A DNA stretch of 64,000 nt from Candidatus Brocadiia bacterium (GTDB taxonomy: Bacteria; Planctomycetota; Brocadiia; CAIUPP01): NCBI GenBank assembly GCA_050015075.1, contig JBEKCB010000026.1, positions 1-64,000 on the forward strand. The letters run 5' to 3'. The notes beneath the pieces were generated by a model. That model was not told the DNA's origin, did no database searches, and saw nothing but the letters and a program-made list of their open reading frames with translations. The position numbers were made by a program, and so were the translations under genes. Positions within the stretch are counted from its first letter, which is position 1. Each line of letters opens with the position of its first letter. Shown piece after piece: positions 1-64,000 of the stretch.

Positions 1-135
1 CTTCCGCTTCCTCAATGAAAGACGGGCCGGCAAACCTTGCTCGGAGTTCAAGGCCGCTCTCACGGCCGCTTGAGTGGAAAGAGGATATGCCCTTCACTCC
101 AATTTACACACAAGAGTTGACACTACCGGCTGAAC

Positions 136-1434
136 TCAGGCGCCGCTTTCCGCGGCAAGCGCCGGCTTCAGGTCGCTCACGCGCCGGATGCGCGCGCCGA
201 GACCGGCCAGTTTTTCCTCGATGCGTTCATAGCCGCGGTCAATATGATAGACGCGGCTGATCGTCGTTTTGTCGCGCGCCACAAGCCCGGCAAGGACGAG
301 TCCCGCGCTGGCGCGCAGGTCGCTGGCCATGACCGGCGCGCCGGAGAGATACTTGACTCCGACGATGATCGCGCTGCAGCCCTCTTTGCGGATATTGGCG
401 CGCATGCGGTTCAGCTCGGAGATGTGCATGAACCGGTCGGGGAATATCCGCTCGGTGAAAATGCTGATGCCGCGCGCCAGGCACAGCGGCACCATCAACT
501 GCGCCTGCATGTCCGTCGGCAGCCCGGGGAACGGGCCGGTCGTCAGGTCCACCTGCTGGAAGCGTTCCGGCCCGGCGACGCGCAGGCCGTCCTTCTCATA
601 GATGATCTCGACTCCCATGTTCTTCATCGCATCAATCACCGCCGCGAGGTGCTCGCGCCGCGCGCCGCGGACCAGCACGTTGCCGCCGGTCACCGCCGCG
701 GCCACCATGAAAGTCCCGGCCTCGATGCGGTCAGGAACCAGTTCGAACTCCGCGCCGTGGAGTTCATCCACGCCGTCCACCGTGATGCGCTTCGTGCCGA
801 TGCCGCTGACCTTGGCGCCCATCCGGTTGAGCAGGTTCCCCAGGTCCACGATTTCCGGCTCGCAGGCGGCGTCCTCGATGACCGTCGTGCCTTCGGCCAG
901 GGCCGCCGCGCACATGACATTGGCGGTGCCGAGCACGGTCGAGCCGCTCGGGCCGCCGAGGTAGACCTCGTTGCCGATGAGCTTCGCGGCGTTGCCGATC
1001 ACGTCGCCGTGCTCGACGATGACCTCGGCGCCGAGCGCGATCATGCCCTTCAGGTGAAGGTCAACCGGCCGCGGGCCGATGGCGCACCCGCCCGGAAGCG
1101 CGACGCGCGCCCAGCCGCGCCGCGCGAGCAGCGGCCCCAGCACGCAGATCGAGGCGCGCATCTGCCGGACCAGGTCATACGGGGCGATGGCGTTCGCCTC
1201 GTCCTCGACCTGGATCTCCAGGGTGTTCGCGCCCGACCATTCCGCGGCCATGCCCAGCTTGCGGAGCACCTTGATCATCGTCTCGATATCGGCCAGGTGC
1301 GGCACGCGGTGAAGCACCACCTTGCCGCGCGTGAGGATGGCGGCGGCCATCAGCGGCAGGGCGGCGTTCTTGGCGCCGCTCAGTTCCACCTCGCCATGGA
1401 GAGGAACGCCGCCTTCGATTTCCAGGCACGTCAT
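136..1434 (-). CDS. murA: UDP-N-acetylglucosamine 1-carboxyvinyltransferase
   Basis: GAKNAALP, LPGGCAIGPRPVDLH (catalytic Cys), DRIEAGTF, DLRASA and HIDRGYE motifs. Confidence 0.98.
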   Translation of the reverse strand: MTCLEIEGGVPLHGEVELSGAKNAALPLMAAAILTRGKVVLHRVPHLADIETMIKVLRKLGMAAEWSGANTLEIQVEDEANAIAPYDLVRQMRASICVLGPLLARRGWARVALPGGCAIGPRPVDLHLKGMIALGAEVIVEHGDVIGNAAKLIGNEVYLGGPSGSTVLGTANVMCAAALAEGTTVIEDAACEPEIVDLGNLLNRMGAKVSGIGTKRITVDGVDELHGAEFELVPDRIEAGTFMVAAAVTGGNVLVRGARREHLAAVIDAMKNMGVEIIYEKDGLRVAGPERFQQVDLTTGPFPGLPTDMQAQLMVPLCLARGISIFTERIFPDRFMHISELNRMRANIRKEGCSAIIVGVKYLSGAPVMASDLRASAGLVLAGLVARDKTTISRVYHIDRGYERIEEKLAGLGARIRRVSDLKPALAAESGA

Positions 1435-2378
1435 TGGAGTTTCTCTTTCTGTATCAGGAGCACGCGTTCGATGCCGGCCGGGTCGGCGATTGTTCGGATC
1501 ACGCGCCAGGCGGCCCTTCGACTGGGCTCAGGGCGGGCGGGTTTTTCGGCCAGGTCCCGGACCGCGGGCGCCTGGCCTTGAGCGATTTCGACGATGAGAT
1601 GTCCGCCCGGCTTGAGCAGCGGGCCGGTCTCGGCGAGCAGCCGCGCGAGGACCTGAAGGCCGTCCCCGCCGCCGTACAACGCCGCGTCGGGCTCGTAATC
1701 GCGCACCTCCGGCTGCAGCGTCGCCTTTTCCGATTCGGCGACGTACGGCGGATTGCAGACGATGGCGTCGAGCCTGCCGGCGAGTCCATGTTTCAGGAAC
1801 GGCTCAGCCAGGTCGCCCTCGAGGAGTTGCACTCGCTGCGTCAAGCCGTGCGCCGCCAGGTTCCGCGCGGCGAGTTCGAGGGCGCTGCGCGAGAAGTCGG
1901 AAGCGTAAAGGCGCGCGGCGGGGAGTTCCCTTGCCAGGGCGATCGCGATGCAGCCGGTGCCCGTGCCGATGTCGGCAATGGCCGGCGCCGCGAGGTTCTT
2001 GAGGATGGCGAGCGTCGTCTCGACTACGACTTCCGTCTCCGGCCGCGGGATCAGAGCGCTCGGATCGCACAGGATGTCCAGCGACCAGAATTCCGTGCGG
2101 CCGAGGATGTGCTGGACCGGCTCGCGCGCGAGACGCCGCATGAGGAGCGCTTCGTACCGCGCCGCCTGATCCGTTGAGAGCGTGTTTTTCGAGGCGCGGC
2201 AGAGAGCGTCGCGGTCGGTTCCGAGGAGGTGCGCCATCAGCATTTCGGCGCAGAGCCTGGGCGCATCCACGTCGGCCTCGCGCAAGCGGGCTGCGCCGGC
2301 CCGCAGGATCTCTTCCACGCGGCCAGATGTCAGGTCCTCAGTCGAGCTGGAGGCTTTTTTCGCGTTCTGCGAATTCAT
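1431..2378 (-). CDS. prmC: Release factor glutamine methyltransferase
   Basis: [18 protein letters not shown] and NPPY motifs; downstream of and overlapping prfA. Confidence 0.96.
1514..1535. repeat. REP-like half element (cccttcgactgggctcagggcg) in frame within prmC
   Basis: Resembles the CCTTCGAC-N-GCTCAGG repeat type; encodes RPEPSRR near the PrmC C-terminus. Confidence 0.5.
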
Positions 2379-3426
2379 GTTCCAGAAACCCCTCGATCAG
2401 CGGATCGAGGTCCCCATTCATAATGCGCTGCAGGTCGTGGATAGTCAGGCCGATGCGATGGTCCGTCACCCGGTTTTGCGGGAAGTTGTAGGTGCGGATG
2501 CGTTCGTTCCGGTCGCCGGAGCCGATCATGCTGCGCCGCTCCGCATCGCGTTCGGCGTGCTGGCGAGAGGCGAAATACTCGAAAAGCCGGGCCCGCAGCA
2601 CGCGCATCGCGTGCGCCCGGTTCTTGTGCTGCGAGGGCGTCTCCTGGCTGCGCGCCTCCACGCCGGTCGGCTTGTGCACCAGCCGCACCGCCGAGGAGGT
2701 CTTGTTGACATTCTGCCCGCCCGGCCCGCCGGCGCGCGAGAACTCCATCTCGATATCGGCCGGGTTGAGGTCAATCTCCACGTCCTCTACTTCGGGCAGG
2801 ACCGCCACGGTCACGAGCGAGGTGTGAATGCGGCCCTGGGCCTCGGTGGTGGGCACGCGCTGGACGCGATGGCCGCCGCTCTCGAAGCGCAGCCGGCGAT
2901 AGGCGCCGTCGCCGGCGATCGAGAGCGTCGCCTCCTTGTATCCGCCCAGGTCGGTCGCGCGGGCGTCGAGCTGCGTGGCCTTCCAGCCGCGCGATTCCGC
3001 GTAGCGGGTGTACATGCGGAGCAAGTCGCCCGCGAAGAGCGCCGCCTCGTCGCCGCCGGTGCCGGCGCGGATTTCCAGGATCACGTCGCGTTCCGGTCCG
3101 GCGTCTTCGGCCACGGCGGCGCGCTTGACGGCCTCGCGGAGGCGCGCGACGTCGTCGCGGAGCTTCGGGGTTTCCTCGCGCGCGATCTCCAGCAGGTCCG
3201 CGTCGGAGGTCTCGTCGGCCAGAATCCCTTCGGTTTCCTTGAGGCGCAGGCGGGCTTGCTTCCACGTGCGGTAGGGTTCGACGATCTTGGCGAGGCGGCC
3301 GCGTTCCTTCAGCAGCGAGGAATAGAGTGGGCCTTGCGACATGACCTGGGGGTCAACGATCTTCTGCTCGATCTGCTCGAATTGGCGCTCCATCTCTTCG
3401 AGTCGGTCGCTCAGACTCTTGCTCAT
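2338..3426 (-). CDS. prfA: Peptide chain release factor 1
   Basis: [24 protein letters not shown] (PxT), GGQNVNKT and [15 protein letters not shown] motifs. Confidence 0.98.
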
Positions 3427-3465
3427 CGGCTAGGCGTCCCGAGAAGGTCTGCGGAGATGGCGCGC

Positions 3466-3804
3466 TCAGTTCTGCGGGGCGGAAGTCGGTTTCTCCGGAG
3501 CGGCCGTCGGCTGGGCCGGGGCGGCCGCTTCGGGCTTGGCCGCGGGCGCATCGGCCGGAGCCTGTGCGGCGGCGGAAGCCTCAGCGGCGGCGGCGCCCTG
3601 CGCCTGGAACTTGGCGTAGCGGCGCTGGAACTTCTCCACGCGGCCGGCGGTGTCCACGAGCTTCTGCTTGCCGGTGAAGAAAGGATGACACTTGGAGCAG
3701 ATTTCAACGTTGATTTCGGCCTGGGTCGCCCGGGTCGTAAAGATTTCGCCGCAGCCGCAGGTCACCTTGCAGTCTTCGTACTTCGGATGAATTTTCGCTT
3801 TCAT
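3466..3804 (-). CDS. rpmE: 50S ribosomal protein L31, Zn-binding type, with Ala/Pro-rich C-terminal tail
   Basis: MKAKIHPKY...CGC...[28 protein letters not shown]; start placed at the ATG at 3804. Confidence 0.96.
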
Positions 3805-3904
3805 CGGCGCACACTCCATCTCCGCGTGGATTTTGCAAAAGCGTATTTTATCAGTCCGCGGCCGGATTTGCAAGCGACGGAGGCCGACGCCCGGGCGCGA
3901 TGCG

Positions 3905-6754
3905 TCACGCGCCGGCCGCCTCGACGATCCTGATCTCTTTTTTCGTCAAGCCGTAAAGCTCGTACACGAGACGGTCAATTCGGTCGTCGGTCTGCTTGAT
4001 CTCCCGTTCGAGACGCGTTTTCTCCTCCGCCGCCTTTGCCTTCCAGAACCGCTTGTGCAACATGAGCATGCACTCAACGAACTCCACCATGCGGTCATAT
4101 CTAGCCCTATCGGCAGGATCGGAAGCGTCGATCTTCGCGATGGGGAGCGAAGCCAATTCATCGCGCTGCACATGTAAGGTGGGAAAGGACGTCTCATAGT
4201 AAAACCGCATCAGCCGAGAGTTGATTAAGCCGACCAGAAATTTTAATCGTTCGCCGTTTTTATCCTTATGGCAAATAATCAACACGTCTTTAACGTAGTA
4301 CTGATGGTCGTCGAAAGTACTTTGCAGGCCGTGTCCAGTATCACGCACGAGCGCCTTGGGCTGCTCGAAGCGTTCTGCTTCACCGGGTCGTGCAGTTTTC
4401 CTGTGCGCGCGCATTTTCTCGGGGGCATACCAAACATATTCTCCCTTGAAATCGTCGCAATACCTGTGAACGTGTTCGCCTCTGAGCAGGGGTTTGTATT
4501 TGGGCCCCATCTTCCGTGGGGAGAGGAAACGGCTGTCGTCCCCGGTCTTCAAGCCGAAGGATATCTCAAAGTCATTGCCGAGTGCCACGCTCCGTGACCG
4601 GACCTTGTCCTTCACCAATACAGAATTCCCATTCATGGATAAGTCGAAGATGTTCTTATATGTACCGCGAAAAGCCTCCTGAAGGATTCCTTTCAAACGG
4701 ACGGCAGAAAGATTGGAATCAGCCTTCGTTCTGGCGACAAGAACCCGGTTAGATTTTATTCGCCCCTTGGAAAACGTCAGGATCAGTGTCTTGACGGTCG
4801 CTTCGTGGAACACATTATCCTCAAACTCGATTATCCTTCGGAGAGCTGTTTCGTCAAGGAGTATCGTTCGTAATTTCTCAAAGCTGTCAAGCCTTAACCA
4901 ACCGCTGGAGACGATGAAACCGAATGCTCCCCTCATTCTTAATAAGGAGATGCTGCGCTCAATGAAGCAGCAATAGAGGTCGGCCTTCTTGACGAAACTC
5001 TTGTAGTGCTGCCAGAAATACTTTTTGACACGCGCCTCAAGGTTATGAGGGCGAACGTATGGTGGATTGCCGATAACCGCGTCGAATCCGCCTGCCTTGA
5101 AGACTGCTGGGAACTCATCGCACCAATCGAACGCGTTGATCCGCCATCGTTCCGCTTCGGTGAAGTTTTTCGGGTCCTTGTCGTTGTAATAGTCCGAGCC
5201 GATCAACGAATTGCCACACTTGATGTTGCCGTCAATGTCCGGGAGCGCGCGCTGGTGCCGTGTGCGCAATGCCTGTGCCAGCGTCTCCGAGCTTTCGTCC
5301 TCCAGCACTTTCAGCAGCAGGCTGAGCTTCGTGACCTCGACCGCCTGCGGATCAATATCCACGCCATAGATGTTGTTGAGCAGTATCCGCTTCTTCTCGG
5401 CTGTGGTCAGAAACCATTGGCCGCCGCGACCTTGATAAATGGCCTTGGCGTTGGAGTACCAATTGGGCCCGTCTTTAATATACCAATCCCGATGGTATTC
5501 AAGCAGACGCTTGTACGCGCCCAGCAGGAACGAGCCGGAGCCGCAGGCGGGATCGAGGATGCGGAGTTTCTCGATGGCCTTCGGGGATTTCCCTTTGCAC
5601 AATTCCTCGACGGTGTTCTTGACGATATAGTCCACGATGTATTGCGGCGTATAGTAAACTCCGCCGGCCTTGCGGACTTCCGGCTTCTCCTCGACTCGTG
5701 CGCTGTGTCCGGCTGTGAGGCGGATCACCTTGCCGAGGAATTGTTCGTACACGTTTCCGAGGATTTCGGGCGGCAGGACGCCAAATTCGTAGGGTGACCG
5801 CGGATAATACAGGGCGGCGATGATCTCCTTGAGAACTTCGTCGTCGAGGTGCAGCTCAGGCGTCAATTCATCCGGCTGGCTTTTTCTGCCCCGCTCCGGG
5901 TTAAAATGGAAGAGGCCGGAGTTGTATCTCTCGTCGGCGCGGTAGAAGACTTCGATGAGCCGCCGGTAAGTCCGCTCGCCGCTGCTCAGCGCCTGGAGCT
6001 GCCCGTACTGTTCGATGCCGCGATCCTCGCACATGCGCAGAAAGACAATCCGGTCAATCGTGGATTGGACGGCGTTGTTCAACTGCGGGACGCTGATGGA
6101 TTCGTTCCGCAGGGAAAAGTTCCGGGCGAGTTTTTCCCGCCATTGCTCGATCTCTTTCAGGAACTCGGCATCCACCTCCGAAGTGCCACGTTTGCCGCGC
6201 GCGCTCTCGGCGAACTTGTCGAATGATCCGCGAAGCACGGCTTCCTTCGAGAAGACATCGGCTATCTCCGCCCATCGGTCCGCGTAATCGCTGAACTTCA
6301 TGTAATAGATGCGCGCCTGCGCTGCTGTGTCGCCCCTGTTCGGCCGGACTCGGCAGTCGTAAACGGCGAACTCCTCGAAGTCCGTCAGGATCGAGAGCGG
6401 CAGCTTCGAACTCCAGGCATAGCGGCGAAGCTGGTAAGCGGCGTCGGCGTCGTAGACGATGTCAACCGAGGGTCTCTTGGCTTCGAGGAAGAATTTCCGA
6501 ACGCCGCCGATGCGGAAGCAATAGTCGGGCGCCTTGGTGGCGCCGCCGACCTTGATGGCGTCCTCGTGGATCACATCCTTGTACGCCTCGGCATGGCCGG
6601 CGCGGTTGGCCATGTCCCAGCCGAGCGCCTCGAACATCGGGTCAAGGAACTCCGTGCGGACTTGGGCCTCGTTGTAGCCCGCCGCGCGATAGGACGCGAT
6701 GTTGCGCTCGAAATGTTCGACTAGGTCGAGGATGGCTTGTGGAGCTTTGCCCAC
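3905..6754 (-). CDS. Type IIG restriction-modification fusion (endonuclease + N6-adenine methyltransferase + TaqI-like specificity domain)
   Basis: PD...EAK nuclease motif (KAPDYCF...LEAKRP), motif [11 protein letters not shown], motif IV GNPPY, C-terminal [12 protein letters not shown] helix. Confidence 0.93.
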
Positions 6755-6788
6755 TTTCCTGTCACCTCCCGATTGACGCGCGCAGATT

Positions 6789-7514
6789 CTACGCCTTGCC
6801 CGCCAGGATCGCCAGCCCTTCGAGCGTGAGGGCGGGGCGGAGTTCGTATTTTATCTTCAGATCCCGCGCGATGGGCTCGGCATCGCCGCCGGTGAGGATG
6901 ATCCGGGCGCTCGGAGAGAGCTCTTCGGCCATCCGCGCGAGCAGCGACTCGACGAGCGCCACCGCGCCCCAGTGCGCGCCGGAACGCATGGCGGCGACGG
7001 TGTCGCGGCCGAGGACCGACGCGGGCTTCTCATAGGCGACCGCCGGCAGCAGGGCGGTGTGCTCGTGCAGCGCGCGCAGCATCAGCGCCGGGCCGGGCGC
7101 GATGGCGCCGCCGCAGAACGCGCCCCGCGCGGAGACGGCGTTGACCGTGATCGCGGTGCCGATGTCCGCGACGAGAGTCGCCGTGCGCGTCCGCGCATAC
7201 GCGCCGATGGCGCTCAGCAGCCGGTCGGCGCCGACCTGCTCCGGCTGCTCGCACTGAATTTCGATTCCGTAGGGCAGATCGCGCCCCGCGACGAGCACAA
7301 CGGTCTGGTAACTCCCGGACAGGAGCGATATCGCCCGGTCGGTCAAGGCCGGCGCTACGGAGGCCAGCGCGACGCGGCGGATCGGCTGCTGTCCGATCCG
7401 GTCGGCGAGCAGCGAAAGGTCCGCCGCCGGCAACCGGCCGTGGCGCAGGAGCCGGTCGCCCTCGAAGAGTCCGAAGGACACGTTGGTGTTTCCGAGGCTG
7501 ACAGTCAGGAGCAT
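6789..7514 (-). CDS. coaX: Type III pantothenate kinase
   Basis: True start MLLTVSLGNTN inside the longer ORF; GADR, DIGTAIT, GGAIAPG, TGGDA and LTLEGL motifs. Confidence 0.92.
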   Translation of the reverse strand: MLLTVSLGNTNVSFGLFEGDRLLRHGRLPAADLSLLADRIGQQPIRRVALASVAPALTDRAISLLSGSYQTVVLVAGRDLPYGIEIQCEQPEQVGADRLLSAIGAYARTRTATLVADIGTAITVNAVSARGAFCGGAIAPGPALMLRALHEHTALLPAVAYEKPASVLGRDTVAAMRSGAHWGAVALVESLLARMAEELSPSARIILTGGDAEPIARDLKIKYELRPALTLEGLAILAGKA

Positions 7515-8497
7515 GCGGCCACCTCCTTGGCCAAGGCGCGCAACAGTTGGCTCAGCCCGGCGCCGGTGACTGCGGAAATGGGGAAGACCGGCACGCGGAC
7601 GCGGCGCTTGAGCGCGCGCAGGTTTTTCTCGGCGTCGGTGAGGTCCATCTTGTTCGCCGCGATGATGTGGCGCTTGCGGGCCAGTTCGCGGCTGTAGAGT
7701 TGAAGCTCTTTGCGGATGGTGCGATAGGCGAGGACCGGGTCCGGCCCGGCGAGCGGGGCGATGTCCACCACGTGGCAGATCACGCGCGTGCGCTCGATGT
7801 GGCGAAGGAACTCGTCGCCGAGTCCATGCCCGGCGTGCGCGCCCTCGATCAGCCCGGGCAGGTCGGCGATGACGAGCGGCCGCGCGTCGCCCATGTCGGC
7901 GATGCCGAGCTGCGGCTCGAGCGTGGTGAACGGATATGCCGCGATTTTCGGATGCGCGGCGCTCACGCGGCTCAGGAGGGACGACTTGCCCGCGTTCGGC
8001 AGCCCGACCAGGCCGACGTCCGCGATCAGCTTGAGCTCGAGGTCGGCGGTCCGCTCCTCGCCGGCTTCGCCCTTCTCCCATTGGCGCGGCGCGCGGTTGA
8101 CGGAGGTGGCGAAGTGCTTGTTTCCGAATCCGCCCTTGCCGCCGTGCGCGACGCAAACGATGCCGCCCGGCTCGACGAGGTCGCGCAGGATCATGCCGGT
8201 CGCCGCATCGCGCACGGTCGTCCCGGGCGGAACGTCGAGGATAAGGTCTTCGCCTTTCTTGCCGGAGCAGATGCCGCCGCCGCCCTTGCCGCCGTTGCCC
8301 GCGGCATAGACCGGGCGCGGAGGAAAATCCAGCAGCGTCGCCATGTTCGCGTTCGCGCGCAGGAAGACCGAGCCGCCGTGGCCGCCGTTGCCGCCGTCCG
8401 GCCCGCCGCGCTCGATGTACTTCTCCCGCCGGAAAGAGCAGCAGCCGTTGCCGCCTTTTCCGCCGCGGACGCGCAGACTCGCCTGGTCAATGAACAT
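7505..8497 (-). CDS. obgE: GTPase Obg
   Basis: Gly-rich N-terminal Obg domain; GLPNAGKSS, YPFTTLEP, DLPG and NKMD motifs. Confidence 0.98.
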   Translation of the reverse strand: MFIDQASLRVRGGKGGNGCCSFRREKYIERGGPDGGNGGHGGSVFLRANANMATLLDFPPRPVYAAGNGGKGGGGICSGKKGEDLILDVPPGTTVRDAATGMILRDLVEPGGIVCVAHGGKGGFGNKHFATSVNRAPRQWEKGEAGEERTADLELKLIADVGLVGLPNAGKSSLLSRVSAAHPKIAAYPFTTLEPQLGIADMGDARPLVIADLPGLIEGAHAGHGLGDEFLRHIERTRVICHVVDIAPLAGPDPVLAYRTIRKELQLYSRELARKRHIIAANKMDLTDAEKNLRALKRRVRVPVFPISAVTGAGLSQLLRALAKEVAACS

Positions 8498-8690
8498 TTA
8501 TTCTCGCGCCGAAAAGACCGATATATGGAAACACAAGCCATGATAGCGGGTCGGAGCGCCGCAGGTCAACGGGATTGCTTGCCAGACGGCTTGCCGCTCG
8601 CTATGATGCGCGTCCGGGGGCCGAACTTTTCCGAAGGGATTGCTGACCGGTGAGCAGAACGCGCGCAGCGAGCAGCGCATCGAGAGAGAC

Positions 8691-9542
8691 ATGATGACGG
8701 CGGAACGCGTCGCCCTCAACCTCGTGACGTTGAAAGGGGAGCACGACGCCAAACATCTGTTGCACAAAGTGAAGACGGCGGCCAAGGCGGGTTTCGGCGG
8801 CGTGGGAATCTGGGCCGAGGATACCGATGCCTGGCTCGGCTCGGGCAAGCGGCTCCGCGACCTGCACCATGCCGTCACCGACCAGGGAATGAAGGTCGTC
8901 GAACTGTGCGAGGTGACGGTCTGCGACGGGCACGGCTCCGTGGCAGACCGGACCCGCGAATTCGCCGCAGCCGAAGGGCTGGCCGCGCCGCTGGTCGCGG
9001 TGGCCTACAATAATCCGGGCGCCTCCCTGGATGAGGCGAAGAAGGATTGGACGAAGTTCCTCGACTTGCTCAGCGACGTCGAAGGCGTCCGCGCGGCGCT
9101 GCACTTCAAGGGCGATTCCCGGAACCTGAACACGCTCGACCTGGCGTGGGACGTCGTGAGCGCCGGGCCGCCGAACGGCTGCCTGCTGCTGGACGTGTAC
9201 GATTTCTGGCTCGGCCAGAGCCCCGTGAGCAGCCTCAACGCCGTGCCGGTCGAGCTGATCGGCGTGGTCCATTTGTCCGACGTGAAAAATGTTCCTCGCG
9301 AGAAGGCGACGATGGTTGACCGGACGTTTCCGGGCGAAGGGGTGATGCCGCTGACGCACATTATCTCGACCATCGTCCGCCGCGGCTACCAGGGGCCGTT
9401 CAGCGTGGAGATCATGGGCGAGTGCCAGCACCGGGAATGCCTGGAGACGGCCGAGGAGGCGTTCCGCTGCGCGCGCAAGCTGCTGGGCACGAGCGGGCCG
9501 TCGCACCGCAAGCTGCCGGTCGCGCGCTCGAAGAATTCGTAG
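8691..9542 (+). CDS. Sugar phosphate isomerase/epimerase (xylose isomerase-like TIM barrel)
   Basis: LLLDVYDF, VHLSD, RTFPGEG and GYQGPFSVE pattern; several metal ligands diverged. Confidence 0.8.
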   Translation: MMTAERVALNLVTLKGEHDAKHLLHKVKTAAKAGFGGVGIWAEDTDAWLGSGKRLRDLHHAVTDQGMKVVELCEVTVCDGHGSVADRTREFAAAEGLAAPLVAVAYNNPGASLDEAKKDWTKFLDLLSDVEGVRAALHFKGDSRNLNTLDLAWDVVSAGPPNGCLLLDVYDFWLGQSPVSSLNAVPVELIGVVHLSDVKNVPREKATMVDRTFPGEGVMPLTHIISTIVRRGYQGPFSVEIMGECQHRECLETAEEAFRCARKLLGTSGPSHRKLPVARSKNS

Positions 9543-9564
9543 TCGCGGGTCCAAGGAGAGGGCG

Positions 9565-11004
9565 ATGGCTTACGAGGCGGTCATCGGCATCGAGGTCCAC
9601 GCGGAACTCGCGACCGAGACCAAGCTCTTCTGCGGCTGCCGGACGCAGTTCGGCGCGCCGCCGAATTCCCAGACCTGCCCGGTCTGCCTTGGGTTGCCCG
9701 GCGTGCTGCCGGTGCTGAACCGCCGCGCGTTCGAGTACGCGCTGAAGATCGCCCTCGCCCTCGAATGCCAGGTGGATGCGCGGACGAGCTTCGACCGGAA
9801 GAACTACTATTATCCCGACCTGCCGAAGAACTACCAGATCTCGCAGAGCTACCACAATCTCGGCCGCGACGGGCATCTGGACATCATCGTGGGCGGCGCC
9901 GTGAAGCGGGTCGGCATCTGGAACGTCCACCTCGAGGAGGACGCCGGCAAGCTCGTCCACCCGGAGGGCGCGGGCGCGAACTGGACGCTCGTGGACCTGA
10001 ACCGCGCCGGCATGCCGCTGCTGGAGATGGTCTCCGCGCCCGACATGCGCTCGTCGGCCGAGGTGGACGCGTTCATGCGCGCGCTGCGCAACGTGCTGCT
10101 CTACACCGCGGTCGCCGATTGCAAGATGCAGGAGGGCAAGCTGCGCTTCGAGCCGAGCATTTCGATCCGGCCCGCCGGGCAGAAGGAACTCGGGGCGCGC
10201 GTGGAGATCAAGAACGTCGGCTCGATCGGCGCGGTCGTGAAGGCCGTGGACTTCGAGATCGCGCGGCAGACGCGCGCGCTGGAAACCGGCGAGAAACTCA
10301 GCCCGGAGACGCGGCTGTGGGACGAGAGTCTCCAGCGGACCGTTGCCATGCGGCGCAAGGAGACCTCGGCCGACTACCGCTACTTCCCCGAGCCGGACCT
10401 CGTCCAGATCGAGATTGACGAGGGCTGGAAGGCGGAAGTCCGGCGCTCGGTCCCGGAACTGCCGGTGCGGCGGCGGCTGCGGTTTCAGGAAAAGTTCGGC
10501 CTCGGCGATTATGACGCGGCGGTGCTCACGGAGGATCGCGAGATCGCCGACTACTTCGAGAAATGCGTCGGCGCCGGCGCGGCTTCGGCGAAGGCGCTGG
10601 CGAATTGGGTCATCAACGACGTGCAGCGCGTGATGAACGAGCGAGGCGTGACGTTGGCGGAATTGGCGCTGGACTGCGGCTATCTCGCCGAGTTGGTCGC
10701 CCTGGTTGAGAAGGGCACTTTGAACCTGGGCACCGCCAAGGAAGTTTTCGCCGAGGTGATTGCCACCAGGGTCGCTCCAGCGGAGATCGTCAAGGCCAAG
10801 GGGCTTGCGCAGCTCAACGATAATGACTACCTCGAGAACATCGTGCGCAATGCCCTGGCCGCCAACGCAAAGAGCGTGGCCGATTACAAGGCCGGGAAGA
10901 AGGCCGCCTTCAATGCGCTGTTCGGCGCGGTCATGCGCGAGACGAAGGGCAAGGCCAATCCGCAGGTGGTGCGGCAGATTCTTGAAAAGCATTTGGCGCG
11001 GTAA
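9565..11004 (+). CDS. gatB: Asp/Glu-tRNA amidotransferase subunit B
   Basis: IGIEVHAEL, CPVCLGLPG, FDRKNYYYPDLPKNYQISQ, HLEEDAGK, YRYFPEPDL and KGKANP motifs. Confidence 0.98.
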   Translation: MAYEAVIGIEVHAELATETKLFCGCRTQFGAPPNSQTCPVCLGLPGVLPVLNRRAFEYALKIALALECQVDARTSFDRKNYYYPDLPKNYQISQSYHNLGRDGHLDIIVGGAVKRVGIWNVHLEEDAGKLVHPEGAGANWTLVDLNRAGMPLLEMVSAPDMRSSAEVDAFMRALRNVLLYTAVADCKMQEGKLRFEPSISIRPAGQKELGARVEIKNVGSIGAVVKAVDFEIARQTRALETGEKLSPETRLWDESLQRTVAMRRKETSADYRYFPEPDLVQIEIDEGWKAEVRRSVPELPVRRRLRFQEKFGLGDYDAAVLTEDREIADYFEKCVGAGAASAKALANWVINDVQRVMNERGVTLAELALDCGYLAELVALVEKGTLNLGTAKEVFAEVIATRVAPAEIVKAKGLAQLNDNDYLENIVRNALAANAKSVADYKAGKKAAFNALFGAVMRETKGKANPQVVRQILEKHLAR

Positions 11005-11013
11005 AGAAAGTCA

Positions 11014-11098
11014 GGACCGCGAAAGCGCGAAAACGCGAAAGAGGAAACTGACGGACGTTCCGTACGCGGTATTTCGTGCTTTCGCGTTTTCGCGGTCC
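11014..11098. repeat. Intergenic palindrome with arms of three 8-bp units (cgcgaaaN)
   Basis: ggaccgcgaaagcgcgaaaacgcgaaa ... tttcgtgctttcgcgttttcgcggtcc. Confidence 0.85.
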
Positions 11099-11109
11099 AA
11101 GGTGCTGTT

Positions 11110-11394
11110 ATGAAGCTCGCCTGCGACCTCTGCGGCAAGACGTTGATGGCGGACGAGGACGTGCGCTACGTGGTGCGCATCGAGGTCTTCGCCGCGGCCG
11201 ATCCGATGGAGCTGACCGAGGAGGACCTGAAGAAGGACTTGCGCAAGGCGCTCCGGGAGCTTATCGTACGCATGGAGCGCATGGATCCGGAGAAGGCGCA
11301 GGACAGCGTCTACCGTAGCTTCCACTTCGAGATCTGCCCGGCGTGCCAGAAGGAATACCTCAAGGACCCGCTGAGGCGAGGGAATAACGCATAG
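11110..11394 (+). CDS. Small hypothetical protein with two CxxC pairs (possible Zn-binding)
   Basis: CDLC near the N-terminus, CPAC near the C-terminus; host-like codon usage. Confidence 0.8.
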   Translation: MKLACDLCGKTLMADEDVRYVVRIEVFAAADPMELTEEDLKKDLRKALRELIVRMERMDPEKAQDSVYRSFHFEICPACQKEYLKDPLRRGNNA

Positions 11395-11407
11395 CGTGAA
11401 GTATACA

Positions 11408-11563
11408 TTACCAAGACACCAAGGCACCAAGAGCGGCAACTCATATTGCAACCACGGAACACACGGAAGACACTGAAACCGTATTAGGAAAGTCATTCGG
11501 TGTGCTCCGTGTATTCCGTGGTGGAAGGTGTTGTCTCTTTGTGTCTTGGCGCCTCGGTGGTGA
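11408..11563. repeat. Nested intergenic palindromes (outer 3x8-bp arms, inner 3x9-bp arms)
   Basis: Outer accaagac-accaaggc-accaagag / ctttgtgt-cttggcgc-ctcggtgg; inner accacggaa-cacacggaa-gacactgaa / ttcggtgtg-ctccgtgta-ttccgtggt (11451-11522). Confidence 0.85.
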
Positions 11564-11592
11564 ATAATTCGGCATAGGAGAGTGAATCGAAC

Positions 11593-12858
11593 ATGGGAAT
11601 GACGATCACCGAAAAGATCATCGCGGCGCACAGCGGCAAGTCCCGCGTGCAGCCCGGCGAGTTCGTCTACGCGGACGTGGACATCGCCCTGGGCAATGAC
11701 ATCACCGCGCCTATGGCGATCCACGAGTTCGAGGCCGCCGGCCTGGGAAAAGTTTTCGACCCCGGCCGCATCGTGCTCATCCCCGACCATTTCACGCCGA
11801 ACAAGGACATCAAGTCCGCCGAGCAGTCGAAGCTCATCCGCCGCTTCGCGCGCGAGCAGGAGATCACCCACTATTACGAGGTCGGGCGCTGCGGCATCGA
11901 GCACGCGTTCCTGCCGGAGCAGGGGATCGTGGTGCCCGGCGACCTGGTGATCGGCGCGGATTCGCACACCTGCACCTACGGCGCGATCGGCGCGTTCGCC
12001 ACCGGAGTCGGCAGCACCGACCTGGCCGCGTGCATGGCCACCGGCAAAGTCTGGCTTCGCGTGCCGCCCAGCCTGCGGTTCGTCTTCAAGGGCACGCTGC
12101 CGCAGTGGCTCGGCGGCAAGGATCTGGTGCTCTTCACCATCGGGAAAATCGGCGTGGACGGCGCGCGCTACAAGGCGATGGAGGTCTGCGGCCCGGTGAT
12201 CGCGGGACTGAACATGGATGAGCGGCTCGCGCTCTGCAACATGGCCATCGAGGCCGGCGCCAAGAACGGCATCATCGCCGCGGACAACGTGACCGCGGAA
12301 TACGAGGAGAACCGCGCGCAGCGCCCGCCGAAATCCGTCGCCTCGGACCCCGATGCGAAGTATGAGGCGGTCCATGAGTGGGACATCTCCAAGCTCTCGC
12401 CGCAGGTGGCGCTGCCGCACTTGCCGGAGAACACGCGGCCGGTCGAGGAGTGCGGCGATATCCAGCTCGACCAGGTGGTCATCGGCTCGTGCACGAACGG
12501 CCGGATGACCGACCTGCGCACCGCCGCCGCGATCCTCAAGGGACGCAAGATCGCGCCGGGTCTCCGCGTCATCGTGATCCCGGCCACGCAGGAAATCTAT
12601 CTCCAGGCGATGGAGGAAGGGCTGCTGAAGATTTTCGTCGAGGCGGAAGCGGTCGTCTCGACGCCGACCTGCGGCCCGTGCCTCGGCGGCCACATGGGCA
12701 TCCTCGCCGCGGGCGAGCGCGCCCTGGCGACGACGAACCGCAACTTCGTCGGGCGCATGGGAAGTCCCAAGAGCGAGGTTTATCTCTGCGGTCCGGCCGT
12801 GGCGGCTGCCAGCGCGCTCACCGGACGCATTACCCATCCGGACGAGGTGATGAAATGA
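11593..12858 (+). CDS. leuC: 3-isopropylmalate dehydratase large subunit (short, homoaconitase-like type)
   Basis: [24 protein letters not shown] and [10 protein letters not shown] motifs. Confidence 0.95.
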
Positions 12859-13343
12859 GAGGAAAATGCTGGAAGTTCGGCGACCACGTGGACACGGACC
12901 AGATTATCCCGGCGCGCTATCTCAACGTGAGCGACGCGGCTGAGCTCGCCAAACATTGCATGGAGGACGCCGACGCGGACTTCTCGAAGAAGGTCCGCCG
13001 CGGCGACCTGATCGTGGCCGGCGAGAATTTCGGCTGCGGCTCGTCGCGCGAGCATGCCCCGCTGTGCATCAAGGAGTCCGGCGTCGCGTGCGTGATCGCG
13101 AAGTCCTTCGCGCGCATCTTCTTCCGTAACGCCATCAACATCGGCCTGCCGATCCTCGAATGCCCGGATGCCGTCGAGGCGATCTCTGAGGGCGATCAGA
13201 TCGAGGTGAACCTCGCCGCCGGGACGGTCCGGCATCTGGGCACCGGCAAGACGTACTCCACCGCGCCGTTCCCGCGCGAGTTGCAGGAGATCATCGCCGC
13301 CGGCGGCCTGATGAACTACGCCCGGAAGACGGCGCGGAAATAA
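12855..13343 (+). CDS. leuD: 3-isopropylmalate dehydratase small subunit
   Basis: ATGA overlap with leuC; [22 protein letters not shown] and [12 protein letters not shown] motifs. Confidence 0.95.
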
Positions 13344-13365
13344 GTATGCGGACGGTCGCCGCAGG

Positions 13366-13459
13366 TTCACCACGACGAGACGACGGGCACAACGAATGTC
13401 AAAACAGCGAACTCTTGTAACAGTAGTTCCGTCGTGATCGTCGCGCCGTCGTGGTGGAA
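13366..13459. repeat. Intergenic palindrome with triplet-unit arms (acgacg core)
   Basis: caccacgacgagacgacgggcacaacg ... cgtcgtgatcgtcgcgccgtcgtggtg. Confidence 0.8.
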
Positions 13460-13510
13460 GAGTGCGTTCCGTTGCTTTCGCGAACGTCAATGACAAACCC
13501 AGGAGGCCCG

Positions 13511-14458
13511 ATGGCCCACAAGCGCAAGACGATCCTCTCCTTCTACTGCGATGACACTGGTCCCTATCGCGTCGGGGCGAAGCCGTTCCAGACGTTCCTC
13601 GACTACTGCGCCGAGCAGAAGATCGCCGGCGAGTCGAGCGCCATCCTCGGCGGCGGCGGCCATTCCATGACCCGCGACCCGGGCCGCGAGGAGAAGGCGT
13701 TCCTCAAGCAGGTCGCGCGGGCCTGGGACTGCGGCATCGGCACGCACATGGAGGTGATGACGCACGGCGCGCTCTTCGACTTCAAGGCCAACCGTCCGCG
13801 CGAGGGCGCGGTCCACGAAGGCCTGTGGCTGCACGAGCCGGCGGTCGCCCAGGCCGCGTACGAGCGCTACTTCCGCAGCATCATCGCCGAAGGCGAGCGC
13901 GCGGGCATCCGGTTCACCGGCTTCACGTGGCCCGGCTGCGGCTGCGATCCCTGCACGCGCCGGTACGCCGCGCTGCGGGCCAGGGGCTACACGACGCCCA
14001 ATCCCGCCTTCTGGAAAGCCCTGCTCGCGCTGGCCAAGAAAGGGAAATTCCGCGGGCCGACGGTGCCGTGCTTCTTCGGCTCCGACGAGAAGAAGGGCGC
14101 CATCCATCGGAAGGCGTCTGGCGGGGGCTGCGGCGTCTACGACCTCATGCCCAACGCGAAGGACAAATTCGGCATCTGGGAAAACAATCCCGCGCATGTG
14201 GACCCGGACTACTACATCACCGCCGACGGCAAATCGGGCATCCTCGTGCGTCACGTCAAGGCCGGCGCGCCGTACGCCATCTGGTATGCCCACTGGCAGG
14301 GCCTGAACCCCGCCAAAGGCGTCGGCTGGAAGGCGTTCACGACCGTGGTGAAAAGGATCGGCAAGCACCTGTCCGGCCGAGTCGTCTGGATGCGCCCGAG
14401 CGACATCACGGACCGCTATCACAAGGCCGGCGGCTGGGGGTTCGTGGACGAACTGTGA
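13511..14458 (+). CDS. Hypothetical protein, possibly polysaccharide-deacetylase/NodB-like fold
   Basis: RBS aggagg; SFYCDD, EVMTH, TWPG, YAHW and VWMRPSDI loosely match CE4 motif spacing. Confidence 0.6.
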   Translation: MAHKRKTILSFYCDDTGPYRVGAKPFQTFLDYCAEQKIAGESSAILGGGGHSMTRDPGREEKAFLKQVARAWDCGIGTHMEVMTHGALFDFKANRPREGAVHEGLWLHEPAVAQAAYERYFRSIIAEGERAGIRFTGFTWPGCGCDPCTRRYAALRARGYTTPNPAFWKALLALAKKGKFRGPTVPCFFGSDEKKGAIHRKASGGGCGVYDLMPNAKDKFGIWENNPAHVDPDYYITADGKSGILVRHVKAGAPYAIWYAHWQGLNPAKGVGWKAFTTVVKRIGKHLSGRVVWMRPSDITDRYHKAGGWGFVDEL

Positions 14459-14605
14459 GGGCAGGAGGTCCGGTTGAAGACGAGGCCCGTCCCCATTTTG
14501 CCTGAATTCGCTTGCAGGATCGCTATGGGGAGATACGATGCTGAAAACGGCTGACGGCGGTCGTCGGCAGGAAGTCATATGGGAAATGTCGGAGGAGAGC
14601 TTCTA

Positions 14606-16714
14606 ATGAAGAGCAGATTTGCAGCGGCAATTGCATCGGCGGCAGTCATCGGCGTCCTCGGCTCAGGTGCTTTGCTGGCCCAAGCCAGTCCGGCCGAGCC
14701 CGATCCGGCGGCGTTCCTGGCGGACGTGATGAGGAACCCGAACCTGGCAAACAAAGGCACAGGCGAGTTGTACTGCTGGCATGCCTCCGCCGAGACGGAA
14801 ACGTTCCTCAATGCCTACCTGACCTACCAGGACACCAGGTGGCTCGACGCCGCCATCAAGGATTATGACGCTTTCATCGCGAAGCTGCACAAGGATCCCG
14901 ACGGCTACGAGGGCTGGATCGGCGATAACGGCGATGAACTGCTCGTCGCGAAGGGCCTTTCCACCGACGAGGTCGTGGGCGATGCGCTCCTCTGCGCACC
15001 GCTGGCCCGCTTCGCCGAGATCGTGATGCACGATCCCAAGCTCAAGGAAGCCTACGGCAAGAAGGCCCGGCAGTACCTCGATCTGGCTACGAGAATCTGC
15101 TGGGAGAAGTACAACAAGCGCGGCTGTTACTACGAGGACTCTGCCGGCTGGGGCAGCTACCACACCTACCCCAAAGTCGTGGACCTGAAGGCCAACAAGT
15201 GGATCGCCGCCCCCAACCGGCTCATCAGCGACAACCTCAACAAGCATTACCGCATGTCTCTGGTGATGCTGCGGCTATGGCGAGCCACGGGCAACGAAGA
15301 ATATCGCCAGCGGGTCCTGAAGGTGTTCGGCCGGGCGAAGACGATGTGGCGGTATTTCCTCGAGGAAGACCGCATCACTTGGAACTTCTGGATGCCGCAC
15401 GGCCCGTACGATATGGACGGACGCTCGCCCCGAAGCTGGGTGGCCGTCCATCCTGCCAACGCGGGCTACCAAGCCGGCGAGGTGGAGATGTTCGTGGAAG
15501 TCTATGACTCCGGCCTGGTCTTCGAGCAGTCCGACATGGAGAAACTAATCCACGCCAACCATTGGATGGCCGAAGGACCGGGCGGCTGGCGGAGCTCAGA
15601 CGGCTCGACCAAGAGCGGCACGCTTTGGGACGCCCTGGCCCGATTCGACGACAAGATTCGCCAGAAACTGGAGGCCGAACTGGCCCGCAACGCCTCGGAC
15701 GCAGGCTCGCAGATCGCCCAGGCCTATCTCAAATACGAGATGGCCAAGGCGCCCGGCTGGACGCGCCTCTATGTGAGCGATCCGGCGAAAGTGCAGGTGG
15801 TGAAGGTTCCGCTTCAGCCCGGCCGGGCCATTTCCGCCTCGGTGATCGTGCTCGACGCGGTGGAACTGGCCAATAAAGGCCGGGTGCAATTCGTCACGCA
15901 GGCCCGCGAGAAAGGCAAGCTCAAGATCGAGCTTCTCGACGCGGCGGGGAAGGACGTTCTAGGCACCCTGGCCGAGATCGAGGAGACCCAGGACGGGCAG
16001 CAGGACGCGCCGTACTGGGACGGCACAAACCCCAAGACGGGCAAGAAGGAGTTAGGCGAATACCTGGTTCGCTGGACGCTGAACGGTCAGAGCCGCACCG
16101 CGCCGGTCTGGGTGAAACAGGGCGTTGCCCGCAAGACCGAAGGTCCCAAGGCGCTTCTGCCCGGCGAGACGATCAAGGCCGATTTCGAGGGGAATCTCGA
16201 TCCACGATGGAAGCTTGACGCGGCCGCCACGAGCACGGAGCGGGCGCATTCCGGCAAGGCGTCACTGAAGGTGGAAGGCTCGGCCCAGCTTGTTTTTGGA
16301 TCGAGCGAGGACCTGCCCGTGAAGGTCCGGATGTGGGTCTTTGACAGCGGCGCGAAGTTCGGCACGTCGGGCAAGAACGGCCCGGCGTGGGGCGTGGGGA
16401 CGGCCGACGGCGACAAGCTGTGCCTGTGGCAGGTCTGGCGGCCCTACTTGGCCGGCGATGAGGAATACGGCTGGGTCAACACGGGCGAGAACGCCTGGTA
16501 CTCACCGCACCCTGGCGCGGGGGCCCGCAAGAGCGGCTGGGTCGAATGCGTATTCGATTTCAGCGACAAGAAGAACATCAAAGTGACCGTCGGCGGCCAG
16601 CCGGCGAAGTTGTACGCCAACCTCACGCCATCCGGCGCGGCAAGCGTTTACCTTCGCGGCGGCGACGGCCTGCCTCTGTACGTGGACGACATCACCGTGG
16701 AGTACGCGAAGTAG
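14606..16714 (+). CDS. Secreted hypothetical protein: predicted helical-barrel domain + FlgD-Ig-like + C-terminal beta domain
   Basis: Signal peptide; FlgD-like WDG...GEYLVR segment; N-terminal domain resembles 54791-56179. Confidence 0.75.
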   Translation: MKSRFAAAIASAAVIGVLGSGALLAQASPAEPDPAAFLADVMRNPNLANKGTGELYCWHASAETETFLNAYLTYQDTRWLDAAIKDYDAFIAKLHKDPDGYEGWIGDNGDELLVAKGLSTDEVVGDALLCAPLARFAEIVMHDPKLKEAYGKKARQYLDLATRICWEKYNKRGCYYEDSAGWGSYHTYPKVVDLKANKWIAAPNRLISDNLNKHYRMSLVMLRLWRATGNEEYRQRVLKVFGRAKTMWRYFLEEDRITWNFWMPHGPYDMDGRSPRSWVAVHPANAGYQAGEVEMFVEVYDSGLVFEQSDMEKLIHANHWMAEGPGGWRSSDGSTKSGTLWDALARFDDKIRQKLEAELARNASDAGSQIAQAYLKYEMAKAPGWTRLYVSDPAKVQVVKVPLQPGRAISASVIVLDAVELANKGRVQFVTQAREKGKLKIELLDAAGKDVLGTLAEIEETQDGQQDAPYWDGTNPKTGKKELGEYLVRWTLNGQSRTAPVWVKQGVARKTEGPKALLPGETIKADFEGNLDPRWKLDAAATSTERAHSGKASLKVEGSAQLVFGSSEDLPVKVRMWVFDSGAKFGTSGKNGPAWGVGTADGDKLCLWQVWRPYLAGDEEYGWVNTGENAWYSPHPGAGARKSGWVECVFDFSDKKNIKVTVGGQPAKLYANLTPSGAASVYLRGGDGLPLYVDDITVEYAK

Positions 16715-16748
16715 TTTCGCGGGATGTTTCATTTTGTGCCTGGCGATA

Positions 16749-16783
16749 AAGAAGCCCACCGGAAAGCCTCCGGTGGGCTTCTT
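16749..16783. terminator. Hairpin terminator, probably bidirectional
   Basis: aagaagcccaccgga-aagcc-tccggtgggcttctt, 15-bp perfect arms after the stop codon. Confidence 0.85.
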
Positions 16784-17054
16784 GCGAGATCGTTCCCAGA
16801 CGTCGCGAAGGCGGGTGCCGCTGGTTCTTGAGCCTTGAGCGCTCGGGGCGCAGATGAAAACCATGTTCATAGGCCTGATCGGCTCTCTGAGCGGCTTGAC
16901 TCCTCGGGCTTCCGCCCACTTGCCGCCTCGGCGGCTAAGCGTGCGCCTTCTGACCGTGTGCCTCCAGTCCCTGGGAGGCTATTGCAGGCGCAGTGCTGGG
17001 AATCATAGTGGCAAGTGCCATTACAAGACAGCGGTCACTTAAGGCTGCATTAGC

Positions 17055-17267
17055 GTGGAAGCATGGCTTATAATCACTATTGTGTTAAGCACCGTCGGGG
17101 CGGCGTATTTCGTCTACGGGTGGAGGCAAAAGGAGGGGATCTTCCTGGCGGCAGGTGTAGCCCTCTCCGTCTTTCCCTTTGTGATCTCCAATCCCTATGC
17201 CTTGAGCGGCATTGGGGTTGCCCTGTTGGTTGCGCCCTTCGTCATCCGGCTCTGGGCGTACAGGTAA
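17055..17267 (+). CDS. Small membrane protein
   Basis: 70 aa, hydrophobic, GAAYFVYGWRQ segment. Confidence 0.6.
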   Translation: MEAWLIITIVLSTVGAAYFVYGWRQKEGIFLAAGVALSVFPFVISNPYALSGIGVALLVAPFVIRLWAYR

Positions 17268-17310
17268 TCGTTCTGCCGGGGGAAAATAGGGATAGGCCGT
17301 TTTCCCCAAG

Positions 17311-17415
17311 ACGATCCGCAAGCATTTGTCCGACCGAGCAGTCTGGTCGCGCCCAAGCGACATCACCGACCGCTACTACAAAGCCGGCGGATGGGGGTTC
17401 GTGGACGAACTGTGA
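17311..17415 (+). pseudogene. Orphan copy of the last ~35 codons of 13511-14458
   Basis: Ungapped match to 14354-14458: TIRKHLSDRAVWSRPSDITDRYYKAGGWGFVDEL* vs RIGKHLSGRVVWMRPSDITDRYHKAGGWGFVDEL*. Confidence 0.85.
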
Positions 17416-17450
17416 GGCGGGGTTATTCTGCGAACGTGATCCTCGTGGTA

Positions 17451-17503
17451 GTTGTGTATGGTGTCACCAGAATTCCTGGGACACCATTATGTCCCAGGAA
17501 TGC
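17451..17503. repeat. REP-like elements (gtatggtgtc / ttcctgggacaccat / gtcccaggaa)
   Basis: Palindrome attcctgggac...gtcccaggaat; same motif family as 17897-17965. Confidence 0.75.
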
Positions 17504-17843
17504 TCTTCAACTCAGTTCTCCCGTCGCCGTATAAGTAATAGTACTCGTGCTTCCCTAAAGGCGTGTCATACGGGCGCACAATCAATAGAACTTGGGCGCG
17601 TTTGCCAAAGCTTGATGGCTCGTAAAGCATTACCCAGCCAATCTTCGAGAACTTCGTTTCGACGTCAGATCTTGAACTACTCTCACCGAGTTCATGCGTT
17701 ACCACCTGCGCTTGTTCCCGGAACTCGGCATATTGCTCGGCACGTCTTGCGATAGCACGACTAATAGTCTGTTCGTGCACCAGCCAGATAAACCAAATGC
17801 CAACACAACCCGCGGCTAGCACCGCGAGGATTCGTGGGGCCAT
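17487..17843 (-). CDS. Small hypothetical protein with N-terminal transmembrane helix; lower GC
   Basis: MAPRILAVLAAGCVGIWFIWL start (uncertain); the stop lies inside the REP-like palindrome. Confidence 0.55.
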   Translation of the reverse strand: MAPRILAVLAAGCVGIWFIWLVHEQTISRAIARRAEQYAEFREQAQVVTHELGESSSRSDVETKFSKIGWVMLYEPSSFGKRAQVLLIVRPYDTPLGKHEYYYLYGDGRTELKSIPGT

Positions 17844-17896
17844 TTCTCTCAAGTGCATTAGTTTCCAATCAAGGCAGGACGGTATGCATCCGCCGG

Positions 17897-17965
17897 CATT
17901 CCTGGGACGCCATACATAACTAATGCTGCCGATGGTGCGAATCGTTATGTATGGCATCCCCGGAA
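17897..17965. repeat. REP-like long palindrome
   Basis: ttcctgggacgccatacataac ... gttatgtatggcatccccggaa (22-bp arms, 2 mismatches). Confidence 0.85.
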
Positions 17966-18018
17966 CTGGCACATTGAAAGTTGGCGGTCTTTTTCAATAG
18001 CCCCGCTATCTCCGTTTA

Positions 18019-18516
18019 TTACTTATGGTGCCTTAGATTAGCGAAGAAGGGCGCCTTGGGAAATGGGGGACTTATGGGCTCGAGGGCGACAGCCCATTCC
18101 TTATGCTCCCAATCCAGAAACGCTAATTCATCGAGTTTCTGGTTGTCTTTGTGGTTCCGTCTTTCCTGCTCAAACGAACATTGGAGACCCGATGCAGTTT
18201 CCTCGCAACGAACCTTCACCCTCCAGTCAGTCTTGTCAGGCGCCTTGAATCCCAGATATTCGGTCGGCTCGTAAATCTTGCCATTCTCGTCTTTCACAAT
18301 CCATCTCGGGCCGGCACGCTTGTCCGCCTCTGTCAGCCATGCCACATACCTGAGGTCGTCCCATCCGATGATATGGATGGATTTCGATCGCCCTTCCTGC
18401 ATGTCCTGCGCCGAGACCGCACCGCCCTGAAGCACGCCGAACATCGTGACGCAGGTCGCGAGCACACTGAACGCCACAGCCGATACGCTGGTCCGATCCG
18501 TCATTCTGCGGCTCAT
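18019..18516 (-). CDS. Secreted hypothetical protein; lower GC
   Basis: Signal-peptide-like N-terminus; RBS aaggggggaa. Confidence 0.6.
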   Translation of the reverse strand: MSRRMTDRTSVSAVAFSVLATCVTMFGVLQGGAVSAQDMQEGRSKSIHIIGWDDLRYVAWLTEADKRAGPRWIVKDENGKIYEPTEYLGFKAPDKTDWRVKVRCEETASGLQCSFEQERRNHKDNQKLDELAFLDWEHKEWAVALEPISPPFPKAPFFANLRHHK

Positions 18517-18715
18517 GTGGTTCCCCCCTTGATAAGAGATTTTTCAAAAGACTGCGGAGTGTTGGCATCGTGAATTCTGGTTTCGAATCTTGCCTCCTTT
18601 TCTAGCCCGGTTCGCCCCGGTTCACTGCGCCCCTTGTGTTCCGAACGGAAGCAGCACCTTGTGCCGCATCTGCTCGAAGCTAGCACGGGTGCGTGGATGT
18701 GTCAAGGAGTTAATG

Positions 18716-19705
18716 CTACCGATTGACGTGCTGCATCATCGCCTCCGGGTAGCGCGGGCCGCTGGCAGCGCCTTTGGGCATCACTTCGGCGAGCGCTTCG
18801 AGATCGGAGCGCGTGAGTTGAACCCGCAGCGCGGCGGCGTTCTCCGAGAGGTGCGCCCGGTGCGTGGTGCCCGGGATCGGGACGATGAATCGCTCCTGCG
18901 CCAGGACCCACGCCAGCGCCAGTTGCCCCGCCGTGATTCCCTTGCCCTTCGCGATCTCCTGGACCCGCTTGACGAGCCGGAGATTCTTCTGGAAGTTGTC
19001 GCCTTGGAAACGCGGAGAATTCCGGCGGTAGTCGTCGGGCGCCAGGTCGTCGAACTTCTGAAATCTCCCGGTCAGGAAGCCGCGCCCGAGCGGGCTGTAC
19101 GCGACGAAGCCGATGCCCAGTTTCTTCACGAGCGGCAGGATCATGTCCTCCGGGTCGCGGCTCCAGAGGGAATACTCCGTCTGGAGGGCGCTGATCTGGT
19201 GCGTGCGATGGGCGCGCTTGATTGTTTCCGGAGCGGCCTCGGACAGCCCGAGGTAGCGCACCTTGCCATCGCTGACCAGGTCGGCCATCGCGCCGACGGT
19301 GTCCTGGATCGGCACGGTCGGATCAACGCGGTGCTGGTAATAGAGGTCAATGTGGTCCACGCGCAGCCGCTTGAGCGAGGCGTCGCAGCACTGCTTGACG
19401 TACTCCGGCCGCCCGTTGATGCCGCGCGCGTTCGGGTCGGAGGGATTGCGGACGACGCCGAATTTCGTCGCCAGCACGACGCGGTTCCGGTTGCCACGGA
19501 TCGCCTTGCCGACCAGTTCCTCATTGGTGAAGGGGCCGTAAATATCGGACGTGTCAATCAGGGTGATCCCCAGGTCGAGCGCCTGGTGAATCGTGGAGAT
19601 GCACTCCTCCTCGTCCGCCTTCCCGTAGAACTCCGACATTCCCATGCAGCCGAGCCCCAGCGCTGAAACGACCAACCCCTGTGTCCCCAATGCGCGTTGC
19701 TCCAT
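18716..19705 (-). CDS. Aldo/keto reductase
   Basis: [31 protein letters not shown] and YSPLGRG motifs. Confidence 0.95.
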
Positions 19706-19718
19706 CGTTCGCCCTCCT

Positions 19719-21230
19719 TTATGCCCTGGTTTCCGCGCGCGCGCCTACGGACTGATCCTCCCGGAGCAGGCTGGTGAGCGCGCCGAGAAAAACGAAGACG
19801 GCCCCGACGGCATAGCCGACGCTGGCGTCGTGGAAGATCTGCAGTTTCTCCATGTGCACGGCGGCTGCGACGCCGCTCGGGATCTCGATGCCGGCGACGG
19901 CCGAACTGACGGCGATGCCGAACGCCATGCCCAGGTTTCTCATGGTGGACAGGACGCCTCCGCCGATGCCCAGGTGCGTGCGCGGCACGCTGCCCATGAT
20001 CGCGCTGTTGTTCGGCGACTGGAACAGCCCGGTGCCGATCCCGACGAGCAGCATCATGCACAGGATGACCGGCAGCGCGCGCTCCTGCGCGATGCTTCCC
20101 GCGTGGACCCCGTGCAGGAGAACGGCCATGCCCGCCAGCCCGACCGCCACAACGGTCTCGCCGGCCGCGGCCAGGCCGCGCGTGCCGATGCGGTCGGAGA
20201 GCGACCCGCTGATCGGCGCCAGGAGCATCACTCCCGCCGGAACCGCCGCGATGATCCAGCCGGCCTTCGCCGTATTATAGCCGAATCCGTTCTCCAGCAA
20301 CACGGGCGTCAGGAAAACCGCGCAGGATTGCCCGAGGAAGTTCATCATCGAGGCCAGGTTCGCCCCGGCGAAGACGCGGTTGCGGAAAAGGGAAAGGTCC
20401 AGCATCGGCGCCGGGTGGCGGCGCTCCTGCCGGATGAAGACGATCGCGCTCGCCAGCGACAGCGCCAGCAGAGCCAGGACAGCGGGCGAGACCCAGCCCC
20501 ACGAACTGCCGTTGGTGATCGCCAGCAGCAGGGCGGTCAGCATGGCCACCGCGAGCAACCCGCCCGGCCAGTCCACCCGCGCCGGCCGCCCGAGGCGCAG
20601 CGGCGGCAGCATCCGCCAGCACCACAGGCTGCCGAAGAGACCGATCGGCAGGTTGATGAAAAACACCCAGCGCCAGCTTCCCTGAAGGTGCGCGAGGAAC
20701 CCGCCGAAGGTCGGCCCGATGACCAGCCCGATGGCCACGCACATCCCCACGACGCCCAGCGCCCGGCCGCGCTCCTCGGCGGGAAAGATCGCCGTGACGA
20801 TGCCGGAACTCAGCGCCATCATCATGCACGCCCCGACCGCCTGCAGCACCCGCGCGCCGATCAGCCAGCCGAGAGTCGGCGCCAGCCCGCAGAGTGCCGA
20901 GGAGACCGTGAACAGCGCCGCCCCGACAAGATAGATGCGCCGGAAACCCCACAAGTCGCCCAGCCGTCCCATCGGCAGAATAAGTCCGCCGATGACGATC
21001 AGGTATGCCAACTGCACCCAGGCCACCTTGGCCAGATGCGCGACGTGGAAATCCTGCTGGATGACCGGGATGATGATGTTGACGGCGCTGCCGTCCACCG
21101 GCGCCATAACCAGGACCGCCATCACCGACGCCAGGATCCACCAGCGGTTCGGATACTGTCCGGATGTCAAGCGAGGTTCCCTTCCCTCTTGAGGCGGCAT
21201 TCGGGATTTGCGGCACGTTCCGTCGGTCAT
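19719..21230 (-). CDS. MFS transporter, DHA2/EmrB-QacA-like
   Basis: [31 protein letters not shown] and SDRIGTR motifs; many TM helices; start uncertain. Confidence 0.92.
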
Positions 21231-21299
21231 TGTGCCTTCCCCCGGGAGATAAGGCAAATGCCGATCGGCACATGGCCATCGGCCATTTTGCGCATGCTC

Positions 21300-21328
21300 T
21301 TGACAGCCCGCGCCGGATACGGTAAAAA
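21300..21328 (+). promoter_or_regulatory. Putative sigma70 promoter of the tRNA
   Basis: ttgaca-17 nt-taaaaa, 22 nt upstream of the tRNA. Confidence 0.55.
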
Positions 21329-21350
21329 CAGGAGACCATCTGAAAACCGC

Positions 21351-21426
21351 GCCCCCTTCGTCCAGCGGCCCAGGATGCTAGATTCTCAGTCTAGAGACAA
21401 GGGTTCGAGTCCCTTAGGGGGTGCCA
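21351..21426 (+). tRNA. tRNA-Glu (anticodon CTC)
   Basis: Acceptor gccccct/agggggt, anticodon stem ctaga/tctag with loop ttctcag, T-arm aaggg-ttcgagt-ccctt, encoded CCA. Confidence 0.96.
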
Positions 21427-21434
21427 ATCATAGG

Positions 21435-21471
21435 TCAAGGCTCCTGAGCAGGTTATGCCCAGGAGCCTTGA
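21435..21471 (+). terminator. Hairpin downstream of the tRNA
   Basis: tcaaggctcctg...caggagccttga. Confidence 0.7.
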
Positions 21472-21673
21472 TTGTTATCAGGCCGCACAGAAAGTCCGCG
21501 GCGCCATGGCGGCACCATAGAATCACTTCTTCTCGTCGTCGGCGCCCGTCGGGCTTGCGACTTCGGTGTTTTGAGCGGGAAGAACTGCCATCTGAACCAT
21601 TCGTTGCCATATTCGTTGATGCTGAACTCGCCGCTGTTCTGGTCAGCCTCAACAGGTTGATCGCCCGCGCCCG

Positions 21674-22720
21674 CTATCTCGGTGCAAGCGTCACTTCCTG
21701 GATCCAGGGGGCTTGGTCGTAGTCGGAGGTGTAGAAGACGACGAGAATGCGGCCCTCGTCAAGTTCCAGCGCGTCGCCCATGCCGTAGGAGCCTGCTTGG
21801 ATGGCCTCGTTGTCGTCAAGTGACATCTCGGGCGTCCAGGTGCGCCCGCCGTCAGCGGTGAGGCGGCAGCAGTACAGTCGGCCTTTGCGCGGCCAGGTGG
21901 GCACGCGCTGCTCAGGGGGCGGGCCGCCGTGGTGGATGCCACGATACGTCACCAGCAACTCGCCGCCACGGAGGATGATGCCCGCGCCGGCCATCCCCTC
22001 GAACGAAGGCGCTGGCGGTTCCCACGTGCGTCCGTTGTCGGCCGAGCGCGACGAATAGAACGTGCCGTTCGTGCGGATGAGGACGAAGAGTTCGCTGCCG
22101 CCCAGATGGAAGATCAGCGGCTCGTTCAGCGGCAGCTTGCCGAGACAGCCGAACGTGCCGATCCACGCCCGTACCCGCCATGAACGGCCGCGGTCGGACG
22201 ATTCCATGCAGGCGGCGCTGGCGCCCTCACCCTCGGCCCGCCGGCCGTACCCGCCCAGCAGCCATACGCCGCTGGGCAGTTCGATGATTTTGCCGTAGGG
22301 CACCCACCACTGGTGGAACCCGGCCGCGCTGACGGGAGTGCGCGGCGAGAACGTCTCGCCGCAGTCGGCGCTGAAGGCGACGTACACACCGGCCGTCCGG
22401 CTATTGACGTCGTCCCACTGCCGCGAGAAGAGGACGATCGTGCCGTCAGTCATCCGCGTGAGGTCGCCGCAGCCCATCTCCTCGACGGCGCCCTCGTGGG
22501 TATAGAGCGTCCGCGGAGCCGACCATCGGCCGTTCTCACGGCGGATAAGGCACAGGTCGCCATCGGCGCCGTGCGAGTACGTGCCCGGGCGCGATTTGCC
22601 GTCGCGGTAGGCCATGAGGATGCGCCCCGGCCCCGCCGGCGCCAGCCCCGGGAAACTCAGGTACCGATCCAGCCGCTTGGCGATGACGTCCCGCCGGTCG
22701 GTAATCTCGAAGTTTCTCAT
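21674..22720 (-). CDS. BNR/Asp-box (sialidase-like) beta-propeller protein
   Basis: Asp boxes SADCGETF, SSDRGRSW, SADNGRTW and TADGGRTW; YLSFP start motif. Confidence 0.88.
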   Translation of the reverse strand: MRNFEITDRRDVIAKRLDRYLSFPGLAPAGPGRILMAYRDGKSRPGTYSHGADGDLCLIRRENGRWSAPRTLYTHEGAVEEMGCGDLTRMTDGTIVLFSRQWDDVNSRTAGVYVAFSADCGETFSPRTPVSAAGFHQWWVPYGKIIELPSGVWLLGGYGRRAEGEGASAACMESSDRGRSWRVRAWIGTFGCLGKLPLNEPLIFHLGGSELFVLIRTNGTFYSSRSADNGRTWEPPAPSFEGMAGAGIILRGGELLVTYRGIHHGGPPPEQRVPTWPRKGRLYCCRLTADGGRTWTPEMSLDDNEAIQAGSYGMGDALELDEGRILVVFYTSDYDQAPWIQEVTLAPR

Positions 22721-22804
22721 ATCCCAATCTCCCGCGAAACGCCGGCCTGCGAACCTGTCGTGGCCGCTGCTCGTCCGTCATCAGCCCTGGCCGAGGGGCT
22801 CAGA

Positions 22805-24514
22805 TCACCGCAGGCCCTTCGGGCTGTCAGCATCCGCGGCGGCAGATCGTGAGGCTTTTTCGATCTCGAGCGGCACCCACCATTCAGCCCGGTCTCTGGG
22901 CCTGTCTCTTCGCTTCCAGCCGTCCGTGGGCGGCATTCCTTCCATGGTCCGGTACTTGTCCCAGTAGGGTTTCACCCAGGCGCCGCACCAGTGAACGTTC
23001 CCCTGGATGGAGATGTCGCCCTTCACGTCATCCAGCAGGGCGGAGGCCTGCGGAAAACACCTCACAATCTCCTTGCGGTGTTCGAGGGTGTCTGGCTCAT
23101 ACATCCACCGGTCCACGTAGTCGAAGAAGGGATCGTGGTCCCACTGCTTCTCCAGCTTCAGGATCCGCAGGACGAGCGCCTCGCTGACCCAGGCGTTGCT
23201 GGTGCAATTGCGGCGATAGTTCTCGCCGACGGGCAGCCCGAAGTACTTGGCGTCCTGTTCGTTCACGGTCCACTGGGAAGGAGGAAGGTGCTCGTACGGC
23301 CCGTATCCGCCCTCGGCGCCCTTGTTGCTGTAGGGCTTGCCGGTCGCTGAGGAGATCCCATAGTGACCCGCGAACACCACGGTCGCTCCGGTCCAGCAGG
23401 CTCCGTAGCGCGTCTGGTTGTCTTCGCTGAACTCCGTCGCGGGAAACTTCCGGCTGGGCGACATCATGTCCTCGTCGTCCAGCATGAACCCGGCAAAGAC
23501 AATAAGAAACTTGCGTGCGTGGCCGTGCCCGCCGAATCCCATCCAGCCGGGATGCCCGGACTTCACCGCGCCCCAGTAATCAATCCCGATCTGGGTCATG
23601 TTGATGAGGAGCGGCTCCTTGTGGTCGGCCGGGAAATCCAGGCACAATTTCAATCCGGCGCCTCCCGCGTAACCGGCGAGGTTCGCGCCATACCAGTGCA
23701 TGTTCAGCCAGGGTGCGTCGAACCCGAAGAAGCCGGTGTTGACCCACGGCTTCTGGAAGTACACTGCGTCCTCCAGAGGATCGCGCGTGTCCTTCCGGTC
23801 GCCGAGAAGGGGCAGCCTCGGCAGCGCATCCCTGCGGAGATCCCGCGAGTAGTAGATCTTCGCGCTCCGGTCGCAGTAAGCCGGACGGAAGGCGTCGGGC
23901 GGGAGCGGCTTCTCCACGCAAGTCAGAATCGCCGCCACCTTCAGGGGGAAGTCGAACCCTCCTTCGCCCCGGCGAGACTTGTCGTGTGGGCCGTAGAACG
24001 GAGAGGGCACGTCTTCGCCGTGCTTGAGGCTGATGGTGGACACCAGCGAGTCCCCAGGCTTCATCCGGATCGGCGGCAGCGAAAGCCGGTTGCGCCGGAA
24101 GTAGTTCATGATGCCGCTGTCGTACGCCACCTCCTTGATCGCCGGCGGGTTCAGCATGGAGCCGTTGCGGACGAAGTCCTCCTTCTTGACACCCTGCTCT
24201 TGCGTCTTGTCCTTCTCGCTCTCGGGCACCTCGTCGCCGACCAGCGTCTTGGGGTCCAGTTGGGTGATGGTGATCGGACCTACGATGTAATAGTCGCCGT
24301 TGACGAACCGGCCGACATGGGCCGGTTTCTCAAATGTCCATGTTATGCCGTAGTGCGAGACGCTGCTCTTTAATGGAAGCTCATCGAGTTTGGGCGCCGC
24401 GGGCGCGTTGTCCCTGGTATAAATCACAACCGGTTTCTCCTGGCTCCAACATGGAGTCGCCAGGCAGCAGACTGCCGCTGCGGAGAGACCAAGCGCCAAG
24501 ATCGTTCTCAGCAT
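22805..24514 (-). CDS. Secreted hypothetical protein, family X copy 3
   Basis: Signal peptide MLRTILALG; YGITW, DAFRP, GGHGHARK, YRR and WDHDPFFDYVDRWM shared with the two upstream genes. Confidence 0.85.
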   Translation of the reverse strand: MLRTILALGLSAAAVCCLATPCWSQEKPVVIYTRDNAPAAPKLDELPLKSSVSHYGITWTFEKPAHVGRFVNGDYYIVGPITITQLDPKTLVGDEVPESEKDKTQEQGVKKEDFVRNGSMLNPPAIKEVAYDSGIMNYFRRNRLSLPPIRMKPGDSLVSTISLKHGEDVPSPFYGPHDKSRRGEGGFDFPLKVAAILTCVEKPLPPDAFRPAYCDRSAKIYYSRDLRRDALPRLPLLGDRKDTRDPLEDAVYFQKPWVNTGFFGFDAPWLNMHWYGANLAGYAGGAGLKLCLDFPADHKEPLLINMTQIGIDYWGAVKSGHPGWMGFGGHGHARKFLIVFAGFMLDDEDMMSPSRKFPATEFSEDNQTRYGACWTGATVVFAGHYGISSATGKPYSNKGAEGGYGPYEHLPPSQWTVNEQDAKYFGLPVGENYRRNCTSNAWVSEALVLRILKLEKQWDHDPFFDYVDRWMYEPDTLEHRKEIVRCFPQASALLDDVKGDISIQGNVHWCGAWVKPYWDKYRTMEGMPPTDGWKRRDRPRDRAEWWVPLEIEKASRSAAADADSPKGLR

Positions 24515-24701
24515 AACGCGACTCCTTCTCGTTCTGCGGCCCAAGCTGGCCGGCTCCTCCGGTTGGGATCGGTTCCCACGCCCGGTATTGTAATGCAGGG
24601 ACGCATGCCTGGCCAGATGTCTTTCCTGGAGATTCAGTAGAAGGCTCCAGAAGGGGAGGCCCGTTCGGAACATGCACTGAGTTTGGCCGTGGCAAGGCGA
24701 G

Positions 24702-24748
24702 TCCGGGATTTGCCAGATGGCCGCCGCCCACATAGCGGCTAGCCATCA
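24702..24748 (-). promoter_or_regulatory. Repeated leader module, copy E (leader part only)
   Basis: tgatggctagccgctatgtgggcggcggccatctggcaaatcccgga aligns with copies A-D. Confidence 0.65.
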
Positions 24749-24794
24749 AATCTCCGATTCCTGATCATCCCGAAGGTCGAAGGCGGCCGCTAGT

Positions 24795-24841
24795 AAAAAA
24801 CAACCGGGAAGGCTGATGGCTATTTACCGTCAGCCCTCCCG
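24795..24841 (-). terminator. Rho-independent terminator
   Basis: cgggagggctgacgg...ccatcagccttcccg followed by a T-tract on -. Confidence 0.8.
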
Positions 24842-24904
24842 ACTACGTTGCACAACGTCAGAGGCCAAAGCCGCCCCTGGTCCGCGTTCGTTCTAACCGC
24901 TCGC

Positions 24905-26341
24905 CTACTTCCAGGTCTCTTCCGCCGGCGGAGTCTTTTCCCCATTCGGCCCGGGCGGAAGATTGTCGCGGTATTTCTTCCACATCTCGTTGACGAACGG
25001 ATACCACGTCGCTCGTTGCAGCTGCCAATCTGCGGAGAAGTCCCATCCCGTCTGATCTTTGATCTGCTTGACGAATGCCGTGTCGTCCTCCGTCATCCAG
25101 CGATCCTCATAGGCAAAGAACGCGTCATGGTCCCAGTCTTTCTCAGCGTGCATAATCCTGGCCGCAAGAGCCTCGGCCACCCAGGCATTGCCGTTCAAAC
25201 GACGGTAACTCTCGTTCATCTGGCTCGCCCACTCTTTCGGCGGGAGATGCTCGTACTGGCCCCAGCCCGGATCGGTCTTATTGATATCCTCGCCGTTCCG
25301 GTCAACGCCCTGATGCCCGGCGTAGACCACCTTCGCTCCGGTCCAGGAGCGCTTGAACAGAGTCTGCATGTCCTCCCCGAACTGCACGTTGGGATAGGTC
25401 TTAGTGGGCGAGGCCATTTCGTCATCGCCCAGCATCATCCCGGCGAACACGATCGGCCATTTCCGGCCCGATCCATGCCCGCCATGCGCCTGCCAGCCGT
25501 GGAAGCCGGCTCTCACGATGCCCCAAAGGTCAATCCCGTTCTGCACAAGACCGATCAGGAGCCTCTCCTTTTTCTCCGGCGGCAAATCCGTCATCAATGC
25601 CAGGCTGGCGACTCCGGGCGCTTCGGCCATTTCCCGTCCGTACTGCGGTTGATATTCCACGGGCGCGTCGAAGGAAAAGAATACCAGGTTGAACCAGACG
25701 CGGTTGTAGTGATCCGCCAGTTCGTCTGCCGAAATCGAGACGCCTAAGTCCAGGTCGAACGTATCTCGGCCATAAGGCAGATTCGGCAGGAGATTCCGCT
25801 TGAGGTTCCTGGCCAGGTAGGTCTTCTGCGACCGATCGCAGTACGAGGGACGGAAGGCATCCGCGGGCTGGGCGGCAGCCACACAGGTGAGCACACAGGC
25901 GCTTTTCACGGGGCACGGCGTAATGACGCTCTTTCGAAGCCAGCGATGAAAGGCCTTGTTGTATTCCTCGTCGGTGACGCTGATGGTGGACATGAGCGCA
26001 TCGCCGGGCTTCATCTGGATCGGCAACGGCGTGCACATCTTGGCGTCGTAACGGTGTCCCTCCTCGCGGCTGTCATAGCCGCTGTGATTTTCATCCAGCG
26101 GCGGATTCACTTCGCATCCATTCCGGCCGTTCCCGGGCGGAGGCGTGATGGAGACGACTTCGCAATTCCCCACAACATAATAGTCGCCGTTTACGAACTG
26201 ACCGACTTCGGCCGGTTTACTTAACTTCCAAGTGATCCCGTATTGCGTGATGGTATCGGTTTTCACAGTAGGACCGCTCTCTGCGCATGCAGACAAGAGA
26301 ACGAGAATAGCCGCCATGCAAACGCTCTTGCACACGTACAT
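24905..26341 (-). CDS. Secreted or lipoprotein hypothetical protein, family X copy 2
   Basis: Lipobox-like LSAC; very similar to 26390-27832. Confidence 0.88.
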   Translation of the reverse strand: MYVCKSVCMAAILVLLSACAESGPTVKTDTITQYGITWKLSKPAEVGQFVNGDYYVVGNCEVVSITPPPGNGRNGCEVNPPLDENHSGYDSREEGHRYDAKMCTPLPIQMKPGDALMSTISVTDEEYNKAFHRWLRKSVITPCPVKSACVLTCVAAAQPADAFRPSYCDRSQKTYLARNLKRNLLPNLPYGRDTFDLDLGVSISADELADHYNRVWFNLVFFSFDAPVEYQPQYGREMAEAPGVASLALMTDLPPEKKERLLIGLVQNGIDLWGIVRAGFHGWQAHGGHGSGRKWPIVFAGMMLGDDEMASPTKTYPNVQFGEDMQTLFKRSWTGAKVVYAGHQGVDRNGEDINKTDPGWGQYEHLPPKEWASQMNESYRRLNGNAWVAEALAARIMHAEKDWDHDAFFAYEDRWMTEDDTAFVKQIKDQTGWDFSADWQLQRATWYPFVNEMWKKYRDNLPPGPNGEKTPPAEETWK

Positions 26342-26389
26342 TGTTCCCTCCCTTCCATTTTAGCTTTCGATCGCTTCCCTGACCCAAAT

Positions 26390-27832
26390 CTATTTCCAGG
26401 TCGTCTCGGCCGGCGGGGTTTTCTCACCATCCGGCCACGGGGGAATGTTGTTGCGGTATTTATGCCACATTTCCATTATGAATGGATCATATGTCTGTCT
26501 CTGCCAGCACCAGTCAGGATAGGTAAGTCCCGTCTGCGCCGTGATCGTTTTTAGAAATGCGGTATCATCTTCCGTCATCCAACGATCCACATAACTGAAA
26601 AAGGCGTCATGGTCCCAGTATTTTTCCGCATGCATAATCCGCGCCGCCAAGGCTTCGCCCACCCAGGCGAGGCTCGTGCAGGAACGGCGGTATCCTTCGT
26701 TCATGCCCGGCTCCTCCGGGTCAATCGGCCAGTCCTTGGGCTGAAGATGTTCGTATTGGCCCCAGCCCGCCTTCTTATTGACGTCATTTCCGTTTTTGTC
26801 AACGCCCATGTGCCCTGCATAAACCACCCCGGCGCCCGTCCAGCAGCGTTTGAACAAGGTCTGCATATCTTCCCCGAACTCGCATTTAGGATAGGTCTTG
26901 TTCGGCGACGCCATCTCGTCGTCGCCCAGCATGATGCCGGCGAACACGATCGGCCATTTCCGTCCCGTCCCGTGCCCTCCCCAGGCTTCCCAGCCGTGAA
27001 AATCGGCTCTCACAATGCCCCACAAATCAATGCCGTTCTGCACAAAACCGATCAGGAGCTTTTCTTTTTTCGCCGGCGGCAAATCGGTCATCAGCGCCAG
27101 GCTGGCCACAGCCGCGGCCCTGCCTAACTCTCTTCCGTACTGGGGCTGGTATTCGACCGGAGTGTCCCACGAAAAGAAAACCAGGTCCAGCCAGACGCGG
27201 TTGTAGTGCTCTGCAAGCTCTTCGACCGTCGGCGCGCCCTGTTCGATGGCGAAACTATCTTTGCCGTAGGGTAAACTCGGCAGAAGATTCCTTTTTAGAT
27301 TCCCGGCCAGATATATTTTCTGCGAGCGGTCGCAATAGGACGGACGAAAGGCATCTGCCGGTGCAGCCGAAGCCAGGCAAGTGAGCACGCAAGCGCTCTT
27401 CACCGGACAGTCTGATTTGTCGCTCCTGCGAAACCAACTGGGGATTGTCCCGAGTTCCTTATCGGTCACACTGATCGTGGATATCAGCGCATCCCCGGGT
27501 TTCATATGAATCGGCAGTTGAGCGCACATCTTGGCGTCATAGCGCTCGCCCCCTTCGCGGCTGTCATATCCGCTGTGATAGTCATTGAGCGGCGGATTCA
27601 ACTCGCTTCCATTTCGCCCGTTTCCCGGCGGCGGAGTGATCGCCACGACCTCACAATTGCCCACAACATAGTAGTCGCCGGTCACAAACTGTCCAACCTC
27701 CGCCGGCTCGCTTAATTTCCATGTGATCCCGTATTGGGTGATCGTATCGGTTTTCTCGGCTTGAACTCTCTGCGGGAATACACAAAAAAGAATGGCTATC
27801 ACGACCGGGAGAACGTTTTTGGACGGGTACAT
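26390..27832 (-). CDS. Secreted hypothetical protein, family X copy 1
   Basis: Signal peptide (VQA-E); GGHGTGRKWPIVFAG, YRRSCT and WDHDAFFSYVDRWM motifs. Confidence 0.88.
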   Translation of the reverse strand: MYPSKNVLPVVIAILFCVFPQRVQAEKTDTITQYGITWKLSEPAEVGQFVTGDYYVVGNCEVVAITPPPGNGRNGSELNPPLNDYHSGYDSREGGERYDAKMCAQLPIHMKPGDALISTISVTDKELGTIPSWFRRSDKSDCPVKSACVLTCLASAAPADAFRPSYCDRSQKIYLAGNLKRNLLPSLPYGKDSFAIEQGAPTVEELAEHYNRVWLDLVFFSWDTPVEYQPQYGRELGRAAAVASLALMTDLPPAKKEKLLIGFVQNGIDLWGIVRADFHGWEAWGGHGTGRKWPIVFAGIMLGDDEMASPNKTYPKCEFGEDMQTLFKRCWTGAGVVYAGHMGVDKNGNDVNKKAGWGQYEHLQPKDWPIDPEEPGMNEGYRRSCTSLAWVGEALAARIMHAEKYWDHDAFFSYVDRWMTEDDTAFLKTITAQTGLTYPDWCWQRQTYDPFIMEMWHKYRNNIPPWPDGEKTPPAETTWK

Positions 27833-27937
27833 GTTCGCCTCCAGCTCTTGTGTTTGGTTTGCAGCATGTTAACGCGGACAAACGCTTCCCTGAGATACTT
27901 CACGGCTTGCTCACGCTATGCGGTCCAGGACCGATGA

Positions 27938-28351
27938 TCACCCCTTCACAGCGTATACCCCTCTGCGGACACGCCTGAACCGCTTGTCCTTCGAGAGCGT
28001 CATGCTGACGATGTTCTGAAAATCTTTGGATTTGCTCTTATAACCTGCCGCCAGAACTGCCTCAGCGGCTTCGGCAATGGTCAGCTTGCCCTTGGCTTTG
28101 ATGGCTTCCGCCAATGTGCTGCTCAGGCTTCCTTCTCTCGCCGGTTTGACGGCTCTTCGCGCTGCCTTTCTCCTGGCCGCCTTCCTACGACCACGGACTG
28201 CCGCCTTCACATCGCCAAGACCTTCCAGCTCGGCAATCTGGCAATTCAGTGCATCCCGTGCAGCGAGGAGCTTCGGCAGTTTTCCTTGCCTACGACCGAT
28301 TTCCTTCTTGAGGTCGTCTACGGACACCTTCGCCAGCTTCACTTTCGCCAT
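27938..28351 (-). CDS. Small basic DNA-binding protein (coiled coil - basic linker - winged helix), copy 1
   Basis: N-terminal heptads, RRKAARRKAARR linker, C-terminal FRRVRRGVY wing. Confidence 0.8.
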   Translation of the reverse strand: MAKVKLAKVSVDDLKKEIGRRQGKLPKLLAARDALNCQIAELEGLGDVKAAVRGRRKAARRKAARRAVKPAREGSLSSTLAEAIKAKGKLTIAEAAEAVLAAGYKSKSKDFQNIVSMTLSKDKRFRRVRRGVYAVKG

Positions 28352-28554
28352 GTGCTGCCCTTTCTGTCAAACGAATTACCTCAGCCCCATGCTGATCTTC
28401 CCTCTTGCGCCGCCGTTCGCAGGACTCTACCACGAGGGGCTGACAACCGCAAGGGGGCCCAAAGCTGTAACAGGGCCGCCGGCCGCCTTGCCCATTTCGG
28501 CAATTGCGTCCCTCAACGGGAGCCTTGTTTCGGTATCTGGGCTGACCGTCTTCG

Positions 28555-29454
28555 TCAGTCTATGCGGCAGGGTCCGTCTGCGGAGACGCAGTTCCTGCGG
28601 ATGCCAAGATTCTCCATCCAGCCGCGCACTTCAAGTGTCTTCCACGGCCCGGAGCCCTTCCCGCCGCCGGAATCGTTATCCCAAAGCCAGCGGGGCGTGG
28701 GCCAGAGGCAGTAATCCGGTTTGACGGCGCGATAGAAGAATTCATCGCAGCCTGACTGGCCATGGTGCGCCATCTGTACGTAATCGGCATGGAGGCGTTC
28801 TCTAAAGGGGCCGGCGAGCAGCTTCTCGCCTCCCTCGACTCCGAGGTCGCCTGTGAACAGGACCGACTTCCTCGCGTCAGAGACGCGGATGACCAGGCTG
28901 GAGTTGTTGATTGCGTTCCGCGTGACCTCCGGGTTGTTGACACCCAAGACCTCGATTCGCACGCCGTCAATCTCCAGCACCTGTCCGACCTGAAGCGGCT
29001 CGCAGGAACGGCCGGAACGCTCCAGGGCCGCGCGAAAGGAACGCGTGTCTTCAAGGCGTTCCGGTTCATATTTTGCGATCCATACATCTTCGGGGAGAAC
29101 GCCATAGATTCCGTCTATCTGCACGGCTGCGGGATCGTCGAGAATCGCGCTCAGGGCATCCACGTGGTCCGAATGTGGGTGCGTTATGAACCAGGCGTGG
29201 ATACGATTCCCGAGCGCCGCGAGAGATTCTCTGAGGTTGGGGGCATCTCCACGCGTTCCTCCGTCTATGACAATGACCTCGTCGTGGCTGGTCTTTAGAA
29301 CATAGCACATCATCTGAGTGCGAGTCTGGGCCGGCAATTGCCATAACGTAAAATGCGTCTCTGCCGGCGGCTTACGGCCATCCGATAGCGTCTGGCAGCT
29401 TTGGAGGACGACAAATGGCAGCCCAAGGAGTGCCAGCGGGTGACTGGAACACAT
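28555..29454 (-). CDS. Metallo-beta-lactamase-fold hydrolase (ComEC/Rec2-like)
   Basis: VIDGG, THPHSDH, NNSSLV, FTGD and AHHG motifs. Confidence 0.88.
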   Translation of the reverse strand: MCSSHPLALLGLPFVVLQSCQTLSDGRKPPAETHFTLWQLPAQTRTQMMCYVLKTSHDEVIVIDGGTRGDAPNLRESLAALGNRIHAWFITHPHSDHVDALSAILDDPAAVQIDGIYGVLPEDVWIAKYEPERLEDTRSFRAALERSGRSCEPLQVGQVLEIDGVRIEVLGVNNPEVTRNAINNSSLVIRVSDARKSVLFTGDLGVEGGEKLLAGPFRERLHADYVQMAHHGQSGCDEFFYRAVKPDYCLWPTPRWLWDNDSGGGKGSGPWKTLEVRGWMENLGIRRNCVSADGPCRID

Positions 29455-29472
29455 TTGGCTCGACCTTCTTCT

Positions 29473-29522
29473 CAACCGGGATTTGCGATGTGGCCGCTCT
29501 CCACAGGACGGTCAGGCGTCAC
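29473..29522 (-). promoter_or_regulatory. Repeated leader module, copy D (leader part only)
   Basis: gtgacgcctgaccgtcctgtggagagcggccacatcgcaaatcccggttg, close match to copy C. Confidence 0.75.
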
Positions 29523-29526
29523 CTCC

Positions 29527-29931
29527 TCAGAGGTACACCCCTCTGCCGACCCGCTTGAATCGTTTGTCTTTCGAGAGCGTCATGCTGACAATCTTCCGCA
29601 AATTCTTGGATTTGCTCTTGTAACCAGCCGCCAGAACTGCGTCAATGGCTTCGGCAATGGTCAACTTCCCTCTGGTTTGGATGGCTTCCACCAACACGCT
29701 GCTCAGGCTGCCCTTTCTCGCCGGCTTCACGGCTCTTCGTGCTCCCTTCGGCCTGCCCGGCTTCCTGCGAGCAACGGCCACCGGCTTCACAGTGCCTAGA
29801 GCCTCCAACTCGGCAATTTGGCAATTGAGCGCGTCCCGCGCAGCGATGAGCTTCGGAAGTGCTCTCTGACGCCGAACGATCTCCCTCTTCAGCTCCTCGA
29901 CCGACACCTTCGCGAGCTTTGCTCTCGGCAT
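29527..29931 (-). CDS. Small basic DNA-binding protein, copy 2
   Basis: MPRAKLAKVSV...; highly similar to 27938-28351; last codons appear shifted by a 1-nt deletion. Confidence 0.8.
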   Translation of the reverse strand: MPRAKLAKVSVEELKREIVRRQRALPKLIAARDALNCQIAELEALGTVKPVAVARRKPGRPKGARRAVKPARKGSLSSVLVEAIQTRGKLTIAEAIDAVLAAGYKSKSKNLRKIVSMTLSKDKRFKRVGRGVYL

Positions 29932-30062
29932 AGGAGCGACCTCCAAAGGATGATAATCAGCGGCCCTCGCCCTTACTCCGGGCACTGACAGGGCACAATA
30001 GCCAGCCAAGGCAGAAAAAGCAACAACGGCGAAGCGTCGCCTCGATCCCACCGTTGTGCCGG

Positions 30063-30746
30063 TCAGTCATGTTGGATCGCTTCCCAGAGTTCCTTGTTGA
30101 AAGCTGCATGCCGCGACGGGCAGTTCTCCCTATGGCAAACCTCGCAACTTCGAAAGTCCACCTCCGTAGGGAAAAGTACGCCCGAGACTGTCTTGTTCGG
30201 GATCATCAGGAATGAGTCCGTCAGCCTGACTCCAATCGCCTGCTCAACGTTACCCAGGAGAGCAAACAGCCCTCGCTGCTGTTCAATGGGCCACACCGAT
30301 GCATCGCCGGAACCGGGCCGCATGATTGCTGTCTTGCCCAGGCGGAACCTGCGGTGCAGATGATCGCTGAGCTGGCTGTTCGCAGCACCAAGCAAGTGGG
30401 TCTTGATCAAGTCCCACCAGAACTCCTTCAGCATGTCCCCTCGCGCGGGAGACTTCTCATCCATCTCGCGTCCGCAGGTCGCAACCATGGGAAAAATGCG
30501 TTCGCTGGACGCCAGGTTCCTGCTCAAGGTTCGGCTTGTGAAAGAGATGCCCCCGATTACCACGGTGTCGCCGGCTCTGCCATCCACAAACGACACGGTG
30601 TAGGCCGCTCTGGGTTTTCCGACTTCCATTGCCGCGGCCATTAAGGCTCTCAATTCCTTCGCATCGTCGGATCCTGGTTCAACATGCGCCTGCTTCATCA
30701 ATTGGACGGCATCCAAAGAAAATGGAATCTCGTTCAGGATTTCCAT
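30063..30746 (-). CDS. Stand-alone cobalamin-dependent methionine synthase activation-domain-like protein
   Basis: VATCG, PGSGD..WPIEQQ, IGVRLTDSFLMIPNKTVSG and terminal C-x2-C-x4-C. Confidence 0.8.
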   Translation of the reverse strand: MEILNEIPFSLDAVQLMKQAHVEPGSDDAKELRALMAAAMEVGKPRAAYTVSFVDGRAGDTVVIGGISFTSRTLSRNLASSERIFPMVATCGREMDEKSPARGDMLKEFWWDLIKTHLLGAANSQLSDHLHRRFRLGKTAIMRPGSGDASVWPIEQQRGLFALLGNVEQAIGVRLTDSFLMIPNKTVSGVLFPTEVDFRSCEVCHRENCPSRHAAFNKELWEAIQHD

Positions 30747-31297
30747 CTCATCTCCCTTAGCGCAACGATAGGGATCAGCGGCTTGAGCAATCGCTAGAAG
30801 GCCCGGAACGAGGCCGCAACTTTTCCATCGTTCAGATGCCGTGCTCATGGTATAGCGCCACTGCCGCTTTGTCAATGTCCGCTCTAAGGAACGCAGCGCG
30901 ACCTATTGGAAAGGAGAACATTCTCATGGACATTCGGCCTGTTCGATGAGGAAGATACCGCCGAAGTGAAGGCGGTTGGGGAAGAACCAGACACGCAGCA
31001 GTGGAACTCACTTTGCTGGTGAGGCACGGTGAATCCGCTGTCCGCAGCGAGTGCAATGCCAGGCGGGGTCATCATCTGTACTGGTATAGTCCAATTACGC
31101 CAATCCGCCTCCTCTTCCCAAAAAGAGCGCCGCCACAAGTCGTTACCCGACTGGCAGGCCTGCCACGACTGACTTTCCGGGTAGGGGGCGGAGCGGAATG
31201 GCAGAGAGCGGAGGAGCAGCAGGCGGCGCGACGGCGCAGGGGAGAGGTTCGCCGGCGCGCGGCCTGCCCGGCCCCGACCGAACGAAGCGGGGGCTAA

Positions 31298-34200
31298 TTA
31301 ATTGCCGAGGGGCGCTTGAATCGCACCGGCCGTTCGTTGGGCAGACGTGGGCTTAACCCCGGCGAAGTCGCGCAGGAAAGGACCGTCGAATTCCCAGGCG
31401 TATAACTCTTCGATCGTGGTTTGCGCGTCGGCGAGGGTGCCCTGGGCGAGCCGAAGAAAATCGAGCGTGCCGTCGAACCAGCGGCCGGTCGGGGTGCCCG
31501 CGACGTAAAGATCGCCGTCGTTGGCGAGCGACACAGAGGCAGCGATGCCGCGGGCGCCGACGTCTTTTCGACCGTCGAGATAAATAGTCAGTTGGGGGAT
31601 CGCGCGATCCAGTTCGGCGATGACGTGATGCCACTTTCCATCGCTGACTCTTGCGCGGCTTTCAACTGCAGCGGAAGCTCCGGGGCCTTGAACGCTGAAA
31701 CGAATCCGGCCGGCGCTGCTGAGGGTCAGGCTGTAGCCGGCGCCCTGAAGCTTCTCGATCAGCACGCCGCCCGTGCACTCGGGCGCGGCTTTGAAATGGA
31801 CTTCAATCAGCAGGTTGCCCGTGTAGATCTGCGGGTTCTTTAAGGCTGCGCCCTCGACCGTGCAGTCCTCGGGCTGCGCCCTTTCGTGCTGGCTTTTTTT
31901 CAGGTCACGAAACGAGAACGGTTTCATAATCTCAGCATTGGCGAGGACGGCATATTGCTTCCTGGCGGCGGAGAAGTTGAGGGCGCCGGCGGTCCAATCT
32001 TGCAGCGGGCCGTTGGTGTAATCGGCGGCGGTGATATGAACTCCCTTCAGCGCGTACATGGGGCGGTCGCGGTAGGTGTCGCGCGAGACGAAGTAATCGG
32101 CCATGTACCAGTGCTCGTCCATAAGGTGGGTGGGGTCGTCTCCGGGGCGGCAGAAGTTCCATTCGCCGACGACGCCGAAGAGGGACCACGGGACGAACAC
32201 CTTGGCGCCATGAAACGGGAAACGGAAAACGTGCTTCGTGCTGCGCGATTCGTCGGGCGTGACGTCCGGCGCGGGGCGGAAGTCGCCGTGGGCGGGATCG
32301 CGCAAAGGCGGCTGGCGAGCGACGACGCCGAGATCGGTCAGGAGCGCGTCGTTTGCAACGAGGGTCGCCTTAAAGTCATCGAAGGAATGGAGCCAGCGAC
32401 CGGATGGTTCAAGAACGCCCATTTCGGCGAAGTCGTAGAACACGTTGCCGCCATAGGCGTCGGAGGCGAGATCGAAGCGTTTTCGCGAAGGGCGCGCGGC
32501 TTGGGCTTCGCCTTCAGCGGCGGTCTTGGCCGGGTCGGCGTGGCGCAGGACAAACTGGCCGATCCCGCACCAGATATTGGCGAGATACTTGTTGCGGCCG
32601 GCCTCGGGTTCCTGGCGGCGCGAGCCGGTGTAGTAATTGTAGACGGTGTTGTTAAAAAAAGTGTTCTGATAACTGATGATTTCCTGGAAGGCGGAGCAAT
32701 TCACGACGGGACTCTCGACGTCCTTCGCTTTGCCCCAGGCGATGTTGTTGAAGTGGTAATTTTTGAAAGCGCCGTCGAGGTAATAGGCGTGACCGAACCC
32801 CGCGCTATCATGGCTGTACCGCGCCCAGTTTTGATAGCCGAGCGCGTTATAGGAAATGTTGTCGAACACGTAGAATGGGCCGCCTTGCCAAGTCTCGATC
32901 CCGCCGTAATCGTTGCAGTTGAGCATCGATTCCCAGACTTTGTTGTGATGAATCAGCAGGCGCGTGAACGGCACATCGCCCCAGCACCCGTTGACTTTCG
33001 AGCCGTGAACGTCAATCCCCTGCCCGTAACTGCGTTCGATGATATTGCCGGCGATCTCGAGGGTGCGCGCGCCGCTGACTTCCATGCCCGTGCCGGTGTT
33101 GTAGCGGGCGGGGCGGCGGCCGGTTTCGAGTGAGTGATTTCGATAGATACGCACGTCGCCCAGCCGGCCGCGAAGCTGGGCGTAGCCCCAGGCCGAGCCG
33201 TCGGAAACCGACAGGATGCCATCGTCGGTGAAGCGGAAATCGTTGTCCTCGATGCGGACATCGTCGACGCGCTGGCCGGCGAGGATGGAGCGGATGCGAA
33301 TGGGGAAGAAGACGTGTTCGAAGAGACAGTTGGCTATGCGGATATCTTTGCCTTCGCCCCAGACGCGGACAGCGCCGGGAAAGGCTTCGGGGCGGAAGGT
33401 CCAGGGTTCCGTGTTGAAATTCCAGGGAGCCGAGGTGATGTCCCATTCGGGCTGCGTGAAGCGAAAAGTGAGGCCGGTGATCTCGAGGTGTTCAACCTTT
33501 TCGCCGTCGATCAAATTCATTCGGCGGCCGGCTTCGATCTGCATCGTGTTCGGGTCTGCATCACCGGGGGGACGCAGATAAAGACGGCCGCCGGCGCCCT
33601 TCTTCTCGAACCAATACTCGCCTTCCGAATCGTCGAGGTACTGCGGTTTGTCTTCGAGGTAGTAGCGCATGTTGCGCATGACGACGTCGCCGGTACCGCC
33701 GCCCGTCCAGCCACCGAAGCCCAGCCCGTGATGCTCCAGGTCGACCACCTCGACTTCGGTCGGGTAAGGGGCGCTCATGACCCAGCCGTATTCGGGCCAG
33801 ATTATGGCCCCTTTGAAATAGCTCGCCGGCTTGTCTTTGATGTGCTGCGTATCAATGCCCAGGTGCATTTCGGTGCCGCGGGCATCCTTGATCGTATTGC
33901 CGAACGGCTTGCCCGGATTGTCCCAGACCCACCATTCGCTTTTGACATCGTCGGGGTTGGAGACTTTCCATTTGGGCACGCGCGCGAGCGGCAGGCGGAG
34001 GATTTTGCCGTCCTGGCTGACACTCCAAACACAGCGTGGGGCGAAATCCAGGTCCGCCCACCAGACGAGTTGCGGCTCGGGAATGTCCGGGTGCGTGGCG
34101 CCCCGTTTCCAGCTCAGGACGCGTTCGGAACCACAGAGCACGGCTTCGCCCTTGCCCCACGACGGATCGCTCGTGAGGCGAACCGGCGCGCCGGAAACTC

Positions 34201-34567
34201 CGGGTTCCTTCACGCGGAGGGTACCGCGATAGGTGGCCCCGCGTTTAAAAATAAACGTCCGAATGCCGGAAGCAGAAGCGGCGTTCGCGGTGGCATTCGG
34301 GTCCCAGGGATGATGTTTCCATGGCCTGGCCGGGGCGTCGCCGGGGTTGGCATCGCTGCCGCCTTCGAAGTCAATGTAGCGAACCGGGTCGCTCTTCTGA
34401 AATACAAATGGGCGCGGCGCCCAAGTCAGGTCGCCTTTTGGATCCACGGCCGCGTAGCTGTCCTGCCAGCTCCAGTGATCCTGGTTTGCTGACGGTGAGG
34501 CTTCCGAGAATCCGCAATTGGAGATAAGGGCCAGGACCAAAAGCAGACCAAGAGACTCGCTCCTCAT
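31298..34567 (-). CDS. Large secreted right-handed beta-helix protein with C-terminal LamG-like domain
   Basis: Signal peptide; GSDANPG..PWK, DYGGIETW, parallel beta-helix-like repeats; DGKWHHV...IYLDG. Confidence 0.8.
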   Translation of the reverse strand: MRSESLGLLLVLALISNCGFSEASPSANQDHWSWQDSYAAVDPKGDLTWAPRPFVFQKSDPVRYIDFEGGSDANPGDAPARPWKHHPWDPNATANAASASGIRTFIFKRGATYRGTLRVKEPGVSGAPVRLTSDPSWGKGEAVLCGSERVLSWKRGATHPDIPEPQLVWWADLDFAPRCVWSVSQDGKILRLPLARVPKWKVSNPDDVKSEWWVWDNPGKPFGNTIKDARGTEMHLGIDTQHIKDKPASYFKGAIIWPEYGWVMSAPYPTEVEVVDLEHHGLGFGGWTGGGTGDVVMRNMRYYLEDKPQYLDDSEGEYWFEKKGAGGRLYLRPPGDADPNTMQIEAGRRMNLIDGEKVEHLEITGLTFRFTQPEWDITSAPWNFNTEPWTFRPEAFPGAVRVWGEGKDIRIANCLFEHVFFPIRIRSILAGQRVDDVRIEDNDFRFTDDGILSVSDGSAWGYAQLRGRLGDVRIYRNHSLETGRRPARYNTGTGMEVSGARTLEIAGNIIERSYGQGIDVHGSKVNGCWGDVPFTRLLIHHNKVWESMLNCNDYGGIETWQGGPFYVFDNISYNALGYQNWARYSHDSAGFGHAYYLDGAFKNYHFNNIAWGKAKDVESPVVNCSAFQEIISYQNTFFNNTVYNYYTGSRRQEPEAGRNKYLANIWCGIGQFVLRHADPAKTAAEGEAQAARPSRKRFDLASDAYGGNVFYDFAEMGVLEPSGRWLHSFDDFKATLVANDALLTDLGVVARQPPLRDPAHGDFRPAPDVTPDESRSTKHVFRFPFHGAKVFVPWSLFGVVGEWNFCRPGDDPTHLMDEHWYMADYFVSRDTYRDRPMYALKGVHITAADYTNGPLQDWTAGALNFSAARKQYAVLANAEIMKPFSFRDLKKSQHERAQPEDCTVEGAALKNPQIYTGNLLIEVHFKAAPECTGGVLIEKLQGAGYSLTLSSAGRIRFSVQGPGASAAVESRARVSDGKWHHVIAELDRAIPQLTIYLDGRKDVGARGIAASVSLANDGDLYVAGTPTGRWFDGTLDFLRLAQGTLADAQTTIEELYAWEFDGPFLRDFAGVKPTSAQRTAGAIQAPLGN

Positions 34568-34696
34568 CGGAGCGATTCTAGTTCTGGACCGCTGCCAGGC
34601 CAATCCGGAGAAACTGATAGATTGGGGAATCGCCATTTCTCCCCTTCGCCCGGTCAGTCCTGGTGTTTCACCCAGCGCGCTTCGGAGGCGTTGAAG

Positions 34697-34779
34697 TCGG
34701 AATTTCATTTATGCCCACCGTCCACATGACGTTCAGCCATCACGGGTCGCATTCTGGCTACCAGAAACCCGCTTGTCAA
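34697..34779 (-). promoter_or_regulatory. Repeated promoter/leader module, copy A
   Basis: ttgacaagcgggtttctggtagccagaatgcgacccgtgatggctgaacgtcatgtggacggtgggcat...aattccga; TTGACA-17-CAGAAT. Confidence 0.8.
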
Positions 34780-34841
34780 ACGGAAGTCGCGTGGCGAAGG
34801 GAATTTCCATGCTCTTCTTCCAGCCGTTCGGCTTGCCCCGT

Positions 34842-34911
34842 TGTAAGAATTACTCACTTTCAGCATCCGAGTAAAAGCTGACTTTCCTGTGACGCGCCCC
34901 TAATTCTTACA
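34842..34911 (+). ncRNA. Candidate structured element upstream of ThiF fragment, copy 1
   Basis: tgtaagaatt/aattcttaca outer stem, actc/gagt inner stem, conserved gctgactttcctgt; RNA versus DNA role unknown. Confidence 0.5.
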
Positions 34912-34920
34912 GGAAATAAT

Positions 34921-35082
34921 ATGGCCGAAAACACGAATCGTTTCCTCCGGCAGTTGGACATACTCCCGCCGGAGAAGATACAGTTCCCCATTGTTGTCAT
35001 CGGAGCCGGGGCCATCGGGTCGGCCACGGTCGTCACGCTGGCGAAAATGGGCTGCTCAAGCATCACTGTCTGGGACTACGAG
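34921..35082 (+). pseudogene. Truncated ThiF/E1-like adenylyltransferase (N-terminus only)
   Basis: RFLRQLDI...IVVIGAGAIGSATVVTLAKMG...VWD; family resemblance ends after ~54 aa. Confidence 0.8.
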
Positions 35083-35213
35083 AGGCGGACTCATCTCCTT
35101 CGGTCACGCCCACCTGCAAAGCGGCCGAAGAACGTGGTGCCTCCCTCAGGGTCAATCACGTCAATTGCACCCCCCGGCTTCGGTGATGAGCGAGTGAGTC
35201 ACCGATATCCGCA

Positions 35214-36575
35214 CTATGATCGCTCGAGGCAAGCACCGTTGCCGGCGATGACCTTTCGGTACCACAGCGCCGAATCTTTGAGGATGCGCTTCTGGGTCGC
35301 ATAGTCGAGGAAGATCAAACCGAACCGCTCTTTTACGCCCTCCGCCCATTCGAAATTGTCCGTGAGCGACCACTGGAAGTAGCCGCGCACGTCGACGCCA
35401 TCCGCGATAGCCCGGCGCAAACTCGACAGGTAGCGCTGGAGGAAGTCAATTCGTTGCGGGTCGTGGACCTTGCCGTCGAGCGAAACCCAGTCGGCGCCGG
35501 ACATGCCGTTCTCGGTCACGACGAGCGGCAGCTTATAGCGCTCCCAGTAAAACTTCGGTCCCCAGTAAAGAGAATCGGGGGTCACCGCCCATCGGTACGC
35601 TGTCAGGGCATGCCCCAAGGGAGGCGGGACCGTCTCGGGGCGGCCATCCTTTCCGGCGCGGACGGTCTGGCCCGAGTAGATGTTGACGCCGAAGAAGTCC
35701 AGCGGCTGGTGGATCGTCTCCATGTCGCCGGCACGGATGGGCGGCATCTCGGCTTCGAAGAGTTTCAGTCCGTCCTCAGGGTACTTTCCTTTCAGAACCG
35801 GCTCAAGCCACCAGGTGTTGGTCCAGATATCTTTGCCGACGATATGGAACATGGCTTCGTGGGCCGCGCGAATGTCTCGCATGCTTCGACTGGCGGGCAT
35901 TGAAACGACGCCGACCGGAGCATAGCCGACCCGGGGCTCTTCCTTCGAGCGTGCGCGGATGGCCTTCACCGCTTTCCCGTGCGCCAGGAGGACATTATGC
36001 GCGATTCTCAGAATTTCGGCGAAACCGAGCTTGTCTCCCGGCGCGTGAATCCCCGAAGAGTGACCAAAGCCGACGAAGCACTGCGGCTCATTCAGCGTCA
36101 TCCAGTGCTTTACACGGTCCGAGAGCCTGTCCACAACAAGAGCCGTGTATTCAGCGAACCAGTCGGAGCTTGCAGAGTTGAGCCAGCCGCCACGGCAGTA
36201 AAGGCGGTACGGGTAGTCCCAATGAAACAGAGTGACCCAGGGCTGAACCTTCGCGGCGAGAAGTCCATCCACAAGTCGGTCGTAAAAGTCGAGGCCCTTC
36301 GCGTTTACCGGCCCGACGCCCTCAGGGAGCACTCGCGTCCATGAGATGGAGAACCGATATCCCTTCAGGCCGATCTCCCTCATCAAGGAGACGTCTTCTT
36401 TCCAGCGGTGATAGTAGTCGCAGGCGACGTCGCCATTCTGGTTTTTCCACACGGTCCCTTGCTTGCGACAGAACATGTCCCAGACGGACGGTCCTTTGCC
36501 ATCCTCTCGCGCAGCGCCTTCGACCTGATATGAAGCGGAAGCGGCGCCCCAGACGAAGCTCTTTGGAAAGCGCAT
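35214..36575 (-). CDS. Beta-glucosidase, GH1
   Basis: FVWGAASASYQVEG, YRFSISWTR, TLNEP, VTENG and DNFEWAEG motifs. Confidence 0.96.
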   Translation of the reverse strand: MRFPKSFVWGAASASYQVEGAAREDGKGPSVWDMFCRKQGTVWKNQNGDVACDYYHRWKEDVSLMREIGLKGYRFSISWTRVLPEGVGPVNAKGLDFYDRLVDGLLAAKVQPWVTLFHWDYPYRLYCRGGWLNSASSDWFAEYTALVVDRLSDRVKHWMTLNEPQCFVGFGHSSGIHAPGDKLGFAEILRIAHNVLLAHGKAVKAIRARSKEEPRVGYAPVGVVSMPASRSMRDIRAAHEAMFHIVGKDIWTNTWWLEPVLKGKYPEDGLKLFEAEMPPIRAGDMETIHQPLDFFGVNIYSGQTVRAGKDGRPETVPPPLGHALTAYRWAVTPDSLYWGPKFYWERYKLPLVVTENGMSGADWVSLDGKVHDPQRIDFLQRYLSSLRRAIADGVDVRGYFQWSLTDNFEWAEGVKERFGLIFLDYATQKRILKDSALWYRKVIAGNGACLERS

Positions 36576-36660
36576 GTCGTTCTCCTTTCCTGGAAGTCGC
36601 CAATTTCGTCGGTAATCCTTACGGCTTGGCCGAGGCACAACACGGCTGCGGCCATTCTTG

Positions 36661-36743
36661 ACCGCAATGTGCCCTATGCCGTTTTCGACATGACGGTCAG
36701 CCATCAAGTGTCGCATTCTGCCTGTCAGAATCCAGCTTGTCAA
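36661..36743 (-). promoter_or_regulatory. Repeated promoter/leader module, copy B
   Basis: ttgacaagctggattctgacaggcagaatgcgacacttgatggctgaccgtcatgtcgaaaacggcat. Confidence 0.8.
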
Positions 36744-36755
36744 GGAGAGGCCGCG

Positions 36756-36827
36756 TGTAAGAATCACTCGCTTTTAAAGTCCGAGTAAGCTTGCTGACTT
36801 TCCTGTCTCCCACCCCCGGTTCTTACA
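36756..36827 (+). ncRNA. Candidate structured element upstream of ThiF fragment, copy 2
   Basis: tgtaagaatc/ggttcttaca outer stem, actcg/cgagt inner stem, gctgactttcctgt. Confidence 0.5.
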
Positions 36828-36837
36828 AGGAGATGAA

Positions 36838-37066
36838 ATGGTTGAGAACACGAACCGTTTCCTTCGGCAGATGGACATCCTGCCGCCAGAGAAACTGCAG
36901 TTCCTCATCGTAGCAAACTCGGCAGCCGGCGTTCACTGCGGCCGGCCGAGGAAGGGGGCTGAACATTGCCGAGGCTCTAAGGCTTCACGTTGAGGGGCTG
37001 AGGGCGCGCGGGATCGGGCAGAAGCTGGGTGTTTCCTACAGCACCGCTCGTCGGGCGCTGAAGGCT
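36838..37066 (+). pseudogene. ThiF N-terminal fragment fused to a frameshifted resolvase-like C-terminal HTH
   Basis: MVENTNRFLRQMDILPPEKLQF then AAGVHCGRPRKG; after a frameshift in a G-run, LNIAEALRLHVEGLRARGIGQKLGVSYSTARRALKA. Confidence 0.7.
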
Positions 37067-37132
37067 GTTTCACGGGTCCCTGCTACGAAAACCCGTGCCT
37101 TTTCGATCGCAACAGGCGGCCGCGCTCTTTAG

Positions 37133-38647
37133 CTATCGAAACAAAATGTCTTTGGTGTGCCCGCTGATTTCCACCTCGGGGGAATCGTATCGCGCAATTC
37201 TGCCGTGGCGCACGACATTTTCAAAGAGGACGTTTTCGACGGGGTGTTCCGCGTCCGGACCGTGGACCCTGATTCTCCCGCAACTGCCCAGGAGATCTCC
37301 GGTCACAAAGACATTCCTGAATACGCAGTTCCGGATCATCCCGGGTGTCGGCTTCTTCGCCCACGGAGTCACCTTCGGCACGACCTCGATGACCCACTCC
37401 TGGCCTTCATGGTTGATCTGGATGTCCTCGAACAGAACGTTCTCGATCGGCATATCCTCGTCCGGTTGGAGGGAAATGCAAGTGGGGAGATCGTCGCCGC
37501 TGTTCCCGCTGCCGCTCCCGCTCCCGTAGCTCGTCATGTAATGGAGAACCTGGATGTCCTTGAACGTGAGATTGCGGAAGGCTTCGGCCCTGCATTCGGC
37601 TCCGATTCGCCACACGTGCGCGCGGTCGTTCCATAACAAGGTCCGCCTTACGAGAACGTTATCCACCGCCTGGTTCCCCGCGTAGCCGAGGCCCTTGATC
37701 GCAATGCAGTCGTCCTCACTCCGGACGAAGCAGTCCTCCACGAGCACGTCGCGCGTGTTGCAGATGTCAATCCCGTCGTTGTTTTGGGAGCGCACCGCGA
37801 CGATTTTGACGTTTCGAACCGTCACGTTCCTGCCGCCCCTCATCCACAGGTTGTAGCCCCAACTGTCCTTAATGATGATTCCCTCGACGAGGACATTCTC
37901 GCAGGTGTCGAGATCAACCGGGGCGCGGGTCGGCCCCTTGTGCCGCTCGTAGTCCAATCCGTCCAGAATACCGCGGCCCAGGATCTTCACGTTCCTGCCT
38001 TTTGCGTGAACACCGCCTTTCACCACGGCTCCGCCGGCGATGTACAGCGTCTCGTTGTCGCCAAGTTCTATGGCGCCCGCCTGGTGGACTCCCGGGCCGA
38101 AGTACTTCACCCCCGCGTCGCGCGGACTCGGAGAGGAGGCTTCGATCGGATTGGCAAAGAGGAGCAGCGGACCGTGCTTTCCATCGGGCTCGATGGAGAG
38201 CTGGCACGGAGCAGCCTGAAGCATGAACCTCATCACGCCCCTGAGCGTGTTCGGGTTGGCGGGGACGGGATAGGGTCTGACTCCCTTTGATTCGGGCCGG
38301 ATGACCACGTCCCTGAGCCACTGCCGCGACGATTCGACCTCGACCTCCACGCTTCCTGAGAAATCGAAGTACGCGAAGGAATAAGGACCGCCGAACGGGG
38401 GCGAGTAATTCTGCTCATAGACTTTCCCGCGGTAGACGGGCACCGGAGCGCCGTTGACCTTGATCAGATAGTCGTCCGAAAGCTCCACCCCTTCCGGAGC
38501 CTGATAGACCACGATGTTTCCGGTGGGCATTTTAGATGCCTCCCTTTTCTGTGGTTCTTCGCTGCCAGTCGTCGCGTCCGCCGCAGCGGACGGGCCCGCC
38601 GAGGCCGCCACGACGATGGCCGCCAGGAAAAGCCATGTTCTTCGCAT
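37133..38647 (-). CDS. Secreted beta-helix glycoside hydrolase (GH28/GH49-like)
   Basis: True start MRRTWLFLAA; YFGPGVH, LYIAGGAVVKG, GRGILDG, NNDGIDI and EDDCIAIK motifs. Confidence 0.85.
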   Translation of the reverse strand: MRRTWLFLAAIVVAASAGPSAAADATTGSEEPQKREASKMPTGNIVVYQAPEGVELSDDYLIKVNGAPVPVYRGKVYEQNYSPPFGGPYSFAYFDFSGSVEVEVESSRQWLRDVVIRPESKGVRPYPVPANPNTLRGVMRFMLQAAPCQLSIEPDGKHGPLLLFANPIEASSPSPRDAGVKYFGPGVHQAGAIELGDNETLYIAGGAVVKGGVHAKGRNVKILGRGILDGLDYERHKGPTRAPVDLDTCENVLVEGIIIKDSWGYNLWMRGGRNVTVRNVKIVAVRSQNNDGIDICNTRDVLVEDCFVRSEDDCIAIKGLGYAGNQAVDNVLVRRTLLWNDRAHVWRIGAECRAEAFRNLTFKDIQVLHYMTSYGSGSGSGNSGDDLPTCISLQPDEDMPIENVLFEDIQINHEGQEWVIEVVPKVTPWAKKPTPGMIRNCVFRNVFVTGDLLGSCGRIRVHGPDAEHPVENVLFENVVRHGRIARYDSPEVEISGHTKDILFR

Positions 38648-38687
38648 TGCTCTGGCGCCTCCTGTTCCCATAAGCCCGCAAGCTGCC

Positions 38688-38769
38688 TCCGGTTCCCTTA
38701 ATCGGCTGTTGCCTATAGAACAGTCCGTTCCCTGGGGTGGCATTCTATCCTTACTGTGGCTCCTGTCAA
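38688..38769 (-). promoter_or_regulatory. Sigma70 promoter; probable divergent copy F of the repeated module
   Basis: TTGACA-17-TAGAAT then gccacccc...gactgttctataggcaacagc, in register with gcgaccc...gaccgtcctgtggagagcggc. Confidence 0.55.
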
Positions 38770-38905
38770 GGCCCTTTCCGGCGCCGAGCCGAACGGCAAT
38801 TGGGCGATTGACTTTGACGTGCCGGGGTGGTAAAGCCATGCAGGCACAGCAACCGCAGCCTGACGCAGAGCCGGACGATTCCGGCGGCCCAAGGAGGAGA
38901 GCAGG

Positions 38906-40414
38906 ATGGAAAGGCTCATTATCCGCGCCAGACGCGGCGACGGTCAGCCGCTGGCCGCCGAGGGGTTGGATTCGCTCTACCTGACCGACCTGAAGCGAAA
39001 CCCTCTCCGAAAGCCTTACGGCCCGGTCGAGTCCGGGCAGGCCGTCATCGAGACGGCGGCGGCGCCGTTCGTCATCGTGGCGGACGTCCCCGTGGCCGGG
39101 TTCGGCGCCGGCTTCTTTTTCGCCGACAACGAGGGCCAGGGCTACCGGCTGGGCGGCGAGATTGACCTTTACGCGGAGCTGGCCCGGAGCCGTCTGCACG
39201 CGGTCCAAACTCGCCGCAGGGCGGCGGAAAAGGCCGGGGCCGTCACCCCTGCAGGCACCGCGCGGCGGCTGGAGCGCGCTGCCGAATCCCTGCGAAAAGC
39301 GGCCGGCCTCGCCGCAGGATCGGCCGCTGCCGCGCAACTCGCCGAGGAGTCTCTCTGCGAATCGCTCTGGGCCGGTGAGGAACTGGTGCTGGAAGCCGCC
39401 CGGCAGGCGATTTCCCGTCGCGGGCCGCGAAAAGGCTTCCTCTTCGGCTGCAATGCGTTCGGCCTGTCCCACGGGCCGAAATATACCCGGCCGTTCGAAG
39501 CGGTCTTCAACTTCGCGACCGTCCCGTTTTACCGGCGCGGGTTTGAGCCGGAAGAGGGACGCCCCGACCCCGCCCGCGCGGACGCGATCACCGCGTGGCT
39601 GAACGGAGCAGGCATCGCCGCCAAAGGACACCCGCTCACCTGGTTCCACGAGGCCGGGGTGACCGAGTGGATGAAGCGCAAGACCTTCGACGAGAACCTC
39701 GCGTCCGCGCGGGAACGCTGCCGGTCGCTCGCCCGCCAATACGCCGGGCGGATTGACCGGTGGGACGTCATCAACGAAGCCCACGACTGGGCGAACGAAC
39801 TGGGCTATTCGCAGGAACAGCTTCTCGACCTGACGCGGGCCTCGTGCGAGGGCGCCAGGGAAGGGAACCCAAAAGCCCAGACCGTCGTGAACAACTGCTG
39901 CGTCTTCGGCGAGTACGCCGCCACGAGCAAGACCTACTTCCGACAGGAGCAGCGGCCGCTGCGCACGCCGCATCAGTATCTGCGCGCCTGCCTGTCGGCG
40001 GGGCTGGACTTCGACGTGATCGGCCTCCAGCTCTACTACCCCGGCTATGACCTGTTCGAAATCGCCCGCCTTCTGGACTCGTACGCGGACCTCGGCAAGC
40101 CGCTGCACATTACGGAGTTGGGCGTCTCCTCAGCGCCCGGTGCGGACGAGCGGGCCTATGTCAAGAAGATCAGTCCCTACTCGTGGCACGGCCCCTGGAG
40201 CGAGGCCGTTCAGGCTGACTGGGTGGAGCAGTTCTACACCCTCTGCTACAGCAAGCCCGCCATCGAGGCGATCACGTGGTGGGACTTTGCCGACGCCGGG
40301 CACTTCTGGCCGCACGGCGGGTTCCTCCGCCCCGACCTCAGGCCGAAGGAATCCTACCGGCGCCTCAAGGGCGTGATTGAACGATGGGGCGCGAACGAGA
40401 GGGCAGGCCGCTGA
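38906..40414 (+). CDS. GH10 family glycoside hydrolase (no signal peptide)
   Basis: KGHPLTW, WDVINE, DVIGLQ, LHITELGV and ITWWD motifs. Confidence 0.9.
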   Translation: MERLIIRARRGDGQPLAAEGLDSLYLTDLKRNPLRKPYGPVESGQAVIETAAAPFVIVADVPVAGFGAGFFFADNEGQGYRLGGEIDLYAELARSRLHAVQTRRRAAEKAGAVTPAGTARRLERAAESLRKAAGLAAGSAAAAQLAEESLCESLWAGEELVLEAARQAISRRGPRKGFLFGCNAFGLSHGPKYTRPFEAVFNFATVPFYRRGFEPEEGRPDPARADAITAWLNGAGIAAKGHPLTWFHEAGVTEWMKRKTFDENLASARERCRSLARQYAGRIDRWDVINEAHDWANELGYSQEQLLDLTRASCEGAREGNPKAQTVVNNCCVFGEYAATSKTYFRQEQRPLRTPHQYLRACLSAGLDFDVIGLQLYYPGYDLFEIARLLDSYADLGKPLHITELGVSSAPGADERAYVKKISPYSWHGPWSEAVQADWVEQFYTLCYSKPAIEAITWWDFADAGHFWPHGGFLRPDLRPKESYRRLKGVIERWGANERAGR

Positions 40415-40467
40415 ATCGGCCGGGGAATCGCAAACACCTCGCGCCATTTGGGAGGATAGTGACTGAC

Positions 40468-41559
40468 ATGACCAAATTTATTCCTCGCGGGCGGCTGGCA
40501 GAGGCTCTGCAACTGTTCGTTGACAAGCGCTGGATCGCCGGCGCCGTGATGCTCGTGGCCGACAAAGACAAAGTGCTGAGTCTGGAGACGGTCGGCTACG
40601 CTGATCTGGCGGCCGGCAAGCCGATGCGACCCGACACGCTCTTCTGGGTCGCCTCGCAGTCCAAGCCGATCACCGCCGTGGCTTTCATGATGCTCGTGGA
40701 TGAAGGCAAGGTGAGCCTGGATGACCCGGTGGAAAAGCACCTGCCGGAATTCAAGGGCCAATGGCTCCGCGTCGAGCAGGATGCCGATCACGCGCTGCTG
40801 CGGAAGCCGCGGCACCCGATCACGGTTCGCAATATCCTCAGCCACACCGGCGGCTTGGCTTTTTCTTCGCCCGTGGAAACGCCGACGCGGGATATGCTCA
40901 CGCTGCGCCAGGCGGCTGCGAGCTATGCCATGATGCCGCTGGAATTCGAGCCGGACACCCGGTACCAATATTCCAACGCCGGGATCAACATCGCCGGCCG
41001 CATCATCGAGGTTCTCAGCGGCATGCCCTACGAGGAATTCCTGGACCGGCGCCTTCTCAAGCCGCTCGGGATGAAGGACACGACCTTCCGGCCGAACAAG
41101 CGCCAGTTGGCCCGCCTGACGAAAGCGTATAAGCCGAATGCCGCCGGCACCGACCTTGAGGAGACGCCCATCCCGGAGTTCCACTATCCGCTCGATGACC
41201 GCGCGAGGCAGCCCATCCCCGGCGGCGGCTTGTTCTCCACCGCCCGGGACTGCTGCCGCTTCTGCCAGATGATGCTCAACGGAGGGACTTTCAAGGGGAC
41301 GCGGTATCTCTCCGAAAGCGCCGTCCGGGAAATGACCCGCCGCCAGACCGCCGATGGGCTCTCCGAGAGCTACGGCCTGGGCTGGATCGTGGGCGATGTC
41401 TGGTTCCGGCACGGCGGCGCGATGAGCACCATCATGATCATTGACGTGCGACTCGGGCTGATCCGGGTCTATCTCGTGCAGCACGCCGGCTACCTCGGCG
41501 ATGGAGTCCAGGGGGTCACGGTCTTTAATGAACTGGTGGAACGTGAGTACGCCGGCTGA
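40468..41559 (+). CDS. Serine hydrolase, beta-lactamase class C-like
   Basis: ASQSK (SxxK), LSHTGG, YSN, GGGLFST and HGG motifs. Confidence 0.92.
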   Translation: MTKFIPRGRLAEALQLFVDKRWIAGAVMLVADKDKVLSLETVGYADLAAGKPMRPDTLFWVASQSKPITAVAFMMLVDEGKVSLDDPVEKHLPEFKGQWLRVEQDADHALLRKPRHPITVRNILSHTGGLAFSSPVETPTRDMLTLRQAAASYAMMPLEFEPDTRYQYSNAGINIAGRIIEVLSGMPYEEFLDRRLLKPLGMKDTTFRPNKRQLARLTKAYKPNAAGTDLEETPIPEFHYPLDDRARQPIPGGGLFSTARDCCRFCQMMLNGGTFKGTRYLSESAVREMTRRQTADGLSESYGLGWIVGDVWFRHGGAMSTIMIIDVRLGLIRVYLVQHAGYLGDGVQGVTVFNELVEREYAG

Positions 41560-41609
41560 AGTCAGGGTTGTTGCGCCCGTAATCGCCCTCTAAAAAGACC
41601 GCGATCACC

Positions 41610-41654
41610 GCCCCGGGGCAGGCTGTTCGGCTTGCTCCGGGGCACTTTCTTTTC
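41610..41654 (+). terminator. Rho-independent terminator
   Basis: gccccggggcaggc...gcttgctccggggc followed by actttctttt. Confidence 0.75.
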
Positions 41655-41799
41655 CCTCTTTTAGCTGAGGCGCAGGGCGCTGAGATGATCGAGAGTCTGG
41701 TACTCCAACATCGGCGTCTGCCTACCCAAGCGTATTGTAAAAACCACCCGCTTGTGGATGCGAAGGCGGATCTGGCGAAGGCCGAGGCGAGAGGGCATG

Positions 41800-42333
41800 T
41801 CACGAGAGCTTCCGAAGCTTGGCGCACTCCGACTTCTCGCGCTGTAGTTCCTCGGTGATGGCATTCAGCCTGGATGCTAGGCGCGTGACTTGAGCTTGGC
41901 AATGCGGGCAATGCGAAGAATATGCTCGCGCCTCGTAAATCTGACTGCGGTACCTGCGCTCCAATGCATCAAGTTGCGCGGCATGACCACTACGAACTGC
42001 GCTAAGCTCTTCCTCGTGCTTTCGTGTTGTCTCTCGGCGAACCTCGTCCATGATCTTCTGGATTTCGGCTGGTGCCCGAGACGTCGGCTCGTGAAGGGTG
42101 AAGCTCCCGTTCTCCAAGTTCTTTCTGAAGTGCTGGTTTGCCGCGTTGATCTCCTTGAAGACCTCCTCCGCCTTTCGCCGGAGCCGGGAATCCGCTGGAT
42201 ACCTGTCCGGATGCCACACGCGCGACATATCTCGGTACGCCTCCTTCAACTCCTCTTCAGTGAAGGAACTTGGCAGACGGAGCAGATCCAGATATCGGCG
42301 CTGAGCGGGGACGTCAATCTCGTCTCTCCACAT
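41800..42333 (-). CDS. J-domain protein with coiled-coil C-terminus (possibly truncated)
   Basis: LKEAYRDMSRVWHPDRY...FKEINAA; CPHC motif. Confidence 0.8.
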   Translation of the reverse strand: MWRDEIDVPAQRRYLDLLRLPSSFTEEELKEAYRDMSRVWHPDRYPADSRLRRKAEEVFKEINAANQHFRKNLENGSFTLHEPTSRAPAEIQKIMDEVRRETTRKHEEELSAVRSGHAAQLDALERRYRSQIYEARAYSSHCPHCQAQVTRLASRLNAITEELQREKSECAKLRKLS

Positions 42334-42365
42334 GGCCTATCCCTTCACGATGTTGCGGACCCGTT

Positions 42366-44792
42366 CTAATCCATCAACTGTCTAAGGCAGACGAAAAATT
42401 CCCCCAGTTTGCCTGGCTGAAATCCCTCGATCAGCGTTGCGATCAGCACACAGAGCAGGATCACACCACCGACGATTGCGGCGGTTCGGAACAACCTTCC
42501 TTTCCTCTTCGAGCTCGGCGCCATGAACACGCAGCCGAGGACCGCGACGCCAGACGCCGCGACGTCATTGAGGGCGGCGGCCACGACGTAGCGGGGGGTC
42601 TTTCCCAGTTCGGCGACGAGAATCAGGCCGTCGCTGTGCCTTCCGAAGGTCACAGCCAGGCTACCGGCCGGGACGGGCGGCGTGTCAATGATCACGTACG
42701 AGTAGTAGTTCCGCAGAAGCGCCAGCAAGTCCTTGCAGCGCTGGTACAAGGGGGCTTCAAAGCCCGCGTCGGGGCCGATTTCCAACGAAGGCAGAATGTC
42801 CACGTTGTGGATGGCCGTCTCATAAACGCGGCCATCGAGCTTGAGTCCGTCCAGGAGCACCTCGCGCAGGCCGGACTGGACGCGGACATTCATCGCCAGA
42901 TGCAGAGAGGGCTGGACGAAGTCGCCGTCCACGATGAGGATGCGTCCGATCTCCACCTCGCCGAGGGCGGCGGCCAGGTTGAGGGCAAAGCTCGTCTTCC
43001 CAAGCGATGGCACTGCTGACGAAACCGTGATCACGCGTGGCGGCCGTCCGCCGTTCAGAGCCAGCAGCTTTGCGCGAAGATGACGAAACTCGTTGGCAAT
43101 GCAGCCGGAAGGGCCGTGGACCATCGCGAGGTCGGGCGACGGAGGCCCCCAGTGTCCGGGAATCCGCACGAAGTCAGAGACAGCTAGTCGAGGGACGCCT
43201 TCAGTTGCCGGACCATCCGCACATGGGGCCGGATGCGCCGTGCCTCGGCCTTCGGGGCGAAGCATGGCCCGGGGCCGAATGGCGCCAAACGCGCCGATGT
43301 CGCCCAAGACTGGGACTCTGAGGAATGCAGCCGCCTTTTCAACGGTCCGAAATGATCCGCGCTCCTGGAACGTCACAAGCGCCAGACCAATTATCAGCCC
43401 TCCCAACAGACATGCGAACGCGAGCGGCAGGCGGTTGCTATCGTAAGGCTCCGCCGGCTCGAGCGCGCGCGCGATGATCTCCACCTGCGCGCCGTTCGGC
43501 TCGAACTGCACCCGGCTGAGGTTCTGGAGCGCGAGCAGGCTCTTGTGATAATCCTCGTAGACCTCCTTGGCTTCATCGTGCTGCCGCAGAATGTCGTCGT
43601 ACTGCTTCTCCTCGTCCACCACCTTCCGGATGGAGGCCTCATTCGCCATGATCAGCGCCTGGGTCTCGCGGAGCGAGGCCTCCTCGGCCTTGATTTCCTG
43701 TTCCGCCGTCATCCGGGACTGGAGGAGTGTCTGATACAGCGGGTTGATGGTCTCGTGAATGCCGTCAGGTACGCGTTCGGGCGTGTTTTTCAGTTGGGCC
43801 TCGAGCGCGGTGATCTCGTCTTGGACGCCCCTCACCTGCGGGTCCTCCCGCGCGTGCGTCGCCAGCAGGGACACCAAAAACTTGTTCCGCGCGACGAGCA
43901 CGTCCTGGAGTTCCTGTCGGGCGGGGTTGTCCACGGTCTGGACGTCACTCTTGATGGTCTTCTCCACCTCATTGATCTGCCGGTCTATTTCGGTGAGTCG
44001 GTTTGGACCGGCGCTCAGCAGAAGCAGATGCGCGCCCTCGCTGGTCCGCAGCGTCTGAAGCGTGGCCAGAATGCCGCGTTTGACCTCGGGCAGTTCGGTC
44101 CAATGCTCGCGAGTGTACTTATCCAGCTCGATGTTCATCTTCCGGATGATGGCGAGGTTGTCGTCGCACTGCGTCTTGAAGTAATCAATGGCCTGCAGGG
44201 TGTCGTCGCGCGAGTTTCGCTGGCTTTCCTCGACGTAGTTGTCGGCGATCGCGTTGGCGATCTTCTGCGAGGAGGAGGCGTCCTTGTCCATCACGGCGAT
44301 TTCGATCAGGTCCACGCCGCGCCCTTGCGCGACCATTCTGATCATGATGGAGGTCTTCAGTTTCTCGTATTCGTCTTGCCAGTCGTCGGCGGTCTTGAGG
44401 TCCACGTCCAGCCTGAGCTGTTTGATGACCCTGTCGAGGTTGGTCCAGGTGAGGATCTCCGCCCGCATCGTCTCGATAGGGACAGGACCGTTGTTGCGGA
44501 TCATCATGCTCCCGGCGGCGGCGTTGGTGAGGGCCAGGTCTTTTCTTTTCACGAGCGCGGTAGCGCGGTATTTTTCGGGGACGGTCTTCCACATCGGGAG
44601 GATCAGCAGCACGCCCAGAGCCAACGGCCCGAGCAGCGCGTACTTCCTGCGATGAATCATCCTGCGGATAGATACGCTCAGCGGCGGGGCTGTTGCGGAC
44701 CTCCCGGCTTTCCTGGGAGCGCCGCATTTCGGGCACGCTTTCGCGCGATCGGACAGATCGCCGCCGCACTCGATACACTGGATCAGCGCCAT
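42366..44792 (-). CDS. Atypical Wzc/GumC-like co-polymerase/BY-kinase with N-terminal zinc ribbon
   Basis: CIECG...CPKCG; TM-coiled coil-TM; FRHLRAKL, Walker A-like SSAVPSLGKT, LIVDGD and IIDTPP; no C-terminal Tyr cluster. Confidence 0.82.
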   Translation of the reverse strand: MALIQCIECGGDLSDRAKACPKCGAPRKAGRSATAPPLSVSIRRMIHRRKYALLGPLALGVLLILPMWKTVPEKYRATALVKRKDLALTNAAAGSMMIRNNGPVPIETMRAEILTWTNLDRVIKQLRLDVDLKTADDWQDEYEKLKTSIMIRMVAQGRGVDLIEIAVMDKDASSSQKIANAIADNYVEESQRNSRDDTLQAIDYFKTQCDDNLAIIRKMNIELDKYTREHWTELPEVKRGILATLQTLRTSEGAHLLLLSAGPNRLTEIDRQINEVEKTIKSDVQTVDNPARQELQDVLVARNKFLVSLLATHAREDPQVRGVQDEITALEAQLKNTPERVPDGIHETINPLYQTLLQSRMTAEQEIKAEEASLRETQALIMANEASIRKVVDEEKQYDDILRQHDEAKEVYEDYHKSLLALQNLSRVQFEPNGAQVEIIARALEPAEPYDSNRLPLAFACLLGGLIIGLALVTFQERGSFRTVEKAAAFLRVPVLGDIGAFGAIRPRAMLRPEGRGTAHPAPCADGPATEGVPRLAVSDFVRIPGHWGPPSPDLAMVHGPSGCIANEFRHLRAKLLALNGGRPPRVITVSSAVPSLGKTSFALNLAAALGEVEIGRILIVDGDFVQPSLHLAMNVRVQSGLREVLLDGLKLDGRVYETAIHNVDILPSLEIGPDAGFEAPLYQRCKDLLALLRNYYSYVIIDTPPVPAGSLAVTFGRHSDGLILVAELGKTPRYVVAAALNDVAASGVAVLGCVFMAPSSKRKGRLFRTAAIVGGVILLCVLIATLIEGFQPGKLGEFFVCLRQLMD

Positions 44793-44852
44793 TCTGCCAC
44801 GCTCCTTTCGTCCCCTCGGCCAGCCCTTCTGGCTCTCTCCGACCAACAGCGA

Positions 44853-47180
44853 TTAGTGGGAGGCATACGCGCCTATGTCCGCAGACGTGCCGGCAACATC
44901 AAGCCGTGGGTTGCCGTCTTCGTCGGCAGAAGGCGCGGCGGAAGCGCTCCCGGCAGCAATACATGGGGAACCGCCCGTAAGACGGAAGTCCTCACCCGCT
45001 TCGCTTACGAACAGCGGATCTGCGTTGAGGTTGCCTTGTCCCCACGTGAGCGTGCACCCAGGATCCTGTTCTACACCAGCCTGCCCGTGTTGCACGTCGT
45101 TGTAACTGATCGTAAGGCTGCTCGGCATCGAAGTGTCGCTGCCGAGATAGAGGGCAATCTCAGGCCCACTCGCAGCCCCATTCGTGGCAGTGTCGTTCCA
45201 GAGGATGCAGTTTGTGAGAGTGGCTTTGGAGCTTCGTTTAAGCGCGACACCGCCACCGATAGGCGCCTTGTTCCCAGTGATCGTGTTATTCACGAGATTC
45301 GCTGTGCTACGGAAGTCAACGGAGATGCCGCCCGCTCGCCCGGCTGAGCTGTTTCCATAAACAACATTATTACTGATGGTTCCGGTGCTGTAGTCCGTCC
45401 ATGTGATGCCGCCCCCGTCAAAAAAAGCGGTGTTTTCCGCTATAACGTTGCAATCAATTATCCTGGGTCCTGGATTTCCCGCGTAGCATGAACTGGTAAT
45501 GCCTGCACCTCTTTCTCTGGCGGCGTTCCTTTGGATGATGTTCCTCACGACCATAACGGCAGAAGCGTCCAGCATGATGCCGGCGCCGGAATGGGTCGTG
45601 ATATTGCCCGTAATCGTGTTGTCGGAGATCGTTGCGGACGACGACAAAAGGCACAGGATTCCGCCGCCATTGGTACTAATGCCATTGCCGTTTTGGACGG
45701 TAAAACCACTGACGGTCACACCCGTGACTTTGTTGAGCGTGATGCAAATCCCGATCTTATTGCCGTCAATGATGCTCTTGCCTGCTCCCGCGCCCTGGAG
45801 CGTCAAGCCGCTATGTGTGTTTCCTATGGTGATATTCTCCTGGTAGATTCCAGGATCAGCCCACAATGTTACTCCCGTACCGATGTCGGGATACTTATTC
45901 AGCAGCGCCTGAATGTGCCGCATCGGTGTTCCCGCTGTCAGACCATCGTTCGAATCGTTGCCGGGTGCCGTGCACTGGCCCTCCGAATCTACGGAGTCGC
46001 CGTTGACATAACAGGTCTGGGACTGGGCAAATACGGCCTTGGGTGTCGTGACGACAGTCGAGGGGCCGCTCGGGACCGCCGGCATTTCAGGAACGAGAGC
46101 CGAGTTGTCCGCGGGCGGTTGGCTGATGCTCTTTGAGGCCGACGGCGTCGCAGGAATCTGCTTCTTGTTTGACTGGGATACCAAATGATTGAGGACGAGG
46201 GCCAAAACAACGATGCAGAGCGTTGCCGCGATGATGGCGACCGGACGCCGGCGCTTCCGGCGGATTCCGCCGTGCGGCCCGACGGGAGACGATCCCGCGG
46301 CGATGCGGTGAAGGTCGGCAACCACGTCATTCATGCTCGCGTACCGGTCGCGATGCTCCCGCGCCATGCATCCTTCGGCTATCGTCACAAGGCCGGGCGG
46401 GCCTTTCGGATTCAGCCTGGTGATCGGTTCGGGTGGACCGGCCAGTATCTGCTTGATGATCATCTCAGGCGTGCGGCCGACGTACGGCGGCCGGCCGGTC
46501 AGCATTTCATAGAGTATCGCCCCCAGGGAATAGATGTCGCAACGCGTGTCTTCCGCTTCGCCTGCAGCCACGGCCGGGGACATGTATGCAGGCGTGCCCA
46601 CAGACTGGTTTTGCCGCACGTCCAGGACAGAGTCATTGAATACCGTGCGCGCAAGGCCGAAGTCGGCCAGACATGCGCGACCGTCTTGGCAGAGCAAGAC
46701 GTTCCCAGGCTTCAAGTCGCGATGGATGATCCCTTTCGAGTGGGCATAGGCGAGGGCCTCAGCGATGCCGCTCACGATCTCAAGCGTCGCGTCGTAACCC
46801 AGGGGCGTTTTCTGGGCGAGCCGTTTGGCGAGACTGCCTTCCGCAATCAGCGGCATCACGAAATAGGGTTGCCGGGAGGCCTCAGAGACTTCGAGCACGG
46901 GTAGGATATTCGGGTGGCTCATTCGTCGCTGATGCTGCGCCTCGACCAGGAAACGATGGACCAATTCGGGCGCGTCGAGAAGATCAGGTCGGAGCACTTT
47001 GATCGCGAACAGGTTGCCGTTCTTGGCATCCCTGGCCAGAAACACGATCCCCATTCCGCCGATGCCCAGAATATCGATCAACTCGAAATGCCCGACCACT
47101 CCCATGATCCCAGGATGGGGCGGTGGCCCGATCACTCGCCGCCGCAATAGCCCTTGAACAGGGTCGAGCGATTCCGACAT
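44853..47180 (-). CDS. Hanks-type Ser/Thr kinase with TM helix and extracellular beta-helix domain
   Basis: GIGGMGIV, AIK, HRDLKPGN, DFG, GTPAYMSP and DIYSLG; GG-I/N-ladder repeats; DPLF...SPCI. Confidence 0.92.
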   Translation of the reverse strand: MSESLDPVQGLLRRRVIGPPPHPGIMGVVGHFELIDILGIGGMGIVFLARDAKNGNLFAIKVLRPDLLDAPELVHRFLVEAQHQRRMSHPNILPVLEVSEASRQPYFVMPLIAEGSLAKRLAQKTPLGYDATLEIVSGIAEALAYAHSKGIIHRDLKPGNVLLCQDGRACLADFGLARTVFNDSVLDVRQNQSVGTPAYMSPAVAAGEAEDTRCDIYSLGAILYEMLTGRPPYVGRTPEMIIKQILAGPPEPITRLNPKGPPGLVTIAEGCMAREHRDRYASMNDVVADLHRIAAGSSPVGPHGGIRRKRRRPVAIIAATLCIVVLALVLNHLVSQSNKKQIPATPSASKSISQPPADNSALVPEMPAVPSGPSTVVTTPKAVFAQSQTCYVNGDSVDSEGQCTAPGNDSNDGLTAGTPMRHIQALLNKYPDIGTGVTLWADPGIYQENITIGNTHSGLTLQGAGAGKSIIDGNKIGICITLNKVTGVTVSGFTVQNGNGISTNGGGILCLLSSSATISDNTITGNITTHSGAGIMLDASAVMVVRNIIQRNAARERGAGITSSCYAGNPGPRIIDCNVIAENTAFFDGGGITWTDYSTGTISNNVVYGNSSAGRAGGISVDFRSTANLVNNTITGNKAPIGGGVALKRSSKATLTNCILWNDTATNGAASGPEIALYLGSDTSMPSSLTISYNDVQHGQAGVEQDPGCTLTWGQGNLNADPLFVSEAGEDFRLTGGSPCIAAGSASAAPSADEDGNPRLDVAGTSADIGAYASH

Positions 47181-47199
47181 CGGCAACTGCCGGCCTGGT

Positions 47200-47748
47200 T
47201 CAACCGATGGGTCGGGTTGGTCCGCCACTTCGTCTTTCCTCAAAGTGTAACGACTCTGTGCCCTCTTGCATCAGGCGTCGCGTTGGCTCGTCCACCCACT
47301 TCTGAGTCTGTGTCCATTCGAACCCTTCCAGCAGGGCGCTGTCCTCCAGATTGGAGATCCGGCGCCCGCATCGCACGAGGGCGGCCGCAATGCTGGCGAA
47401 ATAGAGGACCGTAGCCACTGGCTGGGGCAGAGCGCTGTCCGGGTGACTGCGGTTTCTCTTGGCGAACTCTTTCGTGAGCTGGAGCAGTTCCACGGGCGGG
47501 TTCGGATGTTGAAGCAGATCTTGAAAGCTTCGCAGCACAAGCCCCTCAGCTTCGGCTAACGCTTTGAGTTTCGGTGTTATGGCAGCGTCGAGCGTCGCGA
47601 GGTCAAACCGAACCGGCGCGGACATCTGGTGCCGGTAGATAGACGCCAGTTCCTCCGGCCGCCACGCCCTCAGTGGAGGGTCAGCAACGTCGAACAACTT
47701 CGCCAGCGAGGCGGGCGTGGCTGAGCTGATGCGGTCCGGGTAACTCAA
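47200..47748 (-). CDS. Hypothetical protein between the ECF sigma and the kinase
   Basis: 182-aa ORF with RBS ggaggag, co-oriented and tightly spaced. Confidence 0.72.
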   Translation of the reverse strand: MSYPDRISSATPASLAKLFDVADPPLRAWRPEELASIYRHQMSAPVRFDLATLDAAITPKLKALAEAEGLVLRSFQDLLQHPNPPVELLQLTKEFAKRNRSHPDSALPQPVATVLYFASIAAALVRCGRRISNLEDSALLEGFEWTQTQKWVDEPTRRLMQEGTESLHFEERRSGGPTRPIG

Positions 47749-47805
47749 CGCCTTGGTCTCCTCCGCTGAACGCTTTCATACGTAGATACGCAATATCGGT
47801 CGCCA

Positions 47806-48540
47806 TCATGCGTGGGCCCGCGAAAAAATCTGACGAAGCTCCTGCAATTCCTGCTCGACCTCCTCCTCCGCATATTCGCTCATGATTCCACGCAGAATCC
47901 GCGCAAACATGCGCTTCGCAGTAATAAGCAGATTTCCCGCCTGCGTCGGCGATTCCAGCCCCAGTTTCTGGACCAGCGTCTCATATGGAAGAGGCTCGAC
48001 TTCGTCGAGGATGGGCTGGACAATGCGACTCTCGAAGATGATCCACAGGTCGTCGCGGCCGCCTGCCTTGCATTCGGCCTGCATGTCGCGCAGCGCACGA
48101 GCGAGAATCTGCCGGCCCCATTCCACGTCGAAAGCCTCGGAAGGCCCGTCCGCAGGGAAGGCTTCGTCCGGATGCTCTTGGATGTCCAGCAGCCGGGCGG
48201 GGGATCGTCTTCCGGTCTTTTCGCGTCGTATCTCGCTACGGACGTAATTATTGAGCGCAGTCAACAGAAACGTCCGGAACTTGCCGCGCTGCGCGTCGGC
48301 GCGAGCCACCAATTGCCGCTCCAGAACTTTGCTCGATATAAACCCCTGAAGGAGGTCTTCGGCTCTCTCGGGATCCGTGCCTTTTTGAACCAGGTGGGCT
48401 TTAAGAGCCGGCATATACTGCAGGAGCAGTTGTTCCAGCGCAGCCGTTCGGTCTTCGGGCTGGCCCTTTCCGGCCCGCAGGACGAGCGACCATCGAGTAG
48501 CCGGGAAGAACCGTTGAGGCGTCCCCTCACGGCCGTTCAT
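47806..48540 (-). CDS. ECF-type RNA polymerase sigma factor
   Basis: FPATRWSLV, ALEQLL..Y, AEDLLQGF, RGKFRTFLL and FDVEWG motifs. Confidence 0.88.
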   Translation of the reverse strand: MNGREGTPQRFFPATRWSLVLRAGKGQPEDRTAALEQLLLQYMPALKAHLVQKGTDPERAEDLLQGFISSKVLERQLVARADAQRGKFRTFLLTALNNYVRSEIRREKTGRRSPARLLDIQEHPDEAFPADGPSEAFDVEWGRQILARALRDMQAECKAGGRDDLWIIFESRIVQPILDEVEPLPYETLVQKLGLESPTQAGNLLITAKRMFARILRGIMSEYAEEEVEQELQELRQIFSRAHA

Positions 48541-48795
48541 AGCGTCCCCTCACTTGCGCGGCGCAGCAGATTATCACCGGTGCCCCCGCGATTTGCAAGC
48601 AAAAAGATCTGCGCAGGATTTGGTCGGTCGCTGCGTAAATATCGGTGAGAACCGGCATCATCTCCGGTTTTTGAAAGAATAAGAAAGGCAATGAAGGCGT
48701 CATCGAGACGGTCGGCGATTGTCGCGGCAGGGGTGCTTAACTTCCGCAGGTAAAGTACCATTAAAAGTATTATAAGAACAGGAAATCGGCGATTC

Positions 48796-48918
48796 GTGAT
48801 AATCGGTGGAGGAGCCGCCGGCCTCGCCGCAGCTTACGAGCTCGTGGGAAACGGCTGCACTCCCATTATCCTTGAGAAGACAGGCAGCCTCGGCGGCCTT
48901 GCCCGGACGGAAAGCTAT
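48796..48918 (+). pseudogene. N-terminal fragment of an FAD-dependent oxidoreductase
   Basis: IIGGGAAGLAAAYEL...ILEK..GGLART, after which family resemblance is lost. Confidence 0.65.
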
Positions 48919-49270
48919 ATCGCCCGCATCGCCGCCGCTCATTTCACGGGCCCCGCCTGGCGTACTACCGGTAGTGCAAGAGCTGAGTCATTTGTCGGCG
49001 TCGCGTTATCAAAAGTGCGCTGCTCCGCCTGCTTGTCTGGCACGCCAATTGCGCTTGTGCTGAATAAGGCCAACGCAGCGCGATCGGCGGACATTGGCTC
49101 TCAGAAGCTTGGCTTCTCAACGGGTTATGGATGAACGAGTTACGACTTGCGATCGGCCGTTGCATCAGCCAGGGGATTGTTGCAGCATGGAACAAGAAAT
49201 GCATCACAGTGTGTTTTTTCGAGCCGGATCACGATCCACCTGAGATATTCGATTTTTTCTGGAGCAAAGC

Positions 49271-52200
49271 ATGGCGCATCTCAGTGATTCTGCGCTGATG
49301 GTTCGGCCGGAGCCAGTGCCGGCGCCCGCAAAGACGCCGCAGCCTGCCGCCTCGCCTGTCCAAGATCAGTCCGCCCTTGAAGGACTGCTCTATCCGATCG
49401 TGATCATCAAGCGGCAGGCATGCATCTGCTTCATGAACGACGCGGCCCGGCGCCTGCTCGTCGAAGGGCTCGACCGGCGGCTGGCGGCTCATATCCACGA
49501 CAATCCGGATATGGGAGCGATCACGCAGGTGCGCTTCACCCTCCAGAACGGGCACGACCTGTTCCTGGAGATTCGACTGGGGGAGATCGAATGGCGCGGC
49601 GAAAAGGCGACGCAGGTCTCGATCTCGGACGTGACGCCCTACCAGGGCATGATCCAGGGGTTGCTGAAAAAACTGGAGACGCAGAAGGAGGCGCTCGAGG
49701 AACTCACTGCTCGCCGGTCTGAGGCTGAGCAGCAACTCGGCGCGCACAGCGAGGCGCTGGCGAAGCTTCAAGCGGAACTCGAGGCCGAGTCCGCGGCCCG
49801 CACTAAAACGCAGGAAAGCGCCGGCCTGCGCGAGGAACTGGATCTCGCCACGCAGGAAAAAGCGCGGCTGCGATCGGACGTGACCGCACTCATCCGCGTG
49901 CGCGAGGAATTGAAAGAGTCCCGTCTGCGGCTGCAAAAACAGGTCGAGGAGCTTCAGGCCGCGGCGCCCCGGCCGCAGGAACAGGACACCGCCGGACACG
50001 CGGAACTCGAAGAGCGCGCAAGGTCGCTGGCCGCGGAGCTGGAGAAGACCCGCTCGGAACTCGAACTGGAAGCGCGCAAGTCGGCTGAAGCCGGCCGGAC
50101 ATGGGAAACGGAGCGCGCCGGGTTCTCATCGCAAGCCGCCGCGCTTGCCGCGTCGCTCGAACAGGCCCGCCGGCAAACCGATGAGGAAACCTCGCAGCGC
50201 CGGCAAGCGCAGGTGGATTTCGAGAAGGCCCGCGAGGCGGCCTCGGCATCCGAAGAGATCCAATCCAAGTTGCGGCAGGAACTGGAGGCGCTCCGGCGCG
50301 ACCGGGCGCAGATCAGCTCCCACGGAGAGGAGAAATCCGCGGAGGTCGCAGAACTCCTCGAAGAGAATAAGCGCCTGGCGCACGACCTTGCCGATCGCGC
50401 CGTCAGCGAAGCTGGCGCGCATGAGTCGGAAGCCGGCCGAGCCAACGAGAAGCTCGCTGCACAGGTCGAGGCGCTCCAGTCCGAACTCTCCGCCGCCGCG
50501 GCCGAGCGCGCCGGACTCGAGTCGAGCGCCGCTGCGCTTGCCGCAGCGCTCGAACAGGCCCGGCAGCAGACCGAGGCGGAAGCCTCGCGGCGTCGGCAAG
50601 CGCAGGCCGATCTCGAGAAGGGCCACGCCGCCGCGGCCACATCCGAGAAGACGCGTTCCGAGTTGGGCCAGGAATCGGAGTTGCTCTGGCGCAACCTGGA
50701 GCACCTCAGCGCCCTCGGAGAAGTGCAATCCCTGGAGGGCGTGGCACTCCTCGAAGAGAATAAACGCCTGGCGCGGGATCTGGCCGAGCATACCCCGCGC
50801 GAAAGCGTATTGGCCGCGGTGTGCGATGCGCTTCAGGAGAAGGCCGAGGCGCTCGCCCGCGAACTCGCGGCCGCACGGCAGGAAACCGAGCGCGCCGTCA
50901 GCGAAGCTCACGCGCGCGAGTTGGAGTCCGGCCAAGTCAACGAGAAGCTCGCCGCGAAGATCGAGACGCTCCAATCCGAACTCTCCGCCACCGCGACCGA
51001 CCGCGAGGAACTGCAGCGCGAGATCGTCAATCGGCTTGCCGATGACTCCTCCGTACGCGACGAGATGCAGGCGGAGGTTGCCCAACGGCAATCGCTGGAG
51101 AAAGAAATCGCAGCGTTGCGGCATGACTTGGCCGCCTCAGAGCGGGCCCGGGCCGAAGCGGCCGCGATATTCGAAACGCTGAAAGCCGAAGCCCGAAGCC
51201 ACGCCGACGTACTGGCCTGCGCTCGCGAGGAAGTGGCCGAGGCGGTCACGCTCGCCAAAGCGCAGCAGAAAAAAGCCGCCCAAGCGGAAGCGGAAGCCGC
51301 CTCGTTCGCTCGCGAACTGCAACAGGTGAAATCCGAATCGGCCAAGACCATGGAGACGTTGAAGGCCGGAAGCGAAAGCTACGCCGACGCGCTGGCCCGC
51401 GCTCGCGAGGAACTGGCCGAGGCCGCCACGCTTGCCAAAGCTCAGCAGGAAAAAGCCGCCGGCGCGGAAGCGGAAGCCGCCTCACTTGCAGACGAACTGC
51501 AAACGCTGAAATCTGAATCGGCCAAGGTGATCGAGACTCTGAAGGACGAAAGCGCAAGCCACGCCGATGCGGCAGCTCGCGCGCGGGAGGAGCTGGCCGA
51601 GGCCGCCACGCTCGCCAAAGCTCAGCAGGAAAAAGCCGCCCAAGCAGAAGCGGAGGCCGCTTCTGTCGCGCACGAACTGCAAACGCTCAAGTCCAAATCG
51701 GCCAAGACGATTGAGACGCTGAAGGCCGGAAGCGAAAGTCACGCCGACGCGCTGGCCCGCGCTCGCGAGGAACTGGCCGAAGCCGTAACGCTCGCCAAAG
51801 CTGAGCAGAAGAAAGTCGCCAAGGCGGAAGCGGAAGCCGCCTCGCTCGCTCGTGAACTGCAAACCGTGAAGTCTGAATCGGCCAAGACGATGGAGACGTT
51901 GAAGGCCGGAAGCGGAAGCCAGGCCGACGCACTGGCGCGCGCTCGCGAGGAACTGGCCGAGGCTGCCCAGTTGGCGAAAGTTCAGCAAGATCGGCTCGCT
52001 CAAGGGGAAGCGGAAGCCGCCTCACTCGCTAGCGAATTGCAAACGGTGAAGTCCGAATCGGCCAAGATGATGGAGACGTTGAAGGCCGGAAGCGGAAGCC
52101 AGGCCGACGCACTGGCGCGCGCGCGCGAGGAACTGGCCGAGGCTGCGCAACTCGCGAAAGTTCAGCAAGACCGGGTTGCCAAAGCGGAAACGGACGCCGC

Positions 52201-54109
52201 TTCTGTCGCGCACGAATTGCAAACGCTGAAGTCTAAATCGGCCAAGACGATCGAGACTCTGAAGGGCGAAAGCGAAAGCCACGCCGACGCGCTGGCCCGC
52301 GCTCGCGAGGAACTGGCCGAGTCGGTCACGCTCGCCAAAGCACAGCAGAAGAAAGCCGCCAAGGCGGAAGCGGAAGCCGCCTCACTCGCTCGCGAACTGC
52401 AAACCGTGAAGTCCGAATCGGCCAAGACGATGGAGAAGTTGAAGGCCGGAAGCGAAAGCCACGCCGACGCACTGGCTCGCGCTCGCGAGGAACTGGCCCA
52501 AGCCGAAACGCTCGCCAAAGCTCAGCAGAAGAAAGCCGCCCAAGCGGAAGCGGAAGCTGCGTCACTCACTCGCGAACTGGAAACGGTGAAGTCCGAATCG
52601 GCCAAGGCGTTGGAGACGTTGAAGGCCGGAAGCGAAAGCCACGCCGACGCGCTGGCCCGCGCTCGCGAGGAACTGGCCGAGTCGGTCACGCTTGCCAAAG
52701 CTCAGCAGAAGAAAGCCGCCAAGGCAGAAGCGGAAGCCGCGTCACTCGCTCGCGAACTGCAAACCGTGAAGTCCGAATCGGCCAAGACGATGGAGAAGTT
52801 GAAGGCCGGAAGCGAAAGCCACGCCGACGCGCTGGCTCGCGCTCGCGAGGAACTGGCCCAAGCCGAAACGCTCGCCAAATCGCAGCAGAAGAAAGCCGCC
52901 CAAGCGGAAGCGGAAGCCGCGTCGCTCGCTCGCGAACTGCAAACCGTGAAGTCCGAATCGGCCAAGACGGTGGAGACGTTGAAGGCCGGAAGCGAAAGCC
53001 ACGCCGACGCGCTGGCTCGCGCTCGCGAGGAACTGGCTTCGGCTGCCCAACTCGCAAAAGTTCAGCAAGACCGGCTCGCCAAAGTCGAAGCGAACGCCGC
53101 CTCTGTCGCGAACGAACTGCAAACAGTGAAGTCTGAATCGGCCAAGGCGATCGAGACGCTGAAGGGCGAAAGCTCGCGGCACGCCGACGCGGTAGCTCGC
53201 GCGCGTGAGGAACTGGCCCAAGTCGCCACGCTCGCCAAAGCTGAGCAGGAGAAAGCCGCCTCACTCGCTCACGAACTGCAACAGGTGAAGTCTGAATCAG
53301 CCAAGACGATCGAGACGCTGAAGGGCGAAAGCACAAGCCACGCCGACGCGGTAGCTCGCGCGCGTGAGGAACTGACCCAAGCTGTCGCGCTCGCCAAGGC
53401 TGAGCAGGAGAAAGCCGCCTCACTCGCTCACGCACTGCAACAGGTGAAGTCTGAATCAGCCAAGACGATGGAGACGCTGAAGGGCGAAAGCACAAGCCAC
53501 GCCGACGCGGTAGCTCGCGCGCGTGAGGAACTGACCCAAGCCGTCGCGCTCGCGAAAGCCCAGCAGGAAAGAACCGCCCGCGCGGAAGCGGAGGCGGCCG
53601 CAATCGCTCGCGAATTGCAAACGGTGAAGTCTGAATCGGCCAAGATGACGGAGACGTTGAAGGGCGAAACCGGCGGCCAGGCCGACGCGCTCGCCCAGGC
53701 GCGCCACGAAGCGACCGAGTCCGCCAAGTTCGCGAATGCGCAGCAGGCCAAAGCCGCAGAGGCGGAGAAACGGGCGGCTTCGGCAGCGCAGGAACTGGAA
53801 CTGGAAGTGAAAAAGTCGGCTGAAGCCCGCCGGGCATGGGAAAAGGAGCGGGCCGGGTTCGTGTCGCGCGGCGGGTTTGCCGCGGCGATCGAACAGGCCC
53901 GCCGGCAGCTCGAGAATGAAACCTCGGGGCGCAAGCAGGCGGAGGCCGATCTCGAGAAGGCCCGCGCCGACGCGACCGCGTCCGAAAAGATCCAATCCCA
54001 GATGCGCCTGGAATTGGAGGCGCTTCGGCGCGAACGGGAGCAGTCCAGCGCCCCCAGAAAAGAGGAATCCCAGCAAGTCACAGAAGTTGCTGAAAAGAAG
54101 GCGCCTTGA
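49271..54109 (+). CDS. 1612-aa coiled-coil protein with N-terminal PAS-like domain and 60-aa tandem repeats
   Basis: LEGLLYPIVII...FMNDAARRLL (PAS-like); A/E/K/L/Q/R-rich, almost Pro-free rod; no signal peptide or TM helix. Confidence 0.88.
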   Translation: MAHLSDSALMVRPEPVPAPAKTPQPAASPVQDQSALEGLLYPIVIIKRQACICFMNDAARRLLVEGLDRRLAAHIHDNPDMGAITQVRFTLQNGHDLFLEIRLGEIEWRGEKATQVSISDVTPYQGMIQGLLKKLETQKEALEELTARRSEAEQQLGAHSEALAKLQAELEAESAARTKTQESAGLREELDLATQEKARLRSDVTALIRVREELKESRLRLQKQVEELQAAAPRPQEQDTAGHAELEERARSLAAELEKTRSELELEARKSAEAGRTWETERAGFSSQAAALAASLEQARRQTDEETSQRRQAQVDFEKAREAASASEEIQSKLRQELEALRRDRAQISSHGEEKSAEVAELLEENKRLAHDLADRAVSEAGAHESEAGRANEKLAAQVEALQSELSAAAAERAGLESSAAALAAALEQARQQTEAEASRRRQAQADLEKGHAAAATSEKTRSELGQESELLWRNLEHLSALGEVQSLEGVALLEENKRLARDLAEHTPRESVLAAVCDALQEKAEALARELAAARQETERAVSEAHARELESGQVNEKLAAKIETLQSELSATATDREELQREIVNRLADDSSVRDEMQAEVAQRQSLEKEIAALRHDLAASERARAEAAAIFETLKAEARSHADVLACAREEVAEAVTLAKAQQKKAAQAEAEAASFARELQQVKSESAKTMETLKAGSESYADALARAREELAEAATLAKAQQEKAAGAEAEAASLADELQTLKSESAKVIETLKDESASHADAAARAREELAEAATLAKAQQEKAAQAEAEAASVAHELQTLKSKSAKTIETLKAGSESHADALARAREELAEAVTLAKAEQKKVAKAEAEAASLARELQTVKSESAKTMETLKAGSGSQADALARAREELAEAAQLAKVQQDRLAQGEAEAASLASELQTVKSESAKMMETLKAGSGSQADALARAREELAEAAQLAKVQQDRVAKAETDAASVAHELQTLKSKSAKTIETLKGESESHADALARAREELAESVTLAKAQQKKAAKAEAEAASLARELQTVKSESAKTMEKLKAGSESHADALARAREELAQAETLAKAQQKKAAQAEAEAASLTRELETVKSESAKALETLKAGSESHADALARAREELAESVTLAKAQQKKAAKAEAEAASLARELQTVKSESAKTMEKLKAGSESHADALARAREELAQAETLAKSQQKKAAQAEAEAASLARELQTVKSESAKTVETLKAGSESHADALARAREELASAAQLAKVQQDRLAKVEANAASVANELQTVKSESAKAIETLKGESSRHADAVARAREELAQVATLAKAEQEKAASLAHELQQVKSESAKTIETLKGESTSHADAVARAREELTQAVALAKAEQEKAASLAHALQQVKSESAKTMETLKGESTSHADAVARAREELTQAVALAKAQQERTARAEAEAAAIARELQTVKSESAKMTETLKGETGGQADALAQARHEATESAKFANAQQAKAAEAEKRAASAAQELELEVKKSAEARRAWEKERAGFVSRGGFAAAIEQARRQLENETSGRKQAEADLEKARADATASEKIQSQMRLELEALRREREQSSAPRKEESQQVTEVAEKKAP
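51181..53760 (+). repeat. ~14 tandem 180-bp coding repeats (two are 159 bp)
   Basis: Register recurs every 180 nt from 51181 to 53161, then at 53320, 53479 and 53659. Confidence 0.95.
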
Positions 54110-54208
54110 ACCTGGCCCCGGCCGACCACGGGAACTGCGGCGTGAAAACGCCAAGCGGCCCGCTGGCGAGGCATTCGTCCGCGCTGAAGTGAAGGCGCGG
54201 CATGGCTT

Positions 54209-54718
54209 TCACCAGCGCTCTTGCAGGACCAGGTCCGAAAGCGGCTTGCGCTTCTTGGGGCGCGCCGCGTCGGCGGGATAACCGACAGGCGTGAAGGCGA
54301 TGGGCTCGACGCCCTGCGGCGTGCGCAGCACTTCGCGCGCGGCGGCGGCATCGAAGGCGCCGACCCAGCAGGTGCCCAGTCCCAGGTCGGCGGCGGCCAG
54401 GATCAGGTGATCCATGGCAATTGTCGCGTCCACGTCGGCATAGTTCTTTCCGTCTGAACGCTTCCAGGCCTGCGCCGGGACGGCGCAGATGCAAACGACG
54501 ATGGGGGCCTGGGAAAACCATGCCTGCGGGTAGATGCGCTTGAGTTCCGCTTCGCGGCCCCGGGTGCGCATGACGATGATTTGAAACGGCTGCTTGTTCG
54601 CCGCCGTCGGCGCAAGCCGCGCGGCTTCCAGAACCGCCTGCAGCTTCTCCTCCTCGACGTTGTCCGGCTTGTATGCGCGCACGCTGTATCTTTTTGCGGC
54701 CAGTTCCAGAAAGCTCAT
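54209..54718 (-). CDS. Nitroreductase family protein
   Basis: RYSVRAY, APTAANKQP and GLGTCWVG motifs. Confidence 0.93.
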   Translation of the reverse strand: MSFLELAAKRYSVRAYKPDNVEEEKLQAVLEAARLAPTAANKQPFQIIVMRTRGREAELKRIYPQAWFSQAPIVVCICAVPAQAWKRSDGKNYADVDATIAMDHLILAAADLGLGTCWVGAFDAAAAREVLRTPQGVEPIAFTPVGYPADAARPKKRKPLSDLVLQERW

Positions 54719-54790
54719 GCGATCCTCCTCTCTGACGAGACCCAACCCTGCGCACTGTCAACTTCATCCGCGCCGATCAGCCTTCGCTTT

Positions 54791-56179
54791 CTACCGGTCG
54801 CGCAATTTCGCTTGCAGCATAAGGTAGTGCGGCACGCTTCTCAGACCGGATCGCGCATCCGGCTTTTCGCCGGCCTCGTAGGATTTCTGGATCTCGAGAT
54901 CATAAGGGACCAGCGCGCTCCACATTCGCAGCAACCAAATCGTCGTATTCGCGTCGGTGCCGACCGTCACCTGGGTTCCCGGAGCGCTGTCGGGTTCAAT
55001 CACGATATTGCCGGTGCCCTCATTCCACGTCCTGCTCAGAATCGTGCCGTTCAAGGCGCCGTCGCCCGCGGAGATCGGCCGCGAGGTCAACGAGTTCGGA
55101 ACGCAGGCGCAAATGTTCGTCGCCGTGCCGCCGGCCGGACACACCGAGATTCGCATCCCGGCCCTGAGAATGGAAGGATTGAAATAGTACTGCTTCGACT
55201 GCCCCGGCCATTCCGACCCGGTCCAACTGGTCTTGGCGGTGGCGATCAGGCGGTCAATCTCCGCCTTCGTGAAGACCAGGCCATGCTCGTACGCGGCGAC
55301 GATGCCCTGTGTGTCGAGATGGTAATAACCGCCGTTGGGATGCACGCCCACCCAGTGCTTGGGCGTGCCGTCGGGCTTGTAATCCCAGGGGCCGCCCGGC
55401 TGATTGTAATTCCAGATTTCGTAAGTGCCGTCAGGCTTGGGCTTCATGCGGCTCTTCATCACCTTGAACCACCGCTCCGCGCGGTCCTTGTATTCCGGCT
55501 TGCCCGTCACGTCCCACATCGCGAGCATCCAGCGGGCGATCTCGTTGCATTTGTTGTCCGGGTGCGAGGCGCCGTGGCCGGGGTCGTTCCGGGTGTCGAA
55601 GTCAATCCACTGCCGGTTGGCCGGGTCCAGCCCGTACGGCAGCACGACGGAGATCAGCCCGCCGTCGCCGGTCTCGCGCCAGCCGCCGCGCGCCACCCAT
55701 TTCCGGTAGAGCTGCTCCACGAACTGGATATAGCTCTGGCCCTTCACGCCGTACTTCTTCTTCAGCGCGGGGTTCTTCGCTATCTCGCCGGCCATCAGGA
55801 CGACCGGGCGGAAGGCCATCGCCTCGCTGAGCATGCTGTCGGTATTGTAGTCCTCCATGTGATCCACCCAGGTGCCGGTTCCATCCTTCCCGGGCCAGCC
55901 CAGGCAGCCGTCCGGCTCCTTGATAGCGCGCTTGATGACCGAGTCGGTCCAGTCCACCAGCATGTCCACGTACTTGGCGTCGCGGGTGGCCATGTAGCCG
56001 TAGTAGAAGCCATCCATGGCGGGCGCCACGCGCCAGGCGATGTCCTCACCCATCATGGTGTCGCACGTGCGCCGCTCCCTGGCCTCGGTGGTGATCTCCT
56101 TGTCCCAGAGGGCGAGCCATGATTTCTGCTTTGCCGCGTCCATCCTCGCGAGCGTCATGGCCGGATTCAACTTCTTCAC
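54791..56179 (-). CDS. Hypothetical protein, predicted helical barrel; homologue of the 14606-16714 N-domain
   Basis: Shared PDG..GW, KKKYG.K...Y, NK and W..TG..EY..R motifs; GTG start with strong RBS. Confidence 0.8.
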   Translation of the reverse strand: MKKLNPAMTLARMDAAKQKSWLALWDKEITTEARERRTCDTMMGEDIAWRVAPAMDGFYYGYMATRDAKYVDMLVDWTDSVIKRAIKEPDGCLGWPGKDGTGTWVDHMEDYNTDSMLSEAMAFRPVVLMAGEIAKNPALKKKYGVKGQSYIQFVEQLYRKWVARGGWRETGDGGLISVVLPYGLDPANRQWIDFDTRNDPGHGASHPDNKCNEIARWMLAMWDVTGKPEYKDRAERWFKVMKSRMKPKPDGTYEIWNYNQPGGPWDYKPDGTPKHWVGVHPNGGYYHLDTQGIVAAYEHGLVFTKAEIDRLIATAKTSWTGSEWPGQSKQYYFNPSILRAGMRISVCPAGGTATNICACVPNSLTSRPISAGDGALNGTILSRTWNEGTGNIVIEPDSAPGTQVTVGTDANTTIWLLRMWSALVPYDLEIQKSYEAGEKPDARSGLRSVPHYLMLQAKLRDR

Positions 56180-56302
56180 GACTTCTCCTCCTCTTATTCA
56201 ATGACCGCTCTTGCGGGCCTGCCGGTTGAGTTGAGGCATCGTATCAAGTCTGCAAACACCGGACAATCGCCTGTCGCTGCTCGAGGGCGACCGCGCGGCG
56301 AA

Positions 56303-56992
56303 TCAATCGCCCTCGATCGCCACGGCCCGGACAGGGAAGGATTCCAGCCCGCCCATCCTGGCGGGGAATGCAAAGAACAGGAACCGCGTTTTCCGAAGCT
56401 GGTCCAGGCTGCTCAGCGCCTCGATGATGGGGATCTCGTTGGAGAGCAGGAGGTCATGGAGATAGTACTTCTCAATCTCTTTCCCGAGGACCTGGGGATC
56501 TTCCGGGAAAACAGTGTCATCCACACCCACCAGCTTGATCTTCTTCTCAAGGAGATATTCGACACCCTCCTTATCCATGTAGCACCGGTTCTCTCCCGGG
56601 TGCGGGCACTTGCCGATAAGGACGATGTCGTCTTGCCGGACCTGAGCCCGGCGCAGCACCTCGGCCCCGATCGGTGTCTTCGGCGCCAGGTCCTTGCAGT
56701 CCACGAGCACCGCCATGCCGAAGAACCGGTCGAGCGCGATTTCGCTGACGTCGTGCGCGGGCCTGCCGTGGAGCACGGGGACGAAGTGCGAAGGGGCCTC
56801 GACGTGCGTGGAGATATGGCTCTCCATGTCAATGAAGTGCATGATCTCTCCGGGCGGGTAACGGAATTCCCGAATCTCGTATTTCCGTTTCCCCGTGCCG
56901 ACCGGACCTTCCGCGTTGCCGGGCGATGCCTTCTTGGTGAGATCAACAATCCTTCCGTTCGTCAGCCAGCGGCAGACTTGTTCCAGCTTCAT
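56303..56992 (-). CDS. Cyclase (kynurenine formamidase-like) family metal hydrolase
   Basis: HISTHVEAPSH, VGVD, H..LL, IIE.L and PVRAVA motifs. Confidence 0.88.
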   Translation of the reverse strand: MKLEQVCRWLTNGRIVDLTKKASPGNAEGPVGTGKRKYEIREFRYPPGEIMHFIDMESHISTHVEAPSHFVPVLHGRPAHDVSEIALDRFFGMAVLVDCKDLAPKTPIGAEVLRRAQVRQDDIVLIGKCPHPGENRCYMDKEGVEYLLEKKIKLVGVDDTVFPEDPQVLGKEIEKYYLHDLLLSNEIPIIEALSSLDQLRKTRFLFFAFPARMGGLESFPVRAVAIEGD

Positions 56993-57190
56993 CGGAGTGT
57001 CTCCCGGAATTGAATCCCTCCGCAAATCGAGGTGACCGCAGGGTGCGACAACGGACTGTAGCTTGGCGGTTTTTCGCTGTCAAGGCGGATGCGGACACTC
57101 GTTGACGATGGTGGGAGTGCGTGTTAGAGTATGCGAGCGCAGGTGGGGCGCTCCAGTCTTGCCGGGTTTGCGGAATGGAGATCTGAGCCC

Positions 57191-58219
57191 ATGGCCAAGT
57201 CGCGATTTGCGTTCTTCGGCGCGGGATACTTTGCGCGCCTCCAGATGGCCGCCTGGAAGGAACTCCAGGACGCCGAGTGTGTCGCGCTGTTCAACCGCAC
57301 GCCCGCGAAGGGAGCGGCGTTCGCCCGCGAATTCGGCATTTCAAAAGTATACGACGACCCTGAAGAACTTCTGCGCCGCGAGACGGTGGACTTCGTGGAC
57401 GTCTGCACCAACCCATTCAGCCTGCCCGATTTTGTCAGAATGATGGCCGCTCACAAGGTTCCGGTCATCAGCCAGAAGCCCATGGCGCCGTCGGTGGCCA
57501 TAGCGGAAGAACTGGTCCGGACGTGCGCGCAGGCGGGAATCCGCTACCTGATTCACGAGAATTGGCGCTGGCAAGAGCCCATCCGGCAGTTGAAGGGGGT
57601 GCTGGATTCAGGCATCATCGGCACGCCGTTCCGCGCGCGCATATCCATGGTCTCCGGCTTCCCGGTGTTTGTCAACGAACCCACGCTGAACGATTTGGAG
57701 AACTTCATCCTCACGGACATGGGGACGCACCTTTTCGACATCGCACGCTTCTACTTCGGCGAGCCGCGGAGCGTGTACTGTCAGAACCAGAGAATTCACA
57801 AGAACATCAAGGGTGAGGACGTTTCCACGATCCTCATGACCATGGGGGAGAACCGGACGTCCGTCTTCGTCGAGATGGGCTACCCGGAGATTCCGTACGA
57901 AAACGACGTTTTCCCACAGACGCTCATTTTCGTCGAAGGAGAGAAAGGGACGGCCGAGATCACCGCCAACTACTGGGTGCGAGTCACGACGCGGACCGGC
58001 ACGGAGGCCAGGCGATATCTCCCGGCCATCTTCAAGTGGTCCAGCCCGAATCATCTAATCGTGGATGCCAGCATCGTCACCTGCAACGATCATCTGCTGC
58101 GGGCCATGCGCGGGGAAGTCCAGGCGGAGACGCCGGGCGAAGACAACGTGAAGACGATTCGGCTGGTGTGGGCCTGCTATGAATCGGCCCGCGACGGCAA
58201 GGTCGTCCACCTGAAATGA
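57191..58219 (+). CDS. Gfo/Idh/MocA family oxidoreductase
   Basis: FFGAGYFA, SQKP, HENWRWQ and DMGTHLFD motifs. Confidence 0.92.
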   Translation: MAKSRFAFFGAGYFARLQMAAWKELQDAECVALFNRTPAKGAAFAREFGISKVYDDPEELLRRETVDFVDVCTNPFSLPDFVRMMAAHKVPVISQKPMAPSVAIAEELVRTCAQAGIRYLIHENWRWQEPIRQLKGVLDSGIIGTPFRARISMVSGFPVFVNEPTLNDLENFILTDMGTHLFDIARFYFGEPRSVYCQNQRIHKNIKGEDVSTILMTMGENRTSVFVEMGYPEIPYENDVFPQTLIFVEGEKGTAEITANYWVRVTTRTGTEARRYLPAIFKWSSPNHLIVDASIVTCNDHLLRAMRGEVQAETPGEDNVKTIRLVWACYESARDGKVVHLK

Positions 58220-59370
58220 GGAGCCCTGACATAACAGCCAGCTGGCGCCGGAGAATACGCGACGCGTACAAGTCGGCCATCGGCAAGAGGCGGAATGAGC
58301 TGGTGACGCCCGCCCTCATCCTGGATCTGGACGTGGCCAGACGGAATATTGACTTTATGATGGGCAAGCTCAAAGGGCTGCCGGCCAAACTTCGCCCGCA
58401 CGTCAAGGGGCAAAAGTGCGTGGAACTGGCGCTGCTGCAGCTCGATGCCGGCGCGATCGGCATCTGCGCCGCCACGGTCTGGGAAGCCATCGTCATGGGC
58501 CGCGCCGGAATTGAAGACATCCTGATCGCCAACCAGGTCGGCGGGACGGAAAAGATCCGCGCGCTGGCGGCTGCGGCTCGAAAGGGAAGCCTTGCCGTGG
58601 CCGTGGATGACCCTCGCAATGCGACGGACCTGTCGGAAGCGGTCTGCGCGCAGAAGAGCACGCTGGGCGTTCTGATTGAGATAGACGTGGGCATGGGCCG
58701 CGGCGGCGTGCGCTCGCCGGAGGACGCGGTCACGCTTGCCCGGCATATCAGCCGCCTCAAGGGGCTGCGGCTGCGCGGCGTGCAGGGCTACGAAGGCCAC
58801 TGCATGCACGAACCGGACCGAACCGTGCGCGCCGGAAAGGTGAAAGCGGCCATGGCTTACGTGGCGGAGGTCGTGGACCGGCTGGCCCAAGCGGGATTCC
58901 CGTGCGAGGTGGTTTCCTGCGGCGGCACCGGCACGTATGACATCACGGCCGCGATCCCGATCGTTACGGAGATACAAGCCGGATCGTATGTCTTCATGGA
59001 CAATTTCCACGGGAACCTTGTTCCCGGATTCTCCCGCTCCCTCACGGTGCTGGGCACGGTGGTCATCCAACACGGAAAGACGATCGTTTTCGATTCCGGC
59101 CGGAAGTCCATCGGGATTGACTTTGTCCAGCCTACGCTGGCGAAATACCCGCAGTACCAGGCGCGCTATTTCGCTGAGGAGCACGCGCTCTTTGACGTGG
59201 ACGACCGGTGCGATCTCCACCTGGGCGACACGGCGGAGTTCATTCCGGGATACGCGCCCACCACCGTCAACCTGTACGACGCCTATCACGTGGTGGAGAA
59301 GGACGTAGTGGTGGACGTATGGCCCATCATCCCGCGCGGGCCCGGGCATGCCGGCATGCTGTCGGCATAA
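58216..59370 (+). CDS. PLP-dependent fold-III enzyme, DSD1/D-threonine aldolase-like
   Basis: TPALILD, RPHVK, EIDVGMGRGGV, YEGH, GGTGT, QAGSYVFMD and EEH motifs. Confidence 0.9.
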   Translation: MRSPDITASWRRRIRDAYKSAIGKRRNELVTPALILDLDVARRNIDFMMGKLKGLPAKLRPHVKGQKCVELALLQLDAGAIGICAATVWEAIVMGRAGIEDILIANQVGGTEKIRALAAAARKGSLAVAVDDPRNATDLSEAVCAQKSTLGVLIEIDVGMGRGGVRSPEDAVTLARHISRLKGLRLRGVQGYEGHCMHEPDRTVRAGKVKAAMAYVAEVVDRLAQAGFPCEVVSCGGTGTYDITAAIPIVTEIQAGSYVFMDNFHGNLVPGFSRSLTVLGTVVIQHGKTIVFDSGRKSIGIDFVQPTLAKYPQYQARYFAEEHALFDVDDRCDLHLGDTAEFIPGYAPTTVNLYDAYHVVEKDVVVDVWPIIPRGPGHAGMLSA

Positions 59371-59389
59371 GGTTCAACAGGAGAACGCC

Positions 59390-60334
59390 GTGAAGACTCC
59401 GCCGGCCCGAATGTCGAAGGAAGAATTCGAGCAACTGTTCCGGAAGGTCTGCAATTGGGGAAAGTGGGGGCCGGATGACGAGCGGGGCACGCTCAACTAC
59501 ATCACGCCGGAGCATGTTCGCCGCGCCGCCGGGCTGGTGAAATCCGGGCGGAGCGTGTCGTTGGCCATACCGATCAACAAAACGGCGGGGCCCGACAACC
59601 CGGCGCCGCCGGCGCATTACATGGTCCGCAATCACGACCTGGCCGTGCCGCAAGGCGAACCGCGCTTCGCCGTGGACTACTTCGCCAGCATCTTCCACGG
59701 CGATTGCCACACGCACATGGACGCGCTCTGCCATATCAGCTACAAGGGGAAACTGTACAACGGCAAGCCCGCCGCGAGTGTGACTTCGCAGGGTCCCACA
59801 ACGCTGGATGTTACGGCGTATGCGCAGGGAATCGTCGGCCGCGGCGTTCTCCTGGATATTCCGAAACTGCGCGGCGTCAAGTGGCTCGAACCGGGCGAGG
59901 CCGTGACGGGCGAAGAGCTGGAGGCGGCGGAAAAGGCCCAGGGCGTCAGTCTGGGCCAGGGCGATATGCTCGTCTTTCGTACGGGGCATCACCGCCGCAG
60001 GCTTGAGCTGGGGCCGTGGGACAACAACTACGAGGGCGAAGGCAAGGCCGGACTGCACGCAAAAGCCATGGGCCTGCTGCACGAGAGAAAGGTCGCCGTG
60101 TTCCTTCCCGACGGCGACGGCGAGACCGTGCCCTGCAACGTCGAGGGGATGTCCTTTCCGGTTCACGCGCTTCAGGTCGCGGCCATGGGAATGTGCGTGG
60201 CCGACAGCCTGCAGTTCGAGGAACTGGTCAAAGTCGTGGAGGAAGAGAAACGGCAGGAGTTCATGGTGGTCCTGGCGCCGCTGCGGTTGCCGAGAGGCAC
60301 CGGGTCGCTGTTCAACCCGATTGCCGTCTTCTAG
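59390..60334 (+). CDS. Cyclase family protein
   Basis: NWGKWGPDDERGTLN, HTHMDALCH, GIVGRGVLLD and GTGSLFNPIA motifs. Confidence 0.9.
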   Translation: MKTPPARMSKEEFEQLFRKVCNWGKWGPDDERGTLNYITPEHVRRAAGLVKSGRSVSLAIPINKTAGPDNPAPPAHYMVRNHDLAVPQGEPRFAVDYFASIFHGDCHTHMDALCHISYKGKLYNGKPAASVTSQGPTTLDVTAYAQGIVGRGVLLDIPKLRGVKWLEPGEAVTGEELEAAEKAQGVSLGQGDMLVFRTGHHRRRLELGPWDNNYEGEGKAGLHAKAMGLLHERKVAVFLPDGDGETVPCNVEGMSFPVHALQVAAMGMCVADSLQFEELVKVVEEEKRQEFMVVLAPLRLPRGTGSLFNPIAVF

Positions 60335-60377
60335 TGCTTCCTTGCGGAAATAGGCGTCCTATTTCCGCAAAGAAGCA
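60335..60377. terminator. Hairpin immediately after the cyclase stop
   Basis: tgcttccttgcggaaatagg-cgt-cctatttccgcaaagaagca. Confidence 0.75.
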
Positions 60378-60427
60378 TGACCGCAATAAGTCGCGTCGTT
60401 AGACCGAGTTATACGTTCCGTTGGGCC

Positions 60428-60473
60428 GTGTTTAGTTGCGTAAATTGGTACGCCAATTTACGCAACTAAACAC
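60428..60473. repeat. Perfect AT-rich 21-bp inverted repeat
   Basis: gtgtttagttgcgtaaattgg-tacg-ccaatttacgcaactaaacac. Confidence 0.9.
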
Positions 60474-60510
60474 TAGTTCCGCGCGGAAGGCATGCGCCCC
60501 TGCGCCGCGG

Positions 60511-61908
60511 CTATTCCGGGTCCGCGACCGGCAGGTTTCGCGCGGCGTCGTCGAGCACCAGCGCCCAGTCCATCTGATCGCCGGTGTATGGCGGGACGAA
60601 GACCTGGACGCCGGTGTTGGGGTACTCGCCGATGAATTTCCAGCGGCCCGTCCGCGGGTCATACCAGTGCGCTTTGACCTTCGCGCCGGCGAGCCGGTCC
60701 ATCCGCACGGTGAAGGGATGGCCGAACGGCGTGTACGCCAGCGCGAAGGCGCCGTCCGCCGCGCGCGCGGACTGGATGTGGTCCTCGAGAATCCCCTGGC
60801 CGAAGTGGATGAGGCCCTGGTCCGGCACGAGTTGGTGCCAGGGCCGCATCTCCAGCAGGCGTCGCAGCAGGCCCATGCAGTACGAGCCTTCATAGTTGAT
60901 CGCCTCGCGCCAATTGTACGTTGCCGTCTGCTCCTTCATGAACAGCGAATAATCGGCGTAGGACAGCCTGGGGTTGCCGGCCTCGAAGAACTGCCAGATG
61001 TCCTGCGCGCCGTAGCCCAGCCCCGCCGCCCCGGCGAGCATGTTCCAGTACCCCGCCTCGCGGATCTGGTGCGCGTTGATGCGCGGCTGCTTGCTGTTCG
61101 CCGAAGGGATGTGGTTCTCATACCGGAACTCCATGTCAATCGTCGGCTTCGGCGGCTGCATCAGGTAGTCATGCGTCACGAACTCGTAGCACAGCGTGCC
61201 CCACTGCCATGAGGACTGGATCGTGTTGAAATCGAGCCAGTCCATGTTGTGAAGCCAGAAGGAAGAGGAATATCCCTGAAAACCCGCGGAAGGACCGTGA
61301 CCGTGATAGGAGACCAGTTGCCGTCCTTCGCTGCCTTCCTTCAGCCCTCGCGCCATCGCGGTCCAGACGGGGAAGTCATCCATCGGCGACCGGTCCCCGC
61401 CCAGGTACCAGATCACCGCATTGTCCTTATACCGGCTTCCCAGAAACTTTCCGAAGGCGAATGCGTTGGATTCGGTGAAGACCTGCTCGTCATACCCGAC
61501 CTTGCGCACGTGCTCGCCGACGCAGGTGACGATGCCCATCACCAGCCCGAGTTCGTTCGCGCGGTTCACGATGTAGTCAATATTCCGGAAGAAAGCCTCG
61601 TTGGGCTTGGTCGGGTCGCGGTCGAGCAGCGGATAATCCCCGTAGAGGTTCGCCGCCTTCAACCCGCGCAGGCAATACGCCTGGATCGCCGTGAAACCGC
61701 GCGCGACGCGGTTCTCAAAATAGACGTCCACCTCTTCGTGGTTCAGCCGCTTGAACAGCGTCCATGCGGTGTCGGCCAGGTAATAGAACGGCCTGCCCTC
61801 CGTGGTCATCAGATACCGATGATTGGGCGACACCTTGAATCGCAGGCTCTTCACAGAACCCGGCGACGGAAACAGCGGCTTGCTCAGCCTGACGAACGAC
61901 ATGGCCAT
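60511..61908 (-). CDS. DUF4038 (GH140/apiosidase-like) protein with collagen-binding-like C-domain
   Basis: PFYYLADTAW, RGFT.IQ, WYLGGD, YEN, WYDPRTG and DWALVL motifs. Confidence 0.85.
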   Translation of the reverse strand: MAMSFVRLSKPLFPSPGSVKSLRFKVSPNHRYLMTTEGRPFYYLADTAWTLFKRLNHEEVDVYFENRVARGFTAIQAYCLRGLKAANLYGDYPLLDRDPTKPNEAFFRNIDYIVNRANELGLVMGIVTCVGEHVRKVGYDEQVFTESNAFAFGKFLGSRYKDNAVIWYLGGDRSPMDDFPVWTAMARGLKEGSEGRQLVSYHGHGPSAGFQGYSSSFWLHNMDWLDFNTIQSSWQWGTLCYEFVTHDYLMQPPKPTIDMEFRYENHIPSANSKQPRINAHQIREAGYWNMLAGAAGLGYGAQDIWQFFEAGNPRLSYADYSLFMKEQTATYNWREAINYEGSYCMGLLRRLLEMRPWHQLVPDQGLIHFGQGILEDHIQSARAADGAFALAYTPFGHPFTVRMDRLAGAKVKAHWYDPRTGRWKFIGEYPNTGVQVFVPPYTGDQMDWALVLDDAARNLPVADPE

Positions 61909-61927
61909 GAGAGACTCCTGCCTGACC

Positions 61928-62013
61928 CAACCGGAATTTCCCGGATGGCCGCTCTCCACAGGGCGGTCAGCCTTCACATGTCGCAGTCTGACCATCCGAA
62001 TCCAGCCTGTCAA
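61928..62013 (-). promoter_or_regulatory. Repeated promoter/leader module, copy C
   Basis: ttgacaggctggattcggatggtcagactgcgacatgtgaaggctgaccgccctgtggagagcggccatccgggaaattccggttg. Confidence 0.8.
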
Positions 62014-62074
62014 GTGAAGACGCGCGGCGAAAGTTGCGGCTTGGCGATGAGCTGCGGTAAAATATGCCGGCTGA

Positions 62075-62119
62075 ATTCTCAGTCTGGAGATAAGGGTTCG
62101 AGTCCTTCAGGACGCGCCA
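62075..62119 (+). repeat. Degenerate 3' half of tRNA-Glu (att-like remnant)
   Basis: attctcagtctggagataagggttcgagtccttcaggacgcgcca vs 21382-21426; no 5' half upstream. Confidence 0.85.
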
Positions 62120-62209
62120 TTCGACTTGCTTCGCTCGCTCGTGGCAAGCCATCGCCGGAGCGAACGATTCCGCTTAGAGGATCTCATTGAGGTGGAAGAA
62201 GTGAATGCG

Positions 62210-62965
62210 ATGAAGGGCCGTGTCGCTCTGATTACCGGCGGCGCGCAGGGGATCGGCAAGGCGATAGGCCGCCGATTCCTGGCGGAAGGCGCGCGTGTGG
62301 CGCTGGTGGACGTGGACGCTGAGGCGGGCGAGGAGACTCGAAAAGAGTTCGCCGCGCTCGGCGAGGCGGTGTTCCTGCCCGGCGACGTGGGCCTCGAGGC
62401 GCCCGCTCGCCGTGCCGTGAGGAAGGCCGCCGGCTTGTTCGGGCGGCTGGACGTCCTGGTCAATAACGCCGGCATCGGGATCGGCAAGCCGATCACCGAA
62501 CTGACCCTGAAGGAGTGGAACCGCGTGCTCGCGGTGAACCTGACGGGCGCGTTCCTCTTCGCCCGGCACGCCGCGCCGCACCTGCGGAAGAGCCGCGGGG
62601 CGATCGTCAATATCGCTTCCACTCGCGCGCTCATGTCGGAGCCGAACACGGAGGCGTACTCGGCCTCGAAAGGGGGCATCGTGGCGCTGACGCACGCGCT
62701 GGCGGTTTCCCTGGGGCCGGAGGTGCGGGTGAACTGCATTTCTCCGGGCTGGATCGAGGTGGGCGCGTGGCGCAAGCGTCGCGCGAGAAAGCAGCCGGCG
62801 CACTCCGAGGCGGACCGCGCGCAGCATCCCGTTGGCCGGGTGGGCACGCCGGAAGATATCGCCGCGCTCGCGGCGTACCTGGTCTCGTCCGAGGCGGGCT
62901 TCATCACAGGCGCGAACTTCGTGGCCGACGGCGGGATGACGCGGAAGATGATTTACGTGGAGTAG
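62210..62965 (+). CDS. Short-chain dehydrogenase/reductase
   Basis: TGGAQGIG, NNAG, YSASK and SPGWI motifs. Confidence 0.94.
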   Translation: MKGRVALITGGAQGIGKAIGRRFLAEGARVALVDVDAEAGEETRKEFAALGEAVFLPGDVGLEAPARRAVRKAAGLFGRLDVLVNNAGIGIGKPITELTLKEWNRVLAVNLTGAFLFARHAAPHLRKSRGAIVNIASTRALMSEPNTEAYSASKGGIVALTHALAVSLGPEVRVNCISPGWIEVGAWRKRRARKQPAHSEADRAQHPVGRVGTPEDIAALAAYLVSSEAGFITGANFVADGGMTRKMIYVE

Positions 62966-62983
62966 AACGTTCCGCGGAAACGA

Positions 62984-63046
62984 AATGACCGCTCCGGGCA
63001 TTGCATCGCGCCGGAGCGGTCATTCCGTTCCCGCGATGCGGGAACG
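62984..63046. terminator. Two hairpins between the convergent SDR and cold-shock genes
   Basis: aatgaccgctccgg...ccggagcggtcatt and cgttcccgc-gat-gcgggaacg. Confidence 0.65.
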
Positions 63047-63071
63047 GCGCGCTATAATTGGGTTCGCTGGA

Positions 63072-63281
63072 TTATGACGTAGCCTTGACGACGTTCGCCG
63101 CGCGGGGGCCTTTCTCGCCTTTTTCGACATCGAAGGTGACGATGTCGTTCTCCGCCAAGCTCTTGAAGCCGCTTCCCTGGATTGCGGAATGATGGACGAA
63201 CACGTCCGGCGTGCCGTCATCCGGGGTAATGAAGCCGTACCCCTTCTGATCGCTGAACCACTTCACCTTGCCCTGGGCCAT
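63072..63281 (-). CDS. Cold-shock protein (CspA family)
   Basis: [21 protein letters not shown] and KGPRAANV motifs. Confidence 0.96.
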
Positions 63282-63420
63282 ACCGGCTTCCTCACAACCA
63301 AACGGGGCGGCGCGAACCCCGCAAACGGCGGGCCGCCACACTGGGGCCCCGCTTCCGTCATCGGGTCAATCCGCCGTCCGCTGCCGCCCTTGCGCGGCGG
63401 CATTTCGTATAACGGCGCCG

Positions 63421-63449
63421 AGTATACTTTTCGCTATAACCCCAGTCAA
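63421..63449 (-). promoter_or_regulatory. Sigma70 promoter of the cold-shock gene
   Basis: ttgact-17 nt-tatact on -, implying a long 5' UTR as is typical of csp genes. Confidence 0.7.
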
Positions 63450-63563
63450 GGAATTTCCGATGGCCGATTTGCTTGCGGCTTGAACGATCTGTCGGATTCT
63501 GGTACAGTCGCACCGCTGGATGGACGCGCAATGCGGATTCCTTCAAGCCCACTGGAGGGAGCG

Positions 63564-64000
63564 ATGGCATCTTCCGAGCAATCCCTCATCCTCGTCGTAT
63601 CCTGCGAGGGAAAGGATCTCCCGAGTTTGACCGGCGCGCTGAGCGCGGGCGGTTTTCGCGTGGAGGCGGCCGGGTCGTCGGCCGAAGCGGAGACGCTCTT
63701 CCGCGAGCACCGGCACGCCCTGGCGCTGGTGGATCTGTCCAGCCCGCCCGAGGCGCTCGCCGTTGTGCAGGCGCTGCGGGGCATTGATTCTGCGCTGCCG
63801 GTGGTGATCCTGGCGGACCGGAGCCAGACGAAGGACGTGGCCCGCGCGATCGAGAAGGGGGCTTTCGACTGGATCGCGAAACCGGTGGATTCGCCGAAGC
63901 TGGTGGGATTGATCTCGTCGCTCATCGCTCGGCGCGGGAACCTGGTGAGGCCGGTCTCGCTGGAAGGCGGGCTGCGCGAGGAGCCGAATTTCCGCAAGAT
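63564..64000 (+). CDS. Receiver-domain response regulator, partial (runs off the window)
   Basis: RBS ggaggg; LALVDL, LPVVILA and AIEKGAFDWIAKP; not listed in the ORF track. Confidence 0.8.
   Translation, partial: MASSEQSLILVVSCEGKDLPSLTGALSAGGFRVEAAGSSAEAETLFREHRHALALVDLSSPPEALAVVQALRGIDSALPVVILADRSQTKDVARAIEKGAFDWIAKPVDSPKLVGLISSLIARRGNLVRPVSLEGGLREEPNFRK

Follow-up and report, generated by a model that had tools for sequence, protein, structure and literature searches.

Promoter reuse is thought to be a quick route for rewiring or activating acquired genes, and few families of reused promoters have been described in detail. The closest described cases are the putative mobile promoters (PMPs), i.e., highly similar non-coding sequences found within one genome in front of coding sequences that are unrelated to each other (Nijveen, Matus-Garcia and van Passel 2012, PMC3575422). 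The PMP screen covered the region from −150 to −50 relative to the start codon, demanded that two upstream regions be identical at 80% or more of positions over 50 nt or more, and yielded mostly pairs at ~92% identity (PMC3575422). PMPs have no mobile element or RNA family attached, some of their families cross species, and their mechanism of spread is unknown; Correia, ERIC, and REPIN are named in the same work as small repeat elements with promoters (PMC3575422). The full-text literature that we searched, with most subscription journals outside its scope, yielded no promoter-reuse family in Planctomycetota.

Our analysis revealed a promoter-plus-leader unit of ~100 nt, extending from about −60 to about +57 with common 5′ and 3′ limits, in a 64,000-nt stretch of planctomycete DNA (the whole stretch that was analyzed, hereafter “the window”). 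The five copies (units A to E) are confined to the − strand of the part from 24.7 to 62.0 kb, i.e., in the accessory region and in the same orientation, as a preliminary description of this DNA had stated. A, B, and C are full units, E is of full length with a decayed promoter, and D consists of the leader only. When nhmmer profiles were built with one unit left out, each of six units (the five in the window and one in a second species, L003, discussed below) was recovered by the profile of the other five, the weakest E value being 3.6e-9 (D, over leader positions alone) and the strongest 5.8e-23 (C). Because every unit was recovered by a profile lacking it, the similarity extends far past the −35/−10 hexamers; together with self-blastn, this bears out the earlier observation that it covers the spacer and the leader. 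An unguided repeat search of the window returned the same loci as two repeat families, D16 (34721–34793, 36685–36757, and 61955–62027) and D17 (24700–24749, 29473–29522, 34694–34743, and 61928–61977), and self-blastn aligned A with B (84.7% over 59 nt, E = 5e-11), A with C (73% over 101 nt, E = 2e-8), B with C (76% over 85 nt, E = 2e-9), C with D (82% over 50 nt, E = 4e-6), and C with E (74% over 68 nt, E = 0.007). The approximate consensus given in the preliminary description proved accurate: its core pattern, present in four of the five window copies, had 4 matches in the window versus 0.05 expected, a number reached in 0 of 100 shuffles. Nhmmer profile searches of the window gave no further copies (for the leader profile, among the best 40 matches listed), and the core-gene part, 1 to 21 kb, is without any unit copy. 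The 3′ limit is identical in all six copies, and self-blastn detected no similarity among the loci past it; the 5′ limit is identical in A, C, and L003, while the overall 5′ extent differs, from none in D to about −60 in C and, in B and A, to codons 24 and 56 of a neighboring gene stub (see below).

The five units precede non-paralogous cargo genes of different Pfam families or none (LamG, GH1, apiosidase-like, MBL fold, and an unnamed secreted family), which upholds the earlier claim of one homologous unit before unrelated genes. Several of these genes are glycan-related (GH1, apiosidase-like, LamG), and all start downstream of the units, each with its own ribosome-binding site and with 19 to 188 nt between the unit 3′ end and the likely start codon. 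Unit A (34697..34799, − strand; left-out E = 2.2e-18), which like B and C was also found by the repeat search and self-blastn, runs from CTTCGCC to a leader that closes in AAATTCCGA. It comprises a −35 TTGACA (34779–34774), a 17-nt spacer, a −10 CAGAAT (34756–34751), and a GTG-ATG (34743–34738), and its cargo is a 1112-aa LamG-domain protein (Pfam Laminin_G_3; ATG 34636, stop 31298). Unit B (36661..36757, − strand; left-out E = 5.9e-18) has a −35 TTGACA (36743–36738), a −10 CAGAAT (36720–36715), a TTG-ATG (36707–36702), and, in its leader, a 1-nt deletion; the GH1 gene that follows starts at ATG 36575 after GGAAAGGAG and stops at 35214 (Glyco_hydro_1, E = 5e-145). In unit C (61929..62033, − strand; left-out E = 5.8e-23), the −35 TTGACA (62013–62008) is combined with CAGACT (61990–61985) as the −10 and with GTG-AAG (61977–61972), upstream of an apiosidase-like gene (PF13204; ATG 61908, stop 60511). 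The leader-only status that had been assigned to unit D (29474..29524, − strand) holds, its nhmmer match (left-out E = 3.6e-9) being confined to model positions 64–115; the unit begins 2 nt past the stop codon (29529–29527) of a gene for a small winged-helix protein, and 19 nt further on lies an MBL-fold gene (ATG 29454, stop 28555). Unit E (24702..24793, − strand; left-out E = 4e-10) had also been taken for a leader-only copy, but it aligns from about −60, with TTCGAC instead of TTGACA as its −35 and a spacer that is short by ~5 nt. It is located directly behind a terminator-like hairpin (stem 24815–24801, then a T run), and its cargo, the third paralog of the unnamed secreted family, has its likely start at 24514 (with a signal peptide), ~188 nt downstream.

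At units A and B, the similarity seen with self-blastn continues upstream into an extra segment on the + strand. Beside A, this segment (34842..35088) comprises an intergenic region and, divergent from the unit, the truncated 5′ part of a ThiF/E1-like gene (the stub; Pfam ThiF, E = 2e-6); beside B, it comprises the matching intergenic region and ~24 codons of the stub (36756..36911). The two segments are 77.6% identical over 156 nt (34842–34994 versus 36756–36911). The A-side stub holds 56 codons (34921–35088) and is truncated by the GH1 gene’s 3′ end; the B-side stub starts at ATG 36838 and is decayed beyond its ~24 codons. Since A and B share this upstream segment, the copied segment was larger than the unit. 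The identity between A and B is 77% in the promoter, 72% in the transcribed part, 81% in the stub, and 76% in the intergenic region; conservation is thus no higher in the unit than in the stub, a pattern that fits copying followed by drift. For the stub and the MBL-fold gene, Padloc returned generic E1 and MBL matches only and assembled no defence system. The region of all five units is bracketed by an intact tRNA-Glu(CTC) gene (21351–21426) and a partial copy comprising its 3′ 48 nt (62075..62122, + strand; 83% identical to 21382–21429). This partial copy lies ~40 nt upstream of unit C.

The preliminary description had counted six copies, of which A to E stand as homologous (left-out E of 4e-9 or better), whereas the sixth, site F (38688–38769), does not belong to the family. 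Nhmmer gave no match there at E up to 10, the site was absent among the best 40 matches listed for the leader profile at E up to 200, and its local alignment to four full units covers the hexamer regions only (p = 0.04–0.25). What this site offers is a near-consensus promoter-like sequence (TTGACA-16-TAGAAT; 38742..38769, − strand) that precedes a GH28-like gene. Two supposed decayed copies, one behind a paralogous small gene (27880–27945; p = 0.52–0.92 against four units) and one before a small gene at 30020–30075 (p = 0.03–0.42 against four units), were rejected, neither having an nhmmer match, and a weak nhmmer match at 17295–17333 falls inside a duplicated coding segment (14356–14460 / 17313–17417) that is unrelated to the unit. 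A second tandem unit upstream of A was discarded as well, the match being limited to the last 12 nt of a unit’s 3′ end; these 12 nt compare with the 3′ ends of L003, C, A, and B at p = 0.001, 0.03, 0.085, and 0.72, respectively.

Outside the window, the core pattern was scanned against 185,579 species genomes, a collection that does not include the source genome. The scan gave 12 singleton matches and no contig with two or more, and one of the 12 is a whole unit (E = 2e-20), located in a Planctomycetota metagenome-assembled genome, L003. A partial second copy lies 2.4 kb from the full one (p = 0.001–0.008 against three of four units), and the L003 copies likewise precede unrelated genes. Since there is one true match in 185,579 species genomes and the five window copies are clustered, the family is rare and not a common regulon motif as far as the window and this collection go; further copies before core genes may occur elsewhere in the source genome. 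The L003 leader is 73 to 80% identical to the window leaders, which are 61 to 77% identical among themselves; that the similarity across species equals the similarity within the window suggests selection or transfer, not drift alone. A terminase-like open reading frame (ORF) is found 4 kb from the L003 copy.

Units A, B, C, and L003 all have the same −35, TTGACA, and A and B match the hexamer consensus at 10 of 12 positions. In a 16-kb scan, we counted 11 promoter-like sites versus 3.7 ± 1.9 in shuffles; the weak −10 of unit C (CAGACT) was not listed, and a + strand promoter-like site (TTGTCA-16-AAGAAT, 36737–36764) stands back to back with the −35 of unit B. Judging from these features, the units are probably active as promoters, transcription would start a few bases before the (G/T)TG-ATG, and units with intact hexamers most likely supply the transcription start of the cargo gene. 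We consider it somewhat more probable than not (roughly 55%) that the units form a paralogous family of ~100-nt promoter-plus-leader sequences, a putative mobile promoter, which spread by segment copying and recombination. Each unit would then consist of a sigma-70-type promoter (TTGACA, 17 nt, CAGAAT) followed by the initial ~55 nt of the transcript, and would have spread within the accessory glycan-related region by segment copying and recombination, without machinery of its own; if its hexamers are intact, a copied unit would provide a transcription start to the unrelated gene that it now precedes at a distance of 19 to 188 nt. The mobile promoter that the preliminary description had suggested as one option fits the published notion of PMPs (PMC3575422), and the units are best read as an instance of this already described promoter reuse, not as a gene-capture device. 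The conserved block from +1 to +25, in which a short hairpin (AUGGC/GUCAU) is possible at the leader 5′ end (all five pairs in four of six copies, one mismatch each in C and D), may have a shared role, either in mRNA stabilization or as the binding site of a regulator. Against promoter reuse by segmental copying stand the common limits (3′ in six of six copies; 5′ in A, C, and L003), which random segmental duplication does not explain, and also the state of three units, C having a weak −10, E a broken −35 and spacer, and D no promoter part.

A lineage-specific cis-regulatory module, with the leader serving as a regulatory RNA or as an operator at +1 to +25, is an unlikely alternative. Here, selection would keep the unit before the co-regulated genes of a glycan-use regulon, and copies would occur genome-wide in the lineage, in keeping with a full copy in a second species that is as similar as the window copies, with leader-only copies that lack a promoter (D and the partial L003 copy), and with the glycan-related cargo. 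It would also be compatible with a hand-drawn hairpin, 85% of whose cells are paired, versus 25 to 53% with the partner slid (six sequences). However, this hairpin shows no covariation, as none of its 8 pairs has changes in both partners and shuffles do equally well in 430 of 500 cases (with six sequences only); the RNAalifold consensus of the same six sequences reaches −3.7 kcal/mol with 0 compensatory pairs, and single-sequence folds disagree (z-scores +1.35 to −2.18). Rfam at gathering score gave only tRNA in the whole window, with no match in the units, and three weak chance-level matches over 34500–37000 at E up to 10. Moreover, ~100 nt of similarity that includes the promoter spacer and common limits exceeds what an operator needs, the genome collection and the core-gene part of the window lack the copies that a regulon would predict, apart from L003, and the MBL-fold and unnamed-family cargo has no evident glycan link. 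That the leader, which had been described as a decayed peptide, derives from a tiny gene or from the start of a gene since lost is far less probable. Such an ORF of ~17 codons (M-A-D-R-H-V-E-x-G-H-x-x-N-S/P-G) would start near the transcript 5′ end, stop at the unit 3′ limit, and encode a leader peptide or small protein, by now mostly decayed. A start codon is indeed in place 10 nt after the −10 ((G/T)TG in six of six copies, ATG in four of six), a TGA stands at the exact 3′ limit in D and the partial L003 copy (TGG in C and L003), and the R, V, and two G codons vary at synonymous sites only. The peptide claim nevertheless finds no support in its reading frame, with a pN/pS of 0.84 versus 0.88 and 0.86 in the other frames (five sequences, frameshifted B omitted), or of 0.88 versus 1.01 and 0.82 over the first 26 columns of six sequences, and with minimum changes of 5, 7, and 8 by codon position. 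Neither are the stops conserved: After the first NTG, the frame spans 12, 16, and 25 residues in A, D, and L003 and ~122 in E, and only in B and C does it continue into the frame of the cargo gene, no more often than expected by chance.

The sharp 3′ limit, common to all six copies alongside a variable 5′ extent, could also mark the end of a larger mobile element, the units being relics of a terminus with an outward-reading promoter, the ThiF/E1-like gene its last gene, and the cargo genes mere neighbors at old insertion sites. The tRNA gene and its partial copy around the region, the terminase-like ORF in L003, and a 6-nt GGCCTT on both sides of the L003 unit (if the unit end is set 2 nt earlier) would agree with this. 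We nonetheless hold it to be quite improbable, since it needs five separate insertions that each then lost nearly the entire element, and since the traces of such an element are missing: the first 30 nt and the reverse complement of the last 30 nt of four full units show no terminal inverted repeats (p = 0.18–0.99), their longest common flank word is 2 to 4 nt, no integrase, transposase, or recombinase family was found with Pfam among 45 window ORFs (29 + 16) and no transposase or integrase among seven ORFs of L003, no ThiF-like sequence lies beside the L003 unit, and the unit has no match in phage and plasmid collections. Similar findings tell against the gene-capture or expression slot, with a cassette-like array, that the preliminary description had offered as one option, there being no recombinase, shared 3′ site, inverted repeats, or duplications. 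An integron-like slot in which a site at the unit 3′ end takes up cassettes through a site-specific recombinase would account for the identical 3′ limit, for the tandem modules A and B with their different cargo, and for a near-palindrome, GGAAATTCC, that occurs at the unit 3′ end and again just upstream of unit A. As a recombination site, however, GGAAATTCC was rejected, as it is not enriched (24 in the window with 1 mismatch versus 17.4 ± 4.3 expected), a comparison of eight gene-end regions revealed no attC-like element behind the cargo (best matches ≤12 nt, E ≥ 0.12), and each cargo gene has a promoter copy of its own, unlike in an integron, all of which makes capture hardly credible. Promoter reuse by segment copying and recombination remains our preferred reading, against which the GGCCTT flanks in L003 and the 12-nt repeat upstream of A hint at a more specific insertion mechanism. 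A bolder and decidedly speculative extension is that the units constitute a portable expression module of a narrow Planctomycetota lineage, whose ends, CTTCGCC to AATTCCGGTT, would be set by an insertion mechanism yet to be found, whose leader would exert a new post-initiation control (by an RNA element or a short ORF), and which would move from genome to genome and bring newly acquired glycan genes under a single regulatory circuit. Its readers might be the two winged-helix proteins whose genes neighbor units D and E.

The present case is unusually readable, with five copies within 38 kb, common limits, a stub that records segmental copying, and a relative in a second species. The ~100-nt module constitutes a small, testable expression unit for a phylum with few genetic tools, and the units provide a test bed for whether a conserved transcript start has a function. 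A 5′-terminal stem-loop stabilizes the mRNA in the ompA 5′ untranslated region of Escherichia coli, and the short hairpin of the units is likewise possible close to the predicted 5′ end, only a few bases away; it differs in showing no covariation, and the likeness comes from a predicted fold and an inferred start site. In integrons, a Pc/attI platform provides one promoter for a whole cassette array. The units share with it the order of a promoter region followed by exchangeable unrelated genes, but they have no integrase or attC-like sites and use one promoter copy per gene. Correia, ERIC, and REPIN elements have terminal inverted repeats or palindromes, often with target duplications, and many dispersed copies; like them, the units are short repeated intergenic DNA able to bring a promoter to a neighboring gene, whereas they are without inverted ends or duplications and are known from five clustered copies. 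The likeness to PMPs is closer: The family is shared between species, the units are not linked to any known mobile element or RNA family, the adjacent genes are non-paralogous for all five units, and the identity of two pairs lies in the PMP range (A–B, 84.7% over 59 nt; C–D, 82% over 50 nt), the others being at 73 to 76%. With 19 to 188 nt between their 3′ ends and the likely start codons, the units overlap the −150 to −50 region of the PMP screen only in part. Unlike PMPs, they come in five copies of 61 to 85% identity and include the −10 and ~55 nt of transcript, and two of them carry the co-copied stub of a divergent gene, which reveals the origin of at least one copy.

We aligned the six segments that a preliminary description had taken for copies of one promoter-and-leader module, and also searched the window for repeats without prior guidance. 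The unguided search returned one repeat family (D16) at 34721-34793, 36685-36757 and 61955-62027 and a second (D17) at 24700-24749, 29473-29522, 34694-34743 and 61928-61977. When the window was compared with itself by blastn, the minus-strand units A (34697-34799), B (36661-36757), C (61929-62033), D (29474-29524) and E (24702-24793) were linked by the pairs A-B (84.7% identity, 59 nt, E 5e-11), A-C (73%, 101 nt, E 2e-8), B-C (76%, 85 nt, E 2e-9), C-D (82%, 50 nt, E 4e-6) and C-E (74%, 68 nt, E 0.007). A 22-nt core pattern matched at A, B, C and D, against an expectation of 0.05 for the window. We then took six units, five from the window and one from L003 (a contig of another genome), and left each out in turn from the nhmmer profile built on the other five: all six were recovered, with E values of 3.6e-9 to 5.8e-23, unit D through leader positions alone. 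Because each left-out unit was found by the profile, the homology is real and extends far past the -35 and -10 hexamers. Five of the six claimed copies thus stand. The sixth, F (38688-38769), had no profile match at E up to 10 and was absent among the matches listed at E up to 200, and in local alignment its hexamer regions alone matched the units; it is a near-consensus promoter-like site in front of a GH28-like gene. Profile searches and local alignment found no further copies in the window.

Read on the minus strand, the full unit begins at CTTCGCC, about 60 nt upstream of the predicted transcription start, and carries a predicted promoter made up of TTGACA and CAGAAT with 17 nt between them, some of these conserved, followed by 10 nt, (G/T)TG-ATG and the strongly conserved block GGCTGACCGTCATGTGGA; it ends at AAATTCCGGTT, about 57 nt into the predicted transcript. 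Both limits are common to A, C and the L003 copy, and B begins a few bases later. The promoter-leader repeat is real and well delimited. D and E had both been described as leader-only, which holds for D, consisting of the transcribed part alone and beginning 2 nt past the stop codon of a small gene; E is full length with a damaged promoter, its -35 box reading TTCGAC and its spacer short by about 5 nt. The 12 nt directly upstream of unit A (34800-34811, minus strand; CATGGAAATTCC) match the unit 3' end as found in L003, and may be the trace of a head-to-tail junction or a chance repeat.

As had been proposed, each copy precedes a different gene. Unit A lies before a LamG-domain protein (start 34636), B before a GH1 gene (36575), C before an apiosidase-like gene (61908), D before an MBL-fold gene (29454), and E before the third paralog of an unnamed secreted family, whose start at about 24514 is placed where its signal peptide aligns with those of its two paralogs. 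These families are all different, the gene starts all lie downstream of the units (19 to 188 nt from the unit 3' end), each behind its own ribosome-binding site, and neither blastn of the window against itself nor the comparison of gene ends found DNA similarity past the units on the cargo side. The unnamed family, secreted or lipoprotein, forms three tandem paralogs (22805-24514, 24905-26341 and 26390-27832, minus strand) with 42-43% identity to the first; it has no match in Pfam or NCBIfam, and its Atlas neighbors are clusters without names from Bacteroidota and Planctomycetota. Leader D is directly preceded by one of two small paralogous proteins (29527-29931 and 27938-28351, minus strand; 73% identical), whose AF2 models (mean pLDDT 77) show a long helix at the N-terminus, then a basic linker and a C-terminal winged helix. 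In fold comparison they come closest to RNA polymerase delta, forkhead domains and the Rok DNA-binding domain, each at an E of about 0.1, and they may have a nucleoid-associated or regulatory role.

What the leader does was approached through its folding and its coding potential. RNAalifold on six sequences gave a weak consensus of -3.7 kcal/mol with a 5-pair hairpin (AUGGC/GUCAU) starting at the ATG and no compensatory changes; single-sequence folds differ, with z-scores from +1.35 to -2.18, and a longer, hand-drawn hairpin is 85% paired, a value that shuffles equal. The unit matches no Rfam family, and a known RNA family was accordingly set aside. A decayed leader peptide, as suggested earlier, retains its start codon in 6/6 copies; its stop falls at differing positions, unit B is frameshifted, and pN/pS in its frame is 0.84 versus 0.86-0.88 in the two alternative frames. 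Read most economically, the unit is a promoter followed by an initial transcribed region that is conserved, and the leader could serve as an mRNA-protecting 5' hairpin or as a regulator site.

Core genes (EPSP synthase, PrmC, RF-1, CoaX, Obg, GatB and an aconitase-family protein) lie in the first 13 kb of the window, where no units were found. All units lie, on the minus strand as the preliminary description had it, between an intact tRNA-Glu(CTC) gene (21351-21426, plus strand) and a partial copy of its last 48 nt (62075-62122, plus strand; 83% identical), 40.7 kb apart. Old integrations usually leave such a pairing of a tRNA gene with a partial 3' copy, and the two resemble the borders of an old integrated island; the ORFs scanned included no integrase. 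Glycan-related genes (BNR, GH1, GH28-like, GH10, GH88-like and apiosidase-like) abound in the unit-bearing region. Elsewhere in the window, a Type IIG restriction-modification gene (Eco57I/MmeI-like; 3905-6754, minus strand) lies in a stretch with a GC of 0.54 that is wedged between core genes with a GC of 0.66 and is probably a separate small insertion. A 1612-aa ORF (49271-54109, plus strand) contains a 180-nt (60-aa) sequence repeated in tandem about 15 times, and has strong AT skew and a coiled-coil-like composition. A 105-nt direct repeat (14356-14460 and 17313-17417, plus strand; 87% identity) places the 3' end of ORF 13451-14458 within ORF 17063-17755, neither ORF having a Pfam match. 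Long palindromic stretches occur at 60335-60377, 60428-60473 and 62973-63035 (84-91% self-complementary) and at 11398-11570 (180 nt, 68%); the first two separate convergent genes and resemble bidirectional terminators.

How the copies arose is most visible at A and B, upstream of which a further 156 nt are common to both (77.6% identity, blastn), comprising divergent intergenic DNA and the opening codons of a plus-strand ORF, MAENTNRFLRQLDILPPEK..., with a match to the beginning of ThiF/E1-like adenylyltransferase domains. The resulting stubs, each back to back with a unit, run for 56 codons at A (34921-35088) before being cut by the 3' end of the GH1 gene, and for about 24 codons at B (36838-36911) before the frame decays. 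Since both derive from one gene, at least one copying event took in more than the unit itself. Identity between A and B is 77% in the promoter part, 72% in the transcribed part, 81% in the stub and 76% in the intergenic part; the unit is conserved no better than the stub in this pair, and A and B can be explained by no more than copying and subsequent drift. The best named match of the stubs is the E1 domain of the anti-phage 6A-MBL cap2_3 model (E 8e-7, well short of the model cut-off), and the common intergenic region is bracketed by an inverted repeat, TGTAAGAAT...ATTCTTACA. The gene-capture slot or cassette-like array put forward earlier is not supported: a Pfam scan of 45 window ORFs identified neither an integrase or transposase nor any other recombinase family, and no common element lies behind the eight gene ends compared. 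An integron-like system was rejected on the same two results, and a MITE was rejected because the computation showed no inverted ends or target duplications for the four full units. The near-palindrome at the unit 3' end, considered as a recombination site, is not enriched in the window.

The main counterpoint to promoter copying with simple drift comes from L003. A core-pattern scan of 185,579 species genomes gave 12 contigs with one match apiece, which we estimate to be about the chance expectation at this pattern's information content. No contig had two or more matches, so the collection scanned does not include the source genome. For 11 of the 12 the profile match was confined to the pattern itself; L003, from a MAG labelled Candidatus Brocadiia (phylum Planctomycetota), matches the entire unit including the promoter (E 2e-20). 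Its unit precedes a gene for a 318-aa secreted repeat protein and adjoins a divergent PQQ_2 beta-propeller gene, the surrounding genes being unrelated to any in the window, and 2.4 kb upstream, in the same orientation, lies a second, partial copy that comprises the 3' half of the leader. Compared with the window leaders, that of L003 shows 73-80% identity, versus 61-77% for the window copies among themselves, a closeness that hints at selection or transfer. Also on L003, a terminase large-subunit-like ORF (884-2560, minus strand) lies 4 kb from the unit, and GGCCTT flanks the unit at 6521-6526 and 6633-6638 if the unit end is set at GGTT. Two of the window proteins have protein language-model neighbors mostly from Planctomycetota.

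Putative mobile promoters have been described as similar upstream sequences with unrelated genes behind them and no known element attached, sometimes common to several taxa and spread by an unknown mechanism (Nijveen, Matus-Garcia and van Passel 2012, PMC3575422), the criterion used there being 80% identity over 50 nt. Two unit pairs, A-B (84.7%, 59 nt) and C-D (82%, 50 nt), pass this threshold. Our full-text literature search, with most subscription journals outside its coverage, found no earlier report of such a family in Planctomycetota. The mobile promoter that had been offered as one reading agrees with what we observe: like the putative mobile promoters, the units combine similar upstream DNA, unrelated cargo genes, no known element attached and a copy in a second genome, and the family fits this already described kind.
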